Source: Glaciecola sp. 33A (GTDB taxonomy: Bacteria; Pseudomonadota; Gammaproteobacteria; Enterobacterales; Alteromonadaceae). From it: a stretch of DNA of 40,000 nucleotides. Both the position numbers and the translations under genes were made by a program. Below are positions 1-40,000 of this stretch, one piece after another. Numbering within the stretch: position 1 is the first letter of the stretch; the number at the start of each line of letters is the position of its first letter. The stretch lies in assembly GCF_002836745.1 (NCBI RefSeq), contig NZ_PJAR01000024.1, forward strand, positions 163,174 to 203,173, in the 5' to 3' direction. Under the pieces are notes generated by a model, which saw nothing but the letters and a program-made list of their open reading frames with translations, had not been told where the DNA came from and did no database searches.

Positions 1-52
1 AAATATTTCACACGTTCCTCCTTGAAATGTAATCTTAATTATCGGGCAAATA

Positions 53-586
53 TCATTTGCTGAATAAAACTGATTGAACAGGAGGCAATCCTCTCAATAT
101 GCGCTCTTCGTCTGTAATTGAGTTATTTTGCAAATAAACTCTGGTGTTATCATATTTAAGGCCGTATTTATTGACATCAATTGCAGCATTCTCTAAATAT
201 CGATTGTATGTAGCCGCTATAAGCCACGCACCCTTCTCATGACCTAATTGATACGCTTTTTGCGCCAAATAGTAGGCTAACAGGTGATTTTCATTGCTCA
301 TACTTTTTAATTCTTCAGCAACAAATTCGAGATTGGTATGCTGAAGTATTATCGAGGCATAAAAAAAATCGTCCGCAGTATTTAAATCACCGTTTGCCAG
401 CGCACTAAAAACATATAGACGCCTTGCGATCTCATCTTTTAAGTCCGGAGTATTTCCATTTTGACGGCTTTCTGCTGATCGAATCTGTTGGTCCGCTTCA
501 AAATGTTTTTTGAGTCCCGAATTTGATTCTGCATGGATTGAAAACGACAGAAAAGCTAACGTTAGGCATAACAATGCTAGTCTCAT
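53..586 (-). CDS. secreted hypothetical protein
   Basis: 177-aa ORF. The N-terminus MRLALLCLTLAFLSFSIHA/ES looks like a Sec signal peptide. The body is helical and I recognise no family by eye. Confidence 0.55.
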   Translation of the reverse strand: MRLALLCLTLAFLSFSIHAESNSGLKKHFEADQQIRSAESRQNGNTPDLKDEIARRLYVFSALANGDLNTADDFFYASIILQHTNLEFVAEELKSMSNENHLLAYYLAQKAYQLGHEKGAWLIAATYNRYLENAAIDVNKYGLKYDNTRVYLQNNSITDEERILRGLPPVQSVLFSK

Positions 587-1088
587 GTTAATTTAGTCCT
601 TACTTGTAGAACGATTTATCAGTGCAGTTTGATAAATCCGTTAAATCCTCACTATTTCAGAAGCTTACTTTCTTTGCAATAGTAATTTTCAGACTTGACG
701 CTTAGGTATTTATGCGTACTCAGCAACAAGGCGAAGAATTTTAGGTTTGAGTACGATATGTAACTTGTCTTTAGGCTTTTTGTAAAATGTGGATTACCTA
801 GAACCTATAACGAGGAACGTCCGCTCTTCATCTTGATGAGTAATTCTGTCAATCGATTTATGTTGCTAGTAAATTGCGCGAACCTGTTACACAACTTCAA
901 AAGGCGTGCGTCAGCAATTGCCGTATTTAAGACCGAGTTGATCAGACAAAAAGTGGCTCGGAGTTGACTATTTTAATGTGCTAATGTAATTCTCTATATC
1001 AATTAACATTAATTAAACGCTGCAATACCTTTTAGCGTAGAGTAAAAAGTAGGGAATAGCATATCAACAACCACACAAGGAAGTAAGA

Positions 1089-1757
1089 ATGAGAACATTA
1101 TTAACATTAATCATTATCAGCTTTAACCAACTATTATTTGCAGGTCAATTTGAAAATTGTGAAGATCCAAAATACATTGAATACGTGAATAAAAGACATG
1201 ATTTCTATTATAAGATTGACAAAGAACAATACGAAAAGACGAAAGAAGAATTAAAGACTAAACCGTTCGCAAAAATGAGCAATAGGGAACAGCGTCGTTT
1301 TCTATATTCTAATACTGAGTTAAGTGCCCGCTTTGATTCAAAAGAACAAGCCTTATTTTTTATCGAGAAATACGAAAAACATACCAACGCACTAGGGAAA
1401 TTTTTCAGTATCTCAAAAGATATGGATATGCTCCACAAAACTAACATTGCTCGAGCATGGTTAGCTCTAAAGGTCGGGGACAAAGAGGAAGCAGTTACGT
1501 TTCTGTTAAAAGCAGCTCAGGTTAGTTCGACACCTGTTCTTGGTTCATTTGGTCCAGACAAAACCCTAATCCGCGAGCTATATAAGCAAGGAGAGAAAGA
1601 AGCTGTTCTTGAGTATCTTGAACGCGTTAGTGCCTTTTGGAATACAGACAGCGCTCTGGAGTACATCGAATTGTGGCAAAAAATGATTAAACGCAATTGT
1701 CTAATTCAGTTTCAATTTTACGACACCACATCTACAAAGTCATTCGACTTAGACTAA
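1089..1757 (+). CDS. secreted helical hypothetical protein
   Basis: 222-aa ORF with RBS-like AAGGAAG upstream of the ATG. The N-terminal hydrophobic segment MRTLLTLIIISFNQLLFA is signal-like. The body is Lys/Glu-rich and helical, with no recognised family. Confidence 0.55.
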   Translation: MRTLLTLIIISFNQLLFAGQFENCEDPKYIEYVNKRHDFYYKIDKEQYEKTKEELKTKPFAKMSNREQRRFLYSNTELSARFDSKEQALFFIEKYEKHTNALGKFFSISKDMDMLHKTNIARAWLALKVGDKEEAVTFLLKAAQVSSTPVLGSFGPDKTLIRELYKQGEKEAVLEYLERVSAFWNTDSALEYIELWQKMIKRNCLIQFQFYDTTSTKSFDLD

Positions 1758-1904
1758 AGCAATTTAAAAGATAAACAAATACGACTATTGTGGATTCGTT
1801 TGAAGGGTTGTCTTCTAGGTACAAGAATTGACTTATGATATAGGGTTCTGTTTAATAAAATTCATTGTTCGTAAACAGGTTATCGTTGTGGTTCACCTCA
1901 GTTT

Positions 1905-1934
1905 ATGTTTATGAGATAAATTTCTCATAAACAT
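1905..1934. repeat. perfect 12-bp inverted repeat with a 6-nt spacer (atgtttatgaga-taaatt-tctcataaacat)
   Basis: Read directly from the sequence. It lies between the convergent genes 1089..1757 (+) and 2269..3270 (-). There is no flanking T-run, so it could be either a hairpin terminator or a protein-binding palindrome. Confidence 0.6.
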
Positions 1935-2268
1935 TTGACCAACGTATGTCCCCTTTTGCCGTAATCTTGTCATTAGATTTTTAATTTAAAAATGTCGATT
2001 TAAGCTAATTAGTCATCCTTTGTCCCTCATTTACACTAACTGATAGAATTTATTACAAGGTTGCATAGAGTTGCATCATTGAAGGGGTCTAAAGTAGGGT
2101 ACCGGTTTCAAAAGATTTTATTATCCATTTAATATCAATAGCCTACAGCTAATATCTTATGGCTTAGTTAGTGCGGTATCAGTTCATATAGATAAGCAGG
2201 AAAGTTCAATAATATCAACGCCAAATCGATGTGACTTTTTCGGTTTTATAAATCAAAAAATTTAACGT

Positions 2269-3270
2269 TTATTTTACTAATAGGAGATATTCACCCGGTG
2301 TAATGCCCATCCACTCTTTAAAAGCTCTAATAAATGCACTTTGCTCTGAATATCCAAGTAAAAAGGCTATCTCTAAAGATGTAAATTGGCCATCAACTAG
2401 ATACCGTTTAGCTAACCGACAGCGTGAGTCGGCGAGTATAGAACGATAATTGTGATCGTTATTACTTAGTTTTCGATAAAATGATCGTAGTGAAAAACCC
2501 ATTTTTACACAAACAGTGCTCGCACGAGTGTCACCGTCTTTCATCGCGACCAATATTTGTTCTCGTAATTTTAAGAGAAAAGGTGCAAACGTTTCATTTT
2601 GATATTTTGTTTCTGTTAATAAAAATCTAGCTTGTTGATCAAAGATTTTAAGCAGCGATGGGTCACTTGTTGAAATATTCAATAACATTAAATATGTTGG
2701 TATATTTACCCGTAATGTGGGTGAGTTAAACTCAACTGGACAGCCTAAAATCGCTTGATAAATATTAATATCGTTAGGAATTTTAATGGGTAAAGCTACA
2801 GATACAGGTGCAATTTTCCGATTAATTAACGATTGGTAAAGTGTGATAAATATAATCAAACCAAATTCATATAACAGTCGATTATCTACACCTCGTAACA
2901 TCCATTGATGACTATAAGTCTTTCCTTGAATTTCTATTTTAGCTGCCAAATCAGTTAAGACTAATGTTTGGTATCGACCATATCTAATTAGCGCTTGTTT
3001 AAGCGTACTGCATGATGTTAGTAAATTTCCAACTAAGCCAAAATCTTCCGGTTTTGCCATCGCCCCAATGCGCAGCCCTAATGCTGTTAGCGGAGTTAAC
3101 TGATAAATTTGATCCAGTAATTGTGAAAATGTCTGCGTGTCGACGCGTTGTCCTTTAGATAGTTCATGAAGTGTTTTTCTTAAGCTTTTTGCTTCTAATG
3201 TTTGCTCATCTATGTATCGCGTTAAAATATTAAGGAAGCTAATGGGAACATAGGCTTTGTATTGAGTCAT
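2269..3270 (-). CDS. AraC family transcriptional regulator (N-terminal ligand-binding domain plus C-terminal double HTH)
   Basis: 333-aa ORF. The C-terminus RLAKRYLVDGQFTSLEIAFLLGYSEQSAFIRAFKEWMGITPGEY is the canonical AraC/XylS HTH signature. It is divergent from the 3410 gene. Confidence 0.85.
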   Translation of the reverse strand: MTQYKAYVPISFLNILTRYIDEQTLEAKSLRKTLHELSKGQRVDTQTFSQLLDQIYQLTPLTALGLRIGAMAKPEDFGLVGNLLTSCSTLKQALIRYGRYQTLVLTDLAAKIEIQGKTYSHQWMLRGVDNRLLYEFGLIIFITLYQSLINRKIAPVSVALPIKIPNDINIYQAILGCPVEFNSPTLRVNIPTYLMLLNISTSDPSLLKIFDQQARFLLTETKYQNETFAPFLLKLREQILVAMKDGDTRASTVCVKMGFSLRSFYRKLSNNDHNYRSILADSRCRLAKRYLVDGQFTSLEIAFLLGYSEQSAFIRAFKEWMGITPGEYLLLVK

Positions 3271-3323
3271 CTATTTCTCAATAAGTGCGATTATTTTGAT
3301 GAGATTAACATGTTGGCACGTTA

Positions 3324-3349
3324 TGTCAATGGACGGTGAAATTGTCAAT
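3324..3349. promoter_or_regulatory. direct repeat tgtcaat (3324-3330 and 3343-3349) in the AraC / redox-fusion divergent promoter
   Basis: The 7-mer occurs twice, 19 bp apart, within the 139-bp divergent intergenic region. AraC-family proteins commonly bind direct-repeat half-sites. The assignment is speculative. Confidence 0.25.
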
Positions 3350-3409
3350 ATTTACCTAACAATAGCGCTTAAAATAGTATTCTTTTATCAATAGCATCTG
3401 GAAATTATT

Positions 3410-6400
3410 ATGGCATATGTTGTAACTCAAGCATGTATAGGAAATAAGCATACCGATTGCGTAGACGTTTGTCCTGTTGATGCATTTAGGGAAGGTCCTG
3501 AAATGCTCTACATTGACCCTAATGTATGTATTGATTGCAATGCTTGTATCACAGCATGTCCAGAACGTGCCATTTACTCAGAAAGTTCTGTTCCTAGTTT
3601 AATGCAAGACTTTATTGCATTGAATGCCGAAAAATCTCAAATATATCCTGTGATAACACAAAGTATTGGCCATGATGTTGCGGTATCTCCTATGGCTAGT
3701 TTTTCAGGACACTTCGCAGTAATAGGCTCTGGCCCTGCAGGTTTTTATACCGCTGAAGAAATATTAAAACAAATGCCATTAGCTAAGGTTGATATGTTTG
3801 AGCGCCTACCCACACCTTTTGGTCTTGTTCGTTATGGCGTAGCTCCAGATCATCCTCGCATAAAATCAGTATCATCTAGCTTTGATCGTATTGCAGAAAA
3901 TGAACGCTTTCGTTTTTTTGGCAATGTTGAATTAGGCCGTGATATTCAACGAACTGACTTACTTGAGCAATATGATGGGGTTGTTTATGCAACGGGAGGA
4001 TCTAAAAGTCGAGCTTTATCGATTCCGGGGGCTGAGTTACCTAATATTTTTGGCTCTTCAACCTTCGTTGGTTGGTATAACGGTCACCCTGATCAAAGTC
4101 AACTTTCTGTAGACTTGTCATTACAAACCGCTGTTGTTATTGGTATGGGGAATGTGGCATTAGATATTGCTCGAATGTTGGTATTATCACCTGAGCAACT
4201 TGAAAAAACAGATGTCGCTGATGAAGCGTTAAGTGCCTTTAAACAAAGCTCAGTACAAGAGGTAATTTTAATTGCTCGTCGAGGTATTGCTCAAGCGGCC
4301 TTCACGCCAAAAGAATTAGAACAATTAATGGGACTTGATGATGTCGACTTAATTATTGATCCAAATGATTTAGCGTTAGATCTACAAACAATTGAGCAAA
4401 CAGAATTACCTGAGTTTAGTGAAGTAAAACAAAATATTAACTTGCTTAAAGAAATTTCACAACGCCAACAGGCTGATAATATTCAAGAGAATAAAAAACG
4501 TATCCGCTTTATGTTTTGCCATAGTCCAGACTATATTGATAATGATGTAAATGGGCACAAAACCTTACATCTTACGCGTAATGAAATCATTCGAGATGAT
4601 GCTGGTCGTATTTCTATTAAAACAACTCATGAAAAATCACTTATAAATGCAAACCTCATCGTACATGCTATTGGCTATCAAGGTGATGCGATTGAAAACG
4701 TAGCTTTTGATGAACAACGTGGCGTTATTCTTAATCAGCAAGGTCGAGTAGATATTGTCAATCATAGTTCAAAAGATAATTCCGAAGGGAGTGCTTTAAA
4801 CCAAGAGTATACAGCAGGGTGGATAAAACGTGGCGCTAGTGGTGTAATTGGCAGTAATAAGCATTGCGCTCATGATACTGTTAATCAATTGATCACCGAT
4901 TTAGTTAATGCGAATACAGTAACTACCAAATTAATTAGTCAAGATATGACTGACTTACTTGATAAGCGAAACGTTGAATATATTAGTTTTAGCGATTGGC
5001 AGTTACTTGATCAACATGAACAAGTACAAGGGGACTTAGTCGGTCGTCCTCGTCGTAAAGTCACTAACATCAACACAATGTTACACATTATCCGAGACGC
5101 TCGTGTAGCGAATTTAGCAAAAGAACAAGAAAGAACAAATCTGCCAGTTAAAACGCATCTACGAAACTGTACCTTGTGTGAAGCAATGTGTGGTGTGCAA
5201 ATAAAATATCAAGGTGATGAAATTTTATCAATTGCTGGTGATAAAGATGATCCTCACAGCGGAGGACATATTTGTCCTAAAGGATATTCATTACAAGACT
5301 TACATAATGATCCAGATCGTTTGAAAACACCAATGCAAAAGGTGGATGGTCAATGGCTACCCATCAGTTGGGATGATGCACTAGATCGTGTCAGTAATGA
5401 AATTGTTAATATCCAAAGCAAATATGGTAATGACGCAATATCAGGATACATTGGGAATCCTGCTTCCCATAGTTTTGGTATATTAATGGCGGTCGGTAAA
5501 TTTCGTAAAGCATTAGGTTCTAAAAACATGCATTCGGGTGGTTCTTTAGATCAAATGCCACACCAACTGATGTCTTATTTAATGTTTGGACATGGGCAAC
5601 TGTTCACTATTCCTGATATAGATCGCACTGACTATATGTTAATGCTTGGCGCAAATCCTGCAGCTTCAAATGGTAGTTTAATGTCCGCAGGAGATGTTCT
5701 TAAGCGTTTAGAAAGCATTAAAGAGCGTGGTGGAAAATTCATCTTAGTCGACCCACGCAGAACTGAGTCAGCACGTTATGCATCAGAGCACCTTTTTATC
5801 AAACCGGGCACCGACCCGTTATTTATTTATGGTCTTATTCAATATATTATTCAGCAAGCATTGTATGAACCAGCGCACTTAACACAAATGTTAGACGGCT
5901 TCGATCAACTACTTGGTATGTTTGATCAATTTTCTCTTGCAGAAATAAGCGATGTTTGTGGTATATCAGAAGATAACATTAAACGTATAGCTACCGATTT
6001 TGCAGCCGCCGAAGGTGCCATTTGTTATGGAAGAATGGGATTATCAACACAAAATTTTTCAGCCTTAAATCATTGGCTGGTTAATATTTTAAACATTATT
6101 ACGGGTAATTTAGATCGAAAAGGCGGCATGATGTTTACTAAACCTGCTGTTGATACAGGCATTCAAGCCTCTACCGCAGGTAGTTTTGCTAAATTTCATA
6201 GTCGTGTTAGAGGCTTACCTGAATTTAGTCGAGAATTGCCAACAGCTATACTCGCGGAAGAAATGCTAACGCCAGGTGAAGGACAAGTAAAAGGGTTTAT
6301 TTGTATAGCCGGAAACCCCGTTTTATCAGTGCCTAACGGTCGTCAACTTGACGAAGCACTTAACAACTTAGACTTTATGGTCTCGGTAGATTTTTTTCTA

Positions 6401-7291
6401 AATGAAACATCACGCCATGCTGATATTATTTTACCGCCAACAGGACCTTTAGAGCATGAGCATTTTGATATAGTCTTTAACTTATTAGCGGTACGCAATG
6501 TCGCAAAATATTCGGAAGCATTATTTGAACATAGAGATGATACCCGCTCTGACTTTGATATTATGTTCGGCTTAACACAACGTATTAATCAGTTAAAACA
6601 CGGCATTATTAACATCAAAAAACAACCTGAAATGACTATGGAACAAATTCTGGATTACAGTTTGAGAAGTGGTCCATATGGAAAGTCTTTTACTTCTTAT
6701 GAATCAGGAAAAGAAATTTCACATGATTATGGTTTGAGTTTAGACGTATTAAAACAGTACCCGCACGGATTAGACCTAGGGCCTTTAAAACCATGTTTAC
6801 CAAATCACTTATTTACTAAAGATAAACTTATTCATTTATTACCTGACCCTATACTAGATGACCTTCAGAGAATGAAAGCACAATTTTCAAGTAAAACAGC
6901 CACATCATTGATGATGATAAGCCGTAGAGATTTACGTACAAATAATTCATGGATGCACAACAGCCAACGTTTAATTAAAGGCAAAGATCGCTGTGCTTTG
7001 TTAATTCACCCTGAAGATGCAAAAGAAAAAGGTGTTGTCGACAGAGGTCAAGCGTACTTGAAATCACGAGTTGGGGAATTGAAAGTTGATGTACTTATTA
7101 CAGAAGACGTTATGCGAGGTGTTGTTTGTTTACCGCATGGTTGGGGTCATGATAGAGAAGGTATCGCTCTGCGTGTAGCGCAAACTAATCCAGGCGTCAG
7201 TATGAATGACTTAACAGATGATCAACGGGTTGATAGCATGTCAGGAAATGCAATATTCAATGGCATACCTGTCGAAATAGCACCTTGTTAA
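3410..7291 (+). CDS. tri-domain fusion: 7Fe-type ferredoxin (aa 1-85), FprA/adrenodoxin-reductase-like NAD(P)H flavoprotein (aa ~101-565) and molybdopterin (Mo-bisPGD) oxidoreductase (aa ~582-1293)
   Basis: Uninterrupted 1293-aa ORF. The ferredoxin Cys pattern is C9, C17, C21-P and C40xxC43xxC46xxxC50-P. The flavoprotein part has VIGSGPAG (FAD), VAPDHPRIK and VIGMGNVALD (NADPH) motifs. C587xxC590xxxC594...C622 is the N-terminal 4Fe-4S motif of molybdopterin oxidoreductases, and a long MopB-like body follows. Confidence 0.85.
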   Translation: MAYVVTQACIGNKHTDCVDVCPVDAFREGPEMLYIDPNVCIDCNACITACPERAIYSESSVPSLMQDFIALNAEKSQIYPVITQSIGHDVAVSPMASFSGHFAVIGSGPAGFYTAEEILKQMPLAKVDMFERLPTPFGLVRYGVAPDHPRIKSVSSSFDRIAENERFRFFGNVELGRDIQRTDLLEQYDGVVYATGGSKSRALSIPGAELPNIFGSSTFVGWYNGHPDQSQLSVDLSLQTAVVIGMGNVALDIARMLVLSPEQLEKTDVADEALSAFKQSSVQEVILIARRGIAQAAFTPKELEQLMGLDDVDLIIDPNDLALDLQTIEQTELPEFSEVKQNINLLKEISQRQQADNIQENKKRIRFMFCHSPDYIDNDVNGHKTLHLTRNEIIRDDAGRISIKTTHEKSLINANLIVHAIGYQGDAIENVAFDEQRGVILNQQGRVDIVNHSSKDNSEGSALNQEYTAGWIKRGASGVIGSNKHCAHDTVNQLITDLVNANTVTTKLISQDMTDLLDKRNVEYISFSDWQLLDQHEQVQGDLVGRPRRKVTNINTMLHIIRDARVANLAKEQERTNLPVKTHLRNCTLCEAMCGVQIKYQGDEILSIAGDKDDPHSGGHICPKGYSLQDLHNDPDRLKTPMQKVDGQWLPISWDDALDRVSNEIVNIQSKYGNDAISGYIGNPASHSFGILMAVGKFRKALGSKNMHSGGSLDQMPHQLMSYLMFGHGQLFTIPDIDRTDYMLMLGANPAASNGSLMSAGDVLKRLESIKERGGKFILVDPRRTESARYASEHLFIKPGTDPLFIYGLIQYIIQQALYEPAHLTQMLDGFDQLLGMFDQFSLAEISDVCGISEDNIKRIATDFAAAEGAICYGRMGLSTQNFSALNHWLVNILNIITGNLDRKGGMMFTKPAVDTGIQASTAGSFAKFHSRVRGLPEFSRELPTAILAEEMLTPGEGQVKGFICIAGNPVLSVPNGRQLDEALNNLDFMVSVDFFLNETSRHADIILPPTGPLEHEHFDIVFNLLAVRNVAKYSEALFEHRDDTRSDFDIMFGLTQRINQLKHGIINIKKQPEMTMEQILDYSLRSGPYGKSFTSYESGKEISHDYGLSLDVLKQYPHGLDLGPLKPCLPNHLFTKDKLIHLLPDPILDDLQRMKAQFSSKTATSLMMISRRDLRTNNSWMHNSQRLIKGKDRCALLIHPEDAKEKGVVDRGQAYLKSRVGELKVDVLITEDVMRGVVCLPHGWGHDREGIALRVAQTNPGVSMNDLTDDQRVDSMSGNAIFNGIPVEIAPC

Positions 7292-7411
7292 AAATCATTT
7301 TTTGATTCAATTCAGTAATGAGCTAAACCTAATACCAGCTTTCAGCTCAATACGTCTGTGGAATTTTGATTATCATAAATGAGAACAACATCAACAGAAT
7401 GAGCTTTCATT

Positions 7412-9070
7412 TTATATACTAGCTATCTCGGACTCCCAAATAATGTCACCGAGTAACTCACCATTTATTAATTGCATATACTTTTGTTCAATAGCGTTTC
7501 GTTTAATTTTTAACGTGGGTGTTAATAGCCCGTTGTCTATATCCCATACGCCAGAACAAACGAGAATGTAATCTAATTTTTGGTGACTTTCCAATTTATT
7601 ATTTACATCTATTAATATGTTTTTTAATTTTTCAACGGCCTCAGTATTTGCTTTTGAAATTGAATTATTTAGCACCACGATTGCTATAGGTTGCTTTAAG
7701 CCTGCTCCCATCACACAAACCTGATCTATATCGGTATTGGCGCTTAGCAAACTTTCAATCGGCACGGGAGCGACATATTTTCCTTTGCTGGTTTTAAATT
7801 TGTCTTTTATCCGGCCGACAATTTTAAATGCACCAGAGGCAGTATTTTCACCACAATCACCAGTGTTAAACCAACCATCGGTAAACGATTCTGAGGTGGT
7901 TTCAGTATCTCGATAATATTCACTGAATACGGCATCACCTTTAATTAAAATTTCACCTTCTTTAGAAAGTTCCATCGTTACGCAATCAATTGGCTTACCA
8001 ATTGTTCCCAAGTCACTTTTGACATAGGGTAGGTTAATACAAGATATGCTGGACGTTTCTGACATGCCCCATGCTTCACTAATATTAATTCCTAATTTTT
8101 CATACCATTGTAATAAAGAAAGAGGTATTGGAGCTGTACCTGAAACAAAGTACCTTGCGCATTCCAATCCTAATTTTGTTCTTATTTTTTTAGCTATAAT
8201 TTTGTTAATAATTGGGATTGAGATTAAAAAGTTTAACTTTTTTTCAGGGATATTTTTCAATATTTGGCTTTGGAATTTTGTCCAGAGTCTTGGTACTGAA
8301 CCAAATACGGTCGGCTTACCGTAATTTAGGTCTTCAATAAACGTTTCAAGAGATTCGACGAAATATATTTCATATCCTATGAAAAGTGATGACGCTTCTA
8401 AACTTCGCTCAACAGCGTGCGCTAATGGAAGATAAGACATTTGGCGATCATTCGACGTCATGTTAAATTTTAATGCGGTGCTTTGTGCAGCCGATACCCA
8501 GTTTTTATAGGTTAATACAACACCCTTCGGCTTGCCTGTTGAACCAGACGTATAAAGTATGGTGGCGGTATCATCTATGGACGCTTGATGAACGTTTTCA
8601 ATAGGCGGATATTTGCTTAACCAAGACGTAAATGATTCTGTAGTTGAAGCGGTAGGGTAAGGAAACGCTATACGCAGTACATCTGGATTAATTGCTGATT
8701 CGGCTGCGCTTGTGTCGTCTAATTTACCAACGAATATAGCTTTCAAGTCTGCGTGTTTAATTATAAAGCTTATCGTGTTGTGGTGCGCAGTTGAAAAAAT
8801 TGCTACAGGTATATAGCCAGCCATCATTATTGCTAAATCGCTTATAATCCAATGAGCACAGTTTTTTGATAAAATACCTATTCTTGAACCTTTTTCATAT
8901 CCCTGCGATTGTAAGCCCTTTGCAATACAACGTGCTTGATGTTCTACCTCTGTCCAAGTGAACTTTTGCCACTGCCTTGCAATGGGTTGATGCAAGTAAA
9001 CCTTGTTTGGATTATTTTTACTTTGCTTTAGTAAGTTTTGAACGGGAGTTGTATATGTCATCGGTAGCAC
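7412..9070 (-). CDS. AMP-dependent acyl-CoA synthetase/ligase (long-chain fatty-acid-CoA ligase-like)
   Basis: 552-aa ORF with the AMP-binding motif LYTSGSTGKPKGV, a later GWFNTGD motif and a C-terminal TPTLKIKR motif. The listed start is GTG at 9070, with an alternative ATG at 9061. Confidence 0.85.
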   Translation of the reverse strand: MLPMTYTTPVQNLLKQSKNNPNKVYLHQPIARQWQKFTWTEVEHQARCIAKGLQSQGYEKGSRIGILSKNCAHWIISDLAIMMAGYIPVAIFSTAHHNTISFIIKHADLKAIFVGKLDDTSAAESAINPDVLRIAFPYPTASTTESFTSWLSKYPPIENVHQASIDDTATILYTSGSTGKPKGVVLTYKNWVSAAQSTALKFNMTSNDRQMSYLPLAHAVERSLEASSLFIGYEIYFVESLETFIEDLNYGKPTVFGSVPRLWTKFQSQILKNIPEKKLNFLISIPIINKIIAKKIRTKLGLECARYFVSGTAPIPLSLLQWYEKLGINISEAWGMSETSSISCINLPYVKSDLGTIGKPIDCVTMELSKEGEILIKGDAVFSEYYRDTETTSESFTDGWFNTGDCGENTASGAFKIVGRIKDKFKTSKGKYVAPVPIESLLSANTDIDQVCVMGAGLKQPIAIVVLNNSISKANTEAVEKLKNILIDVNNKLESHQKLDYILVCSGVWDIDNGLLTPTLKIKRNAIEQKYMQLINGELLGDIIWESEIASI

Positions 9071-9170
9071 AAGATCCTTGTAGAACGTTAACCTGCCATC
9101 ACGTTTGATTAAAATTTTAAATTAATACGCATAGTTAGTACCTTAGGTAGGAGCAGTAAATTAGTATATC

Positions 9171-9191
9171 AACCTGCCATTTATGCAGGTT
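9171..9191. promoter_or_regulatory. 21-bp palindrome aacctgc-catttat-gcaggtt upstream of the acyl-CoA ligase, with an extra half-site aacctgcca at 9090-9098
   Basis: Read directly from the sequence. The palindrome is about 100-130 bp upstream of the ligase start and the half-site is about 20-37 bp upstream. It is a candidate operator. Confidence 0.3.
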
Positions 9192-9294
9192 ATAGTATAA
9201 TCATGAGTAAGTCAGAATAGCTATTAATTCAAGGTATTTTAGAGTTGTTTTACTGATAGGTTTATTTTATACCTCGTTTGTTTGATGCATAAAA

Positions 9295-9955
9295 CTAAGG
9301 TTTGCTCTCGTCAAAAGGGTTTATGAAGTTATATTCTTCATGGCTTTTGTAATGGCCTTTTCTTTCCCCTTTTTTATTTTTGACACTCTTTGTATGGACT
9401 GTAAATGACGTTCTCAACCAGCACAAAAATATGGCGGCTAACAGCAAATATGCTATCGTGTCTCCAGTGGCGACTTCATAAGTATGCCACTGGTAAACAC
9501 AAAGTTATTCCATGAACATAAAACGCCGGCGAATGCCGCTACAGCTTTAAAAGTTCAGCTTGCGACTGCTCAAATGCGGATCAAACTACCATGGTGTAAT
9601 ACCCCAAACCATAAACGTAATACTCAACACAACAGCAGACAGTCCTATCAACATAAACCCAATTAGCGAGCGTTTTCTTAGCAAATTTTCCCTATGACTT
9701 TTTAAGGTGATTAGCATGCTTGCTATCCCCATTGAACCAGCGAATAACAAAAATAACGCGCCAACACCCGCCGGTGGAGCAAAGCCTGCCAGTATGCTCC
9801 TTGCGCTAATTTCTAAAGTGGCACTTAGGCCAGTGCCAACGAGGCCTACACCGATCAATAAAACAAGTGCAGTAAGAGCCGCTGTGAGCCGCCGAGTAAC
9901 AGGGCCTCCTCAAGACAAGAGACGTCCAGATTATCTAAATTTTGTTCAGGGTCAT
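9295..9955 (-). pseudogene. disrupted multi-pass membrane protein gene (fragments in at least two frames)
   Basis: The 90-aa ORF 9586..9858 is hydrophobic with TM-like segments, has only a TTG start, and ends in ...GITPW*. A downstream fragment in another frame reads YLLLAAIFLCWLRTSFTVHTKSVKNKKGERKG..., a TM segment plus basic tail. An upstream ATG at 9955 runs into a stop after 6 codons. Confidence 0.3.
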
Positions 9956-10177
9956 CGAAAAAATCGCTAAGCACTTGCGTTGCGCATTAAGGCATAGAGC
10001 GAGTAGGATCATGGCCTGCGTAAGGAACAATGATTAACCTGCTATTACTAAACCTCGGCGCAATACGTTCTGCAAGTGGAGGTGGTGTGACTGGACTCTC
10101 AATTCAAAATCGTCTTATTGAGGACAGGCTAACTTAGATAAAAAGTGATGCCGATAAATAACCCCTAGCAGCTGAGT

Positions 10178-10459
10178 TTACTTCTGATCATTTAATCTTT
10201 GCTTAGCCCAAATTCTAAATTGGATTCCTTTTTTAGAATTGACTCGATAACCGATTGAAATGGTGAGAACTAAATTGTTGCGTTCAATCTCGCGAATTAT
10301 GCTTCTCGGTGCTACTTTACGTACCATCCGGAATTTCCCGATAGTTGACGCTTTAGCTATTCTCCGCTTGAATACACACTTTTTAATCTGGGTAGTTATG
10401 GGCCTTATATTTTTATCAAGCATGAGTTGAACATCAACTAGACCAACCTTAAAGGACAT
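10178..10459 (-). pseudogene. N-terminal fragment of a RhuM-family protein (truncated to about 93 of about 330 aa)
   Basis: The segment ...LTISIGYRVNSKKGIQFRIWAKQRLNDQK* matches the conserved RhuM core (ISVGYRV-S--GTQFRIWA-QVL). The ORF stops right after this core and the rest of the family body is absent. Confidence 0.7.
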
Positions 10460-11114
10460 GACATGTTGATTTAACTAAAAGAATTTTTTCAAAATGAAAT
10501 CGCATTTAACACACCAAAAAGTACTAATGCCCAACAACAATAAAGTCTAGAGCAGCCATGTGCTTTACTGTTGATGGCAGTGTCTAATGCTGACTTTGAG
10601 GATTCTAGCCTTGAGAAAGGAAAGATAAAGCAGGTGCTACAGTCATTATTTAATTTGTCAGATGAAAAGTTAGTCGAGTTATTTGAGCGTAGTAGCCAAG
10701 GCAGCAAAGACACCACATCGATACATCCATTTACATCAATAATTAACGATAATTATGAGTAAGATCAAAAGTAAACTTATTGAAATTGATGCAGAAGGTG
10801 GCATTTGTTGACGATAATTTAGATAAATATGAATTAGCAGTGATCCGAAAAGTCGCTGCTTCAGAATCAAGTTGTGGTCGTAGTTATCTGAAAGTAAAAC
10901 ATATTGCAGCAGAGGATAGGTAACGCCGACTTAATTAACGTGTACGTTTACCGACGTTTCTTTTAATGTTGCCGGTTAAAACTACATTACTACGTGACTA
11001 GTCGTTAACCAACCTCTCTACTTATGAATATTTTTAGTGCGATGATGCTTCATTTCTAAAAATAAGTCGCTAAAACGACAATGTCATACTTAATAGTAGT
11101 TCAGGGAGATATAC

Positions 11115-14093
11115 ATGTTCATAAAATCAAAATTGACAAAGTCAGTTAGTTTAGCAATAGCCTTCGGTGTAGCATCGACTACAATGATTGGCGCAAGTGC
11201 TGCTTTTGCACAGGAAGGCGCTAGTCCCGAAGAAAAAAGCATCGAAAAAATATCGGTTACAGGTTCCCGCATTTTGCGTCCTGGCGCGATTTCCGCAAGC
11301 CCAATTATGTCGATGGACGCTGAAGATATCGAATTTCTTCAAGAACCAGAGATTGAAAAAATTATTCGTATATTACCAGGGACAATTCCGGGTGATGGCG
11401 CTAACGTTAATAACGGTTCGGCCGGTGCCGCAACTGTCAATTTACGTGGTTTGGGAACTCAAAGAACTTTAGTGTTAATGAATGGTCGCCGTATGGTTCC
11501 ATTTAACTTTAATGGTCAAGTAGATACCGCTACCATCCCCACAGCATTAATTGAGAGAGTTGATGTAGTTACCGGTGGAGCTTCTGCAGTATATGGTTCC
11601 GATGCCGTTGCAGGCGCAGTGAACTTTATTCTTAAAGAGAACTTCGAAGGTGTTGCCTTGGAATATACTAACTCGCAAACAGGTGATAGCGACGGCAAGA
11701 AAGATAATATATCTTTTACCGTAGGTTCAAACCTTGCTGAGGACCGCGGTAACATTGCTTTATCTCTAAGTTGGATGAACCGTGACCAAATTTTATTGGG
11801 TGATAGGCCATTAGGTTTATTGGGAATCAACACAGATGATGGTGCCGGTTTTGAGCAGTTCCTTGCTGGCGAGCCACCGTTAGCTCCAGTTGCCGGTTGT
11901 GGCGGCCCTAACGTAGTCCAAGCTGGCGGCTCTACAACTTCTATTCCTACCCGTTTCGCTATTGTTGGTGGTGGCGCAGCATCCGCTGGCCAATTCAGGG
12001 AGGATGGCACTATCGGCTCTGAATGTAGCCGCTTTAACTTCAACCCATTTAATTTCTATCAGACGCCTCAAGAGCGTTTTAGTGCAACAGTTATTGGCCA
12101 TTATGATATTAATGATGACCACAGAGTATATACGACTTTTAGCCATACTAATGTGACCGTAGATACGCAGATTGCCCCTTCTGGTACCTTTGGTGCTGCA
12201 TTTAACTTGCCTCTGGCTAACCCGTTGATAGGGGACCAAGCCCGTCAATTTATGATAGATGCCGGTAATACGGCTCTTGCGAACGGATTATTAAGTTCAG
12301 ATCCTAGTGCACCGCTGACTAACTGGCAGGATATTAATCAAAACGGTGTTGTTGATGCCGAAGATTATCTGACAGTTCAATTACGTCGTCGAACCTTGGA
12401 GTTGGGGCCTCGTTCAGAAGCTTACGACACAGATCAATTCCAGTTTGTAGTGGGCGCTAAAGGTTTAATTACGGGTGATTGGGAATATGATGTTTCTTAC
12501 CAATATGGTGAGTCAAACCGTGTTACCACTCGTGGTGGCTATACTAACCTGACCAATATTCAAAATGCATTGGACACTACCGATGGTGTAACTTGTAAGA
12601 ATGGCGACTCTTCCTGCGTACCTATTAATTTGTTTGGCGGGTTTGGCACTATTACTGACGATCAGGCTGGTTATGCAACAGCAATTGCTTTGCAAACGCA
12701 AAAGTATGAGCAGACCGTGGGCCAAGTTATTGTAAATGGTCCAGTTGAGTTTGTTTCCAGCCCATTTGCTGGTGAAGCGTTGTTGATGAGTTTTGGTTAT
12801 GAGTATCGTGAAGAGACCGGTAGCTTAACTCCCGATGAGTGTTTGAAATTAGCACCGGCCAGTTGCCAAGGTGGCGCAGGCGGAAACTTGTTACCGATTG
12901 ATGGTGGATTTAAATCTGACGAGTTATTCTTTGAGGGTATTTTACCTCTCATTGCTGATCAGTCTTATACTGAACAACTTGATTTGGAATTTGGTTACCG
13001 TGCTGCTGATTACGATTCTGTAGGTTCAGTCGATACTTGGAAAATTGGTTTAGCTTGGCGTCCAGTTGAGAACTTGTTGTTCCGCATTATGGAGCAGTCC
13101 GCAACTCGAGCGCCTAACGTAGGTGAGCTCTTTTCGCCAGTAGTAACTGGTCTTGATAATGCCCTAGGAGACCCTTGCTCAGTAGGAAACGCAAATATTG
13201 ATGCTACATTACGTGATTTGTGTATCTCTACTGGTATGTCAGGGGCACAGGTTGGTCAGGTACAGGATGTAATCTCTGGTCAGATTAGCGTTATTTCAGG
13301 GAGCGATCCAGTGAACGTGCCGGGCGCAGAAGACGCTTCTACCTTTACTGCTGGCTTTGTATGGACAGATGATTTTTTGAAAAACTGGTCGTTTTCTGTT
13401 GATTATTATGACATAGACATCAAAGACACCATTGGTCAATTTTCGGCTCAAGAAATTTTGGATAGCTGCTATATTGAAGGTAATCCGCTTGAATGCTCTA
13501 AAATTCAACGTATTGGCGGCGACTTAACGATTGCGGGTTCAGGAATACAGTTATTCACCACAAACCTAAACTATTTTCAGGTTGAAGGGATAGAAGTTGG
13601 TATTAACTTTGATGTTGAATTAGAAGATATGGGCCAGTTGTCCTTCTCTACTAATATTAACAAATACTTGACTAATGAGCGTCAAAGCTCTGATATTTCT
13701 GCTGTAATCGACTGTAATGGTTTTTATGGTTCGGATTGTAGCCCAACGTCTGATTTACGTTTCATTCAACGTACTACTTGGTCTATGGATGACTATACCG
13801 TTTCAGTTTTATGGCGTTATAGCAGCGCTATAGATATTGAAAACGACCAGCGTGATAGCGTATTTGAACCGTTCAGAAAAATAGATAGCTATAGTTATAT
13901 TGACCTGTTCGCTAGTTACACGCTAAATGATAACCTTAAGTTTACCGCTGGTGTCGATAACTTGTTCGAGGAAGAACCACCGGTTGTTGGTGGCGAAGCT
14001 GGTTCAACGACATTTAACGGAGGTAATACGTTCCCAAGTAGCTATGATGTACTAGGGCGAGTCTTCAAATTTGGTGTTAAAGTGCAATTCTAA
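11115..14093 (+). CDS. TonB-dependent outer-membrane receptor
   Basis: 992-aa ORF with RBS GGGAG and signal peptide ...GASAAFA/QE. A TonB-box-like EKISVTGSRI and the plug motifs NLRGLG...LVLMNGRR...GGASAVYGSDAVAGAVNF are present. The C-terminal beta-strand ends in ...VKVQF. Confidence 0.9.
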   Translation: MFIKSKLTKSVSLAIAFGVASTTMIGASAAFAQEGASPEEKSIEKISVTGSRILRPGAISASPIMSMDAEDIEFLQEPEIEKIIRILPGTIPGDGANVNNGSAGAATVNLRGLGTQRTLVLMNGRRMVPFNFNGQVDTATIPTALIERVDVVTGGASAVYGSDAVAGAVNFILKENFEGVALEYTNSQTGDSDGKKDNISFTVGSNLAEDRGNIALSLSWMNRDQILLGDRPLGLLGINTDDGAGFEQFLAGEPPLAPVAGCGGPNVVQAGGSTTSIPTRFAIVGGGAASAGQFREDGTIGSECSRFNFNPFNFYQTPQERFSATVIGHYDINDDHRVYTTFSHTNVTVDTQIAPSGTFGAAFNLPLANPLIGDQARQFMIDAGNTALANGLLSSDPSAPLTNWQDINQNGVVDAEDYLTVQLRRRTLELGPRSEAYDTDQFQFVVGAKGLITGDWEYDVSYQYGESNRVTTRGGYTNLTNIQNALDTTDGVTCKNGDSSCVPINLFGGFGTITDDQAGYATAIALQTQKYEQTVGQVIVNGPVEFVSSPFAGEALLMSFGYEYREETGSLTPDECLKLAPASCQGGAGGNLLPIDGGFKSDELFFEGILPLIADQSYTEQLDLEFGYRAADYDSVGSVDTWKIGLAWRPVENLLFRIMEQSATRAPNVGELFSPVVTGLDNALGDPCSVGNANIDATLRDLCISTGMSGAQVGQVQDVISGQISVISGSDPVNVPGAEDASTFTAGFVWTDDFLKNWSFSVDYYDIDIKDTIGQFSAQEILDSCYIEGNPLECSKIQRIGGDLTIAGSGIQLFTTNLNYFQVEGIEVGINFDVELEDMGQLSFSTNINKYLTNERQSSDISAVIDCNGFYGSDCSPTSDLRFIQRTTWSMDDYTVSVLWRYSSAIDIENDQRDSVFEPFRKIDSYSYIDLFASYTLNDNLKFTAGVDNLFEEEPPVVGGEAGSTTFNGGNTFPSSYDVLGRVFKFGVKVQF

Positions 14094-14130
14094 AGTGAAT
14101 TTTTTCACTAGTTGAATACACGTATAAAAA

Positions 14131-14155
14131 ACGGAGCCTGTGGCTCCGTTTTTAT
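14131..14155 (+). terminator. Rho-independent terminator of the receptor gene
   Basis: The hairpin is acggagcc-tgt-ggctccgt followed by ttttt, 38 nt after the stop codon. Confidence 0.8.
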
Positions 14156-14274
14156 ATCTCATACTAACTTCACGTTCTTCTTAGCGTATATTCTTAAGCC
14201 ATAAAGTCTGCAAGTATCAAATGGTTGCTGCTACATCGCTTCTTGCAAGACAATCAACCCCAACTATAACCAAT

Positions 14275-14755
14275 TTACCCTGTGTTACGCAAAGCAATAG
14301 CAACACCTGTAATAGTCACCATTATCGTCATTTCTAACGTGGCGGTATCATTATCATTATCATTATACTCAGAAGAGCCTTCTTTACGTATTTTGTCCAG
14401 AAGTTCTATTTGCAAATAGTGCAATGGCTCATAATATCCACCACGAATTTCCATCGACAATTTACGCTGTCAAAGCACCCAACGCTTCGGCAGCGCTCTA
14501 AATTTAAACATCCATTTTCATATGCTGTTTTTACAAGGTGCGATTAGCGAAAATCCATGGTGTGGCACGACCTTTACCCAAATAAAGGCCCGCAATCATC
14601 CACAAGATTGTGTCGTATCTAGATAAAAATGACTCATCCATCACTGCTAACATCGCAAGAGCGCCACCATTTGAAGCTGCAGAACAAACAACTGTCTTTG
14701 ATGATTTTACTATCCAAAGAGACTTTGACTTTGGCGCATGACAAAGTAGAAACAC
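14275..14755 (-). pseudogene. ppc: decayed and internally deleted phosphoenolpyruvate carboxylase remnant
   Basis: The 61-aa ORF ends ...EPLHYLQIELL...MTIMVTITGVAIALRNTG*. This is the diagnostic PEPC C-terminus (compare E. coli ...DPLNVLQAELL...MVTIAGIAAGMRNTG). The upstream 74-aa ORF carries ...GRATPWIFANRTL (PEPC: LRAIPWIFAWTQNRL) and SNGGALAMLA (PEPC: GRGGAPAHAALL). Frames are broken and most of the roughly 880-aa protein is missing. Confidence 0.75.
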
Positions 14756-14915
14756 CTTGATGCTTTAACAATCGATATTCTGAGGCAAGGCGCTTTGCAT
14801 CTCACTATCAAGATTTCAGTACTAACAGCCAGCTATTCATTCACCTCAACGACAAAGATTTCGCTAATTTCCTTGACTCCAGAAATGAGTAAACACAAAA
14901 CTACCTTCACATTCA

Positions 14916-14957
14916 GCTGTCACAGAGGCTAGTCGATAGCGATAATTTGTCCTATAC
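14916..14957. repeat. 42-bp direct repeat, copy 1 (gctgtcacagaggctagtcgatagcgataatttgtcctatac)
   Basis: Hand alignment to 15718..15759 gives 38/42 identical positions in the same orientation. Confidence 0.9.
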
Positions 14958-15031
14958 TCAATGTCCCTGGACCATGGTTAGTAGGTGATGTTACATCCAC
15001 AGTCAGGACTGGGGGAAATGGCGATAAGTAC

Positions 15032-15235
15032 GTGACAAATGTTACTCAACCTAACCACACTTTACACTCAGGCCTTGTAGTTCGAAAGATAATGCCTAAT
15101 GGTAAAGGAGGCTATAAAATTATGTCTTATGGCGAGGGCAACGCGATTAAGCAATTGGGACCTATCGCTAGGGAGGGAGCGAATCGTGAATGGAGCATAA
15201 ACTCCCAAGCAATTATTCAAAAGGCGAAGAATTGA
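15032..15235 (+). CDS. small hypothetical protein, possibly a 5'-truncated C-terminal domain
   Basis: 67-aa ORF with a GTG start. The reading frame stays open upstream to 14933 with no ATG. The stop overlaps the ATG of the next ORF (TGATG). No family recognised. Confidence 0.35.
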   Translation: MTNVTQPNHTLHSGLVVRKIMPNGKGGYKIMSYGEGNAIKQLGPIAREGANREWSINSQAIIQKAKN

Positions 15236-15648
15236 TGATGAGCACATCCGCTTGGCGTGGTTCGCCTATGAAACTATTTATGCTGTTTTGTTTATTCATA
15301 ATATCGGTATTCTTACTGATACTTCGTACAATCTGGTTGTATAATCCGCCATTTATGTGGTTTGTTTATCAGTTCGCTCATTTAATGTTGTTTGGTCTTT
15401 GCATTTGGGTGTTTAGCGCACACCATAAATATAGTATGTTTTTTATTGTAGTTTTTACAGCGTTGATTGCGTTTATGCCATATCAAATAACGTATCAGAT
15501 GGTGTTTCAGTTTGATCCCGCATTACTTAGCAATCTCACAGAGGGCGCGCATATCTTCCTTAGGTTACTGTATGAATTTGGTTCGTATCCTTTTCTGCAG
15601 TTTGTGCTGTTGATGTTAGCAAGAAAATGCATACCCACCACCCAATGA
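15235..15648 (+). CDS. small integral membrane protein (about 4 TM segments)
   Basis: 137 aa counted from the ATG at 15235; the track ORF starts at 15190. It has four hydrophobic stretches (LFMLFCLFIISVFLLIL, HLMLFGLCIWVF, MFFIVVFTALIAF, YPFLQFVLLML) and is translationally coupled to the upstream ORF. Confidence 0.55.
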   Translation: MMSTSAWRGSPMKLFMLFCLFIISVFLLILRTIWLYNPPFMWFVYQFAHLMLFGLCIWVFSAHHKYSMFFIVVFTALIAFMPYQITYQMVFQFDPALLSNLTEGAHIFLRLLYEFGSYPFLQFVLLMLARKCIPTTQ

Positions 15649-15717
15649 TTTGATCATTTCTTCATTGACAGTCATCTGTTGACTGTATCCGTCCGCTGAA
15701 CCCCGTCTAACCAGTTT

Positions 15718-15759
15718 GCTGTCACACAGGCTAATCGATAGCGTTAATTTGTCTTATAC
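15718..15759. repeat. 42-bp direct repeat, copy 2 (gctgtcacacaggctaatcgatagcgttaatttgtcttatac)
   Basis: 38/42 identity with 14916..14957. It lies 70 bp downstream of the membrane-protein stop and is preceded by the hairpin acagtca-tctgt-tgactgt at 15668-15686. Confidence 0.9.
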
Positions 15760-16098
15760 ACTAAAAGATTGCTGCAACAGTAACAATGCATTTGTATCTC
15801 AATATTGAAATTTTATGATGAGACGATACTGAAAAAGTGTATATTTTCCTAGTTAAAGATTTAGAGCTTGGTTTCAAAGTTGTGCGAGTTTATTAAGGTT
15901 TGGCACCTAGACCTTACGGTTAGGCTAACTAGCCGGAATGAAAGAAAGCCACCGTCAGTGCCTGGAGACTATTCGTGACAGACACCTTCATGGGGGATCA
16001 AATTATTTGTAGCCAGTGACCGATTTACGGCAGGCAGTTAGCAAAGGCGACTGACCACTCCGTTCCATCAGCTGTCATTGGTTAGATCAATTCGACGT

Positions 16099-17016
16099 TT
16101 AATTAGCGGAAAATTTATTCTGAAATCGATTCTTTAAAAAGTTTGCAAAAACTCTTAACCTTGCTGGCATCAAACGCGATGGTGCCAAGAGATGAATTTC
16201 TACCGGTTGCAGTTGCCAACTCGGCAAGACCTGAACCAATTTCTCCTGAGTGACAAGCTCCATGGCAATTGTTTTGTCGATGATACCTATGCCAGCGCCG
16301 AGAAGCGTCAGTTGGCGCAACATCGACATATTGTTTGCCACAAAACGCCCATCCACTTTTACTAATGCGGCCTTGTCGGATTTTAATTTTTCCACCTGTT
16401 CAAAAATCCAAGTAGAACCGTTTTCATTTGCGTGCAAACGAATACACGAATGAAGTGCTAATTCTGCCGGTGATCTCAGTGGCGGACTGCTTTTGAGATA
16501 TGCCGGAGCTGCATACAAAGCTAGAGGCAAAACTCCAATCCGTACTGAAATCAAGTTAGAGTCATCGAGACGACCTATTCTAATTGCTGCATCGAAGTGC
16601 TCTGTTGCTATGTCAACTTTCCGATTGCTGAGATCGAGTTCGAAATTAACTTCAGGATATTGTTCCGCAAACTCCATAAGAATCTCCGCCAAAAATGTTG
16701 CAGCAAAATCCGGCGTACATGAAAGCCGCAAAGTGCCGCGCGGTTTGGTGATTAACTCGGATAACTGTTCGTGCGCGAGTTGAGCTTCTTCGACAAGTTG
16801 GGCGCACCGTGCGTAATAGGCAGCACCTGCATCTGTCACATCTACACGCCGAGTGGTTCGATGCAGCAGTTGTGTGCCAATCTGCTTTTCCAAACCGGAA
16901 ATTCGTCTTGAAACAGTGGATGTGGGCATCCCCAGGTGCTTGGCAGCACGCGTAAAACTCTTCTCATTTACCACCGCTACAAACAGACCAATATCCCGCA
17001 GCAGTTCTGGATTCAT
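16099..17016 (-). CDS. LysR family transcriptional regulator
   Basis: 305 aa counted from the internal Met (MNPELLRDIGLFVAVVNEKSFTRAAKHLGMPTSTVSRRISGLEKQIG is the LysR HTH). The 56-codon upstream extension in the track has no LysR similarity. The gene is visibly GC-richer than its surroundings. Confidence 0.85.
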   Translation of the reverse strand: MNPELLRDIGLFVAVVNEKSFTRAAKHLGMPTSTVSRRISGLEKQIGTQLLHRTTRRVDVTDAGAAYYARCAQLVEEAQLAHEQLSELITKPRGTLRLSCTPDFAATFLAEILMEFAEQYPEVNFELDLSNRKVDIATEHFDAAIRIGRLDDSNLISVRIGVLPLALYAAPAYLKSSPPLRSPAELALHSCIRLHANENGSTWIFEQVEKLKSDKAALVKVDGRFVANNMSMLRQLTLLGAGIGIIDKTIAMELVTQEKLVQVLPSWQLQPVEIHLLAPSRLMPARLRVFANFLKNRFQNKFSAN

Positions 17017-17038
17017 ACAGTAGCCCCTATATCTAATT

Positions 17039-17054
17039 ATTGCATTATTACAAT
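17039..17054. promoter_or_regulatory. ATTG-N8-CAAT dyad containing a T-N11-A LysR-type box
   Basis: The dyad attgcattattacaat lies 23-38 bp upstream of the LysR start, in the LysR/DoxX divergent region. Confidence 0.35.
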
Positions 17055-17182
17055 AGTGTATTCTATTTGAGCTATTTATAAATATATTTGCATCAATTAT
17101 GATTCCCTCCACCCAACTACCGATCGAACATATTTCAGGTATGGACAGTTGGTAAGGCGAAAGTAATCTAGGAGAAAAAGAC

Positions 17183-17269
17183 ATGGACCGAAGAGAAATC
17201 CTTAAGGGAGCAGCCGGAGCGATGGTGCGCTTAAGTGCAGCCTTGAAAAGTTTCGACAGATCGGATTAA
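17183..17269 (+). pseudogene. 28-codon remnant that looks like a twin-arginine (Tat) signal peptide
   Basis: AGGAG followed by 8 nt and an ATG, encoding MDRREILKGAAGAMVRLSAALKSFDRSD*. RREILKG fits the Tat consensus (S/T)RRxFLK. The mature protein is absent. Confidence 0.35.
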
Positions 17270-17367
17270 ATCTATCCTAATGGCGAGCCCATTCGCGGGG
17301 GGTTGTATGTATTTACTCATGCAGTATAAATATAGAAGTATTTTAAAATTAACTTAAGGAGAGAAAA

Positions 17368-17739
17368 ATGAAATTTTTAGACAACTACTCGGAGTATACC
17401 TATGCAGTTTTTAGAATAGCGATAGGATTTATGTTCCTTTGTCACGGCACACAAAAGCTATTTAGCTTACCAATAGATTTCCCATATCCTTTAAACGCAA
17501 TGAGTACCAGTGCAGGAGTTATTGAGTTGGCTGCAGGAGCCCTTATACTAGTTGGGTTTTATTCGCGGTATGCTGCATTTATCGCTAGCGGTACTATGGC
17601 CGCGGCATATTGGATGGTACATGGATTAAACAACCCATTTCCTATTGCAAATGGCGGTGAAATATCTGCATTCTATTGCTTTGCCTTTCTTTATATCGCT
17701 TCAAAGGGCCCTGGTATTTGGAGTTTAAATAAAAAATAA
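17368..17739 (+). CDS. DoxX family membrane protein
   Basis: 123-aa ORF with RBS AAGGAG. The sequence YAVFRIAIGFMFLCHGTQKLF plus further TM segments is typical of DoxX. Confidence 0.8.
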   Translation: MKFLDNYSEYTYAVFRIAIGFMFLCHGTQKLFSLPIDFPYPLNAMSTSAGVIELAAGALILVGFYSRYAAFIASGTMAAAYWMVHGLNNPFPIANGGEISAFYCFAFLYIASKGPGIWSLNKK

Positions 17740-18196
17740 GAAGATGCATCTATTAAAGAAAACACATAATAAATAGGGATAGGTCGAGAGCTTTTTCTGC
17801 GACTTAATCCTATTGTTGGACAAGCCCGGTGTTGAAGGTGTCTGCTTATATAGTAGATATATCGGTTGAGGGCGAAGGGCATATAGGGCGAAGTGATGCC
17901 GCTCTTTTTTGTCTATCACCTGTGAGGTTGTTTGCAGTCGTTTGGGTGTGGGCGCATACTGTGCCTACGCGCACTCCATGGTTGTGTTAGTTAGCTTTAA
18001 GCCGACATTCCGCGGCATTTTAAGAATATATTCGCTGGTAATTAATACCTAAAATTTTAATGACAATGGCTTGCTTTTCCTGCCATTGCTCAATCGCTGC
18101 AAAGGCATCAGTGCGACAGACACCTTGGTAGCCCTTACAAATGGGGGCAAATAATACAAACTATACTCAATCCTTTACTCCATCATACTGATACAA

Positions 18197-19438
18197 TTAA
18201 GACATGTAGTTATCAGGCATAGGTAAAGTAGCCACGCCAGAATCAACTGCCGCTTGTGCTACAGCTTTAGCAACAGCAGCCAATAAACGAGAATCCATAG
18301 GTTTAGGTATTATATAATTCTTACCAAAATTTAATTCTTTTTCACCATATGCAGTCAACACTTCAACAGGAACGGACTCTTTCGCCAAAGTACGAATGGC
18401 ATGAACAGCTGATACTTTCATTTCATCATTAATAGTGCGAGCTCTAACATCTAACGCACCACGGAAAATAAATGGGAAACATAAGACGTTATTTACTTGA
18501 TTTGGATAATCGCTTCGACCCGTTGCCATTATAAGGTCACTTCGTACAGCTAAAGCATCTTCAGGTTTAATTTCAGGATCTGGATTAGAGCAGGCAAAGA
18601 TAATAGGATTAGGAGCCATCAATTTAACTTGCGCTTGTGAGAGTAAATTTGGACCAGATAGCCCAACAAAAACATCTGCACCACTAATTGCATCGTCTAA
18701 AGTGCGCTTGTCCGTATTGTTTGCAAATAATTTTTTATATTCATTCAAATCATCACGTCCTTTATGCACGATACCTTTTGTATCCAGCATATATATATTT
18801 TCACGCTGTGCTCCACATTTAATTAATAATTCCATACAAGCAATGGCCGCAGCCCCAGCACCTAAACAAACAATACTTGCTTGCTTAATATCTTTACCTT
18901 GAATTTCTAGCGCATTCATCATCCCTGCTGTAGTCACGATGGCAGTGCCATGCTGATCGTCATGAAATATTGGTATTTTACAGCGCTCAATTAACGCTTT
19001 TTCAATAACAAAACACTCAGGTGCTTTAATATCTTCAAGGTTAATGCCGCCAAAGCTATCAGCAATATTAGCAACCGTATTGACAAATTCCTCAACCGTT
19101 TTATGCGTTACTTCGATATCGAAAGAATCAATGTTTGCAAAACGTTTGAATAAAAGGGATTTCCCTTCCATTACCGGCTTTGCTGCCATTGGCCCTATAT
19201 TACCTAAGCCTAATACAGCCGTACCATTTGTGATAACAGCAACAGTATTACCTTTAGCCGTGTATTTATAAACATCATCGGGATTATTCGATATCTCACG
19301 GCATGGCTCTGCAACGCCTGGACTATACGCTAGTGATAAATCTTCAATGGTTTCAGCGGCCGTAGTTAATAAAACTCCAATTTTACCTGGTGTTGGTAAT
19401 GCGTGGTAATCAAGTGCTTTTTGACGAAGATCAGACAT
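18197..19438 (-). CDS. NAD(P)-dependent malic enzyme (short form, no phosphotransacetylase-like domain)
   Basis: 413-aa ORF. The sequences ALDYHALPTPGKIGV..., LSLAYSPGVAEPC, VITNGTAVLGLGNIGPMAAKPVMEGK and CLGAGAAAIA are hallmark malic-enzyme motifs. Confidence 0.9.
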   Translation of the reverse strand: MSDLRQKALDYHALPTPGKIGVLLTTAAETIEDLSLAYSPGVAEPCREISNNPDDVYKYTAKGNTVAVITNGTAVLGLGNIGPMAAKPVMEGKSLLFKRFANIDSFDIEVTHKTVEEFVNTVANIADSFGGINLEDIKAPECFVIEKALIERCKIPIFHDDQHGTAIVTTAGMMNALEIQGKDIKQASIVCLGAGAAAIACMELLIKCGAQRENIYMLDTKGIVHKGRDDLNEYKKLFANNTDKRTLDDAISGADVFVGLSGPNLLSQAQVKLMAPNPIIFACSNPDPEIKPEDALAVRSDLIMATGRSDYPNQVNNVLCFPFIFRGALDVRARTINDEMKVSAVHAIRTLAKESVPVEVLTAYGEKELNFGKNYIIPKPMDSRLLAAVAKAVAQAAVDSGVATLPMPDNYMS

Positions 19439-19744
19439 TAATTTTCCTAATGCGTTAGTTGTAAATTTCTTGAATAAATATTTTATATAGCTATTTATTA
19501 TTGTTGTGATGATGAGTGCATTACTAATTGGGACATCTAAAGCTGTTAACTATGTAAAAATCAGTAATGAAAGAAGACACTTCTGAACAGACCCTAACTA
19601 ATCTATACTGGGTATTGTTGGCTTGGTATGAATGGATGGCTGACTGCTAAAAAAGCAGTAGCCGTAATTATATTTTTATAATGCTTCACTTACCCAATCG
19701 TAAGTTTAAATCCGAACCATCCTGTGTGGTTTAAGACAAAAACA

Positions 19745-20971
19745 TCAAGAGGTTAATATTTCTTTCATCGAGACACCTAAATTAGCAAGTTTAGCTTCAT
19801 CAATAGTGATATTTTCGATAATTAATTTTTTCCCTATCATGAATTCTGCTGGGCTATTCACTGCATCAACCGCAATAACTTTCTTACCAAGTAAATAGAA
19901 TACTGCAAAACGTCGACCATGCTTTATATCACCACGTACGACTAATGAATCGTAGCCCTGCGATAAACCGGCTATTTGTAATTTCATGTCATATTGATCA
20001 GACCAAAACCAAGGTAAAGTATTATAGGCGACAGATTTATCGCAAATGTAAGCAGCTGCAGTTTTAGCTTGGTCGGTAGCATTTTGTACTGACTCTAATC
20101 TTAAATATTTCTTATAAATCGGATTATAATGCCAAGCACAATCGCCACTTGCGACAATATCAGGGTCGCTTGTACATGCAAATTCATTGACTTCAATACC
20201 ATTACCTACTGCTAAACCTGCTTTTTCTGCAATTTCTTGATTCGGCAATACGCCTACACCGACTATTATTAATTCAGCCGGGTAGCTATTACCGTTGGTG
20301 CAAACAACAGAATTTAGATTATCTTTAGCCTCAATTGATGAAACAATAACTTCAGTAACAACGTTAACCCCTTCTTCCGTATGAACTCGAGTATAAAATT
20401 CAGATAATTGTGGTGCCGTTACACGTTCTAACACTCTCGGCATCATTTCTAAAACGGTAACATCCATCCCCAATTTTCGTAATACCGCTGCGGTTTCTAA
20501 ACCGATATAACCACCACCAATAATGACAGCTTTTTTATCTGGCTTTGCAAGAGTCTTAATATAGTCAACATCTTTCGCTGTTTTTAAATATGAAATTCCT
20601 GCAAGGTCACTACCTGGTATCGTTAATTTTCGAACACGAGAACCTAGAGTGAGAGCTAATTTATCGTAATTAAGTATATCGCCATTGTTTAGTGTTACGG
20701 TTTTATCAGCACGATTAATTGCAGCCAAACCAACGCCTAAATTAAATTCAATATTTTGCTTCTCATAAAAAGAAGCGGGTCGTAATAGAATATTACTTAA
20801 CTCTTTTGTACCCGCTAAGTACGCTTTTGAAAGAGGAGGGCGATGATAAGGTAAGGCTCCTTCATCACCGACAACAATAATACGGCCTTCCCAACATTCT
20901 TGACGTAAACTGACACTTAATTGTGCTCCACTATGGCCAGCACCAATGATAATGCAGGTTTTGTCTAACAT
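19745..20971 (-). CDS. FAD-dependent ferredoxin--NAD(P)+ reductase (putidaredoxin-reductase-like) for the Rieske oxygenase system
   Basis: 408 aa counted from the ATG at 20971, with GGAG 7 nt upstream; the track start is TTG at 20986. It has IIIGAGHSGAQ (FAD) and VIIGGGYIGLE (NADH) dinucleotide folds and the C-terminal domain of this family. Confidence 0.85.
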   Translation of the reverse strand: MLDKTCIIIGAGHSGAQLSVSLRQECWEGRIIVVGDEGALPYHRPPLSKAYLAGTKELSNILLRPASFYEKQNIEFNLGVGLAAINRADKTVTLNNGDILNYDKLALTLGSRVRKLTIPGSDLAGISYLKTAKDVDYIKTLAKPDKKAVIIGGGYIGLETAAVLRKLGMDVTVLEMMPRVLERVTAPQLSEFYTRVHTEEGVNVVTEVIVSSIEAKDNLNSVVCTNGNSYPAELIIVGVGVLPNQEIAEKAGLAVGNGIEVNEFACTSDPDIVASGDCAWHYNPIYKKYLRLESVQNATDQAKTAAAYICDKSVAYNTLPWFWSDQYDMKLQIAGLSQGYDSLVVRGDIKHGRRFAVFYLLGKKVIAVDAVNSPAEFMIGKKLIIENITIDEAKLANLGVSMKEILTS

Positions 20972-21020
20972 TGTTTTACTCCACAATAACTGGGCAGTGT
21001 TACCAGTTTGTACATAATGA

Positions 21021-21953
21021 CTACGTTAGTTTTTGACGGCGGGTTTCTAGATCTAACCCCCCAACTATCGCCCATTCAGCATAATTCTCAGGCGTTGGTT
21101 CTAAATTCAGACGTGGCTTCCAATCGCGGGTTAAATAATCTTCATCTGAATAATATTCAACTTGGCCGCCACCTGGACATTGAAAATACCAGAAGAACGC
21201 AGATGAAATAGGGTGACGGCCTGGTCCTACCAGTGTATCCCATTGACAACCACTAAAATGTAAACCACCACCAACAACTTCATAAATGTCTCTCAACATA
21301 AAGGACACGTGATTAATGCCCTTTTTCCGGTTTGGGACTTTTAATAAAAATAAGTTATGGTGAGTTCCTTCTTCAACACACCGGCTAAAGAACCCGCGTC
21401 CAGGATAAGCATCGGTGATATTAAAACCTAACAAATCGATATAAAAACGTTCATGAGCTTCCAAGTCTTCAACAAAAAAAACTACGTGGGAAATATTTAA
21501 AGGTCTTGCTCTGTCATAAACTGGTGCAGGTAAATCGACTCGAAAAATTTGGTCATAGGTATTACTCGGTGTGCCCTTAACATCTGCTTTTTGGCATTGG
21601 GTAACTTGAAAACCGATAGAGAGACCATTTGGATCTATACAGCGGGGAATACCATCATCTCCCCAAGTAATATCGACAGTTGAAGAAATTTTATCAACAA
21701 AAGCATTAAGTGCCTCTTGATTTGACACTCCCCAGATAACTTCGCGAACTGTAGGCCCCTCTTCAATCGCCTTCGGCAATTGAGGATCTGACGTTTTCCG
21801 TAAAATTATTTGGGATTTCTCTAGCGTTTCCAATACCTTAATATCAGCTTCATCTTTTACTAAATTTAAACCCCAATCAGAGAAAAATTTACACGATAGT
21901 GACATATCATCAACACCGTATGTTACTTTTTCAATTCCAGTTAAACCGTTCAT
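21021..21953 (-). CDS. type I extradiol ring-cleavage dioxygenase (two-domain vicinal oxygen chelate fold)
   Basis: 311 aa counted from MNGLTGIEKVTYGV. The track ORF adds 19 codons that overlap the upstream SDR. The C-terminal domain ISHVVFFVEDLEAHERFY...GTHHNLFLL...INHVSFML is typical of catechol/dihydroxybiphenyl 2,3-dioxygenases. Confidence 0.85.
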   Translation of the reverse strand: MNGLTGIEKVTYGVDDMSLSCKFFSDWGLNLVKDEADIKVLETLEKSQIILRKTSDPQLPKAIEEGPTVREVIWGVSNQEALNAFVDKISSTVDITWGDDGIPRCIDPNGLSIGFQVTQCQKADVKGTPSNTYDQIFRVDLPAPVYDRARPLNISHVVFFVEDLEAHERFYIDLLGFNITDAYPGRGFFSRCVEEGTHHNLFLLKVPNRKKGINHVSFMLRDIYEVVGGGLHFSGCQWDTLVGPGRHPISSAFFWYFQCPGGGQVEYYSDEDYLTRDWKPRLNLEPTPENYAEWAIVGGLDLETRRQKLT

Positions 21954-21975
21954 AATGTAGTTTCCAAAAATTAAT

Positions 21976-22782
21976 TTAAATGTGTTTCGCCATGCCACCT
22001 GAGACATCAATAGTGCTGCCTGTGGTATATGATGATGCTGGTGAAGCTAGGTATAATAATGCTTTCGCTGGCTCTTCAGGATGACCAAACCTTGCTAGTG
22101 GAATATTCTTCTGTTTCGCCAATTGGTTAAGCCATGCTTCGTAAGATTCAGTATGCGGTTCATTTGAAGACTTGGCTTTATCATATCGTTTTTGCCATTG
22201 CCCTGATTCTATCGTACCTAACAAAATTGAGTTGACACGAATACCTTTTCGGGCAAATTCTTTAGCCATACTGTGTACCAAATTTAACAAACCAGCTCTT
22301 GCTGCAGAGGTGGCAACCATGTGAGGCTCAGGTTGTAATGCTAGTAAAGAATTAACACATACTATCGACGGATTATCAGAGCCTTCTAATAAAGGTAAAA
22401 ATGCTTGAGTTGGATATATGACCCCAAAAAACTTCAAATTGAGTTCAGCAACCCATGCTTCATCTGTGGTGTTTGAAAACGTTGAAACACGTCCACCGCC
22501 CGCATTATTAATTAAAGCATTAATGTTTCCAAACCTTTCTTCGACGGCCTTTGCAAAAATGTCTAATTGATCTTTTTCTAGCACATCACAACAACGAGCT
22601 AAAATGTTACTTGTAGGGAATTTATTTTCCAAATAAGCACTTATTTCTGTTAGCGTTGTTTGATTTCGAGCACAAAATGCAACATTAGCACCCTCTGCTA
22701 ATAACAATTCAACCGTCGCTAAACCAATACCCGATGTGCCACCGGTAACAACTACGGTTTTATTTTTTAGACCTAAATCCAT
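21976..22782 (-). CDS. short-chain dehydrogenase/reductase (SDR)
   Basis: 268-aa ORF with the cofactor motif VVTGGTSGIGLA and an NNAG motif. It sits 15 bp downstream of the hydrolase gene. Confidence 0.85.
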   Translation of the reverse strand: MDLGLKNKTVVVTGGTSGIGLATVELLLAEGANVAFCARNQTTLTEISAYLENKFPTSNILARCCDVLEKDQLDIFAKAVEERFGNINALINNAGGGRVSTFSNTTDEAWVAELNLKFFGVIYPTQAFLPLLEGSDNPSIVCVNSLLALQPEPHMVATSAARAGLLNLVHSMAKEFARKGIRVNSILLGTIESGQWQKRYDKAKSSNEPHTESYEAWLNQLAKQKNIPLARFGHPEEPAKALLYLASPASSYTTGSTIDVSGGMAKHI

Positions 22783-22797
22783 TCGTTAAACTCCTCT

Positions 22798-23664
22798 TTA
22801 TTGCTCTATTTTATTTCTAATAAAACAGAGTAAAAAACGTTCGAAAATATCGGCTTGCTCAATATAAACGGCATGCCCCGCATTGGGTATTTCTTGAAAT
22901 ATTCCTGAGTGGCAGGTATGTGCAACTAATTTTGCACTTTCTACAGGAACAACTATGTCGTCTGCGCCGTATAAAACTAACACGGGTCCGGTATAGTTTT
23001 GTATATCATCAATTAAATCAGACGACGCTAACATAGCTGCGGCTGCTATATAGCCGCGTTCCCTCAACCGTCTTGTATTCCACTGTACTAAATCCACTGC
23101 TCCTTGTTTAGCGTTTCCAGATAACAAACGTGATGGGCTTAAATGGGCCATTCCATCAACGCCTGTTTGTGTCATGTCAACTACACGATCATTGACTATT
23201 CCATCTCGAGTTGTTTTACTCTGCTTGCCGTAACCTAACGCGGGATTAACAAAAGTAAGGGATTGTATTTTTTCAGGCCAATTTTTAGCAAAAGCAGCAG
23301 CGATAATGGCCCCTAACGAATGACCTACTAGCTGTATTTTTTCCAGTTGTAAATGGTTGATTAATATCAATAACCGTTTGGCATATGCTTGACTAGCTGA
23401 AGTAGAGTCAACAATTATGTTTGAGTCACCATAACCAGGTGCATCCCAAGCAATTAAACGGTATCCGCCAAACTTACTTTCTAATTGTTGTAACCATGAA
23501 GCCGAGCTAGAACCAATACCATGAAGAAAAACAATCGTTTTATCGCTCTGGACACCATTTTCGCGATAAGAAACTGTTACATCCTTTTCAGTTGCTAACT
23601 GCAGTGGATATTGAGCCAACCTAGTGGTTAATTCTTGCATTCGTTCAGCGGTATTATTTTTCAT
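22798..23664 (-). CDS. alpha/beta-fold hydrolase (meta-cleavage-product hydrolase-like)
   Basis: 288-aa ORF with an oxyanion region VFLHGIGSS, the nucleophile elbow GHSLGA, and a C-terminal NAGH (His) region. Confidence 0.85.
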   Translation of the reverse strand: MKNNTAERMQELTTRLAQYPLQLATEKDVTVSYRENGVQSDKTIVFLHGIGSSSASWLQQLESKFGGYRLIAWDAPGYGDSNIIVDSTSASQAYAKRLLILINHLQLEKIQLVGHSLGAIIAAAFAKNWPEKIQSLTFVNPALGYGKQSKTTRDGIVNDRVVDMTQTGVDGMAHLSPSRLLSGNAKQGAVDLVQWNTRRLRERGYIAAAAMLASSDLIDDIQNYTGPVLVLYGADDIVVPVESAKLVAHTCHSGIFQEIPNAGHAVYIEQADIFERFLLCFIRNKIEQ

Positions 23665-23708
23665 TTATCATAAGCTCACTTATTCAACGTTAACATTCAA
23701 CAATAAAC

Positions 23709-24248
23709 CTAAACATTGCGCTTTATTTTGGATAATGGGTGATAGTCTGGATAAGTAGGTATTTGCGGTTTTCCTGAGCCTAACATAACAAACATTAGCG
23801 CTTCTTCCTGTCCAATATTATTTAAACCACGGTATATTCCAGCAGGAACAGAAACCAGATCTCGTTCATTTAAAACGGTGGTATATCGTTTATCACCATC
23901 TTCTAAAAATAGCTTTATTGTTCCTTTGTAACAAAAAAAGACTTCTTCAACATCATGATGGACATGCATTGGTCCTTCACATCCTGCAGGTAGGCACATA
24001 GTTGAAAAAGTAAAATTTTCAGCCGGCACTACATTCATGTCACTACCTACACCCGCAGCACCAGTTCCTAGATATCTCACTTGTGCACGACGGTAAACAG
24101 GATTGTAATCGGCTTGAAATTTCAAGGCATCCCAATCATATTTTCTACTTGCAAAACGAGCGACTCTCGATTCAATTTGTTCTCCAAATTCAGTATCGAT
24201 ATCGACATTTTCAAATAGTTTTTCGTTTGTTACATTATTATCAGTCAT
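23709..24248 (-). CDS. cupin-domain protein
   Basis: 179-aa ORF with cupin motif 1 GPMHVHHDVEEVFFCYKG and motif 2 VPAGIYRGLNN. Confidence 0.75.
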   Translation of the reverse strand: MTDNNVTNEKLFENVDIDTEFGEQIESRVARFASRKYDWDALKFQADYNPVYRRAQVRYLGTGAAGVGSDMNVVPAENFTFSTMCLPAGCEGPMHVHHDVEEVFFCYKGTIKLFLEDGDKRYTTVLNERDLVSVPAGIYRGLNNIGQEEALMFVMLGSGKPQIPTYPDYHPLSKIKRNV

Positions 24249-24342
24249 TCTTTTATCCTTACAATTTTAAAAATTAATTGTCTATACAAACCAATTAAAT
24301 GTTCTTGATACGAAGGCGATGTTTAAAGCATCAAGACTTTTT

Positions 24343-25092
24343 TTAGTTCATCACAAAGCCGCCATTAATTGGTAATAACTGGCCGGTGATAAAATTTGCA
24401 CTGTCAGAGAGTAAAAAATTTACTACACCAACAACATCTTCTGGTAGTTGAGCGCGAGAAATCGCACGTCCATTTTGATATAGTTGATGACGCTCTTTTG
24501 GAACATACTCTGTCGCATCAACAAGTGTTAGTCCGGGAGCAATGGCATTGACACAGACATTATCATTTCCTAATTCTCGTGCCATTGATTTTGTCATCGC
24601 AATAATGGCTCCTTTACTCGATACATAATGCATCAATTGGGGCGCTCCCCAAAGGGCAGTGTCGGATGCAACATTAACAACTTTCCCGCAACTTGATTGA
24701 CGTAAAAAAGGAGCCGCAGCGCGTGTCATTAACCAGGTTCCTCGTACATTAACATTCATCACCCGGTCCCAAACGTCAATATCAATGTCTTCCATTGAAA
24801 CACCGCCTATTCCTGTCGCTATTGCGCCATTATTAACAAGGCCATCTAAGCCACCCAACATTTTCATCGATTGTGAGACACATGCTTCAATGCTGCGAGG
24901 GTCACCTAAGTCAACTTGAACAAAATGGGCGTCATAACCTGATTTTTGCAAACTGTTCGCCACTGCAGATCCTTCAGTTTCTAAGATATCGGCAATAACG
25001 ATATGTGCACCTTTCTCAACTAAACTGATAGCAAAAGCTTGCCCTAAACCACGTGCAGAACCGGTGATAATGATACGTTTGCCTTTAAGCAT
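24343..25092 (-). CDS. short-chain dehydrogenase/reductase (SDR, dihydrodiol-dehydrogenase-like)
   Basis: It has TGSARGLGQA, NNGA and catalytic YVSSK motifs. The ATG at 25092 has GGAG 6 nt upstream; an alternative ATG lies at 25104. Confidence 0.85.
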   Translation of the reverse strand: MLKGKRIIITGSARGLGQAFAISLVEKGAHIVIADILETEGSAVANSLQKSGYDAHFVQVDLGDPRSIEACVSQSMKMLGGLDGLVNNGAIATGIGGVSMEDIDIDVWDRVMNVNVRGTWLMTRAAAPFLRQSSCGKVVNVASDTALWGAPQLMHYVSSKGAIIAMTKSMARELGNDNVCVNAIAPGLTLVDATEYVPKERHQLYQNGRAISRAQLPEDVVGVVNFLLSDSANFITGQLLPINGGFVMN

Positions 25093-25143
25093 TATTTGCT
25101 CCATTTATCTAGAAATACACTTATTTAATCGACACTTGCTAAG

Positions 25144-25455
25144 CTACAAGTAACCATGTATTTCACCCGCACTTACTCGTATTTCATATTTAATGAGATC
25201 TCGTCCTGGTTGGCGCAAGCATTGACCGCTAGGAATATGAAACAGTGCATTATGAAATGGACATTGCACTGTTTCATTAACCACCTTTCCTTGCGATAAC
25301 AAGAAAAAGTTTTGTGCATGCGGGCAAGCATCTTCTACAGCGTAATACCGGTTATCTAGATGATACAAACCAATATATTGATCATTTATCTGTAATGTGA
25401 GCTTTGTATGTTTAATCAGCTCACTTTCAGTTGCTAAAAATAACCAAGATGTCAT
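25144..25455 (-). CDS. Rieske-type [2Fe-2S] ferredoxin
   Basis: 103-aa ORF with CPH...CPFH (CxH-x17-CxxH) and no catalytic domain. It begins 8 bp after the receptor gene ends. Confidence 0.8.
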   Translation of the reverse strand: MTSWLFLATESELIKHTKLTLQINDQYIGLYHLDNRYYAVEDACPHAQNFFLLSQGKVVNETVQCPFHNALFHIPSGQCLRQPGRDLIKYEIRVSAGEIHGYL

Positions 25456-25463
25456 TATTTGCT

Positions 25464-28082
25464 CTATTCAAACGAGATTTTGAAAGAGAGATACGCTTGT
25501 CGCCCCAATGCATTGTGGGTTAACGGATCATAACCACTTCGCGAAATAACATCAGGCGCTTGCTCATCAAATAAGTTTTTAACACCTAGAGTCAAAGCAG
25601 CAGGAGTACCTTCACCAAAAACAGCGCCTAGATCATAATTAAATTGCACATCAACTGTGGTATGGCTATCAACACTATTTTCAGAATTATCATCTTCATA
25701 ATCACTGACATAACGCACGAATACATTGCTTGAATGTAGATCACCCTTCCAAGCAACGCCTACAGCTCCACGAAGATCAGGCATAGGCACGCCAAAATTG
25801 GTAAAATTTCGTTTGTTTTTGCCATCAATATTACCCGCGATAGGGTCTTCAAGGTCGTAAGTTAAGACATAACTTGTATTAAGTGTAAGATTGACTTTAC
25901 CTATCTCAGTATCAAAGCTTTTAACAATAGATAAATCAATTCCGTCTGTTTCCAAAACACCAGCATTTCTGAAGAATGTGGTTACCGTCAATAATTGACC
26001 ACTGTTAGGATCTCGCTCAAGTTGAGGACCATTTGGATCATTAGCAACAAGTGCCGTAGCATTTTCCGGGGTAATAAATTTGTCATAGTCAAAGCGCCAG
26101 TAATCTATACTCGCTGAGAAATCATTATCAGGTAAAAACCAAGTTAGACCAAGGTTATAAGTGTCTGAGGTTTGCGCTTCTAATGAATTGTCTTGATCAC
26201 CTTCGGTTCTTGATGAAACTGTTGTTAAACCACCTGATACCGGGTCAAAAACCCGCGCTGGTACGGTCAAACCACCAACGGTTTGAAACAAAGAAGGCGC
26301 CTTAAATGATTCACCATAAGTTCCACGAAAACTAAGCTGATCAAACAACCAAATAAAACCAATTTTAGGATCTACCGTATCAAAATCACCTAAATCTTCA
26401 TACCGTAATGCCGCTTGAATATTCAAACCTTCTACCACAGGTATATCTAGTTCTACAAATGCTGCGTAAGTATCAGCATCAGTGGAAAAATCTTGATTTC
26501 CGCGGAAAAAATATAGGTTATCATTTTCTGCCTGTTCGCTATAATCATACTCCAGCTCACTTTTACGATACTGAATACCAGCAGCAAGGGCAATAGTGCC
26601 TTCAGGTACTTCAAATATTTCACCTGAAGTGTGAGCGTCAAACGTGGTTAATGTCGACGTTGCTTCAAAAGCATATAATCCTTGAAAATCTGCAATAACA
26701 CTAGGATCATTAACAGCACCAAATAGTGGGTTATAAAACAAATCATTATTAGGTCCGCCTTGGCCAAACAGGGCAGCTGTAAAACGATCAATTAAGGTAT
26801 CTTGAAGATTAGAATACTCATAAATGTTTTCACTATGCCCTAGTGCTGCTTGCCAACTCCAATTATCGTTAAAGTACCCATTAAAACCAAAAACAGCACG
26901 CCAGGTTTCTGATTTGATATCTACTTCGCTTGATGCTGAGCCTGAGCCACTAGGACGTCCAAAAAATAGTGCCCCTTGAGTATTACCCAAAGCCGCTGCT
27001 GATGGATTTGTTGGCGGAATAAAAGGTGGGAATAAAAGAGGTTGTGAAGGAGAGCCTTTTGTAAGTATCTTGTTGTCGCTATACCCTAGTTCCACAAACA
27101 ATGACGTTTCGTCAGACAGTTTGCTATTAAATTCAGCATAGACGTGGCTTCTTTCTTCTTCGGCGACCATACTAAAAAAATCACCGAAGTCAAAACCACA
27201 AAACCCAATAGGTGTGACACCTGTGGTAGTCCCTGGATTTTCAGCTGCTACTTGTTCACAGCTCGGATCTGCAACACGTTGAGGAGCCCCGGCAGGTTGA
27301 AAAACTAAAAAAGTCCCTGGGTGGCCAAAGTTACTAGTGGCATCTCTTAGTTCAAATTCATCGCTACGATCGGCGGCTGACAATGGAGATCTGTCGAAGT
27401 AACTGGCCGCAAAAATTAAGTTACTGTCATCAAATTCATGCCCATATAAGACACTGAATTGACCATCATGCTGGCTATCACTAGTGGTTGCTTTATAATC
27501 TACATTAAATTCTAGACCAACGAAGTCGCTTTTCGTCTTGAAGTTAGCTACACCTGCCACCGCATCAGAGCCATATAACGATGAGGCGCCATCCTTTAAA
27601 ATTTCGACTCGGCCAATAGCAATGGTCGGTACCAATGAGTTTAAATCAGTAAATTGATCACCATTTAATGTTGTAGCTGCTGTATTGACTTGGCGTCGAC
27701 CATTTAATAACGTCAGTGTTGAACTTACCCCTAAACCCCGCAAATTAATATTAGACGTACCTAGGGAAAAGGTTTGATTAAAGCCATCGTTATTATTTTG
27801 TGCCCCTGCATTAACGGATAATGAACTTACAATATCAACAGCGTTAAACGCGCCTATTTTTTCGATATCATCAGCATCAAGTATTTCAACGGGGGATGGC
27901 CTATCGGCTTGTTCCTGACGTCTTATATAACTGCCGATAACGGAAATTAATTCGACTTCTTTTTTAGCAACTTTTTCATCAGACTTTGGTGGTTCTGCTG
28001 CAAGTGCTGATGATACAGCTATTGCAGACGTTACTAAAATTGTCGCTAATTTTGATGTTGTATTTATTTTAGAATTATTCAC
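25464..28082 (-). CDS. TonB-dependent outer-membrane receptor embedded in the catabolic operon
   Basis: 872-aa ORF with a GTG start and GAGGAG RBS, and signal peptide ...AVSSALA/AE. A TonB-box-like VELISVIGSYI and the plug motifs NLRGLG...LTLLNGRR...GASSLYGSDAVAGVANF are present. The C-terminus is ...AYLSFKISFE. Confidence 0.9.
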   Translation of the reverse strand: MNNSKINTTSKLATILVTSAIAVSSALAAEPPKSDEKVAKKEVELISVIGSYIRRQEQADRPSPVEILDADDIEKIGAFNAVDIVSSLSVNAGAQNNNDGFNQTFSLGTSNINLRGLGVSSTLTLLNGRRQVNTAATTLNGDQFTDLNSLVPTIAIGRVEILKDGASSLYGSDAVAGVANFKTKSDFVGLEFNVDYKATTSDSQHDGQFSVLYGHEFDDSNLIFAASYFDRSPLSAADRSDEFELRDATSNFGHPGTFLVFQPAGAPQRVADPSCEQVAAENPGTTTGVTPIGFCGFDFGDFFSMVAEEERSHVYAEFNSKLSDETSLFVELGYSDNKILTKGSPSQPLLFPPFIPPTNPSAAALGNTQGALFFGRPSGSGSASSEVDIKSETWRAVFGFNGYFNDNWSWQAALGHSENIYEYSNLQDTLIDRFTAALFGQGGPNNDLFYNPLFGAVNDPSVIADFQGLYAFEATSTLTTFDAHTSGEIFEVPEGTIALAAGIQYRKSELEYDYSEQAENDNLYFFRGNQDFSTDADTYAAFVELDIPVVEGLNIQAALRYEDLGDFDTVDPKIGFIWLFDQLSFRGTYGESFKAPSLFQTVGGLTVPARVFDPVSGGLTTVSSRTEGDQDNSLEAQTSDTYNLGLTWFLPDNDFSASIDYWRFDYDKFITPENATALVANDPNGPQLERDPNSGQLLTVTTFFRNAGVLETDGIDLSIVKSFDTEIGKVNLTLNTSYVLTYDLEDPIAGNIDGKNKRNFTNFGVPMPDLRGAVGVAWKGDLHSSNVFVRYVSDYEDDNSENSVDSHTTVDVQFNYDLGAVFGEGTPAALTLGVKNLFDEQAPDVISRSGYDPLTHNALGRQAYLSFKISFE

Positions 28083-28131
28083 TTTTATCTCCTCAAACCA
28101 TGTTTTAGAATGATATTATCGACCATAATAT

Positions 28132-28143
28132 AAACATTGTTTT
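28132..28143. promoter_or_regulatory. AAACATTGTTTT palindromic motif, site 1
   Basis: The core is AAACA-T-TGTTT. It lies 50-61 bp upstream of the receptor GTG, inside the 246-bp AT-rich gap of the operon. Confidence 0.35.
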
Positions 28144-28328
28144 ATCTGTGATACAGTATTGTTTAATTATAATTACAATTATCATCTTCATTTTTATAAA
28201 TATTTTTCACTTAACTCAGAACATCATTAAGATATTAACGACAACGACCAAGGTCCTAAAATTCCGTTAAAATTAGTGTCTATCGTAATATTTAATGATG
28301 CTTACAAAACATACTCTCTTTTTACAAA

Positions 28329-28643
28329 CTAATTTTGTGCTACGTAGACAATAAGTCCATCTAACGCATCAGTAACTTCTACTTGACAGGTTAAACGACT
28401 ATTAGCTTTATTACCGACCACGTTTTCAAGCATAAATTCTTCCATGTCATCTTTTTTCGGTATTTTATCAAGCCATTCTGGCGCAATAAAGCTATGGCAA
28501 GTTGCACAGGCACATGCCCCTCCGCACTCAGCAACAATACCTTCAATTCCATTATTTACTGCCCCATCCATGATTGATGAACCACTTTCTACTTCAACTT
28601 CATGCCGGTTACCGTCTTCTGTAATATAAATTATGTTGGCCAT
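28329..28643 (-). CDS. [2Fe-2S] ferredoxin, adrenodoxin/putidaredoxin type
   Basis: 104-aa ORF with the Cys motif CGGACACATCH plus the distal Cys in RLTCQV. Confidence 0.85.
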   Translation of the reverse strand: MANIIYITEDGNRHEVEVESGSSIMDGAVNNGIEGIVAECGGACACATCHSFIAPEWLDKIPKKDDMEEFMLENVVGNKANSRLTCQVEVTDALDGLIVYVAQN

Positions 28644-28687
28644 AATATTCCTACTTAATCTTTAATTAAGGTACCTTGTTTAACTGA

Positions 28688-29767
28688 TTACTCTGACTGG
28701 CTATGCAATACTACTTGTACGTTTTGTTTTTTATGATCCATCAATGCCTTCACTTGGACTCTCGCCGCTTTAGCAATTTCAAAGCGAATGCGGGATACAC
28801 CTAAATCATGTTGATAGAGAAACTCATTATCTCGAGCATCGGGATCAAGCGCTTCAAGTAGAACCCTGTCTTGCTCAAGTACATCCCAATGACGCCCTTC
28901 AGTTCTATTTTTATACATGAAGTGCCACAAATCTTTTATCCAGCCTTCTACTTTTCTAACTCGCCAAAAATAAACCTGACAAGTATTTTCATCAATAGGT
29001 GTTGCAAAACCAATGATTGCAAAATTACCGCCTGGTCCAACCTTCTTTTGATAAGGTATTGCAAGTCTAAGCCAATGTGTACCAGTATCGCCGAATTCTA
29101 CCCAGTCAAAATTCATTCCCGTTTGACCTTCTTTTTCAAAAAGCCAACCGTTCTTAGTTTTCTCTAATCGCATTTTGGCTTTTTTCTCACCCCAAGCCAT
29201 AGTATGAGAATCGCCATGCAGATAAGCACCATGCATTGGGTCCATCACATTATCAATGGCATAGCGGTAACTGGTTTTCCAGATAGCGGTACAGAGGAAT
29301 GATGAATACTCTTCTTTAACAAGTTCATCCGGTAATTCTAAGGCTACTGGCTCAGGGTTAAGTTCGTCGCCAAAATAAGCAAAAATAGCGCCCTTTATTT
29401 CTTGAATTGGGTAACTATGATTTTTCTTAGTATGCTCCATTGGGCAGTTATCAACCGCGGGTACGTTTACTACCATGCCATCTTTATCTACTTCGATGCC
29501 ATGATACCAACAAGCGAGCTTATCACCCTTGTTTATGCCTAGTGACATACGTGCACCACGGTGTGGACAACTATCTGAAATCGCGTGTACATTGCCGTCA
29601 TTATCTCGCCATACAGCAATTTTTTCACCTAAACGTGTGATACCTACTGGTGTATTTTTTACCCCCCAACTAGGCAGTATTGGGTACCATAAGTTTTTAA
29701 CACCTAAACTAATACGTTGTTCGACTAATTTATCGAACTCATCATTAGTTATAGTTTGATCCGACAT
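28688..29767 (-). CDS. Rieske non-heme iron oxygenase, alpha-only (phthalate/CarAa/KshA-like family)
   Basis: 359-aa ORF with the Rieske motif CPHRGARMSLG...CWYHG and the mononuclear iron motif DNVMDPMHGAYLH. PIDENT is shared with CarAa-type enzymes. No beta-subunit gene is adjacent. Confidence 0.9.
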   Translation of the reverse strand: MSDQTITNDEFDKLVEQRISLGVKNLWYPILPSWGVKNTPVGITRLGEKIAVWRDNDGNVHAISDSCPHRGARMSLGINKGDKLACWYHGIEVDKDGMVVNVPAVDNCPMEHTKKNHSYPIQEIKGAIFAYFGDELNPEPVALELPDELVKEEYSSFLCTAIWKTSYRYAIDNVMDPMHGAYLHGDSHTMAWGEKKAKMRLEKTKNGWLFEKEGQTGMNFDWVEFGDTGTHWLRLAIPYQKKVGPGGNFAIIGFATPIDENTCQVYFWRVRKVEGWIKDLWHFMYKNRTEGRHWDVLEQDRVLLEALDPDARDNEFLYQHDLGVSRIRFEIAKAARVQVKALMDHKKQNVQVVLHSQSE

Positions 29768-29798
29768 TGGTTGCTCCTTCTCTTACATATGTGTAAAT

Positions 29799-30098
29799 TT
29801 ACTGCTTTGCCAAATGAGACAATTCTAGTGTGAAGTTTTCTTCGGTGAATTCATTGCCATCTCTGTTATTAATACCTAATGTATTAAGCTTAGCGACTAT
29901 TTCAGCTAATTCGTGTGTTTCTGCTAAGACGGTCTCTAACGCATCACCTAAATTATTTTCATACTCAGTTGGCAGCGCCGAACGAGTTTGCCAAACAAGA
30001 TTATCAATATGATCATAGGTTTCAATAGAGCCTTTGGCTGGCCTGGTCTCAAGCCTAATTTGCTGCCAAAGTACTAAATTTTCATTATAGTCTTTCAT
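29799..30098 (-). CDS. small acidic hypothetical protein
   Basis: 99-aa ORF packed tightly between the MFS gene and the Rieske oxygenase gene (31-bp gap). It has no signal peptide or TM segment. Confidence 0.6.
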   Translation of the reverse strand: MKDYNENLVLWQQIRLETRPAKGSIETYDHIDNLVWQTRSALPTEYENNLGDALETVLAETHELAEIVAKLNTLGINNRDGNEFTEENFTLELSHLAKQ

Positions 30099-30193
30099 TT
30101 TTTCTTCTCCATCTCATAGTGGTTAATAAAAAATATATTTATAGAGCGAATATTATTTTGTAACTATTCAGTTAATAATTATTACTCTTACTG

Positions 30194-31471
30194 CTATGTA
30201 TTTATACCCTTATTAATTTTCATTTCCTTTGAATTACTTGACTCATGGGTCGGGTATGGGCTCATCAGTGAAAACAAAATACAGGAAAATATACTCATTC
30301 CGCAGCCAATAGCTAGTATATGTTGATATGATCCCCAGTGTTCAAAACTTAAACCCAACATGTAAGGACCAATACCTGCGCCTAATAAAAAACCAGCTAA
30401 TACATAACCATAAATTTGAGCAAAAGACTTCAAACCAAAATAACGACCAACTAAATACCCAATTAAATCACTTTCAGCACCAAAGCCTAGACCGATTAGA
30501 AATATAGCCAGTAGTTGAAGGGGCATTGTGTCAGCATCAATCAATATTCCTAAACCTAAAGCCGCGAGGGAAAAAAATAAAATGGCAACATACGGTGCGA
30601 AAAATCGGTCTAATAAATATCCAACTAAAATTCGACCAAAAAAAGTTGCTAGCCCCATAAAACCAGCAGCACTCGCTGCCATCGTTGCCGTTAATCCACG
30701 GTCTTTTAGTAATGGGACTATGTGGGGTAGTAAGCCAGTCAAGAAAGCCGACATAATAGTTATTCCTGCACACATTAGCCAAAAGTTACGCTTTCTTAAT
30801 GCTTCACTAGCCAACAAACCTAACAACGCAGGTCTTTCTGTTACTGTAATATTTCTATCATCAGGTTCATTTCGAATGATAAAGCTTACCAAAGGTAATG
30901 ATATCAGCATCACCAACGCTGCTAATGTATAATACGTGGATTGCCAATCCGTAATATTCAGTAATGATTGCGTTAAAATAGGCATAACCATATAACCTAA
31001 ACCCATACCTGATGCCGCAATACCGATACTGATCCCTCGCCGTTTATTAAACCAAGATGATAGGAGTCTTACATAAGCGATACTTTGGGCCCCTGTTGAA
31101 GCAACACCTGCGATAAAGGTAAGAGTGTAAAAAACATTTAAAGAATGTAGGCTTGAAGGCACAAGCGCTAATGCCAGTCCCATCAGCGCTATCGACGGGA
31201 TTAATACTTTTTTTACCCCTAAACAATCAATTAAACGGCCAATAAATGGTGCTACAAGAATGGGAGATAAAGTAAAAATAGTAAGGGCGAGCATTAATTC
31301 AGAACGCCCCCAGCTATATTCTTGCTGTAGAGGTAACAACATAACACCAAGTGTGCCATACATAAGTGGCCCCGGACTGAACATCATTCCAACCACACAG
31401 ACAAATAGTATTTTCCAACCAAAATAAGATTTAGAATCTTCATTTTCTAAAGATGATTGAGCATTTTTCAA
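30194..31471 (-). CDS. MFS transporter
   Basis: 425-aa ORF with about 12 hydrophobic segments and a GRLIDCLGVKK-type loop 2-3 motif. It is the first gene of the minus-strand operon. Confidence 0.85.
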   Translation of the reverse strand: MKNAQSSLENEDSKSYFGWKILFVCVVGMMFSPGPLMYGTLGVMLLPLQQEYSWGRSELMLALTIFTLSPILVAPFIGRLIDCLGVKKVLIPSIALMGLALALVPSSLHSLNVFYTLTFIAGVASTGAQSIAYVRLLSSWFNKRRGISIGIAASGMGLGYMVMPILTQSLLNITDWQSTYYTLAALVMLISLPLVSFIIRNEPDDRNITVTERPALLGLLASEALRKRNFWLMCAGITIMSAFLTGLLPHIVPLLKDRGLTATMAASAAGFMGLATFFGRILVGYLLDRFFAPYVAILFFSLAALGLGILIDADTMPLQLLAIFLIGLGFGAESDLIGYLVGRYFGLKSFAQIYGYVLAGFLLGAGIGPYMLGLSFEHWGSYQHILAIGCGMSIFSCILFSLMSPYPTHESSNSKEMKINKGINT

Positions 31472-31567
31472 TGTTAACTCCTTTGCTGTAGATTTGATCG
31501 CATATGCATATGTAACTAACTTGTTTACAGAATAACCTTTTCTTTAACATTAATTCCACTATAAATA

Positions 31568-31579
31568 AAAACAATGTTT
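31568..31579. promoter_or_regulatory. AAAACAATGTTT, the reverse complement of the AAACATTGTTTT motif, site 2
   Basis: It lies 97-108 bp upstream of the MFS start. Confidence 0.35.
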
Positions 31580-31830
31580 CCGATATAAAACAACCGTAAA
31601 CCTGTACAATACTAAAGTCAAGTAAAATGTACATCTGCAACATCTGTACATCTGTAACAAAAGCAACAATATACAATATACAATAACTAATTGATAATAA
31701 GAGGATTTATAGGAGTAATAAAAACAAAATCTATATGTTAAATTATATCTCTCCTTACAAAAACAAGGTATTTAGCTTAAATTACTTACTTGACAATTAA
31801 ACAAAGTAACTTAATATTAGTTCGCATATA

Positions 31831-31842
31831 AAACATTGTTTT
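31831..31842. promoter_or_regulatory. AAACATTGTTTT palindromic motif, site 3
   Basis: It lies 68-79 bp upstream of the ThDP-enzyme GTG start. The extended 13-nt palindrome is aaaaca-t-tgtttt. Confidence 0.35.
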
Positions 31843-31909
31843 TAATTTTACGTATTTTGGACTAACAAATAGTGAATTAAAACGTGAGCTTAATCAGGAG
31901 ATAATTATC

Positions 31910-33586
31910 GTGAATAGTAAAAATGATGAATTCCAACAATACGGAACTGTTGGAGAGTTAATAGCAAAATTTTTAACTGCTTGTGAACTAAGAGCTGCTT
32001 TTGGTGTTATCAGTATTCATAATATGCCAATTCTAGATGCATTCGCCAAATACGGTGAAATTAACTTTGTACCAAGTAGAGGTGAAGCTGGTGGTGTTAA
32101 TATGGCAGATTCCTATGCTCGAGTGAGTGGAAACCTTGGGGTTGCCGTTACAAGTACTGGTACTGCCGCGGGCAATGGTGCAGGCGCACTAGTTGAAGCA
32201 CTTACTGCCGGCACACCTTTATTACATATTACCGGCCAAATAGAATCAGAACATATTGACCGTGATCGTGCTTATATTCATGAAGCACCTTTTCAACTGA
32301 AAATGTTACAGGCAGTATCAAAAGCGGCATTTCGAATTTGGTCTCCTGAAAGTGCTCTTGGGATATTACGAGAAGCGGTGCAATGCGCATTAACACCTCC
32401 TCGTGGCCCTGTTAGCATCGAGATCCCTATTGACGTACAAAAAGCACAAGTTAAGTTCCCTACAAATATTTCTCCTTTGCCTATTGTTGAGGCCCCATTG
32501 CCTAATGATCAAGTTGAACAGTTGGTTGCACAATTTAAAAACGTAAAAAGACCCATGTTATGGCTTGGTGGTGGCTCTAGACATGCCTTTAAAGCAGCCG
32601 AACGTTTAGCCAATATGGGTGTTGGTATTGTTACTAGTACTAACGGTCGAGCAGTTGTTAGTGAAGACCACCCCATGTCAATCGGAGCATTCAATGCCAC
32701 TCCTTTTTCCGAAGACCTGTACAAAAGTATCGATCTAATGGTCGTGGTGGGCTCTCGTTTAAGAAGTAATGAAACATGGAATTACCAACTTGGTTTACCG
32801 AAAAATTTAGTAGTGGTTGATTTGGATGCGAAAGCCGATGGAAAAACGTATAAAAATAATGGTTTTATCTATGCGGACAGTAAGAAATTATTAGAGTCTT
32901 TAGCTGACCGTTTGGAGGGACAGCTTAACATTGATCCAACCCTAGCAAAAAGCATTGAGCAAACTCGTCAAAAATCTGAAGCTGAGTTACGCAAAGGTTT
33001 AGGTCCTTACAGTGATTTAGTTACCCAATTGCAAGAGTTATATACTAATGAGATGCCTTGGGTTCGTGATGTTACACTTTCAAACAGTATGTGGGGAAAT
33101 CGTTTACTCAAAATAGCAGACCCGTTGAATGGTGTTCATGCGCTTGGTGGTGGTATCGGCCAAGGATTACCTATGGGTATAGGTGCTGCCGTTGCAGCAG
33201 GTGGTAGAAAAGTAATTACTTTAACCGGAGATGGCGGGCTTAACCTTTGTATTGGTGAAATTGCTACTGCTGCTCAAGAAAAAGTAAATATGACTTTACT
33301 GATTATGAACGATTCAGGGTATGGCGTAATACGTAATATTCAAGATGCTGATTATGGATGTCGCCAACACTACTCTTCAATTCAAATACCTGACTATGGC
33401 TTAATCAGTAAATCTGTTGGCATTCCTTTTTTTAGAGTGAGTTCAATTGCTGATTTTAAAGAAATAATGAAGCAAGCTTTAGAAATTAATGGCCCTGCTG
33501 TTGTTGAAGTAGACATGGTTAAAATCGGTCCATTTAGCGCCAATTTTGCAGGTCCACCGAAGCGTATTAAAGCAGGTGAGGCATGA
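31910..33586 (+). CDS. thiamine-diphosphate-dependent enzyme (acetolactate-synthase / 2-oxoacid-decarboxylase superfamily)
   Basis: 558-aa ORF with a GTG start and AGGAG RBS. It has the catalytic Glu region SRGEAGGVNMADSYAR and the ThDP-binding motif GDGGLNLCIGEIATAAQEKVNMTLLIMND. Confidence 0.85.
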   Translation: MNSKNDEFQQYGTVGELIAKFLTACELRAAFGVISIHNMPILDAFAKYGEINFVPSRGEAGGVNMADSYARVSGNLGVAVTSTGTAAGNGAGALVEALTAGTPLLHITGQIESEHIDRDRAYIHEAPFQLKMLQAVSKAAFRIWSPESALGILREAVQCALTPPRGPVSIEIPIDVQKAQVKFPTNISPLPIVEAPLPNDQVEQLVAQFKNVKRPMLWLGGGSRHAFKAAERLANMGVGIVTSTNGRAVVSEDHPMSIGAFNATPFSEDLYKSIDLMVVVGSRLRSNETWNYQLGLPKNLVVVDLDAKADGKTYKNNGFIYADSKKLLESLADRLEGQLNIDPTLAKSIEQTRQKSEAELRKGLGPYSDLVTQLQELYTNEMPWVRDVTLSNSMWGNRLLKIADPLNGVHALGGGIGQGLPMGIGAAVAAGGRKVITLTGDGGLNLCIGEIATAAQEKVNMTLLIMNDSGYGVIRNIQDADYGCRQHYSSIQIPDYGLISKSVGIPFFRVSSIADFKEIMKQALEINGPAVVEVDMVKIGPFSANFAGPPKRIKAGEA

Positions 33587-34374
33587 TTAAAATTGGCCTA
33601 ATAGGCTTTGGTGCAATCGGTCGGTGTGTGATCGAAACACTCCCCAAAGCGTTAACTGAAGAATATGAAGTTATCGGTATCCTAACTAGAAAAGCTGCTG
33701 ACAATTGGGTGAATAATATTCCCTCTTATAGCGATATAGACCAGTTACTTGCAAAACAACCCGACATTATTGTCGAATGTGCGGGTCATCATGCGGTTAA
33801 AGAATATGGTTGTAAAATATTAGAAGCCAATATATCACTCGTTATATCATCCATTGGTGCCTTAGCTGATAGTGTTTTATATCAACAACTTAAAGATTCA
33901 TCTACGGCTAGTAAGGCAAAAATATATCTGCCGGCTGGCGCCATTGGTGGTATTGATGCCCTTGTTGCCGCAAAACTTGGCGGGATTCACGATGTCACTT
34001 ATACCATGCGAAAGCCTCCCAAGGCTTGGCAAGGTTCGGTTGCTGAGACGGTGGTTGACTTGAATAGTCTTAAGCAGGCAACCGTTATTTTTTCTGGCTC
34101 TGCCGGTGAAGCAGCAACACTTTACCCTAAAAACACCAATGTAACTGCAACCATTGCGTTAGCGGGATTAGGTTTTGATGAGACAAAAGTAGAATTAATT
34201 GCAGATCCCAACATTATTGACAATATACACGAAATATCGGTATCCGGTGAAACAGGGTATTTTACCATTGTATTAAAAGGAAAACCCTCTGTGTATAACC
34301 CAAAAACTTCAGCATTAACGGCTTTTAGTGTCACTAAGTGCGTTGCTGATTTTGGCTCATCGATCATTATTTAA
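33583..34374 (+). CDS. aspartate-dehydrogenase-domain (NadX-like) NAD(P) oxidoreductase
   Basis: 263-aa ORF whose ATG overlaps the upstream stop (ATGA). It has the N-terminal Rossmann sequence IGLIGFGAIGR and a KNTNVTATIALAG region typical of the NadX family. Confidence 0.7.
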   Translation: MIKIGLIGFGAIGRCVIETLPKALTEEYEVIGILTRKAADNWVNNIPSYSDIDQLLAKQPDIIVECAGHHAVKEYGCKILEANISLVISSIGALADSVLYQQLKDSSTASKAKIYLPAGAIGGIDALVAAKLGGIHDVTYTMRKPPKAWQGSVAETVVDLNSLKQATVIFSGSAGEAATLYPKNTNVTATIALAGLGFDETKVELIADPNIIDNIHEISVSGETGYFTIVLKGKPSVYNPKTSALTAFSVTKCVADFGSSIII

Positions 34375-34391
34375 ATTTATAGGAGTTTACA

Positions 34392-35870
34392 ATGTCTGAC
34401 ACGAAAATACTTGTAGGTGGCGAATGGAAGCTAGGTTCCGGCAAATTAATTAGATCCATTAATCCGGCCAACGGTGAGCTGATTACTGAATTTAAAGGTG
34501 CGAGCCTAGAAGATGTTGATATTGCCGTTGCGGCGGGTAAACGTGCCATGTATGACCCAACGTGGTACCACTTAAAATCGTTTAAGCGTGCAGCTATTCT
34601 TTCTAATATTGCGAGGTTAATACATCGTGATGTTGACAAATTAGCGGCGCTACAAACCTTAGATACGGGAAAATGTTTATCTGAAACTAAGGCATTGGTG
34701 CAGAGTGCTGCCGAAACATTTCAATATACGGCAGCAGCGCTTGAAATCCAAGAAGGAGAACTCCCTCCTTCTCGAGGCGACTTTTTCACTATGAGTGTTT
34801 ACGAGCCAATGGGGGTTATTGGAGCCATTACACCCTGGAATTCACCCATAGCAAGTGATGCACAAAAGCTTGCCCCTGCCCTAGCAGCAGGTAATGCGGT
34901 AATCATAAAGCCTGCAGAATGGGCGTCATTAGTGTCGTTAGCCTTAGCTGAAATATGCATGGAAGCGGGGTTACCTAAAGGGCTACTCTCCGTTTTACCC
35001 GGCTCTGGTTCAGTTATTGGTGATAAATTAGTCCGTCATCCTGACGTTAAGAAGATATCCTTTACTGGTGGTACCTCAACAGGTAGGCTTATTGCGGGTA
35101 TTGCTGCAGATAAATTAATGCCGGTATCTTTAGAGTTAGGTGGTAAGTCACCGACAATTGTTTTTGAAGATGCCGATGTAGAGCATGCTATTAACGGAAT
35201 ATTGTACGGCATTTTTAGCTCTACTGGGCAATCTTGTATTGCCGGATCTCGCTTATTTATTGCCGCTAAAATTTATGACAGCTTTGTTGACAAACTAGTT
35301 GCTCGTTGTAAGGCATTAAATGTTGGTTTGCCTAATGATAGCTCTACACAAGTAGCGCCTTTAGTGTCATTTCAACATCGTGACGTTGTAGCTAACTATG
35401 TTGAAATAGCAAAAAAAGAAGGCGCTAAGGTTTTATGCGGTGGGGAACTGTTGCAAGGTCAACCTTATGATGATGGTGCCTTCTACCCTCCTACAATTTT
35501 ATCTGGCTTAAGTAATAATACTCAAACCTGCCAGGAAGAAATATTTGGCCCTGTACTGGTGGTATTGCCTTTTGACAATGAGCAAGATCTTATCCAGCAA
35601 GCTAATGATTCAGTATTTGGTTTAGCCTGTGGGTTATGGACTCAAGACTATAAAAAAGCCCTAAACTTTTCCCAAAAAATTGCTGCAGGTACCGTTTGGA
35701 TCAATACCTATAAGCAATTTAGCATTGCCACTCAATTTGGTGGTGTGAAAGAAAGTGGATTAGGACGAGAAAAAGGTCGAAACAGTATTCTAGGCTATAT
35801 GCAACAAAAAAGCCTTTACTGGGGATTGAATCAAGAGCCACTAAGTTGGGCTGATCCAAGAAGTAAGTAA
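34392..35870 (+). CDS. NAD(P)+-dependent aldehyde dehydrogenase
   Basis: 492-aa ORF with RBS AGGAG. It has the catalytic Glu in LELGGKSP, the catalytic Cys in GQSCIAGSR, and a cofactor GSGSVIG motif. Confidence 0.9.
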   Translation: MSDTKILVGGEWKLGSGKLIRSINPANGELITEFKGASLEDVDIAVAAGKRAMYDPTWYHLKSFKRAAILSNIARLIHRDVDKLAALQTLDTGKCLSETKALVQSAAETFQYTAAALEIQEGELPPSRGDFFTMSVYEPMGVIGAITPWNSPIASDAQKLAPALAAGNAVIIKPAEWASLVSLALAEICMEAGLPKGLLSVLPGSGSVIGDKLVRHPDVKKISFTGGTSTGRLIAGIAADKLMPVSLELGGKSPTIVFEDADVEHAINGILYGIFSSTGQSCIAGSRLFIAAKIYDSFVDKLVARCKALNVGLPNDSSTQVAPLVSFQHRDVVANYVEIAKKEGAKVLCGGELLQGQPYDDGAFYPPTILSGLSNNTQTCQEEIFGPVLVVLPFDNEQDLIQQANDSVFGLACGLWTQDYKKALNFSQKIAAGTVWINTYKQFSIATQFGGVKESGLGREKGRNSILGYMQQKSLYWGLNQEPLSWADPRSK

Positions 35871-36106
35871 TATTGAGCAGGATGGGCCGATGTGCATGGT
35901 TCGATATTTTATATTTGCTTAATTATAAATACTAATAGCTGAATATCGAACATTACTAAACCATTATTCCCTATAGAGTTTAAAATACAAAATATACTGC
36001 GAATGCTATTGTTAACTAACTATTGCTGCTAATATAATTAGTTTTATATACGAAACACATTACACATTGCGCATGTAACGTGAACTAACAAGATTAAGCT
36101 TAACTT

Positions 36107-36928
36107 TTGGAGAATAATTACAACGTGGAAAATGCATTAGTGAAAACTGAATCTGAGCAATCAAATCGATATATGGTTCCTGGCTTAATCCGTGGATTGA
36201 AGATACTGCAAGCTTTTAGCAGTGAAAAACCTTTCTTGGGGGTTTCTGATATAGCTAGAGAGTTGGATGTGTCACGTTCAACTGCATTTCGTCTCTCACT
36301 AACGTTAGAAAATATGGGGTTTTTAAAGCGTGTTAAACACTCAAAAAAATATTGCTTAGGTTTAAAGGTATTAGATCTTGGCTTTAAACTATTAGCTGGA
36401 ATGGATATTGTCGACATCGCACGACCTCATATGGAGGAATTAAGTGAGAATACAAAAGTGTGCTCACACCTTGCTGTAAGAGATGGAATAAGCGTCGTTT
36501 ACATTGCGCGAATACTAGGTAAGCATCATACTGTTAGCTCTGTTGGTGTTGGCACTAGATTTCCGGCGTACGCCACATCTACAGGGCGTATATTGCTTGC
36601 TAACTTATCAATCGCTGAACTTGCTACTTTGTATGAAGGTATTGAATTGAAAAAAATCACTAAAAATACCCCGTTAACTATTGGAGACCTTATTAATCAA
36701 ATAGAGCAAGACAAGTCCGATGGCTACACATTAAGTTGGGAAACTTACGAAAAGAATCTCGCGAGCCTCGCTGTACCGATAAGAGATAATACAAGAGAAA
36801 TTGTAGCATCTCTTAATGTCAGTTGCCCTACGACAACTTATAGTAGAAGTGAGCTACTAGAGCAAGTGCTACCAGAGTTAATGCAAAAAGCAGCAAGTAT
36901 ATCGACTGCGTTAGGCTATAGGCATTAA
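36107..36928 (+). CDS. IclR family transcriptional regulator
   Basis: 273-aa ORF with the HTH GVSDIARELDVSRSTAFRLSLTLENMGFL and a C-terminal IclR effector domain. The start is uncertain: TTG 36107, GTG 36125 or ATG 36133. Confidence 0.85.
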   Translation: MENNYNVENALVKTESEQSNRYMVPGLIRGLKILQAFSSEKPFLGVSDIARELDVSRSTAFRLSLTLENMGFLKRVKHSKKYCLGLKVLDLGFKLLAGMDIVDIARPHMEELSENTKVCSHLAVRDGISVVYIARILGKHHTVSSVGVGTRFPAYATSTGRILLANLSIAELATLYEGIELKKITKNTPLTIGDLINQIEQDKSDGYTLSWETYEKNLASLAVPIRDNTREIVASLNVSCPTTTYSRSELLEQVLPELMQKAASISTALGYRH

Positions 36929-36950
36929 ACAATTATGGGTGAATTTTAAT

Positions 36951-37237
36951 TCAGATTGATGTAGCAAATAGTTGGTCGCATTTAATAATATTGTCGTTTT
37001 GTGACTCCAGTAATTCACAACTTTCCCGATACCGCTCTCCTTGCGCTTGCAGAGGCATAAAATGGGGGCTGATGGCCGTGCATAGCACCCCCCCCCCTAG
37101 AAGACTATTAAGTTGCTGCTCGGTCAAGATGATAACGGCTTGCTTCCTGCTAGGCCACTTAAACATGTCTTTTTCCAAACGCTTACTCCACATGGCTAAC
37201 CCAGTGTTATCTCAGTAAAGAATTTTGGGGCGCTTAC
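36951..37237 (-). mobile_element. IS66-family remnant: terminal inverted repeat plus the C-terminal part of TnpB (orf2)
   Basis: The minus strand from 37237 reads GTAAGCGCCCCAAAATTC, and IS66-family ends start with GTAAGCG. The 80-aa ORF MWSKRLEKDMFKWPSRKQAVIILTEQQLNSLL... matches the conserved TnpB C-terminus (KRLEKGRFxWP...LTxxQLxxLLEG). tnpA, most of tnpB, tnpC and the other end are missing. Confidence 0.7.
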
Positions 37238-37856
37238 GGGTGCGGTTTGTGAAGACAATGCACCCGGCATCAACTGCACATCAAGCTATTGCTCAACGAT
37301 TAATGCTAAATACAGCAAACTAGGCGGTCAAGTTGGACTTGATGGTAAAACGGCGGCGCGTTATATCAGTATTTTTGAGCAAATGTATTTACTCAAACGA
37401 ATAGAAATATGGTCTAGTAATAGGCTCGGTCGGATCGTCAAAACTCCAAAGTTACAATTTATCGATTCGGGTTTGCTGAGTACTTTATTTGATTTGAGCA
37501 CAGACGAAATTAAGCAAGATAGAACGCGATTTGGCAACGCATTAGAAACATTTGTGTTTAGCGAACTACTTAAACACACTACAACGTCAGAAGGTAACTA
37601 TCGCCTGCTGTATTATCGAGATGCGGATAAATTTAAAGTAGATTTTGTTATTGAGAATGCTCAGGGAAATTTAGTCGGCGTTGAAGTCAAAGCCTCTGCT
37701 ACCGTTAGCCAGAAAGACTTAAAAGGGTTAAAGAAATTAGCTAGTCTAGCCGGCAACCGTTTCAAAATCGGGTTATTATCATACGATGGTACTGAAACGA
37801 TGCCGTTAGGAGAAAATATTTGGGCGGCACCGCTCTCATCTCTATGGGGTCAATAA
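37238..37856 (+). pseudogene. 5'-truncated AAA+ ATPase of the DUF4143 type (C-terminal half only)
   Basis: The reading frame is open from the base after the IS66 end (37238). The segment ...LGGQVGLDGKTAARYISIFEQMYLLKRIEIWSSNRLGRIVKTPKLQFIDSGLL... matches the HTH and DUF4143 region. The N-terminal P-loop half is absent. Confidence 0.7.
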
Positions 37857-37890
37857 ACTTGGGTGTTGTAAGCTAACTTTCTAAGGATTA

Positions 37891-38598
37891 TTAAGTAGGG
37901 GTATCAATAATGATAACTTCACAGTCGGTCGATACTTTTAGCGTAATTGAGTTCGATTGCGTAACTTCCATTCCATCACCTTTATTCATCGTTACACTGC
38001 CAGAGTTATCTTCCACTTTAAACATACCATCTGAAGCTAGTATATAAGCTTGATGTTTAATGTCATGTTCAATAACGCTTCCTTTGGCTAATTTACCACC
38101 ATAGATACGTGCTTCTTGGTTGATGAAAAGGGCACTGCCTTTGTCTTCAGGGTAACCTGATGCCAATAAAGTAAGTTCTGACGATTGATTGGTACGGAAC
38201 ATTTTACTTTCCCAACGAGGTTCAACGTCATGTTTATTGGTTTCAATCCAAATCTGATAAAAGGTTAAGGGATCTTTAGTGTGGTTGTATTCTGAATGCA
38301 CAATACCAGTGCCAGCACTCATCACTTGAACCTCACCAGTTTTAGTGTTGCCTTTGTTACCCGTGCTATCTTGATGGGTAATTGCCCCAGAGCGAATAAA
38401 GCTAATAATTTCCATATTACGGTGCGGATGCGACGGGAACCCCGTACTTGGGGCAACCCAGTCATCATTCACTACACGTAATTTGCCAAAACCCATGCGT
38501 GTAGGATTATAATAATGTGCAAAGCTAAAATGATGTTTAGATTTAAGCCAGCCATGGTCGGCATTGCCTAAGCTTTTATAGGGATAGTGTTTTAACAT
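37891..38598 (-). CDS. pirin family protein
   Basis: 235-aa ORF with GFPSHPHRNMEIISFIRSGAITHQDSTGN, which carries the pirin metal-binding His cluster. Confidence 0.9.
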   Translation of the reverse strand: MLKHYPYKSLGNADHGWLKSKHHFSFAHYYNPTRMGFGKLRVVNDDWVAPSTGFPSHPHRNMEIISFIRSGAITHQDSTGNKGNTKTGEVQVMSAGTGIVHSEYNHTKDPLTFYQIWIETNKHDVEPRWESKMFRTNQSSELTLLASGYPEDKGSALFINQEARIYGGKLAKGSVIEHDIKHQAYILASDGMFKVEDNSGSVTMNKGDGMEVTQSNSITLKVSTDCEVIIIDTPT

Positions 38599-38789
38599 AA
38601 TATTGTCCTTCTTCTGTGAATATTATTTTAAGTTAAACTCATTGATAAATATCATAAATATCATAAATGTTAATGTTGTTAGATATTTTTCAATCTTTGT
38701 GATGGTTTTCGAAATTTGCTCACTATTGGTAATGTCTACCTTGAGGTATTTTTAATACGAGCTAATTAGGTATATGGCTATTGTATAAG

Positions 38790-38851
38790 TTGAACTGTTA
38801 TTGAATAACCCCTACTATTTGTTCGATATGCTCAAATAATTTGAACAGTTA
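38790..38851. promoter_or_regulatory. two copies of TTGAAC(T/A)GTTA in the pirin/LysR divergent region
   Basis: ttgaactgtta at 38790-38800 and ttgaacagtta at 38841-38851. Each has an AAC-N-GTT dyad core. They are candidate LysR sites. Confidence 0.3.
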
Positions 38852-38872
38852 CTCTTTTGTTGGAACCTTAAA

Positions 38873-39811
38873 ATGAACACACCCCCTATAAGTATTGAAG
38901 CCTTACTGGTATTAGATGCTATTGAGTACCGTGGCAGTTATGCAGCTGCGGCAGAGCAATTAAACAAAGTTCCTTCTGCGCTGTCATATATAGTGCAGAA
39001 ACTGGAAGAGCAGCTCAACGTGACACTTTTTATACGACAAGGCAGAAGAGCTGTTCTTACACCAGCAGGTAAACATTTATTAATAGAAGGACGCAAAGTT
39101 CTCAATGCAATAAACGCTTTGTCAGAGCAAACACAAACGATTGCCAATGGTTGGGAGCCTAAAATACGCATTGCGTGCGATTCAATCTTCGACATCAATC
39201 CTATCTTTTCGGGTATACAAGAATTTTTAGCTGAACATAAAAATATTGAAGTTGATGTACGTGAAGAAGTAATGAATGGCACTTGGGAGGCATTAATTGA
39301 AGACACGGTTGACCTAGTGATTGGCGCTCCTTCGCCTGTTCCTAATCAAAAAGGTATTCGAGCAATAAAAATAGGTAAGTTGGAAACTGTGTTGGTGGCA
39401 GCTAAAAGACATGAGTTATCAAGGACGTTACACAAAGATAAAGCATCAATTCAAGCTAGCGATCTAACAAGGTATCGAAGCGTCATTGTTCATGACTCTG
39501 CACAGCATGAAATTCCTTGGTCGATTAATATGCTTGAGGGTAGTCAGCGGTTTTTTGTCAGCTCTGTTGCTCAAAAAGTTGCGGCAATTGCTGCCGGAAT
39601 AGGTATAGGTCATTTACCCAAAGGGATGGTGCACGATTATATTGAATCTGGGCAACTGGTTGTTATTGAATTAGAAGAAAAAACACCAACACCAACACCA
39701 ACACCAACAACACAGGAGTTATATATGGCGTGGAAAGTATCCAATAAAGGTAAAGGATTAAAGGCGTTAATTTCTATATTGTCACACCAATGGCAGGAGC
39801 ATCATCTTTAG
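38873..39811 (+). CDS. LysR family transcriptional regulator with a (Thr-Pro)4 insertion
   Basis: 312-aa ORF with the HTH GSYAAAAEQLNKVPSALSYIVQKLEEQL. It is divergent from the pirin gene, a pairing also seen in E. coli yhaJ/yhaK. The C-terminal domain contains EEKTPTPTPTPTTQE. Confidence 0.85.
   Translation: MNTPPISIEALLVLDAIEYRGSYAAAAEQLNKVPSALSYIVQKLEEQLNVTLFIRQGRRAVLTPAGKHLLIEGRKVLNAINALSEQTQTIANGWEPKIRIACDSIFDINPIFSGIQEFLAEHKNIEVDVREEVMNGTWEALIEDTVDLVIGAPSPVPNQKGIRAIKIGKLETVLVAAKRHELSRTLHKDKASIQASDLTRYRSVIVHDSAQHEIPWSINMLEGSQRFFVSSVAQKVAAIAAGIGIGHLPKGMVHDYIESGQLVVIELEEKTPTPTPTPTTQELYMAWKVSNKGKGLKALISILSHQWQEHHL
39683..39709 (+). repeat. in-frame hexanucleotide microsatellite (acacca) x4 plus a partial unit
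   Basis: Read directly from the sequence. It encodes TPTPTPTPT inside the LysR gene. Confidence 0.9.
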
Positions 39812-39838
39812 TCTTCATATTTCCAAGCATTAAAAACA

Positions 39839-39866
39839 AAAACAGCCTTGAATTAGCGCTGTTTTA
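39839..39866 (+). terminator. candidate terminator hairpin downstream of the LysR gene
   Basis: The hairpin is aaaacagc-(11 nt)-gctgtttt, an 8-bp stem ending in a T-run. The loop is rather large. Confidence 0.45.
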
Positions 39867-40000
39867 TCTATTTCATCGGAAGACATTTTATTGCTACATA
39901 ACTATAGTTACCCCCTACTTTAAAGCTCACGACAAACTAATGTTGATTTAACTAAACTGTTCATCCCTATGATGAGGCGCTGTCCAATCTTGCTTATGTG

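What the first reader, a model, noticed from the sequence alone, without database searches (positions are those of the whole stretch)
3410..7291. Self-contained ferredoxin + NAD(P)H flavoreductase + molybdopterin oxidoreductase in one 1293-aa polypeptide
Seen in sequence: one uninterrupted ORF joins three modules.
- aa 1-85 is an Azotobacter-type 7Fe ferredoxin (C9, C17, C21-P; C40xxC43xxC46xxxC50-P).
- aa ~101-565 is an FprA/adrenodoxin-reductase-like flavoprotein (GSGPAG, APDHPRIK, GMGNVALD).
- aa ~582-1293 is a Mo-bisPGD enzyme with the N-terminal 4Fe-4S motif C587xxC590xxxC594...C622.

Established knowledge: ferredoxin-FprA fusions exist (for example M. tuberculosis FprB). Molybdopterin oxidoreductases normally receive or donate electrons through separate subunits.

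Inference: the fusion would wire NAD(P)H -> FAD -> FeS -> FeS -> Mo in a single chain, giving a cytoplasmic self-sufficient molybdoenzyme with no signal peptide. The substrate is unknown. The flanking AraC regulator and acyl-CoA ligase hint at an inducible organic-substrate reaction rather than respiration. I cannot tell from the sequence which residue ligates Mo; the candidate region is NMHSGGSLDQMPH.
Basis: partly seen in the sequence, partly recalled or inferred. Interest (0 to 1): 0.72.

Follow-up and report, generated by a model that had tools for sequence, protein, structure and literature searches.

The report
Self-sufficient NADPH-driven molybdenum enzyme
One 1293-residue protein joins a small iron-sulfur ferredoxin, an NADPH-using flavoprotein and a molybdenum enzyme, so it can probably reduce a still unknown substrate without partner proteins; the fusion is real and conserved in marine bacteria, but no function has been assigned to it.

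Summary
Window 3410-7291 (+) is one uninterrupted 1293-codon ORF. It encodes a 7Fe ferredoxin (aa 1-85), an FprA/adrenodoxin-reductase flavoprotein (aa 101-565) and a complete Mo-bisPGD catalytic subunit (aa 582-1293).

It is not an assembly artefact. More than 100 protein clusters of 1238-1341 aa share the architecture. All named ones are Gammaproteobacteria, mostly marine, and they form one clade.

The residue at the FdhF SeCys140 / PsrA Cys173 position is Asp714. This Asp is conserved in 136 of 137 of the closest family representatives. The Mo domain therefore belongs to a large cytoplasmic Asp-type clade that matches no curated family and for which I found no function. It is not a Nas, Fdh, Psr or NarG member.

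Relatives in the same clade have separately acquired a C-terminal CysJ-like diflavin NADPH reductase. A homologue in Acinetobacter sits next to mobA-moaADE-moaCB-moeA-modABC.

The only conserved neighbour is a divergent AraC regulator (7 of 8 loci). The acyl-CoA ligase is not conserved.

Best reading: an AraC-induced, cytoplasmic, NADPH-dependent oxo-transfer reductase whose substrate is unknown. It is a new variant of a known kind, with NasN as the nearest precedent. No publication was found.

The parts
2269..3270 (-). AraC-family regulator (333 aa; Arabinose_bd + HTH_18), transcribed divergently from the fusion gene. It is the only conserved neighbour.
   Evidence: Pfam. Orthologues of 37-73% identity are divergently adjacent in 7 of 8 distinct fused loci. 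Its nearest curated families are QhpR, GliR and CypR, all below cut-off.
3271..3409 (.). 139-bp divergent intergenic region, presumed to hold the promoter and operator.
   Evidence: Sequence. The promoter scan gave no more sites than shuffles and found no repeats. There is no Moco riboswitch or other Rfam hit.
3410..7291 (+). Whole fusion gene, 1293 codons plus stop.
   Evidence: At least 100 full-length homologues.
3410..3664 (+). aa 1-85: Azotobacter-type 7Fe ferredoxin. Cys9/17/50 would bind the [3Fe-4S] cluster and Cys21/40/43/46 the [4Fe-4S] cluster, by analogy with FdI.
   Evidence: PDB FdI E about 1e-24. NCBIfam FdxA_Protbact 103.6 bits over profile positions 1-85 of 104. All seven Cys are at least 90% conserved.
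3665..3709 (+). aa 86-100: tether between the ferredoxin and the flavoprotein.
   Evidence: AF2 pLDDT is below 50 at residues 88-91 and averages 61 for 81-90. The column is variable in alignment A1.
3710..5104 (+). aa 101-565: FprA / adrenodoxin-reductase-type FAD flavoprotein. GSGPAG lies in the FAD site, GMGNVALD in the NADP site, and ARRG 289-292 is the 2'-phosphate motif.
   Evidence: 1lqt FprA E 3e-103 and 1cjc adrenodoxin reductase E 2e-84. Motif positions. Conservation.
5105..5152 (+). aa 566-581: end of a long helix (554-576) that leads straight into the Mo subunit.
   Evidence: AF2 model m7cd7c68c57a6 shows helix 554-576 followed by strands from residue 580.
5153..5317 (+). aa 582-636: FS0 [4Fe-4S] domain (C587, C590, C594, C622) with the conserved Lys624.
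   Evidence: Pfam Molybdop_Fe4S4. These residues are invariant in A1. Among the closest representatives, Cys occupies these four columns in 122-130 sequences with one exception each, and Lys in 128 with three exceptions.
5318..6574 (+). aa 637-1055: molybdopterin (MGD-binding) domains.
   Evidence: Pfam PF00384, E 1.9e-34. AF2 pLDDT 86, pTM 0.89. Foldseek TM 0.72-0.77 to Fdh, Nap, acetylene hydratase, Arr and Psr structures.
5549..5551 (+). Codon for Asp714, the candidate protein ligand of Mo.
   Evidence: It aligns with FdhF SeCys140, PsrA Cys173 and the HDCR FdhF Cys. It is invariant in A1 and A3 and is Asp in 136 of 137 of the best representatives. Codon checked.
6908..7267 (+). aa 1167-1286: molybdopterin dinucleotide-binding domain IV, including the invariant RRxLRxNNSWxHN motif.
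   Evidence: Pfam PF01568, E 7.6e-21. Invariant columns.

Best explanation
The gene encodes a cytoplasmic, single-chain, NADPH-dependent Mo-bisPGD reductase.

Proposed mechanism:
1. NADPH reduces the FAD of the FprA-like module.
2. Single electrons pass to the tethered N-terminal 7Fe ferredoxin.
3. They continue to the FS0 [4Fe-4S] cluster, then through the pterin to a Mo centre held by Asp714.
4. The Mo centre removes an oxygen atom from a small oxidised substrate: X=O + NADPH + H+ -> X + NADP+ + H2O.

Expression is controlled by the divergently transcribed AraC-type regulator, which probably senses the substrate or a related organic compound.

Shown here: the domain architecture, its conservation, the Asp at the ligand position, the link to MGD biosynthesis and the conserved AraC partner.

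Inferred: the direction of electron flow, the preference for NADPH, the role of Asp as ligand and oxo-transfer chemistry.

The substrate is not identified. S-/N-oxides and oxyanions are the leading candidate classes.
For: - Architecture and cofactor motifs are confirmed.
- All FeS cysteines, Lys624, Asp714 and the MGD-binding motifs are invariant or nearly so in 41 fused homologues and in the wider family.
- In Acinetobacter sp. SWAC5 the orthologue is followed directly by mobA, moaA, moaD, moaE, moaC/B, moeA and modABC. This points to a real bis-MGD enzyme.
- Members of the same Asp-type clade carry a C-terminal CysJ-like diflavin NADPH reductase: at least 85 clusters, in a separate subclade (100/100 bootstrap). 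Acquisition of a second, different NADPH-oxidising donor module argues for electron flow from NADPH to Mo.
- Unfused ferredoxin / FprA-like / Mo-enzyme / moaA operons exist in Rhizobiaceae, one of them with a divergent AraC. The partnership therefore recurs.
- ARRG 289-292 matches the NADP 2'-phosphate motif of adrenodoxin reductase and FprA. The role of the motif is from established knowledge of that family.
- There is no signal or Tat peptide, because the ferredoxin forms the N-terminus.
- An AraC orthologue is adjacent in 7 of 8 fused loci.
Against: - No substrate is indicated. Nothing but AraC is conserved next to the gene.
- No characterised member of the Asp-type clade was found (literature).
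- Asp as the Mo ligand rests on sequence alignment only. No cofactor was modelled.
- In Azotobacter-type 7Fe ferredoxins the [4Fe-4S] cluster has a very low potential, so one step of the chain may be uphill.
- FprA-type enzymes are reversible in principle.
- Cofactor-to-cofactor distances could not be measured.
Confidence: 0.65

Rival explanations
1. The enzyme runs in the opposite direction. It would be a dehydrogenase or hydroxylase that oxidises a low-potential substrate (such as formate or an aldehyde) at Mo and delivers the electrons through the FeS chain and FAD to NADP+.
For: The best-scoring curated family is Fdh-alpha and the best structural matches are formate dehydrogenases. NAD+-reducing FDHs with built-in FeS and flavin chains exist (6tg9, 7vw6).
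Against: The Fdh-alpha score is 229 bits against a cut-off of 666. The catalytic SeCys/Cys-His pair is replaced by Asp-Gln, and the FdhF Arg333 stretch does not align. FprA modules, and the CysJ-type modules fused to relatives, are NADPH-oxidising donors in their known roles.
Confidence: 0.13
2. It is an assimilatory nitrate reductase, a NasN-like single-chain enzyme with a different reductase module.
For: NasN shows that NADPH-flavin-Mo single chains reduce nitrate (PMC7816997). NasC is the second-best curated family. Asp ligates Mo in the respiratory nitrate reductase NarG (established knowledge).
Against: NasC scores 214 bits against a cut-off of 1100. A genuine NasN-type protein (L098) scores 484 bits, carries the SRLCMASAG Cys motif and is only 26% identical. 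It falls as a distant outgroup. None of the 8 fused loci has nitrite reductase, a nitrate transporter or a nitrogen regulator nearby. The regulator is AraC-type.
Confidence: 0.08
3. The Mo-like domain has lost its cofactor and serves only as an FeS or structural module of a flavoprotein, as in NuoG or the Fdh-like domains of StnC/NfnC-type proteins.
For: The PDB holds long chains that combine a GltD-like flavoprotein part with a 'formate dehydrogenase / molybdopterin oxidoreductase' part (8oh5_C, 9bov_A). They match the NAD(P)-binding region aa 93-258. That these chains lack Mo is my recollection and was not tested here.
Against: All four domains are complete, including domain IV. The MGD-binding motifs and Asp714 are invariant. 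mobA, moa, moe and mod genes lie directly downstream in Acinetobacter. moaA is in the unfused operons.
Confidence: 0.04
4. The fusion is an artefact: a frameshift, read-through or chimeric assembly of three separate genes.
For: None found. Separate-gene versions of the three components do exist in Rhizobiaceae.
Against: There is a single ORF with uniform composition. More than 100 independent full-length homologues come from isolates and metagenomes, including complete genomes. AF2 predicts a continuous helix running from FprA into the Mo domain.
Confidence: 0.01

Closest known systems
NasN (MSMEG_4206) of Mycobacterium smegmatis, a monomeric NADPH-dependent assimilatory nitrate reductase (PMC7816997, citing Tan et al.)
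   Same: A single polypeptide joins an NADPH-oxidising flavoprotein module to a cytoplasmic Mo-bisPGD catalytic domain with an FS0 cluster. No partner subunits are needed.
   Different: In NasN the reductase is a C-terminal CysJ-like diflavin (FMN/FAD) module. Here it is an N-terminal 7Fe ferredoxin plus FprA. NasN-type Mo domains are Cys-ligated Nas-family members (L098: NasC 484 bits, SRLCMASAG motif). They are only 26% identical to this Asp-type domain.
FprA (Rv3106, PDB 1lqt) and the ferredoxin-FprA fusion FprB of M. tuberculosis; adrenodoxin reductase
   Same: aa 101-560 match FprA at E 3e-103. The ferredoxin-then-FprA order matches the FprB-type fusions found on Rhodococcus plasmids, which are 38-39% identical over aa 1-571.
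   Different: Those proteins end after the flavoprotein and donate electrons to separate acceptors such as P450s. Here the acceptor, a Mo enzyme, is fused on through a helix.
Monomeric or catalytic Mo-bisPGD subunits FdhF (1aa6), NapA (2nap), PsrA (2vpw), ArrA (6cz7) and acetylene hydratase (2e7z)
   Same: The four-domain fold is the same (TM 0.72-0.77). FS0 cysteines, the Lys after the fourth Cys and the MGD-binding motifs are shared.
   Different: Identity is only 18-22%. The ligand is Asp rather than SeCys or Cys. No curated family cut-off is reached. The electron donor is built in.
NarG-type (type II) Asp-ligated enzymes: NarG, EbdA, SerA, PcrA
   Same: Asp is the presumed protein ligand of Mo.
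   Different: The sequence family is different: DMSO_red_II_alp scores 101 bits against a cut-off of 985, and no NarG-type chain appears among the strong PDB matches. Those enzymes are also much larger and multi-subunit, and most are exported or membrane-associated (established knowledge).
Asp-type Mo domain fused to a CysJ-like diflavin reductase (P0142 clade, uncharacterised; marine Alphaproteobacteria)
   Same: Same Mo clade (42% identity, Asp conserved) and the same logic of a built-in NADPH donor.
   Different: The donor module differs, sits at the other terminus and was acquired separately. No AraC orthologue is adjacent in the one locus examined; the only AraC-family gene there lies about 4 kb upstream.

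Membership tests
Mo/W-bisPGD (DMSO reductase) superfamily | Molybdopterin and Molydop_binding domains above the Pfam gathering scores | tested here: met
   PF00384 119.7 bits (cut-off 24). PF01568 74.6 bits (cut-off 26.8)..
Mo/W-bisPGD (DMSO reductase) superfamily | N-terminal FS0 motif CxxCxxxC...C followed by a conserved Lys | tested here: met
   C587, C590, C594, C622 and K624 are invariant in 41 homologues. PF04879 scores 39.8 bits.
Mo/W-bisPGD (DMSO reductase) superfamily | Four-domain fold | tested here: met
   AF2 pLDDT 86, pTM 0.89. Foldseek E 1e-36 to 1e-39 and TM about 0.75 to Fdh, Nap, acetylene hydratase, Arr and Psr.
Mo/W-bisPGD (DMSO reductase) superfamily | Bound Mo (or W) bis-MGD cofactor | not testable with these tools
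   Indirect evidence only. A mobA-moaADE-moaCB-moeA-modABC cluster is adjacent in Acinetobacter. MGD-binding motifs are invariant.
FprA / adrenodoxin reductase family | Full-length similarity plus FAD and NADP(H) dinucleotide-binding motifs | tested here: met
   1lqt E 3e-103 over aa 101-560. 1cjc E 2e-84. GSGPAG, GMGNVALD and ARRG are present and conserved.
Azotobacter-type 7Fe ferredoxin (FdxA) | Cys pattern Cx7Cx3CP ... CxxCxxCx3CP and similarity to FdI | tested here: met
   Cys 9, 17, 21, 40, 43, 46, 50. FdI E about 1e-24. FdxA_Protbact scores 103.6 bits, below its 135-bit cut-off, because only profile positions 1-85 of 104 are present.
Assimilatory nitrate reductase (NasA / NasC / NarB, and the NasN Mo domain) | Score above the curated family cut-off | tested here: not met
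   NasC 213.7 bits against a cut-off of 1100. NasA_Halo 105.7 bits against 1000.
Assimilatory nitrate reductase (NasA / NasC / NarB, and the NasN Mo domain) | Cys ligand in the ...RLCM(A/S)S... motif | tested here: not met
   The window has SLDQMPH. A NasN-type protein has SRLCMASAG and is 26% identical.
Assimilatory nitrate reductase (NasA / NasC / NarB, and the NasN Mo domain) | Genomic association with nitrite reductase or nitrate transport genes | tested here: not met
   None in 8 fused loci.
Formate dehydrogenase alpha (FdhF / Fdh-alpha) | Curated cut-off reached, with the SeCys/Cys-His catalytic pair | tested here: not met
   228.9 bits against a cut-off of 666.25. Asp-Gln sits at the U140-H141 position.
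Type II NarG-like Asp-ligated enzymes | Membership of the DMSO_red_II_alp sequence family | tested here: not met
   101.3 bits against a cut-off of 984.75. Only the ligand type is shared.
Un-named Asp-type cytoplasmic Mo-bisPGD clade (defined in this analysis) | [S/T]-x-D at the ligand position, FS0 present, no signal peptide, about 700-790 aa core | tested here: met
   Asp in 136 of 137 of the best 150 representatives. Median length 719 aa, with matches starting at residues 2-20. The window domain nests inside the clade.

The most novel reading that the evidence does not exclude
The fusion is the experimentally most accessible member of a large, entirely uncharacterised, Asp-ligated cytoplasmic Mo-bisPGD clade. 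The clade has stand-alone members in Pseudomonas, Stutzerimonas, Myxococcota, Streptomyces, Deinococcus and other groups. It may catalyse a reaction not yet assigned to any molybdoenzyme. Because this member carries its own NADPH-to-Mo wire, a simple NADPH-oxidation screen could reveal the function of the whole clade. The Asp ligand on an Fdh/Psr-like scaffold would be a new active-site type.
Probability: 0.3. Interest if true: 0.75.

Novelty: new variant of a known kind. Interest (0 to 1): 0.55.

Why it matters
Mo-bisPGD enzymes usually need separate redox partners, which makes orphan members hard to assay. This protein carries its own NADPH-driven electron supply. Its substrate could therefore be found by following NADPH consumption.

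Its catalytic domain represents a large clade with an Asp at the ligand position and no assigned function. Stand-alone members occur in Pseudomonas, Streptomyces, Deinococcus and many other bacteria.

The same clade has been fused to two different NADPH reductase modules. This argues that the whole clade works as cytoplasmic reductases. A self-sufficient single-chain molybdoenzyme is also attractive for biocatalysis.

Tried and rejected
Tools that failed or were limited:
Two overlapping parts were modelled instead. No coordinates are returned, so cofactor distances could not be measured.
It returned mostly stand-alone relatives and only two fused loci, so it is not a census of the fusion.

Searches that found nothing useful:
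- Literature searches found no paper on this architecture or clade. Terms tried: FprA + molybdopterin + fusion, adrenodoxin reductase/7Fe, PA3534, Rv0197/MSMEG_6816/YyaE, diflavin fusion, and bis-MGD with aspartate.
- My recollection that the Pseudomonas stand-alone orthologue is PA3534, and that Rv0197 and MSMEG_6816 belong to the clade, could not be verified. It is not used as evidence.
- The promoter and terminator scan gave no more sites than shuffled sequence.
- No Moco riboswitch or other Rfam family, and no tRNA, was found.
- PDB relatives of the AraC regulator (CdpR 5chh, VirS 8rcx) do not reveal its ligand.

Ideas rejected:
- Acyl-CoA ligase as a functional partner: it is not conserved.
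- SDR genes near three loci: they share only 24-26% identity, which is generic similarity.
- NasN-type identity.
- Formate dehydrogenase identity.
- Orthology with the Rhizobiaceae three-gene operons: their Mo subunits are 22-25% identical and have Cys at the position aligned with Asp714.

Full report
**1. Observation**

Window 3410-7291 (+) is a single ORF of 1293 codons ending in one stop.

Pfam finds Fer4-type, Pyr_redox_2, Molybdop_Fe4S4, Molybdopterin and Molydop_binding domains in that order, each above its gathering score.

Comparison with solved structures gives three matches:
- M. tuberculosis FprA for aa 101-560 (E 3e-103).
- Azotobacter 7Fe ferredoxin I for aa 2-85 (E about 1e-24).
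- FdhF-type subunits for aa 584-1013 (E 1e-41).

Base composition is uniform across the three modules. A search of 5.8 billion proteins returned more than 100 clusters of 1238-1341 aa with 50-96% identity over the full length and the same domain set. Several come from complete genomes: Shewanella woodyi, Microbulbifer, and Pseudomonas sp. gcc21. The fusion is real and under selection.

**2. The catalytic domain**

HMM alignments to FdhF, to HDCR FdhF and to polysulfide reductase PsrA agree. The residue at the SeCys140 / Cys173 ligand position is Asp714, in the sequence SLDQMPH.

Conservation of this Asp:
- Invariant in 41 fused homologues.
- Invariant in 41 diverse relatives down to 30% identity.
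- Asp in 136 of 137 of the best 150 representatives from an exhaustive profile-free search of 1.84 billion proteins.

The FS0 cysteines, Lys624 and the domain-IV motif RRxLRxNNSWxHN are equally conserved.

The AF2 model of aa 578-1293 is confident (pLDDT 86, pTM 0.89). It has the canonical fold, but no solved structure is closer than 18-22% identity.

No curated NCBIfam family is reached:

| Family | Score (bits) | Cut-off (bits) |
|---|---|---|
| Fdh-alpha | 229 | 666 |
| NasC | 214 | 1100 |
| PhsA | 196 | 694 |
| DMSO_red_II | 101 | 985 |

The nearest relatives (40-49% identity) are stand-alone proteins of about 700-790 aa that start directly at the FS0 motif, so they are cytoplasmic. They occur in many Pseudomonas species, Stutzerimonas, Myxococcota, Saprospiraceae, Acidobacteriota, Deinococcus and Streptomyces. 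The sources give only generic labels: 'molybdopterin-dependent oxidoreductase' or IMG's automatic 'anaerobic selenocysteine-containing dehydrogenase'.

The Mo domain therefore belongs to a large, un-named, Asp-type cytoplasmic clade.

**3. Evidence that it is a working Mo enzyme fed by NADPH**

(a) In Acinetobacter sp. SWAC5 the orthologue is followed by mobA, moaA, moaD, moaE, moaC/B, moeA and modABC.

(b) Other members of the same clade carry a C-terminal CysJ-like diflavin reductase (Flavodoxin_1, FAD_binding_1, NAD_binding_1):
- P0142 is 1281 aa, and at least 85 clusters share the design. Those with a source name are marine Alphaproteobacteria.
- In a neighbour-joining tree of 44 Mo domains the Fdx-FprA fusions are monophyletic (100/100 bootstrap). 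They are always separated from the diflavin fusions by stand-alone lineages (100/100).
- The two donor modules were therefore acquired separately. Both are, in their known roles, NADPH-oxidising one-electron donors. This argues for electron flow from NADPH to Mo.

(c) Unfused operons exist on Rhizobiaceae plasmids:
- fdx / FprA-like / Mo enzyme / moaA in one case.
- AraC <-> Mo enzyme / fdx / FprA-like / moaA in the other.
- Their Mo subunits are a different, Cys-type subfamily of 22-25% identity. They support the partnership, not orthology.

(d) Rhodococcus plasmids carry the two-module Fdx-FprA (FprB-like) precursor at 38-39% identity.

(e) ARRG 289-292 corresponds to the NADP 2'-phosphate motif of adrenodoxin reductase and FprA. 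This rests on established knowledge of that family.

(f) The AF2 model of aa 1-660 (pLDDT 81.5, pTM 0.77) shows two linkers:
- A low-confidence tether at residues 88-91, between the ferredoxin and FprA.
- A long confident helix (554-576) running from FprA into the FS0 strands.
- One possible reading, which is inference only, is a mobile ferredoxin on a fixed FprA-Mo body.

**4. Genomic context**

The only conserved neighbour is the divergently transcribed AraC regulator (Arabinose_bd + HTH_18). It is present at 37-73% identity in 7 of 8 distinct fused loci:
- The window.
- Microbulbifer.
- Pseudomonas sp. gcc21.
- Two Acinetobacter strains.
- Alteromonas.
- Aestuariirhabdus.

It is absent from Shewanella woodyi. 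Its nearest curated relatives are QhpR, GliR and CypR, all below cut-off. PDB relatives do not reveal a ligand.

The acyl-CoA ligase at 7412-9070 is not conserved. No nitrite reductase, nitrate transporter or respiratory partner appears in any locus.

The unit is thus a two-gene module of sensor plus self-sufficient enzyme, which fits an inducible non-respiratory function. None of the 66 stand-alone relatives examined has an FprA or ferredoxin gene within 10 kb, apart from a lone ferredoxin-like match in L030. Their contexts differ widely.

**5. What it is not**

- Not NasN-like in its catalytic part. A NasN-type protein (L098) scores NasC 484 bits, has the SRLCMASAG Cys motif, is 26% identical and falls as a distant outgroup.
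- Not a formate dehydrogenase. It lacks the SeCys/Cys-His pair and is far below the family cut-off.
- Not a NarG-type enzype by sequence family, although it shares the Asp ligand type.
- Unlikely to be a cofactor-less module.

**6. Mechanism proposed**

NADPH -> FAD (FprA module) -> [3Fe-4S]/[4Fe-4S] (ferredoxin) -> FS0 -> pterin -> Mo(Asp714) -> oxygen-atom abstraction from an unknown substrate.

- Shown: architecture, conservation, the Moco link, the AraC link.
- Inferred: direction of flow, NADPH preference, Asp ligation, oxo-transfer.
- Substrate: open. The AraC-type sensor and the mostly marine hosts make organic S-/N-oxides reasonable guesses. Asp ligation in other enzymes goes with oxyanion reduction. 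Neither idea is tested.

**7. Novelty**

No paper on this architecture or clade was found in the searchable library. Public annotation is generic.

The concept of a self-sufficient NADPH-driven Mo-bisPGD enzyme is already known from NasN (PMC7816997). I therefore rate this a new variant of a known kind, with a different donor module and an uncharacterised Asp-type catalytic clade.

Interest is moderate. The fusion is not rare. Its value is that it offers a direct assay to find the function of a large orphan molybdoenzyme clade.

Noticed in passing
window 19745-35870: An aromatic-compound catabolic cluster. It holds a ferredoxin reductase (Pyr_redox_2 + Reductase_C), an extradiol-dioxygenase-like protein, two SDRs, an alpha/beta hydrolase, a cupin, a Rieske ferredoxin, a TonB-dependent receptor, a Fer2 ferredoxin, a VanA-like Rieske oxygenase, an MFS transporter, a TPP enzyme, an Asp_DH-like protein and an aldehyde dehydrogenase. 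An IclR regulator follows at 36107-36928.
   Followed up: partly
window 9071-11114: A 2-kb stretch between the acyl-CoA ligase and the TonB-dependent receptor has no ORF longer than 93 aa. It contains no RNA family or tRNA and only short, weak repeats.
   Followed up: partly
L009 7908-11753 (P0142) and the hits: A sizeable uncharacterised clade of Asp-type Mo domains fused to a C-terminal CysJ-like diflavin NADPH reductase (about 1215-1310 aa). Named members are marine Alphaproteobacteria (Litorimonas, Maricaulaceae, Litoreibacter). In the tree they are interleaved with stand-alone forms, which suggests repeated gain or loss, or split genes.
   Followed up: partly
P0150 (997 aa); L001 428-1654 and 12027-13070: One clade member has an N-terminal GST_N domain fused to the Mo domain. 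In Shewanella woodyi the fused gene is flanked by two GST-like genes, two DUF1330 genes, an SDR, a FadL-type porin and two sulfatases. This may hint at a thiol or glutathione link.
   Followed up: no
L027, L035, L043, L057 and 14 Pseudomonas-group loci (e.g. L061 12179-12520): The stand-alone Asp-type Mo gene is followed about 100 bp downstream, on the same strand, by a CGFS monothiol glutaredoxin (grxD-like). This holds in 18 loci. In Pseudomonas the gene lies in an argF ... bacterioferritin neighbourhood.
   Followed up: partly
L092 10001-15070; L093 6753-12653: Rhizobiaceae plasmids carry unfused operons of a 101-aa ferredoxin, an FprA-like flavoprotein, a Cys-type Mo-bisPGD enzyme and moaA. 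One has a divergent AraC gene. The Mo subunits are only 22-25% identical to the window protein. This appears to be another uncharacterised three-component system.
   Followed up: partly
L006 1759-5215 and 6894-11903: In Alteromonas the AraC + fusion module lies about 1.7 kb downstream of Tn7-like tnsD/tniQ and tnsE genes and near a defence-type gene (LmuB_C). It may be transposon cargo.
   Followed up: no
L095 and L096: On two Streptomyces plasmids the Asp-type Mo enzyme sits among tyrosine 2,3-aminomutase, 4-HPA-3-hydroxylase-like, adenylation and NRPS genes. This looks like a natural-product cluster.
   Followed up: no
L011 986-4898; L094: Other stand-alone relatives show further contexts. 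One follows an ArsR-type regulator and an ArsP_1 permease. In Deinococcus the gene follows xdhB-xdhC-guaD and a purine permease. The contexts of the clade are very diverse.
   Followed up: no
L004 317-3449: Pseudomonas sp. gcc21 has three tandem PETase/cutinase-like genes 4.5-7.7 kb upstream of its AraC + fusion module.
   Followed up: no

What the first reader, a model, noticed from the sequence alone, without database searches (positions are those of the whole stretch)
19745..36928. 17-kb IclR-associated aromatic-type catabolic island of unassigned substrate
Seen in sequence: the minus strand carries a 12-gene operon with short gaps of 8-95 bp and one 246-bp gap. Its genes encode an MFS transporter, a 99-aa unknown protein, an alpha-only Rieske oxygenase, a putidaredoxin-type ferredoxin, a TonB-dependent receptor, a Rieske ferredoxin, an SDR, a cupin, an alpha/beta hydrolase, a second SDR, an extradiol dioxygenase and a ferredoxin reductase. 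A divergent four-gene unit encodes a ThDP enzyme, a NadX-like protein, an aldehyde dehydrogenase and the IclR regulator.

Established knowledge: oxygenase, dehydrogenase, extradiol dioxygenase and hydrolase together form the classic upper meta-cleavage logic. IclR regulators often control aromatic pathways.

Inference: the gene set does not match a textbook cluster (bph, car, cmt, ksh/hsa). It lacks the usual hydratase/aldolase lower pathway, includes outer- and inner-membrane uptake, and ends directly at an IS66 scar. It may therefore be a laterally acquired pathway for an uncharacterised, possibly bulky, aromatic or alicyclic compound.
Basis: partly seen in the sequence, partly recalled or inferred. 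Interest (0 to 1): 0.62.

Follow-up and report, generated by a model that had tools for sequence, protein, structure and literature searches.

The report
Orphan heteroaromatic-acid catabolic island
This is a real, laterally acquired copy of a gene cluster kept together in many bacterial species but never assigned a substrate; its enzymes fit best the 1960s pathway for breaking down the tryptophan product kynurenic acid, here with an outer-membrane import channel added.

Summary
The unit is larger than stated. DNA shared with Paraglaciecola arctica runs from 18203 to 36932, so a dedicated malic-enzyme gene belongs to the island. Homology stops 4 bp after the IclR stop codon, next to an IS66 TnpB fragment.

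Ten to thirteen of the genes are syntenic in about 60 Burkholderiaceae, Acinetobacter baumannii and marine MAGs; Klebsiella and Cupriavidus carry the oxygenase orthologue. These are the Rieske oxygenase, HTH_62 protein, two SDRs, cupin, alpha/beta hydrolase, IclR, ThDP enzyme, AspDH-like protein and VOC dioxygenase, with Rieske ferredoxin, reductase and ALDH in most. The TonB receptor, second ferredoxin, MFS transporter and malic enzyme mark a marine gammaproteobacterial variant.

No orthologue was found in 120 sampled genomes of the same family, which supports lateral acquisition. I found no paper assigning a substrate.

Best reading, at about 45%, is catabolism of kynurenate or a close quinoline-2-carboxylate. 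This is inferred from enzyme logic and from reported growth of A. baumannii on kynurenic acid. It is unproven. The "bulky aromatic or alicyclic substrate" idea is weakly supported.

This scan met the same core cluster before on other DNA, and earlier agents made the same guess.

The parts
18197..19438 (-). Short-form NAD(P) malic enzyme gene, inherited with the island
   Evidence: Pfam malic + Malic_M. It is 90% identical to the copy next to the reductase gene in P. arctica. DNA homology with P. arctica covers exactly this gene. The same position is occupied in metagenome contig L100. Copies elsewhere in same-genus genomes are only 70-71% identical in DNA.
19745..20986 (-). FAD-dependent ferredoxin-NAD(P)+ reductase
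   Evidence: Pyr_redox_2 + Reductase_C. Nearest NCBIfam models are AndAa and HcaD, both below cut-off.
21021..21953 (-). Two-domain VOC-family (type I extradiol-like) dioxygenase; start revised to the ATG at 21953
   Evidence: Glyoxalase domain. PDB relatives are homoprotocatechuate and catechol 2,3-dioxygenases. The His, His and Glu ligands and the catalytic His and Tyr positions are invariant in 9 orthologues.
21976..22782 (-). Atypical SDR (PRK07062 family): Thr-x3-Arg in place of Tyr-x3-Lys
   Evidence: NF005468 scores 410 bits against a cut-off of 266. It scores 312 bits to PDB 3LF1, 'Short Chain Oxidoreductase Q9HYA2'. The T-x3-R substitution is conserved in all orthologues.
22798..23664 (-). 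Alpha/beta-fold hydrolase
   Evidence: Abhydrolase_1. GHSLG, Asp and His are conserved. The nearest solved relatives are the C-C hydrolases MhpC, HsaD and BphD.
23709..24248 (-). Monocupin, probably metal-dependent
   Evidence: Cupin_2. The H-x-H-x3-E motif is invariant and motif 2 has no His. The AlphaFold model matches only generic cupins: MncA, oxalate oxidase/decarboxylase and Ni-quercetinase.
24343..25104 (-). Classical SDR; candidate cis-dihydrodiol dehydrogenase
   Evidence: adh_short. The Ser-Tyr-Lys centre is intact.
25144..25455 (-). Rieske-type [2Fe-2S] ferredoxin
   Evidence: Rieske / Rieske_2. It resembles AndAb and HcaC.
25464..28082 (-). TonB-dependent receptor, specific to the marine gammaproteobacterial variant
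   Evidence: Plug + beta-barrel. It is present in L001, L100, L101 and L102 and absent from the other loci. An operator-like palindrome lies 50 bp upstream.
28329..28643 (-). Adrenodoxin/putidaredoxin-type [2Fe-2S] ferredoxin (variant-specific)
   Evidence: Fer2, resembling fdx_isc. Found only in the marine gammaproteobacterial loci.
28688..29767 (-). Alpha-only Rieske oxygenase
   Evidence: Rieske + VanA_C. CPHRG..CWYHG and D-x2-H-x4-H are invariant. Nearest solved relatives are carbazole 1,9a-dioxygenase CarAa, phthalate-type oxygenases and 2-oxoquinoline 8-monooxygenase.
29799..30098 (-). 99-aa HTH_62 protein, found next to or a few kb from the oxygenase gene in nearly all loci
   Evidence: PF20552. 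Present in nearly all loci. The model shows a C-terminal three-helix bundle and a low-confidence N-terminus, with no fold match.
30194..31471 (-). MFS transporter of the monocarboxylate / oxalate-formate type
   Evidence: MFS_1. Best NCBIfam hit is the SfMCT L-lactate transporter, below cut-off.
31472..31909 (.). Divergent control region with two copies of the palindrome AAACATTGTTT
   Evidence: Copies lie at 31568-31579 and 31830-31842. A third lies at 28132-28143. There are 6 matches with at most 1 mismatch in the window, against 1.2 expected. A TTGACA-16-TAATAT site lies at 31790-31817.
31910..33586 (+). ThDP-dependent enzyme (PRK07064 family); candidate 2-oxoacid decarboxylase
   Evidence: TPP_enzyme N, M and C domains. 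NF005470 scores 803 bits against a cut-off of 495. This is the only copy in the genome above the cut-off.
33583..34374 (+). Aspartate-dehydrogenase-family protein
   Evidence: Asp_DH_C + NAD_binding_3. NF009828 scores 307 bits against 177, and TIGR03855 scores 209.3 against 206.55. PDB relatives are 2DC1 and 1J5P.
34392..35870 (+). NAD(P)-dependent aldehyde dehydrogenase
   Evidence: Aldedh, 541 bits. It resembles BADH and HpaE, below cut-offs.
36107..36928 (+). IclR-family regulator (PcaR/PcaU/PobR-like)
   Evidence: HTH_IclR + IclR_C. TIGR02431 scores 212 bits, below the cut-off of 285.
36951..37193 (-). IS66 TnpB (Orf2) fragment at the island's right edge
   Evidence: PF05717 scores 27.3 bits and covers profile positions 59-93 of 101. 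Homology to P. arctica ends at 36932.

Best explanation
The region 18.2-36.9 kb is a horizontally acquired catabolic island. It carries a widely conserved orphan pathway for an N-heteroaromatic carboxylic acid, most likely kynurenate (4-hydroxyquinoline-2-carboxylate) or a close analogue such as xanthurenate.

Proposed route. Enzyme families are shown by the sequence; the assignment to steps is inferred.
1. The TonB receptor and the MFS transporter import the acid.
2. The alpha-only Rieske oxygenase, fed by the reductase and Rieske ferredoxin, makes the 7,8-cis-dihydrodiol.
3. The classical SDR re-aromatises it to 7,8-dihydroxykynurenate.
4. The VOC extradiol dioxygenase opens the carbocyclic ring, giving 5-(3-carboxy-3-oxopropenyl)-4,6-dihydroxypicolinate.
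5. The atypical SDR reduces the side-chain double bond.
6. The ThDP enzyme decarboxylates the 2-oxoacid to the aldehyde.
7. The ALDH oxidises the aldehyde to the carboxyethyl compound.
8. The cupin cleaves the hydroxypyridone, in the way a beta-dicarbonyl dioxygenase would.
9. The alpha/beta hydrolase splits the product into 2-oxoglutarate and an iminoaspartate/oxaloacetate-type C4 unit.
10. The AspDH-like enzyme and, in this marine variant, the malic enzyme pass that unit to aspartate or pyruvate.

The IclR protein probably represses three promoters through the AAACATTGTTT palindromes until the substrate or an intermediate binds it.
For: One unit:
- Thirteen genes keep the order RieskeFd-HTH62-RO-SDR-cupin-ABH-IclR-SDR-ThDP-AspDH-ALDH-VOC-FdR in about 60 Burkholderiaceae.
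- The same set occurs in A. baumannii. The oxygenase orthologue also occurs in Klebsiella, Cupriavidus and Ralstonia records.

Catalytic motifs are intact in the oxygenase, VOC protein, hydrolase, cupin and SDR1.

Substrate class:
- The oxygenase's nearest solved relatives act on N-heterocycles or aromatic acids: CarAa, phthalate-type enzymes and 2-oxoquinoline 8-monooxygenase.
- The AspDH-family protein passes NCBIfam cut-offs, which suits a nitrogen-bearing C4 product.
- ThDP enzyme plus ALDH suits shortening of a 2-oxoacid side chain.
- SDR2 lacks the Tyr/Lys alcohol-dehydrogenase centre in all orthologues, so a different kind of reduction is plausible.
- The MFS transporter is of the monocarboxylate type.

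Organism link: A. baumannii AYE and ATCC 19606 are reported to grow on kynurenic acid as sole carbon source (PMC10732645), and A. baumannii carries the full core cluster.

Literature:
- The classical pathway ends in glutamate, alanine and organic acids (Horibata 1961, as cited in PMC11354673).
- I found no genes assigned to it.
- The intermediate structures and EC numbers come from my own knowledge of the 1960s literature and of KEGG.

Lateral acquisition.
Against: - Nothing was measured. The substrate assignment rests on enzyme-family logic and one organism-level correlation, and A. baumannii grows on many aromatics.
- No tryptophan 2,3-dioxygenase or kynureninase gene lies within 10 kb of the cluster in any of 84 loci. 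In this genome they are on other contigs.
- The roles of the cupin, hydrolase, AspDH-like protein and SDR2 are guesses. The cupin model matches only generic cupins.
- One marine relative (L102) has an arylsulfatase-like gene inside the operon, which hints at a different or sulfated substrate there.
- Marine alphaproteobacterial and SAR324 versions lack the ALDH, reductase and Rieske ferredoxin in the locus.
- Earlier agents of this scan made the same guess, but that is not independent evidence.
Confidence: 0.45

Rival explanations
1. The pathway degrades an aromatic or unusual amino acid. The AspDH-like enzyme deaminates it to the 2-oxoacid. The ThDP enzyme and ALDH shorten that to the arylacetate-type acid (an Ehrlich-type route). 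The Rieske oxygenase, SDR, extradiol dioxygenase and hydrolase then degrade the ring.
For: In this window the ThDP-AspDH-ALDH genes form their own divergent operon. The extradiol enzyme's nearest solved relatives are homoprotocatechuate 2,3-dioxygenases. The ALDH resembles HpaE, at 455 bits.
Against: In most carriers these three genes sit in the middle of the single operon, not as an upstream module. The AspDH family is known for aspartate, not for aromatic amino acids; NF009828 is passed. No lower hpa-type genes (isomerase, decarboxylase, hydratase, aldolase) are present. Transporters are of the monocarboxylate MFS or NitT/TauT type, not amino-acid permeases.
Confidence: 0.15
2. This is the first reader's idea: a pathway for a bulky aromatic or alicyclic compound such as a lignin-derived dimer, diterpenoid or steroid, imported through the TonB receptor. 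The ThDP enzyme might act as a 1,2-dione ring hydrolase.
For: A TonB-dependent receptor is embedded in the operon with its own operator-bearing promoter. Two SDRs, a ThDP enzyme and an ALDH resemble the cyclohexane-1,2-diol to dione to acid logic (own knowledge of cyclohexane-1,2-dione hydrolase and IolD).
Against: The receptor is confined to a small marine sub-lineage. The same enzymes elsewhere are served by porins, MFS or NitT/TauT ABC importers. No LigZ/LigY-type, KshA/HsaC-type equivalog or CoA-ligase/beta-oxidation genes are present. The VOC enzyme keeps a catechol-type extradiol centre.
Confidence: 0.1
3. The substrate is another small aromatic or N-heterocyclic acid unrelated to kynurenate. 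Examples are a substituted picolinate or quinaldate, an indole-carboxylate, or a sulfonated or sulfated aromatic acid.
For: Marine versions carry NitT/TauT (NMT1-type) importers, as used for sulfonates and pyrimidines. One relative carries an arylsulfatase-like gene. The oxygenase family also includes demethylases and monooxygenases.
Against: No desulfonation or demethylation follow-up enzymes are present. The ThDP/ALDH/AspDH combination has no obvious role for most such substrates, although this is an inference.
Confidence: 0.25
4. The genes are a mosaic of unrelated functions that merely lie side by side and do not form one pathway.
For: There is a 246-bp gap, and a receptor and a second ferredoxin are inserted in mid-operon.
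Against: Gene order is conserved across Burkholderiaceae, Acinetobacter, marine alphaproteobacteria and SAR324 MAGs. A shared palindrome sits in all three control regions.
Confidence: 0.03

Closest known systems
Classical kynurenate ('quinoline') pathway of pseudomonads: EC 1.14.99.2 kynurenate 7,8-hydroxylase, EC 1.3.1.18 dihydrodiol dehydrogenase, EC 1.13.11.10 7,8-dihydroxykynurenate 8,8a-dioxygenase, then picolinate-derivative steps to glutamate and alanine
   Same: The sequence of enzyme types matches: an NADH/O2 dihydroxylating oxygenase, an NAD-dependent dehydrogenase, an Fe(II) extradiol dioxygenase, a reduction, a 2-oxoacid decarboxylation and an aldehyde oxidation. The end products are nitrogen-containing. 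The pathway is known only from biochemistry (PMC11354673, citing Horibata 1961).
   Different: No gene has been linked to that pathway in anything I could search, so identity cannot be tested by sequence. The late steps proposed here (cupin, hydrolase, AspDH) are my inference. No kynurenine-pathway genes are co-located.
Orthologous uncharacterised cluster of Burkholderia/Paraburkholderia (for example P. xenovorans LB400 chromosome 2), A. baumannii, Klebsiella, Cupriavidus and P. aeruginosa (SDR structure PDB 3LF1, Q9HYA2)
   Same: The proteins are 35-63% identical and share the same synteny for 10-13 genes.
   Different: In this window the cluster is split into divergent operons. It has also gained a TonB receptor, an adrenodoxin-type ferredoxin, a monocarboxylate-type MFS transporter and a linked malic enzyme. 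Burkholderia versions have a porin and a second IclR gene. Marine alphaproteobacterial versions have a NitT/TauT ABC importer.
Carbazole (car) and 2-oxoquinoline (oxoOR) oxygenase systems
   Same: They use an alpha-only, homotrimer-type Rieske oxygenase with a ferredoxin and a GR-type reductase, acting on N-heterocycles. They are the nearest solved relatives.
   Different: Similarity is limited to roughly the N-terminal half (E about 1e-22 to 1e-12, query residues about 20-190). CarB is a different class of extradiol enzyme, and car ends in anthranilate through a hydratase/aldolase route that is absent here.
TonB-dependent uptake of an aromatic compound in a catabolic cluster (DdvT for the lignin dimer DDVA in Sphingobium SYK-6; own knowledge)
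   Same: A TonB receptor gene is embedded among oxygenase genes together with an MFS inner-membrane transporter.
   Different: The downstream enzymes are unrelated: there is no LigZ (LigB-type) or LigY (amidohydrolase). The receptor shows only plug-domain similarity to solved receptors.
Dke1-type cupin beta-diketone dioxygenase (own knowledge)
   Same: It is a small metal-dependent monocupin that could cleave a cyclic beta-dicarbonyl (a 4-hydroxy-2-pyridone) into a carboxylate and an alpha-keto carbonyl.
   Different: This is only a mechanistic analogy. The cupin here has H-x-H-x3-E and no motif-2 His. No specific structural match was obtained.

Membership tests
Classical kynurenate (quinoline) pathway | A multicomponent NAD(P)H/O2-dependent oxygenase able to make a cis-dihydrodiol | tested here: met
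   A Rieske oxygenase with intact Rieske and mononuclear-iron motifs, plus a Rieske ferredoxin and an FAD reductase. This is evidence at the family level only.
Classical kynurenate (quinoline) pathway | An NAD-dependent dihydrodiol dehydrogenase and an Fe(II) extradiol dioxygenase | tested here: met
   SDR1 has the Ser-Tyr-Lys centre. The VOC protein has conserved His, His and Glu ligands.
Classical kynurenate (quinoline) pathway | Non-oxidative decarboxylation of the 2-oxoacid side chain, followed by aldehyde oxidation | tested here: inconclusive
   A ThDP enzyme and an ALDH are present and co-conserved. Their substrates are unknown, and the ALDH is absent from some marine versions.
Classical kynurenate (quinoline) pathway | Kynurenate is the substrate and inducer; products are glutamate, alanine and related acids | not testable with these tools
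   Only indirect evidence exists. A. baumannii is reported to grow on kynurenic acid (PMC10732645) and carries the cluster.
bph/car/cmt-type upper meta-cleavage clusters | An alpha+beta oxygenase (or CarAa with CarB/CarC), an MCP hydrolase, and a hydratase/aldolase lower pathway | tested here: not met
   No beta subunit, hydratase, aldolase or acetaldehyde dehydrogenase is present among the ORFs. BphC, BphD and HsaD models score far below their cut-offs.
DDVA (lig) catabolic and uptake system | LigXa-type demethylase, LigZ (LigB-family) dioxygenase, LigY amidohydrolase and DdvT receptor | tested here: not met
   The extradiol enzyme is VOC type, the hydrolase is alpha/beta fold, and no LigB or amidohydrolase domains were found.
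L-aspartate dehydrogenase (NadX) family | Score above the curated family cut-offs, with NAD_binding_3 + Asp_DH_C architecture | tested here: met
   NF009828 scores 307 bits against 177, and TIGR03855 scores 209.3 against 206.55. Both Pfam domains are present. Activity and physiological direction were not tested.
IS66 element | TnpA, TnpB and TnpC genes with terminal inverted repeats | tested here: not met
   Only a TnpB fragment is left (profile positions 59-93 of 101, 27.3 bits). It is a remnant, not an element.

The most novel reading that the evidence does not exclude
This island and its orthologues encode the long-missing genes of the bacterial kynurenate pathway, including the orphan enzymes EC 1.14.99.2, 1.3.1.18 and 1.13.11.10. 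The pathway has a new lower half in which a cupin, an alpha/beta hydrolase and an aspartate-dehydrogenase-family enzyme convert a hydroxypyridone into 2-oxoglutarate and aspartate or oxaloacetate. In this marine variant the metal-chelating quinoline acid would enter through a dedicated TonB-dependent receptor.
Probability: 0.4. Interest if true: 0.72.

Novelty: new variant of a known kind. Interest (0 to 1): 0.55.

Why it matters
If the kynurenate reading holds, a 60-year-old pathway known only from biochemistry gets its genes. Kynurenate is a host signalling and immunomodulatory tryptophan metabolite. The same cluster sits in A. baumannii, Klebsiella, the Burkholderia cepacia complex and P. 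aeruginosa, so its turnover by these bacteria would become testable.

For marine biology, the variant here suggests active, receptor-mediated scavenging of a dissolved heteroaromatic acid, spread by horizontal transfer among unrelated ocean bacteria.

Even if the substrate is something else, three points stand as open, easily tested questions about function:
- the universal pairing of the oxygenase with a small HTH_62 protein;
- the conserved SDR without a Tyr/Lys centre;
- the use of an AspDH-family enzyme in catabolism.

Tried and rejected
- Ten literature searches found no paper assigning the cluster or the kynurenate pathway to genes. They covered PA35xx locus tags, enzyme combinations, kynurenate degradation phrases and Q9HYA2. 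One search was badly framed and gave nothing. Breisch et al. 2022 is not held.
- Names in the 5.8-billion-protein database are generic only.
- I clustered accessory genes over 80 loci to look for substrate clues. Only porins, ABC importer genes and lineage-specific flanks came up.
- A tblastn search for tryptophan dioxygenase and kynureninase near the cluster in 84 loci found none.
- The fold search of the HTH_62 model gave no match with E below 1. The fold search of the cupin gave only generic cupins.
- The PDB search with the receptor showed plug-domain similarity only.
I resent the alignment without that row.
- Base composition does not set the island apart from its flanks.
- I rejected membership of the bph, car, lig or hsa clusters, and the mosaic reading. 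See the membership tests and the rival explanations.

Full report
**Observation**

On the minus strand:
- MFS transporter, 30194-31471
- 99-aa protein that Pfam calls HTH_62, 29799-30098
- Rieske + VanA_C oxygenase without a beta subunit, 28688-29767
- Fer2 ferredoxin, 28329-28643
- TonB-dependent receptor, 25464-28082
- Rieske ferredoxin, 25144-25455
- SDR, 24343-25104
- cupin, 23709-24248
- alpha/beta hydrolase, 22798-23664
- second SDR, 21976-22782
- two-domain VOC protein, 21021-22010
- FAD reductase, 19745-20986

On the plus strand:
- ThDP enzyme, 31910-33586
- aspartate-dehydrogenase-family protein, 33583-34374
- ALDH, 34392-35870
- IclR regulator, 36107-36928

Gaps are 8-95 bp plus one of 246 bp.

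Small corrections:
- Orthologues of the VOC protein align from an internal Met, so the gene probably starts at 21953 and does not overlap the SDR gene.
- IclR is separated from ALDH by 236 bp that hold a terminator-like hairpin and a promoter-like site.

**Is it one unit?**

A scan of one genome per species with the oxygenase found 443 relatives, of which the best 80 loci were fetched. tblastn of all window proteins against these loci gives three results.
- About 60 Burkholderia, Paraburkholderia, Caballeronia and Trinickia genomes keep 13 genes in the fixed order Rieske ferredoxin, HTH_62, oxygenase, SDR, cupin, hydrolase, IclR, SDR, ThDP, AspDH, ALDH, VOC, reductase, at 35-63% identity.
- Marine alphaproteobacterial and SAR324 MAGs keep ten of them.
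- A. baumannii has the full core next to a divergent IclR gene. Klebsiella, Cupriavidus, Ralstonia and Novosphingobium records carry the oxygenase orthologue.

The gene set is therefore a conserved pathway and not a chance neighbourhood. The ThDP/AspDH/ALDH genes are part of it, not an add-on.

**What is special here**

The TonB receptor, the adrenodoxin-type ferredoxin and the MFS gene are absent from all those loci. They recur only in P. arctica (L001) and in three marine metagenome contigs (L100, L101, L102).
- Burkholderia versions have a porin and a second IclR gene.
- Marine alphaproteobacterial versions have a NitT/TauT-type ABC importer.
- A. baumannii has an MFS transporter.

The receptor is therefore a lineage-specific uptake solution and not evidence that the substrate is bulky.

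A perfect palindrome, AAACATTGTTT, occurs twice in the divergent control region and once 50 bp upstream of the receptor gene. There are 6 matches with at most 1 mismatch, against 1.2 expected. This fits common control, presumably by the IclR protein.

**Boundaries and origin**

DNA homology with P. arctica covers window 18203-36932. On the left it includes a short-form malic-enzyme gene. That gene is 90% identical in protein to the P. arctica copy next to the reductase gene, whereas copies elsewhere in same-genus genomes are only about 70% identical in DNA. On the right it ends 4 bp after the IclR stop codon. An IS66 TnpB fragment (27.3 bits) follows 22 bp later.

The oxygenase orthologue was not found in 120 sampled genomes of the same family, including two of the same genus. 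It was also not found in 399 evenly sampled genomes of the class.

In a maximum-likelihood tree the window's oxygenase groups with the marine metagenome sequences. That group joins a clade of marine MAGs of mixed labels (SAR324, unclassified proteobacteria, one Verrucomicrobiota bin), not A. baumannii. Within Burkholderiaceae the tree follows taxonomy.

Lateral acquisition is well supported. Base composition gives no signal.

**Enzyme details**

- Oxygenase: CPHRG..CWYHG and D-x2-H-x4-H are invariant. Its nearest solved relatives are carbazole 1,9a-dioxygenase, phthalate-type oxygenases and 2-oxoquinoline 8-monooxygenase.
- VOC protein: it keeps the His, His, Glu triad and the catalytic His and Tyr positions. 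Its nearest solved relatives are homoprotocatechuate dioxygenases.
- Hydrolase: it keeps GHSLG, Asp and His. It is nearest to the C-C hydrolases MhpC, HsaD and BphD among solved structures.
- SDR1: it has a classical Ser-Tyr-Lys centre.
- SDR2: it has Thr-x3-Arg in that place in every orthologue. It scores 312 bits to PDB 3LF1, the Q9HYA2 oxidoreductase. From memory, Q9HYA2 is a P. aeruginosa PAO1 protein from the PA3504-PA3511 region, which has the same gene order.
- Cupin: it has H-x-H-x3-E but no motif-2 histidine, and its model matches only generic cupins.
- AspDH-like protein: it passes two NCBIfam aspartate-dehydrogenase cut-offs.
- HTH_62 protein: it models as a C-terminal three-helix bundle with a conserved but low-confidence N-terminus, and it has no fold match. 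Its constant association with the oxygenase gene suggests an accessory role.

**Function**

No equivalog model, database name or paper gives a substrate (and the ten literature searches).

Earlier notes of this scan met the same core cluster in other genomes and guessed kynurenate. I treated that as a lead and checked what I could.

The known biochemistry comes from my own knowledge of the 1960s work and of KEGG, apart from the last item:
- a dihydroxylating NADH oxygenase;
- an NAD dehydrogenase;
- an Fe(II) extradiol dioxygenase giving 5-(3-carboxy-3-oxopropenyl)-4,6-dihydroxypicolinate;
- reduction to the oxopropyl compound;
- a formylethyl and then a carboxyethyl derivative;
- final products glutamate, alanine and organic acids, as cited from Horibata 1961 in PMC11354673.

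These steps map one-to-one onto the oxygenase system, SDR1, VOC, a reductase (SDR2 is the candidate), the ThDP decarboxylase and the ALDH.

For the remaining nine-carbon hydroxypyridone I propose the following, as inference. The cupin cleaves C4-C4a in a beta-dicarbonyl-type reaction. The hydrolase then cleaves the amide. The products are 2-oxoglutarate and aminofumarate/iminoaspartate. That would be the natural substrate of an aspartate-dehydrogenase-family enzyme. Its hydrolysis product, oxaloacetate, would be decarboxylated by the island's malic enzyme to pyruvate, which fits the reported alanine.

One piece of independent support: A. baumannii AYE and ATCC 19606 are reported to grow on kynurenic acid as sole carbon source (PMC10732645), and A. 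baumannii carries the cluster.

Points against or neutral:
- Kynurenine-pathway genes are never adjacent in 84 loci, and they lie on other contigs in this genome.
- One marine relative carries an arylsulfatase-like gene and a DHDPS-family gene in the operon.
- Some marine versions lack the ALDH and the electron-transfer genes.
- Nothing has been measured.

I put about 0.45 on kynurenate or a close quinoline-2-carboxylate. I put about 0.9 on [quoted passage not shown].

**Verdict**

The region is a new variant of a known kind of system, an oxygenase/extradiol catabolic cluster. It differs in having an unusual, unassigned lower pathway and, here, receptor-mediated uptake.

Noticed in passing
L001:10001-11040 (Paraglaciecola arctica BSs20135): The oxygenase orthologue in the P. 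arctica draft loses its reading frame near residue 287. The ORF ends early although tblastn similarity continues. This is either a frameshift mutation or an assembly error.
   Followed up: partly
L102:6729-8417 and L102:17648-18544 (JGI metagenome contig): A marine relative of the island has an arylsulfatase-like gene between the MFS and HTH_62 genes, and a DHDPS/aldolase-family gene after the VOC gene. Its hydrolase gene appears reduced to an 89-aa ORF.
   Followed up: partly
window 21976-22782 and all orthologues: SDR2 has Thr-x3-Arg where SDRs have the catalytic Tyr-x3-Lys. The substitution is conserved from Burkholderia to marine MAGs, and the nearest solved structure is 3LF1 (Q9HYA2).
   Followed up: partly
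window 29799-30098: The HTH_62 protein accompanies the oxygenase gene in nearly every locus. Its most conserved motifs (N5, Q37, R39, P43, E47) lie in the N-terminal part that AlphaFold models with low confidence. It may be an oxygenase accessory subunit and not a DNA binder.
   Followed up: partly
L003, L029, L030, L046, L048: Marine alphaproteobacterial and SAR324 versions of the cluster lack the reductase, Rieske ferredoxin and ALDH genes in the locus. At least L046 carries a NitT/TauT ABC importer with an NMT1-like binding protein, and L046 also has a 770-aa amidase-like gene after the VOC gene.
   Followed up: partly
window 1-18200: The left part of the window has almost no synteny with two same-genus genomes. 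Only a second TonB receptor gene (11115-14093) matches well, at 84% DNA identity in one of them. The whole neighbourhood looks like a variable region.
   Followed up: partly
window 3410-7291: A 1293-aa ORF fuses 4Fe-4S ferredoxin, pyridine-nucleotide-disulfide oxidoreductase and molybdopterin oxidoreductase domains. It lies next to an AraC regulator gene and an AMP-binding enzyme gene.
   Followed up: no
window 37383-37856: A 157-aa ORF holds only the C-terminal part of a DUF4143 domain (profile positions 57-160 of 160). It lies next to the IS66 fragment and is probably a truncated gene.
   Followed up: no
L099:25581-26777 (A. baumannii): A 398-aa protein with no Pfam or NCBIfam match closes the A. 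baumannii version of the operon.
   Followed up: no
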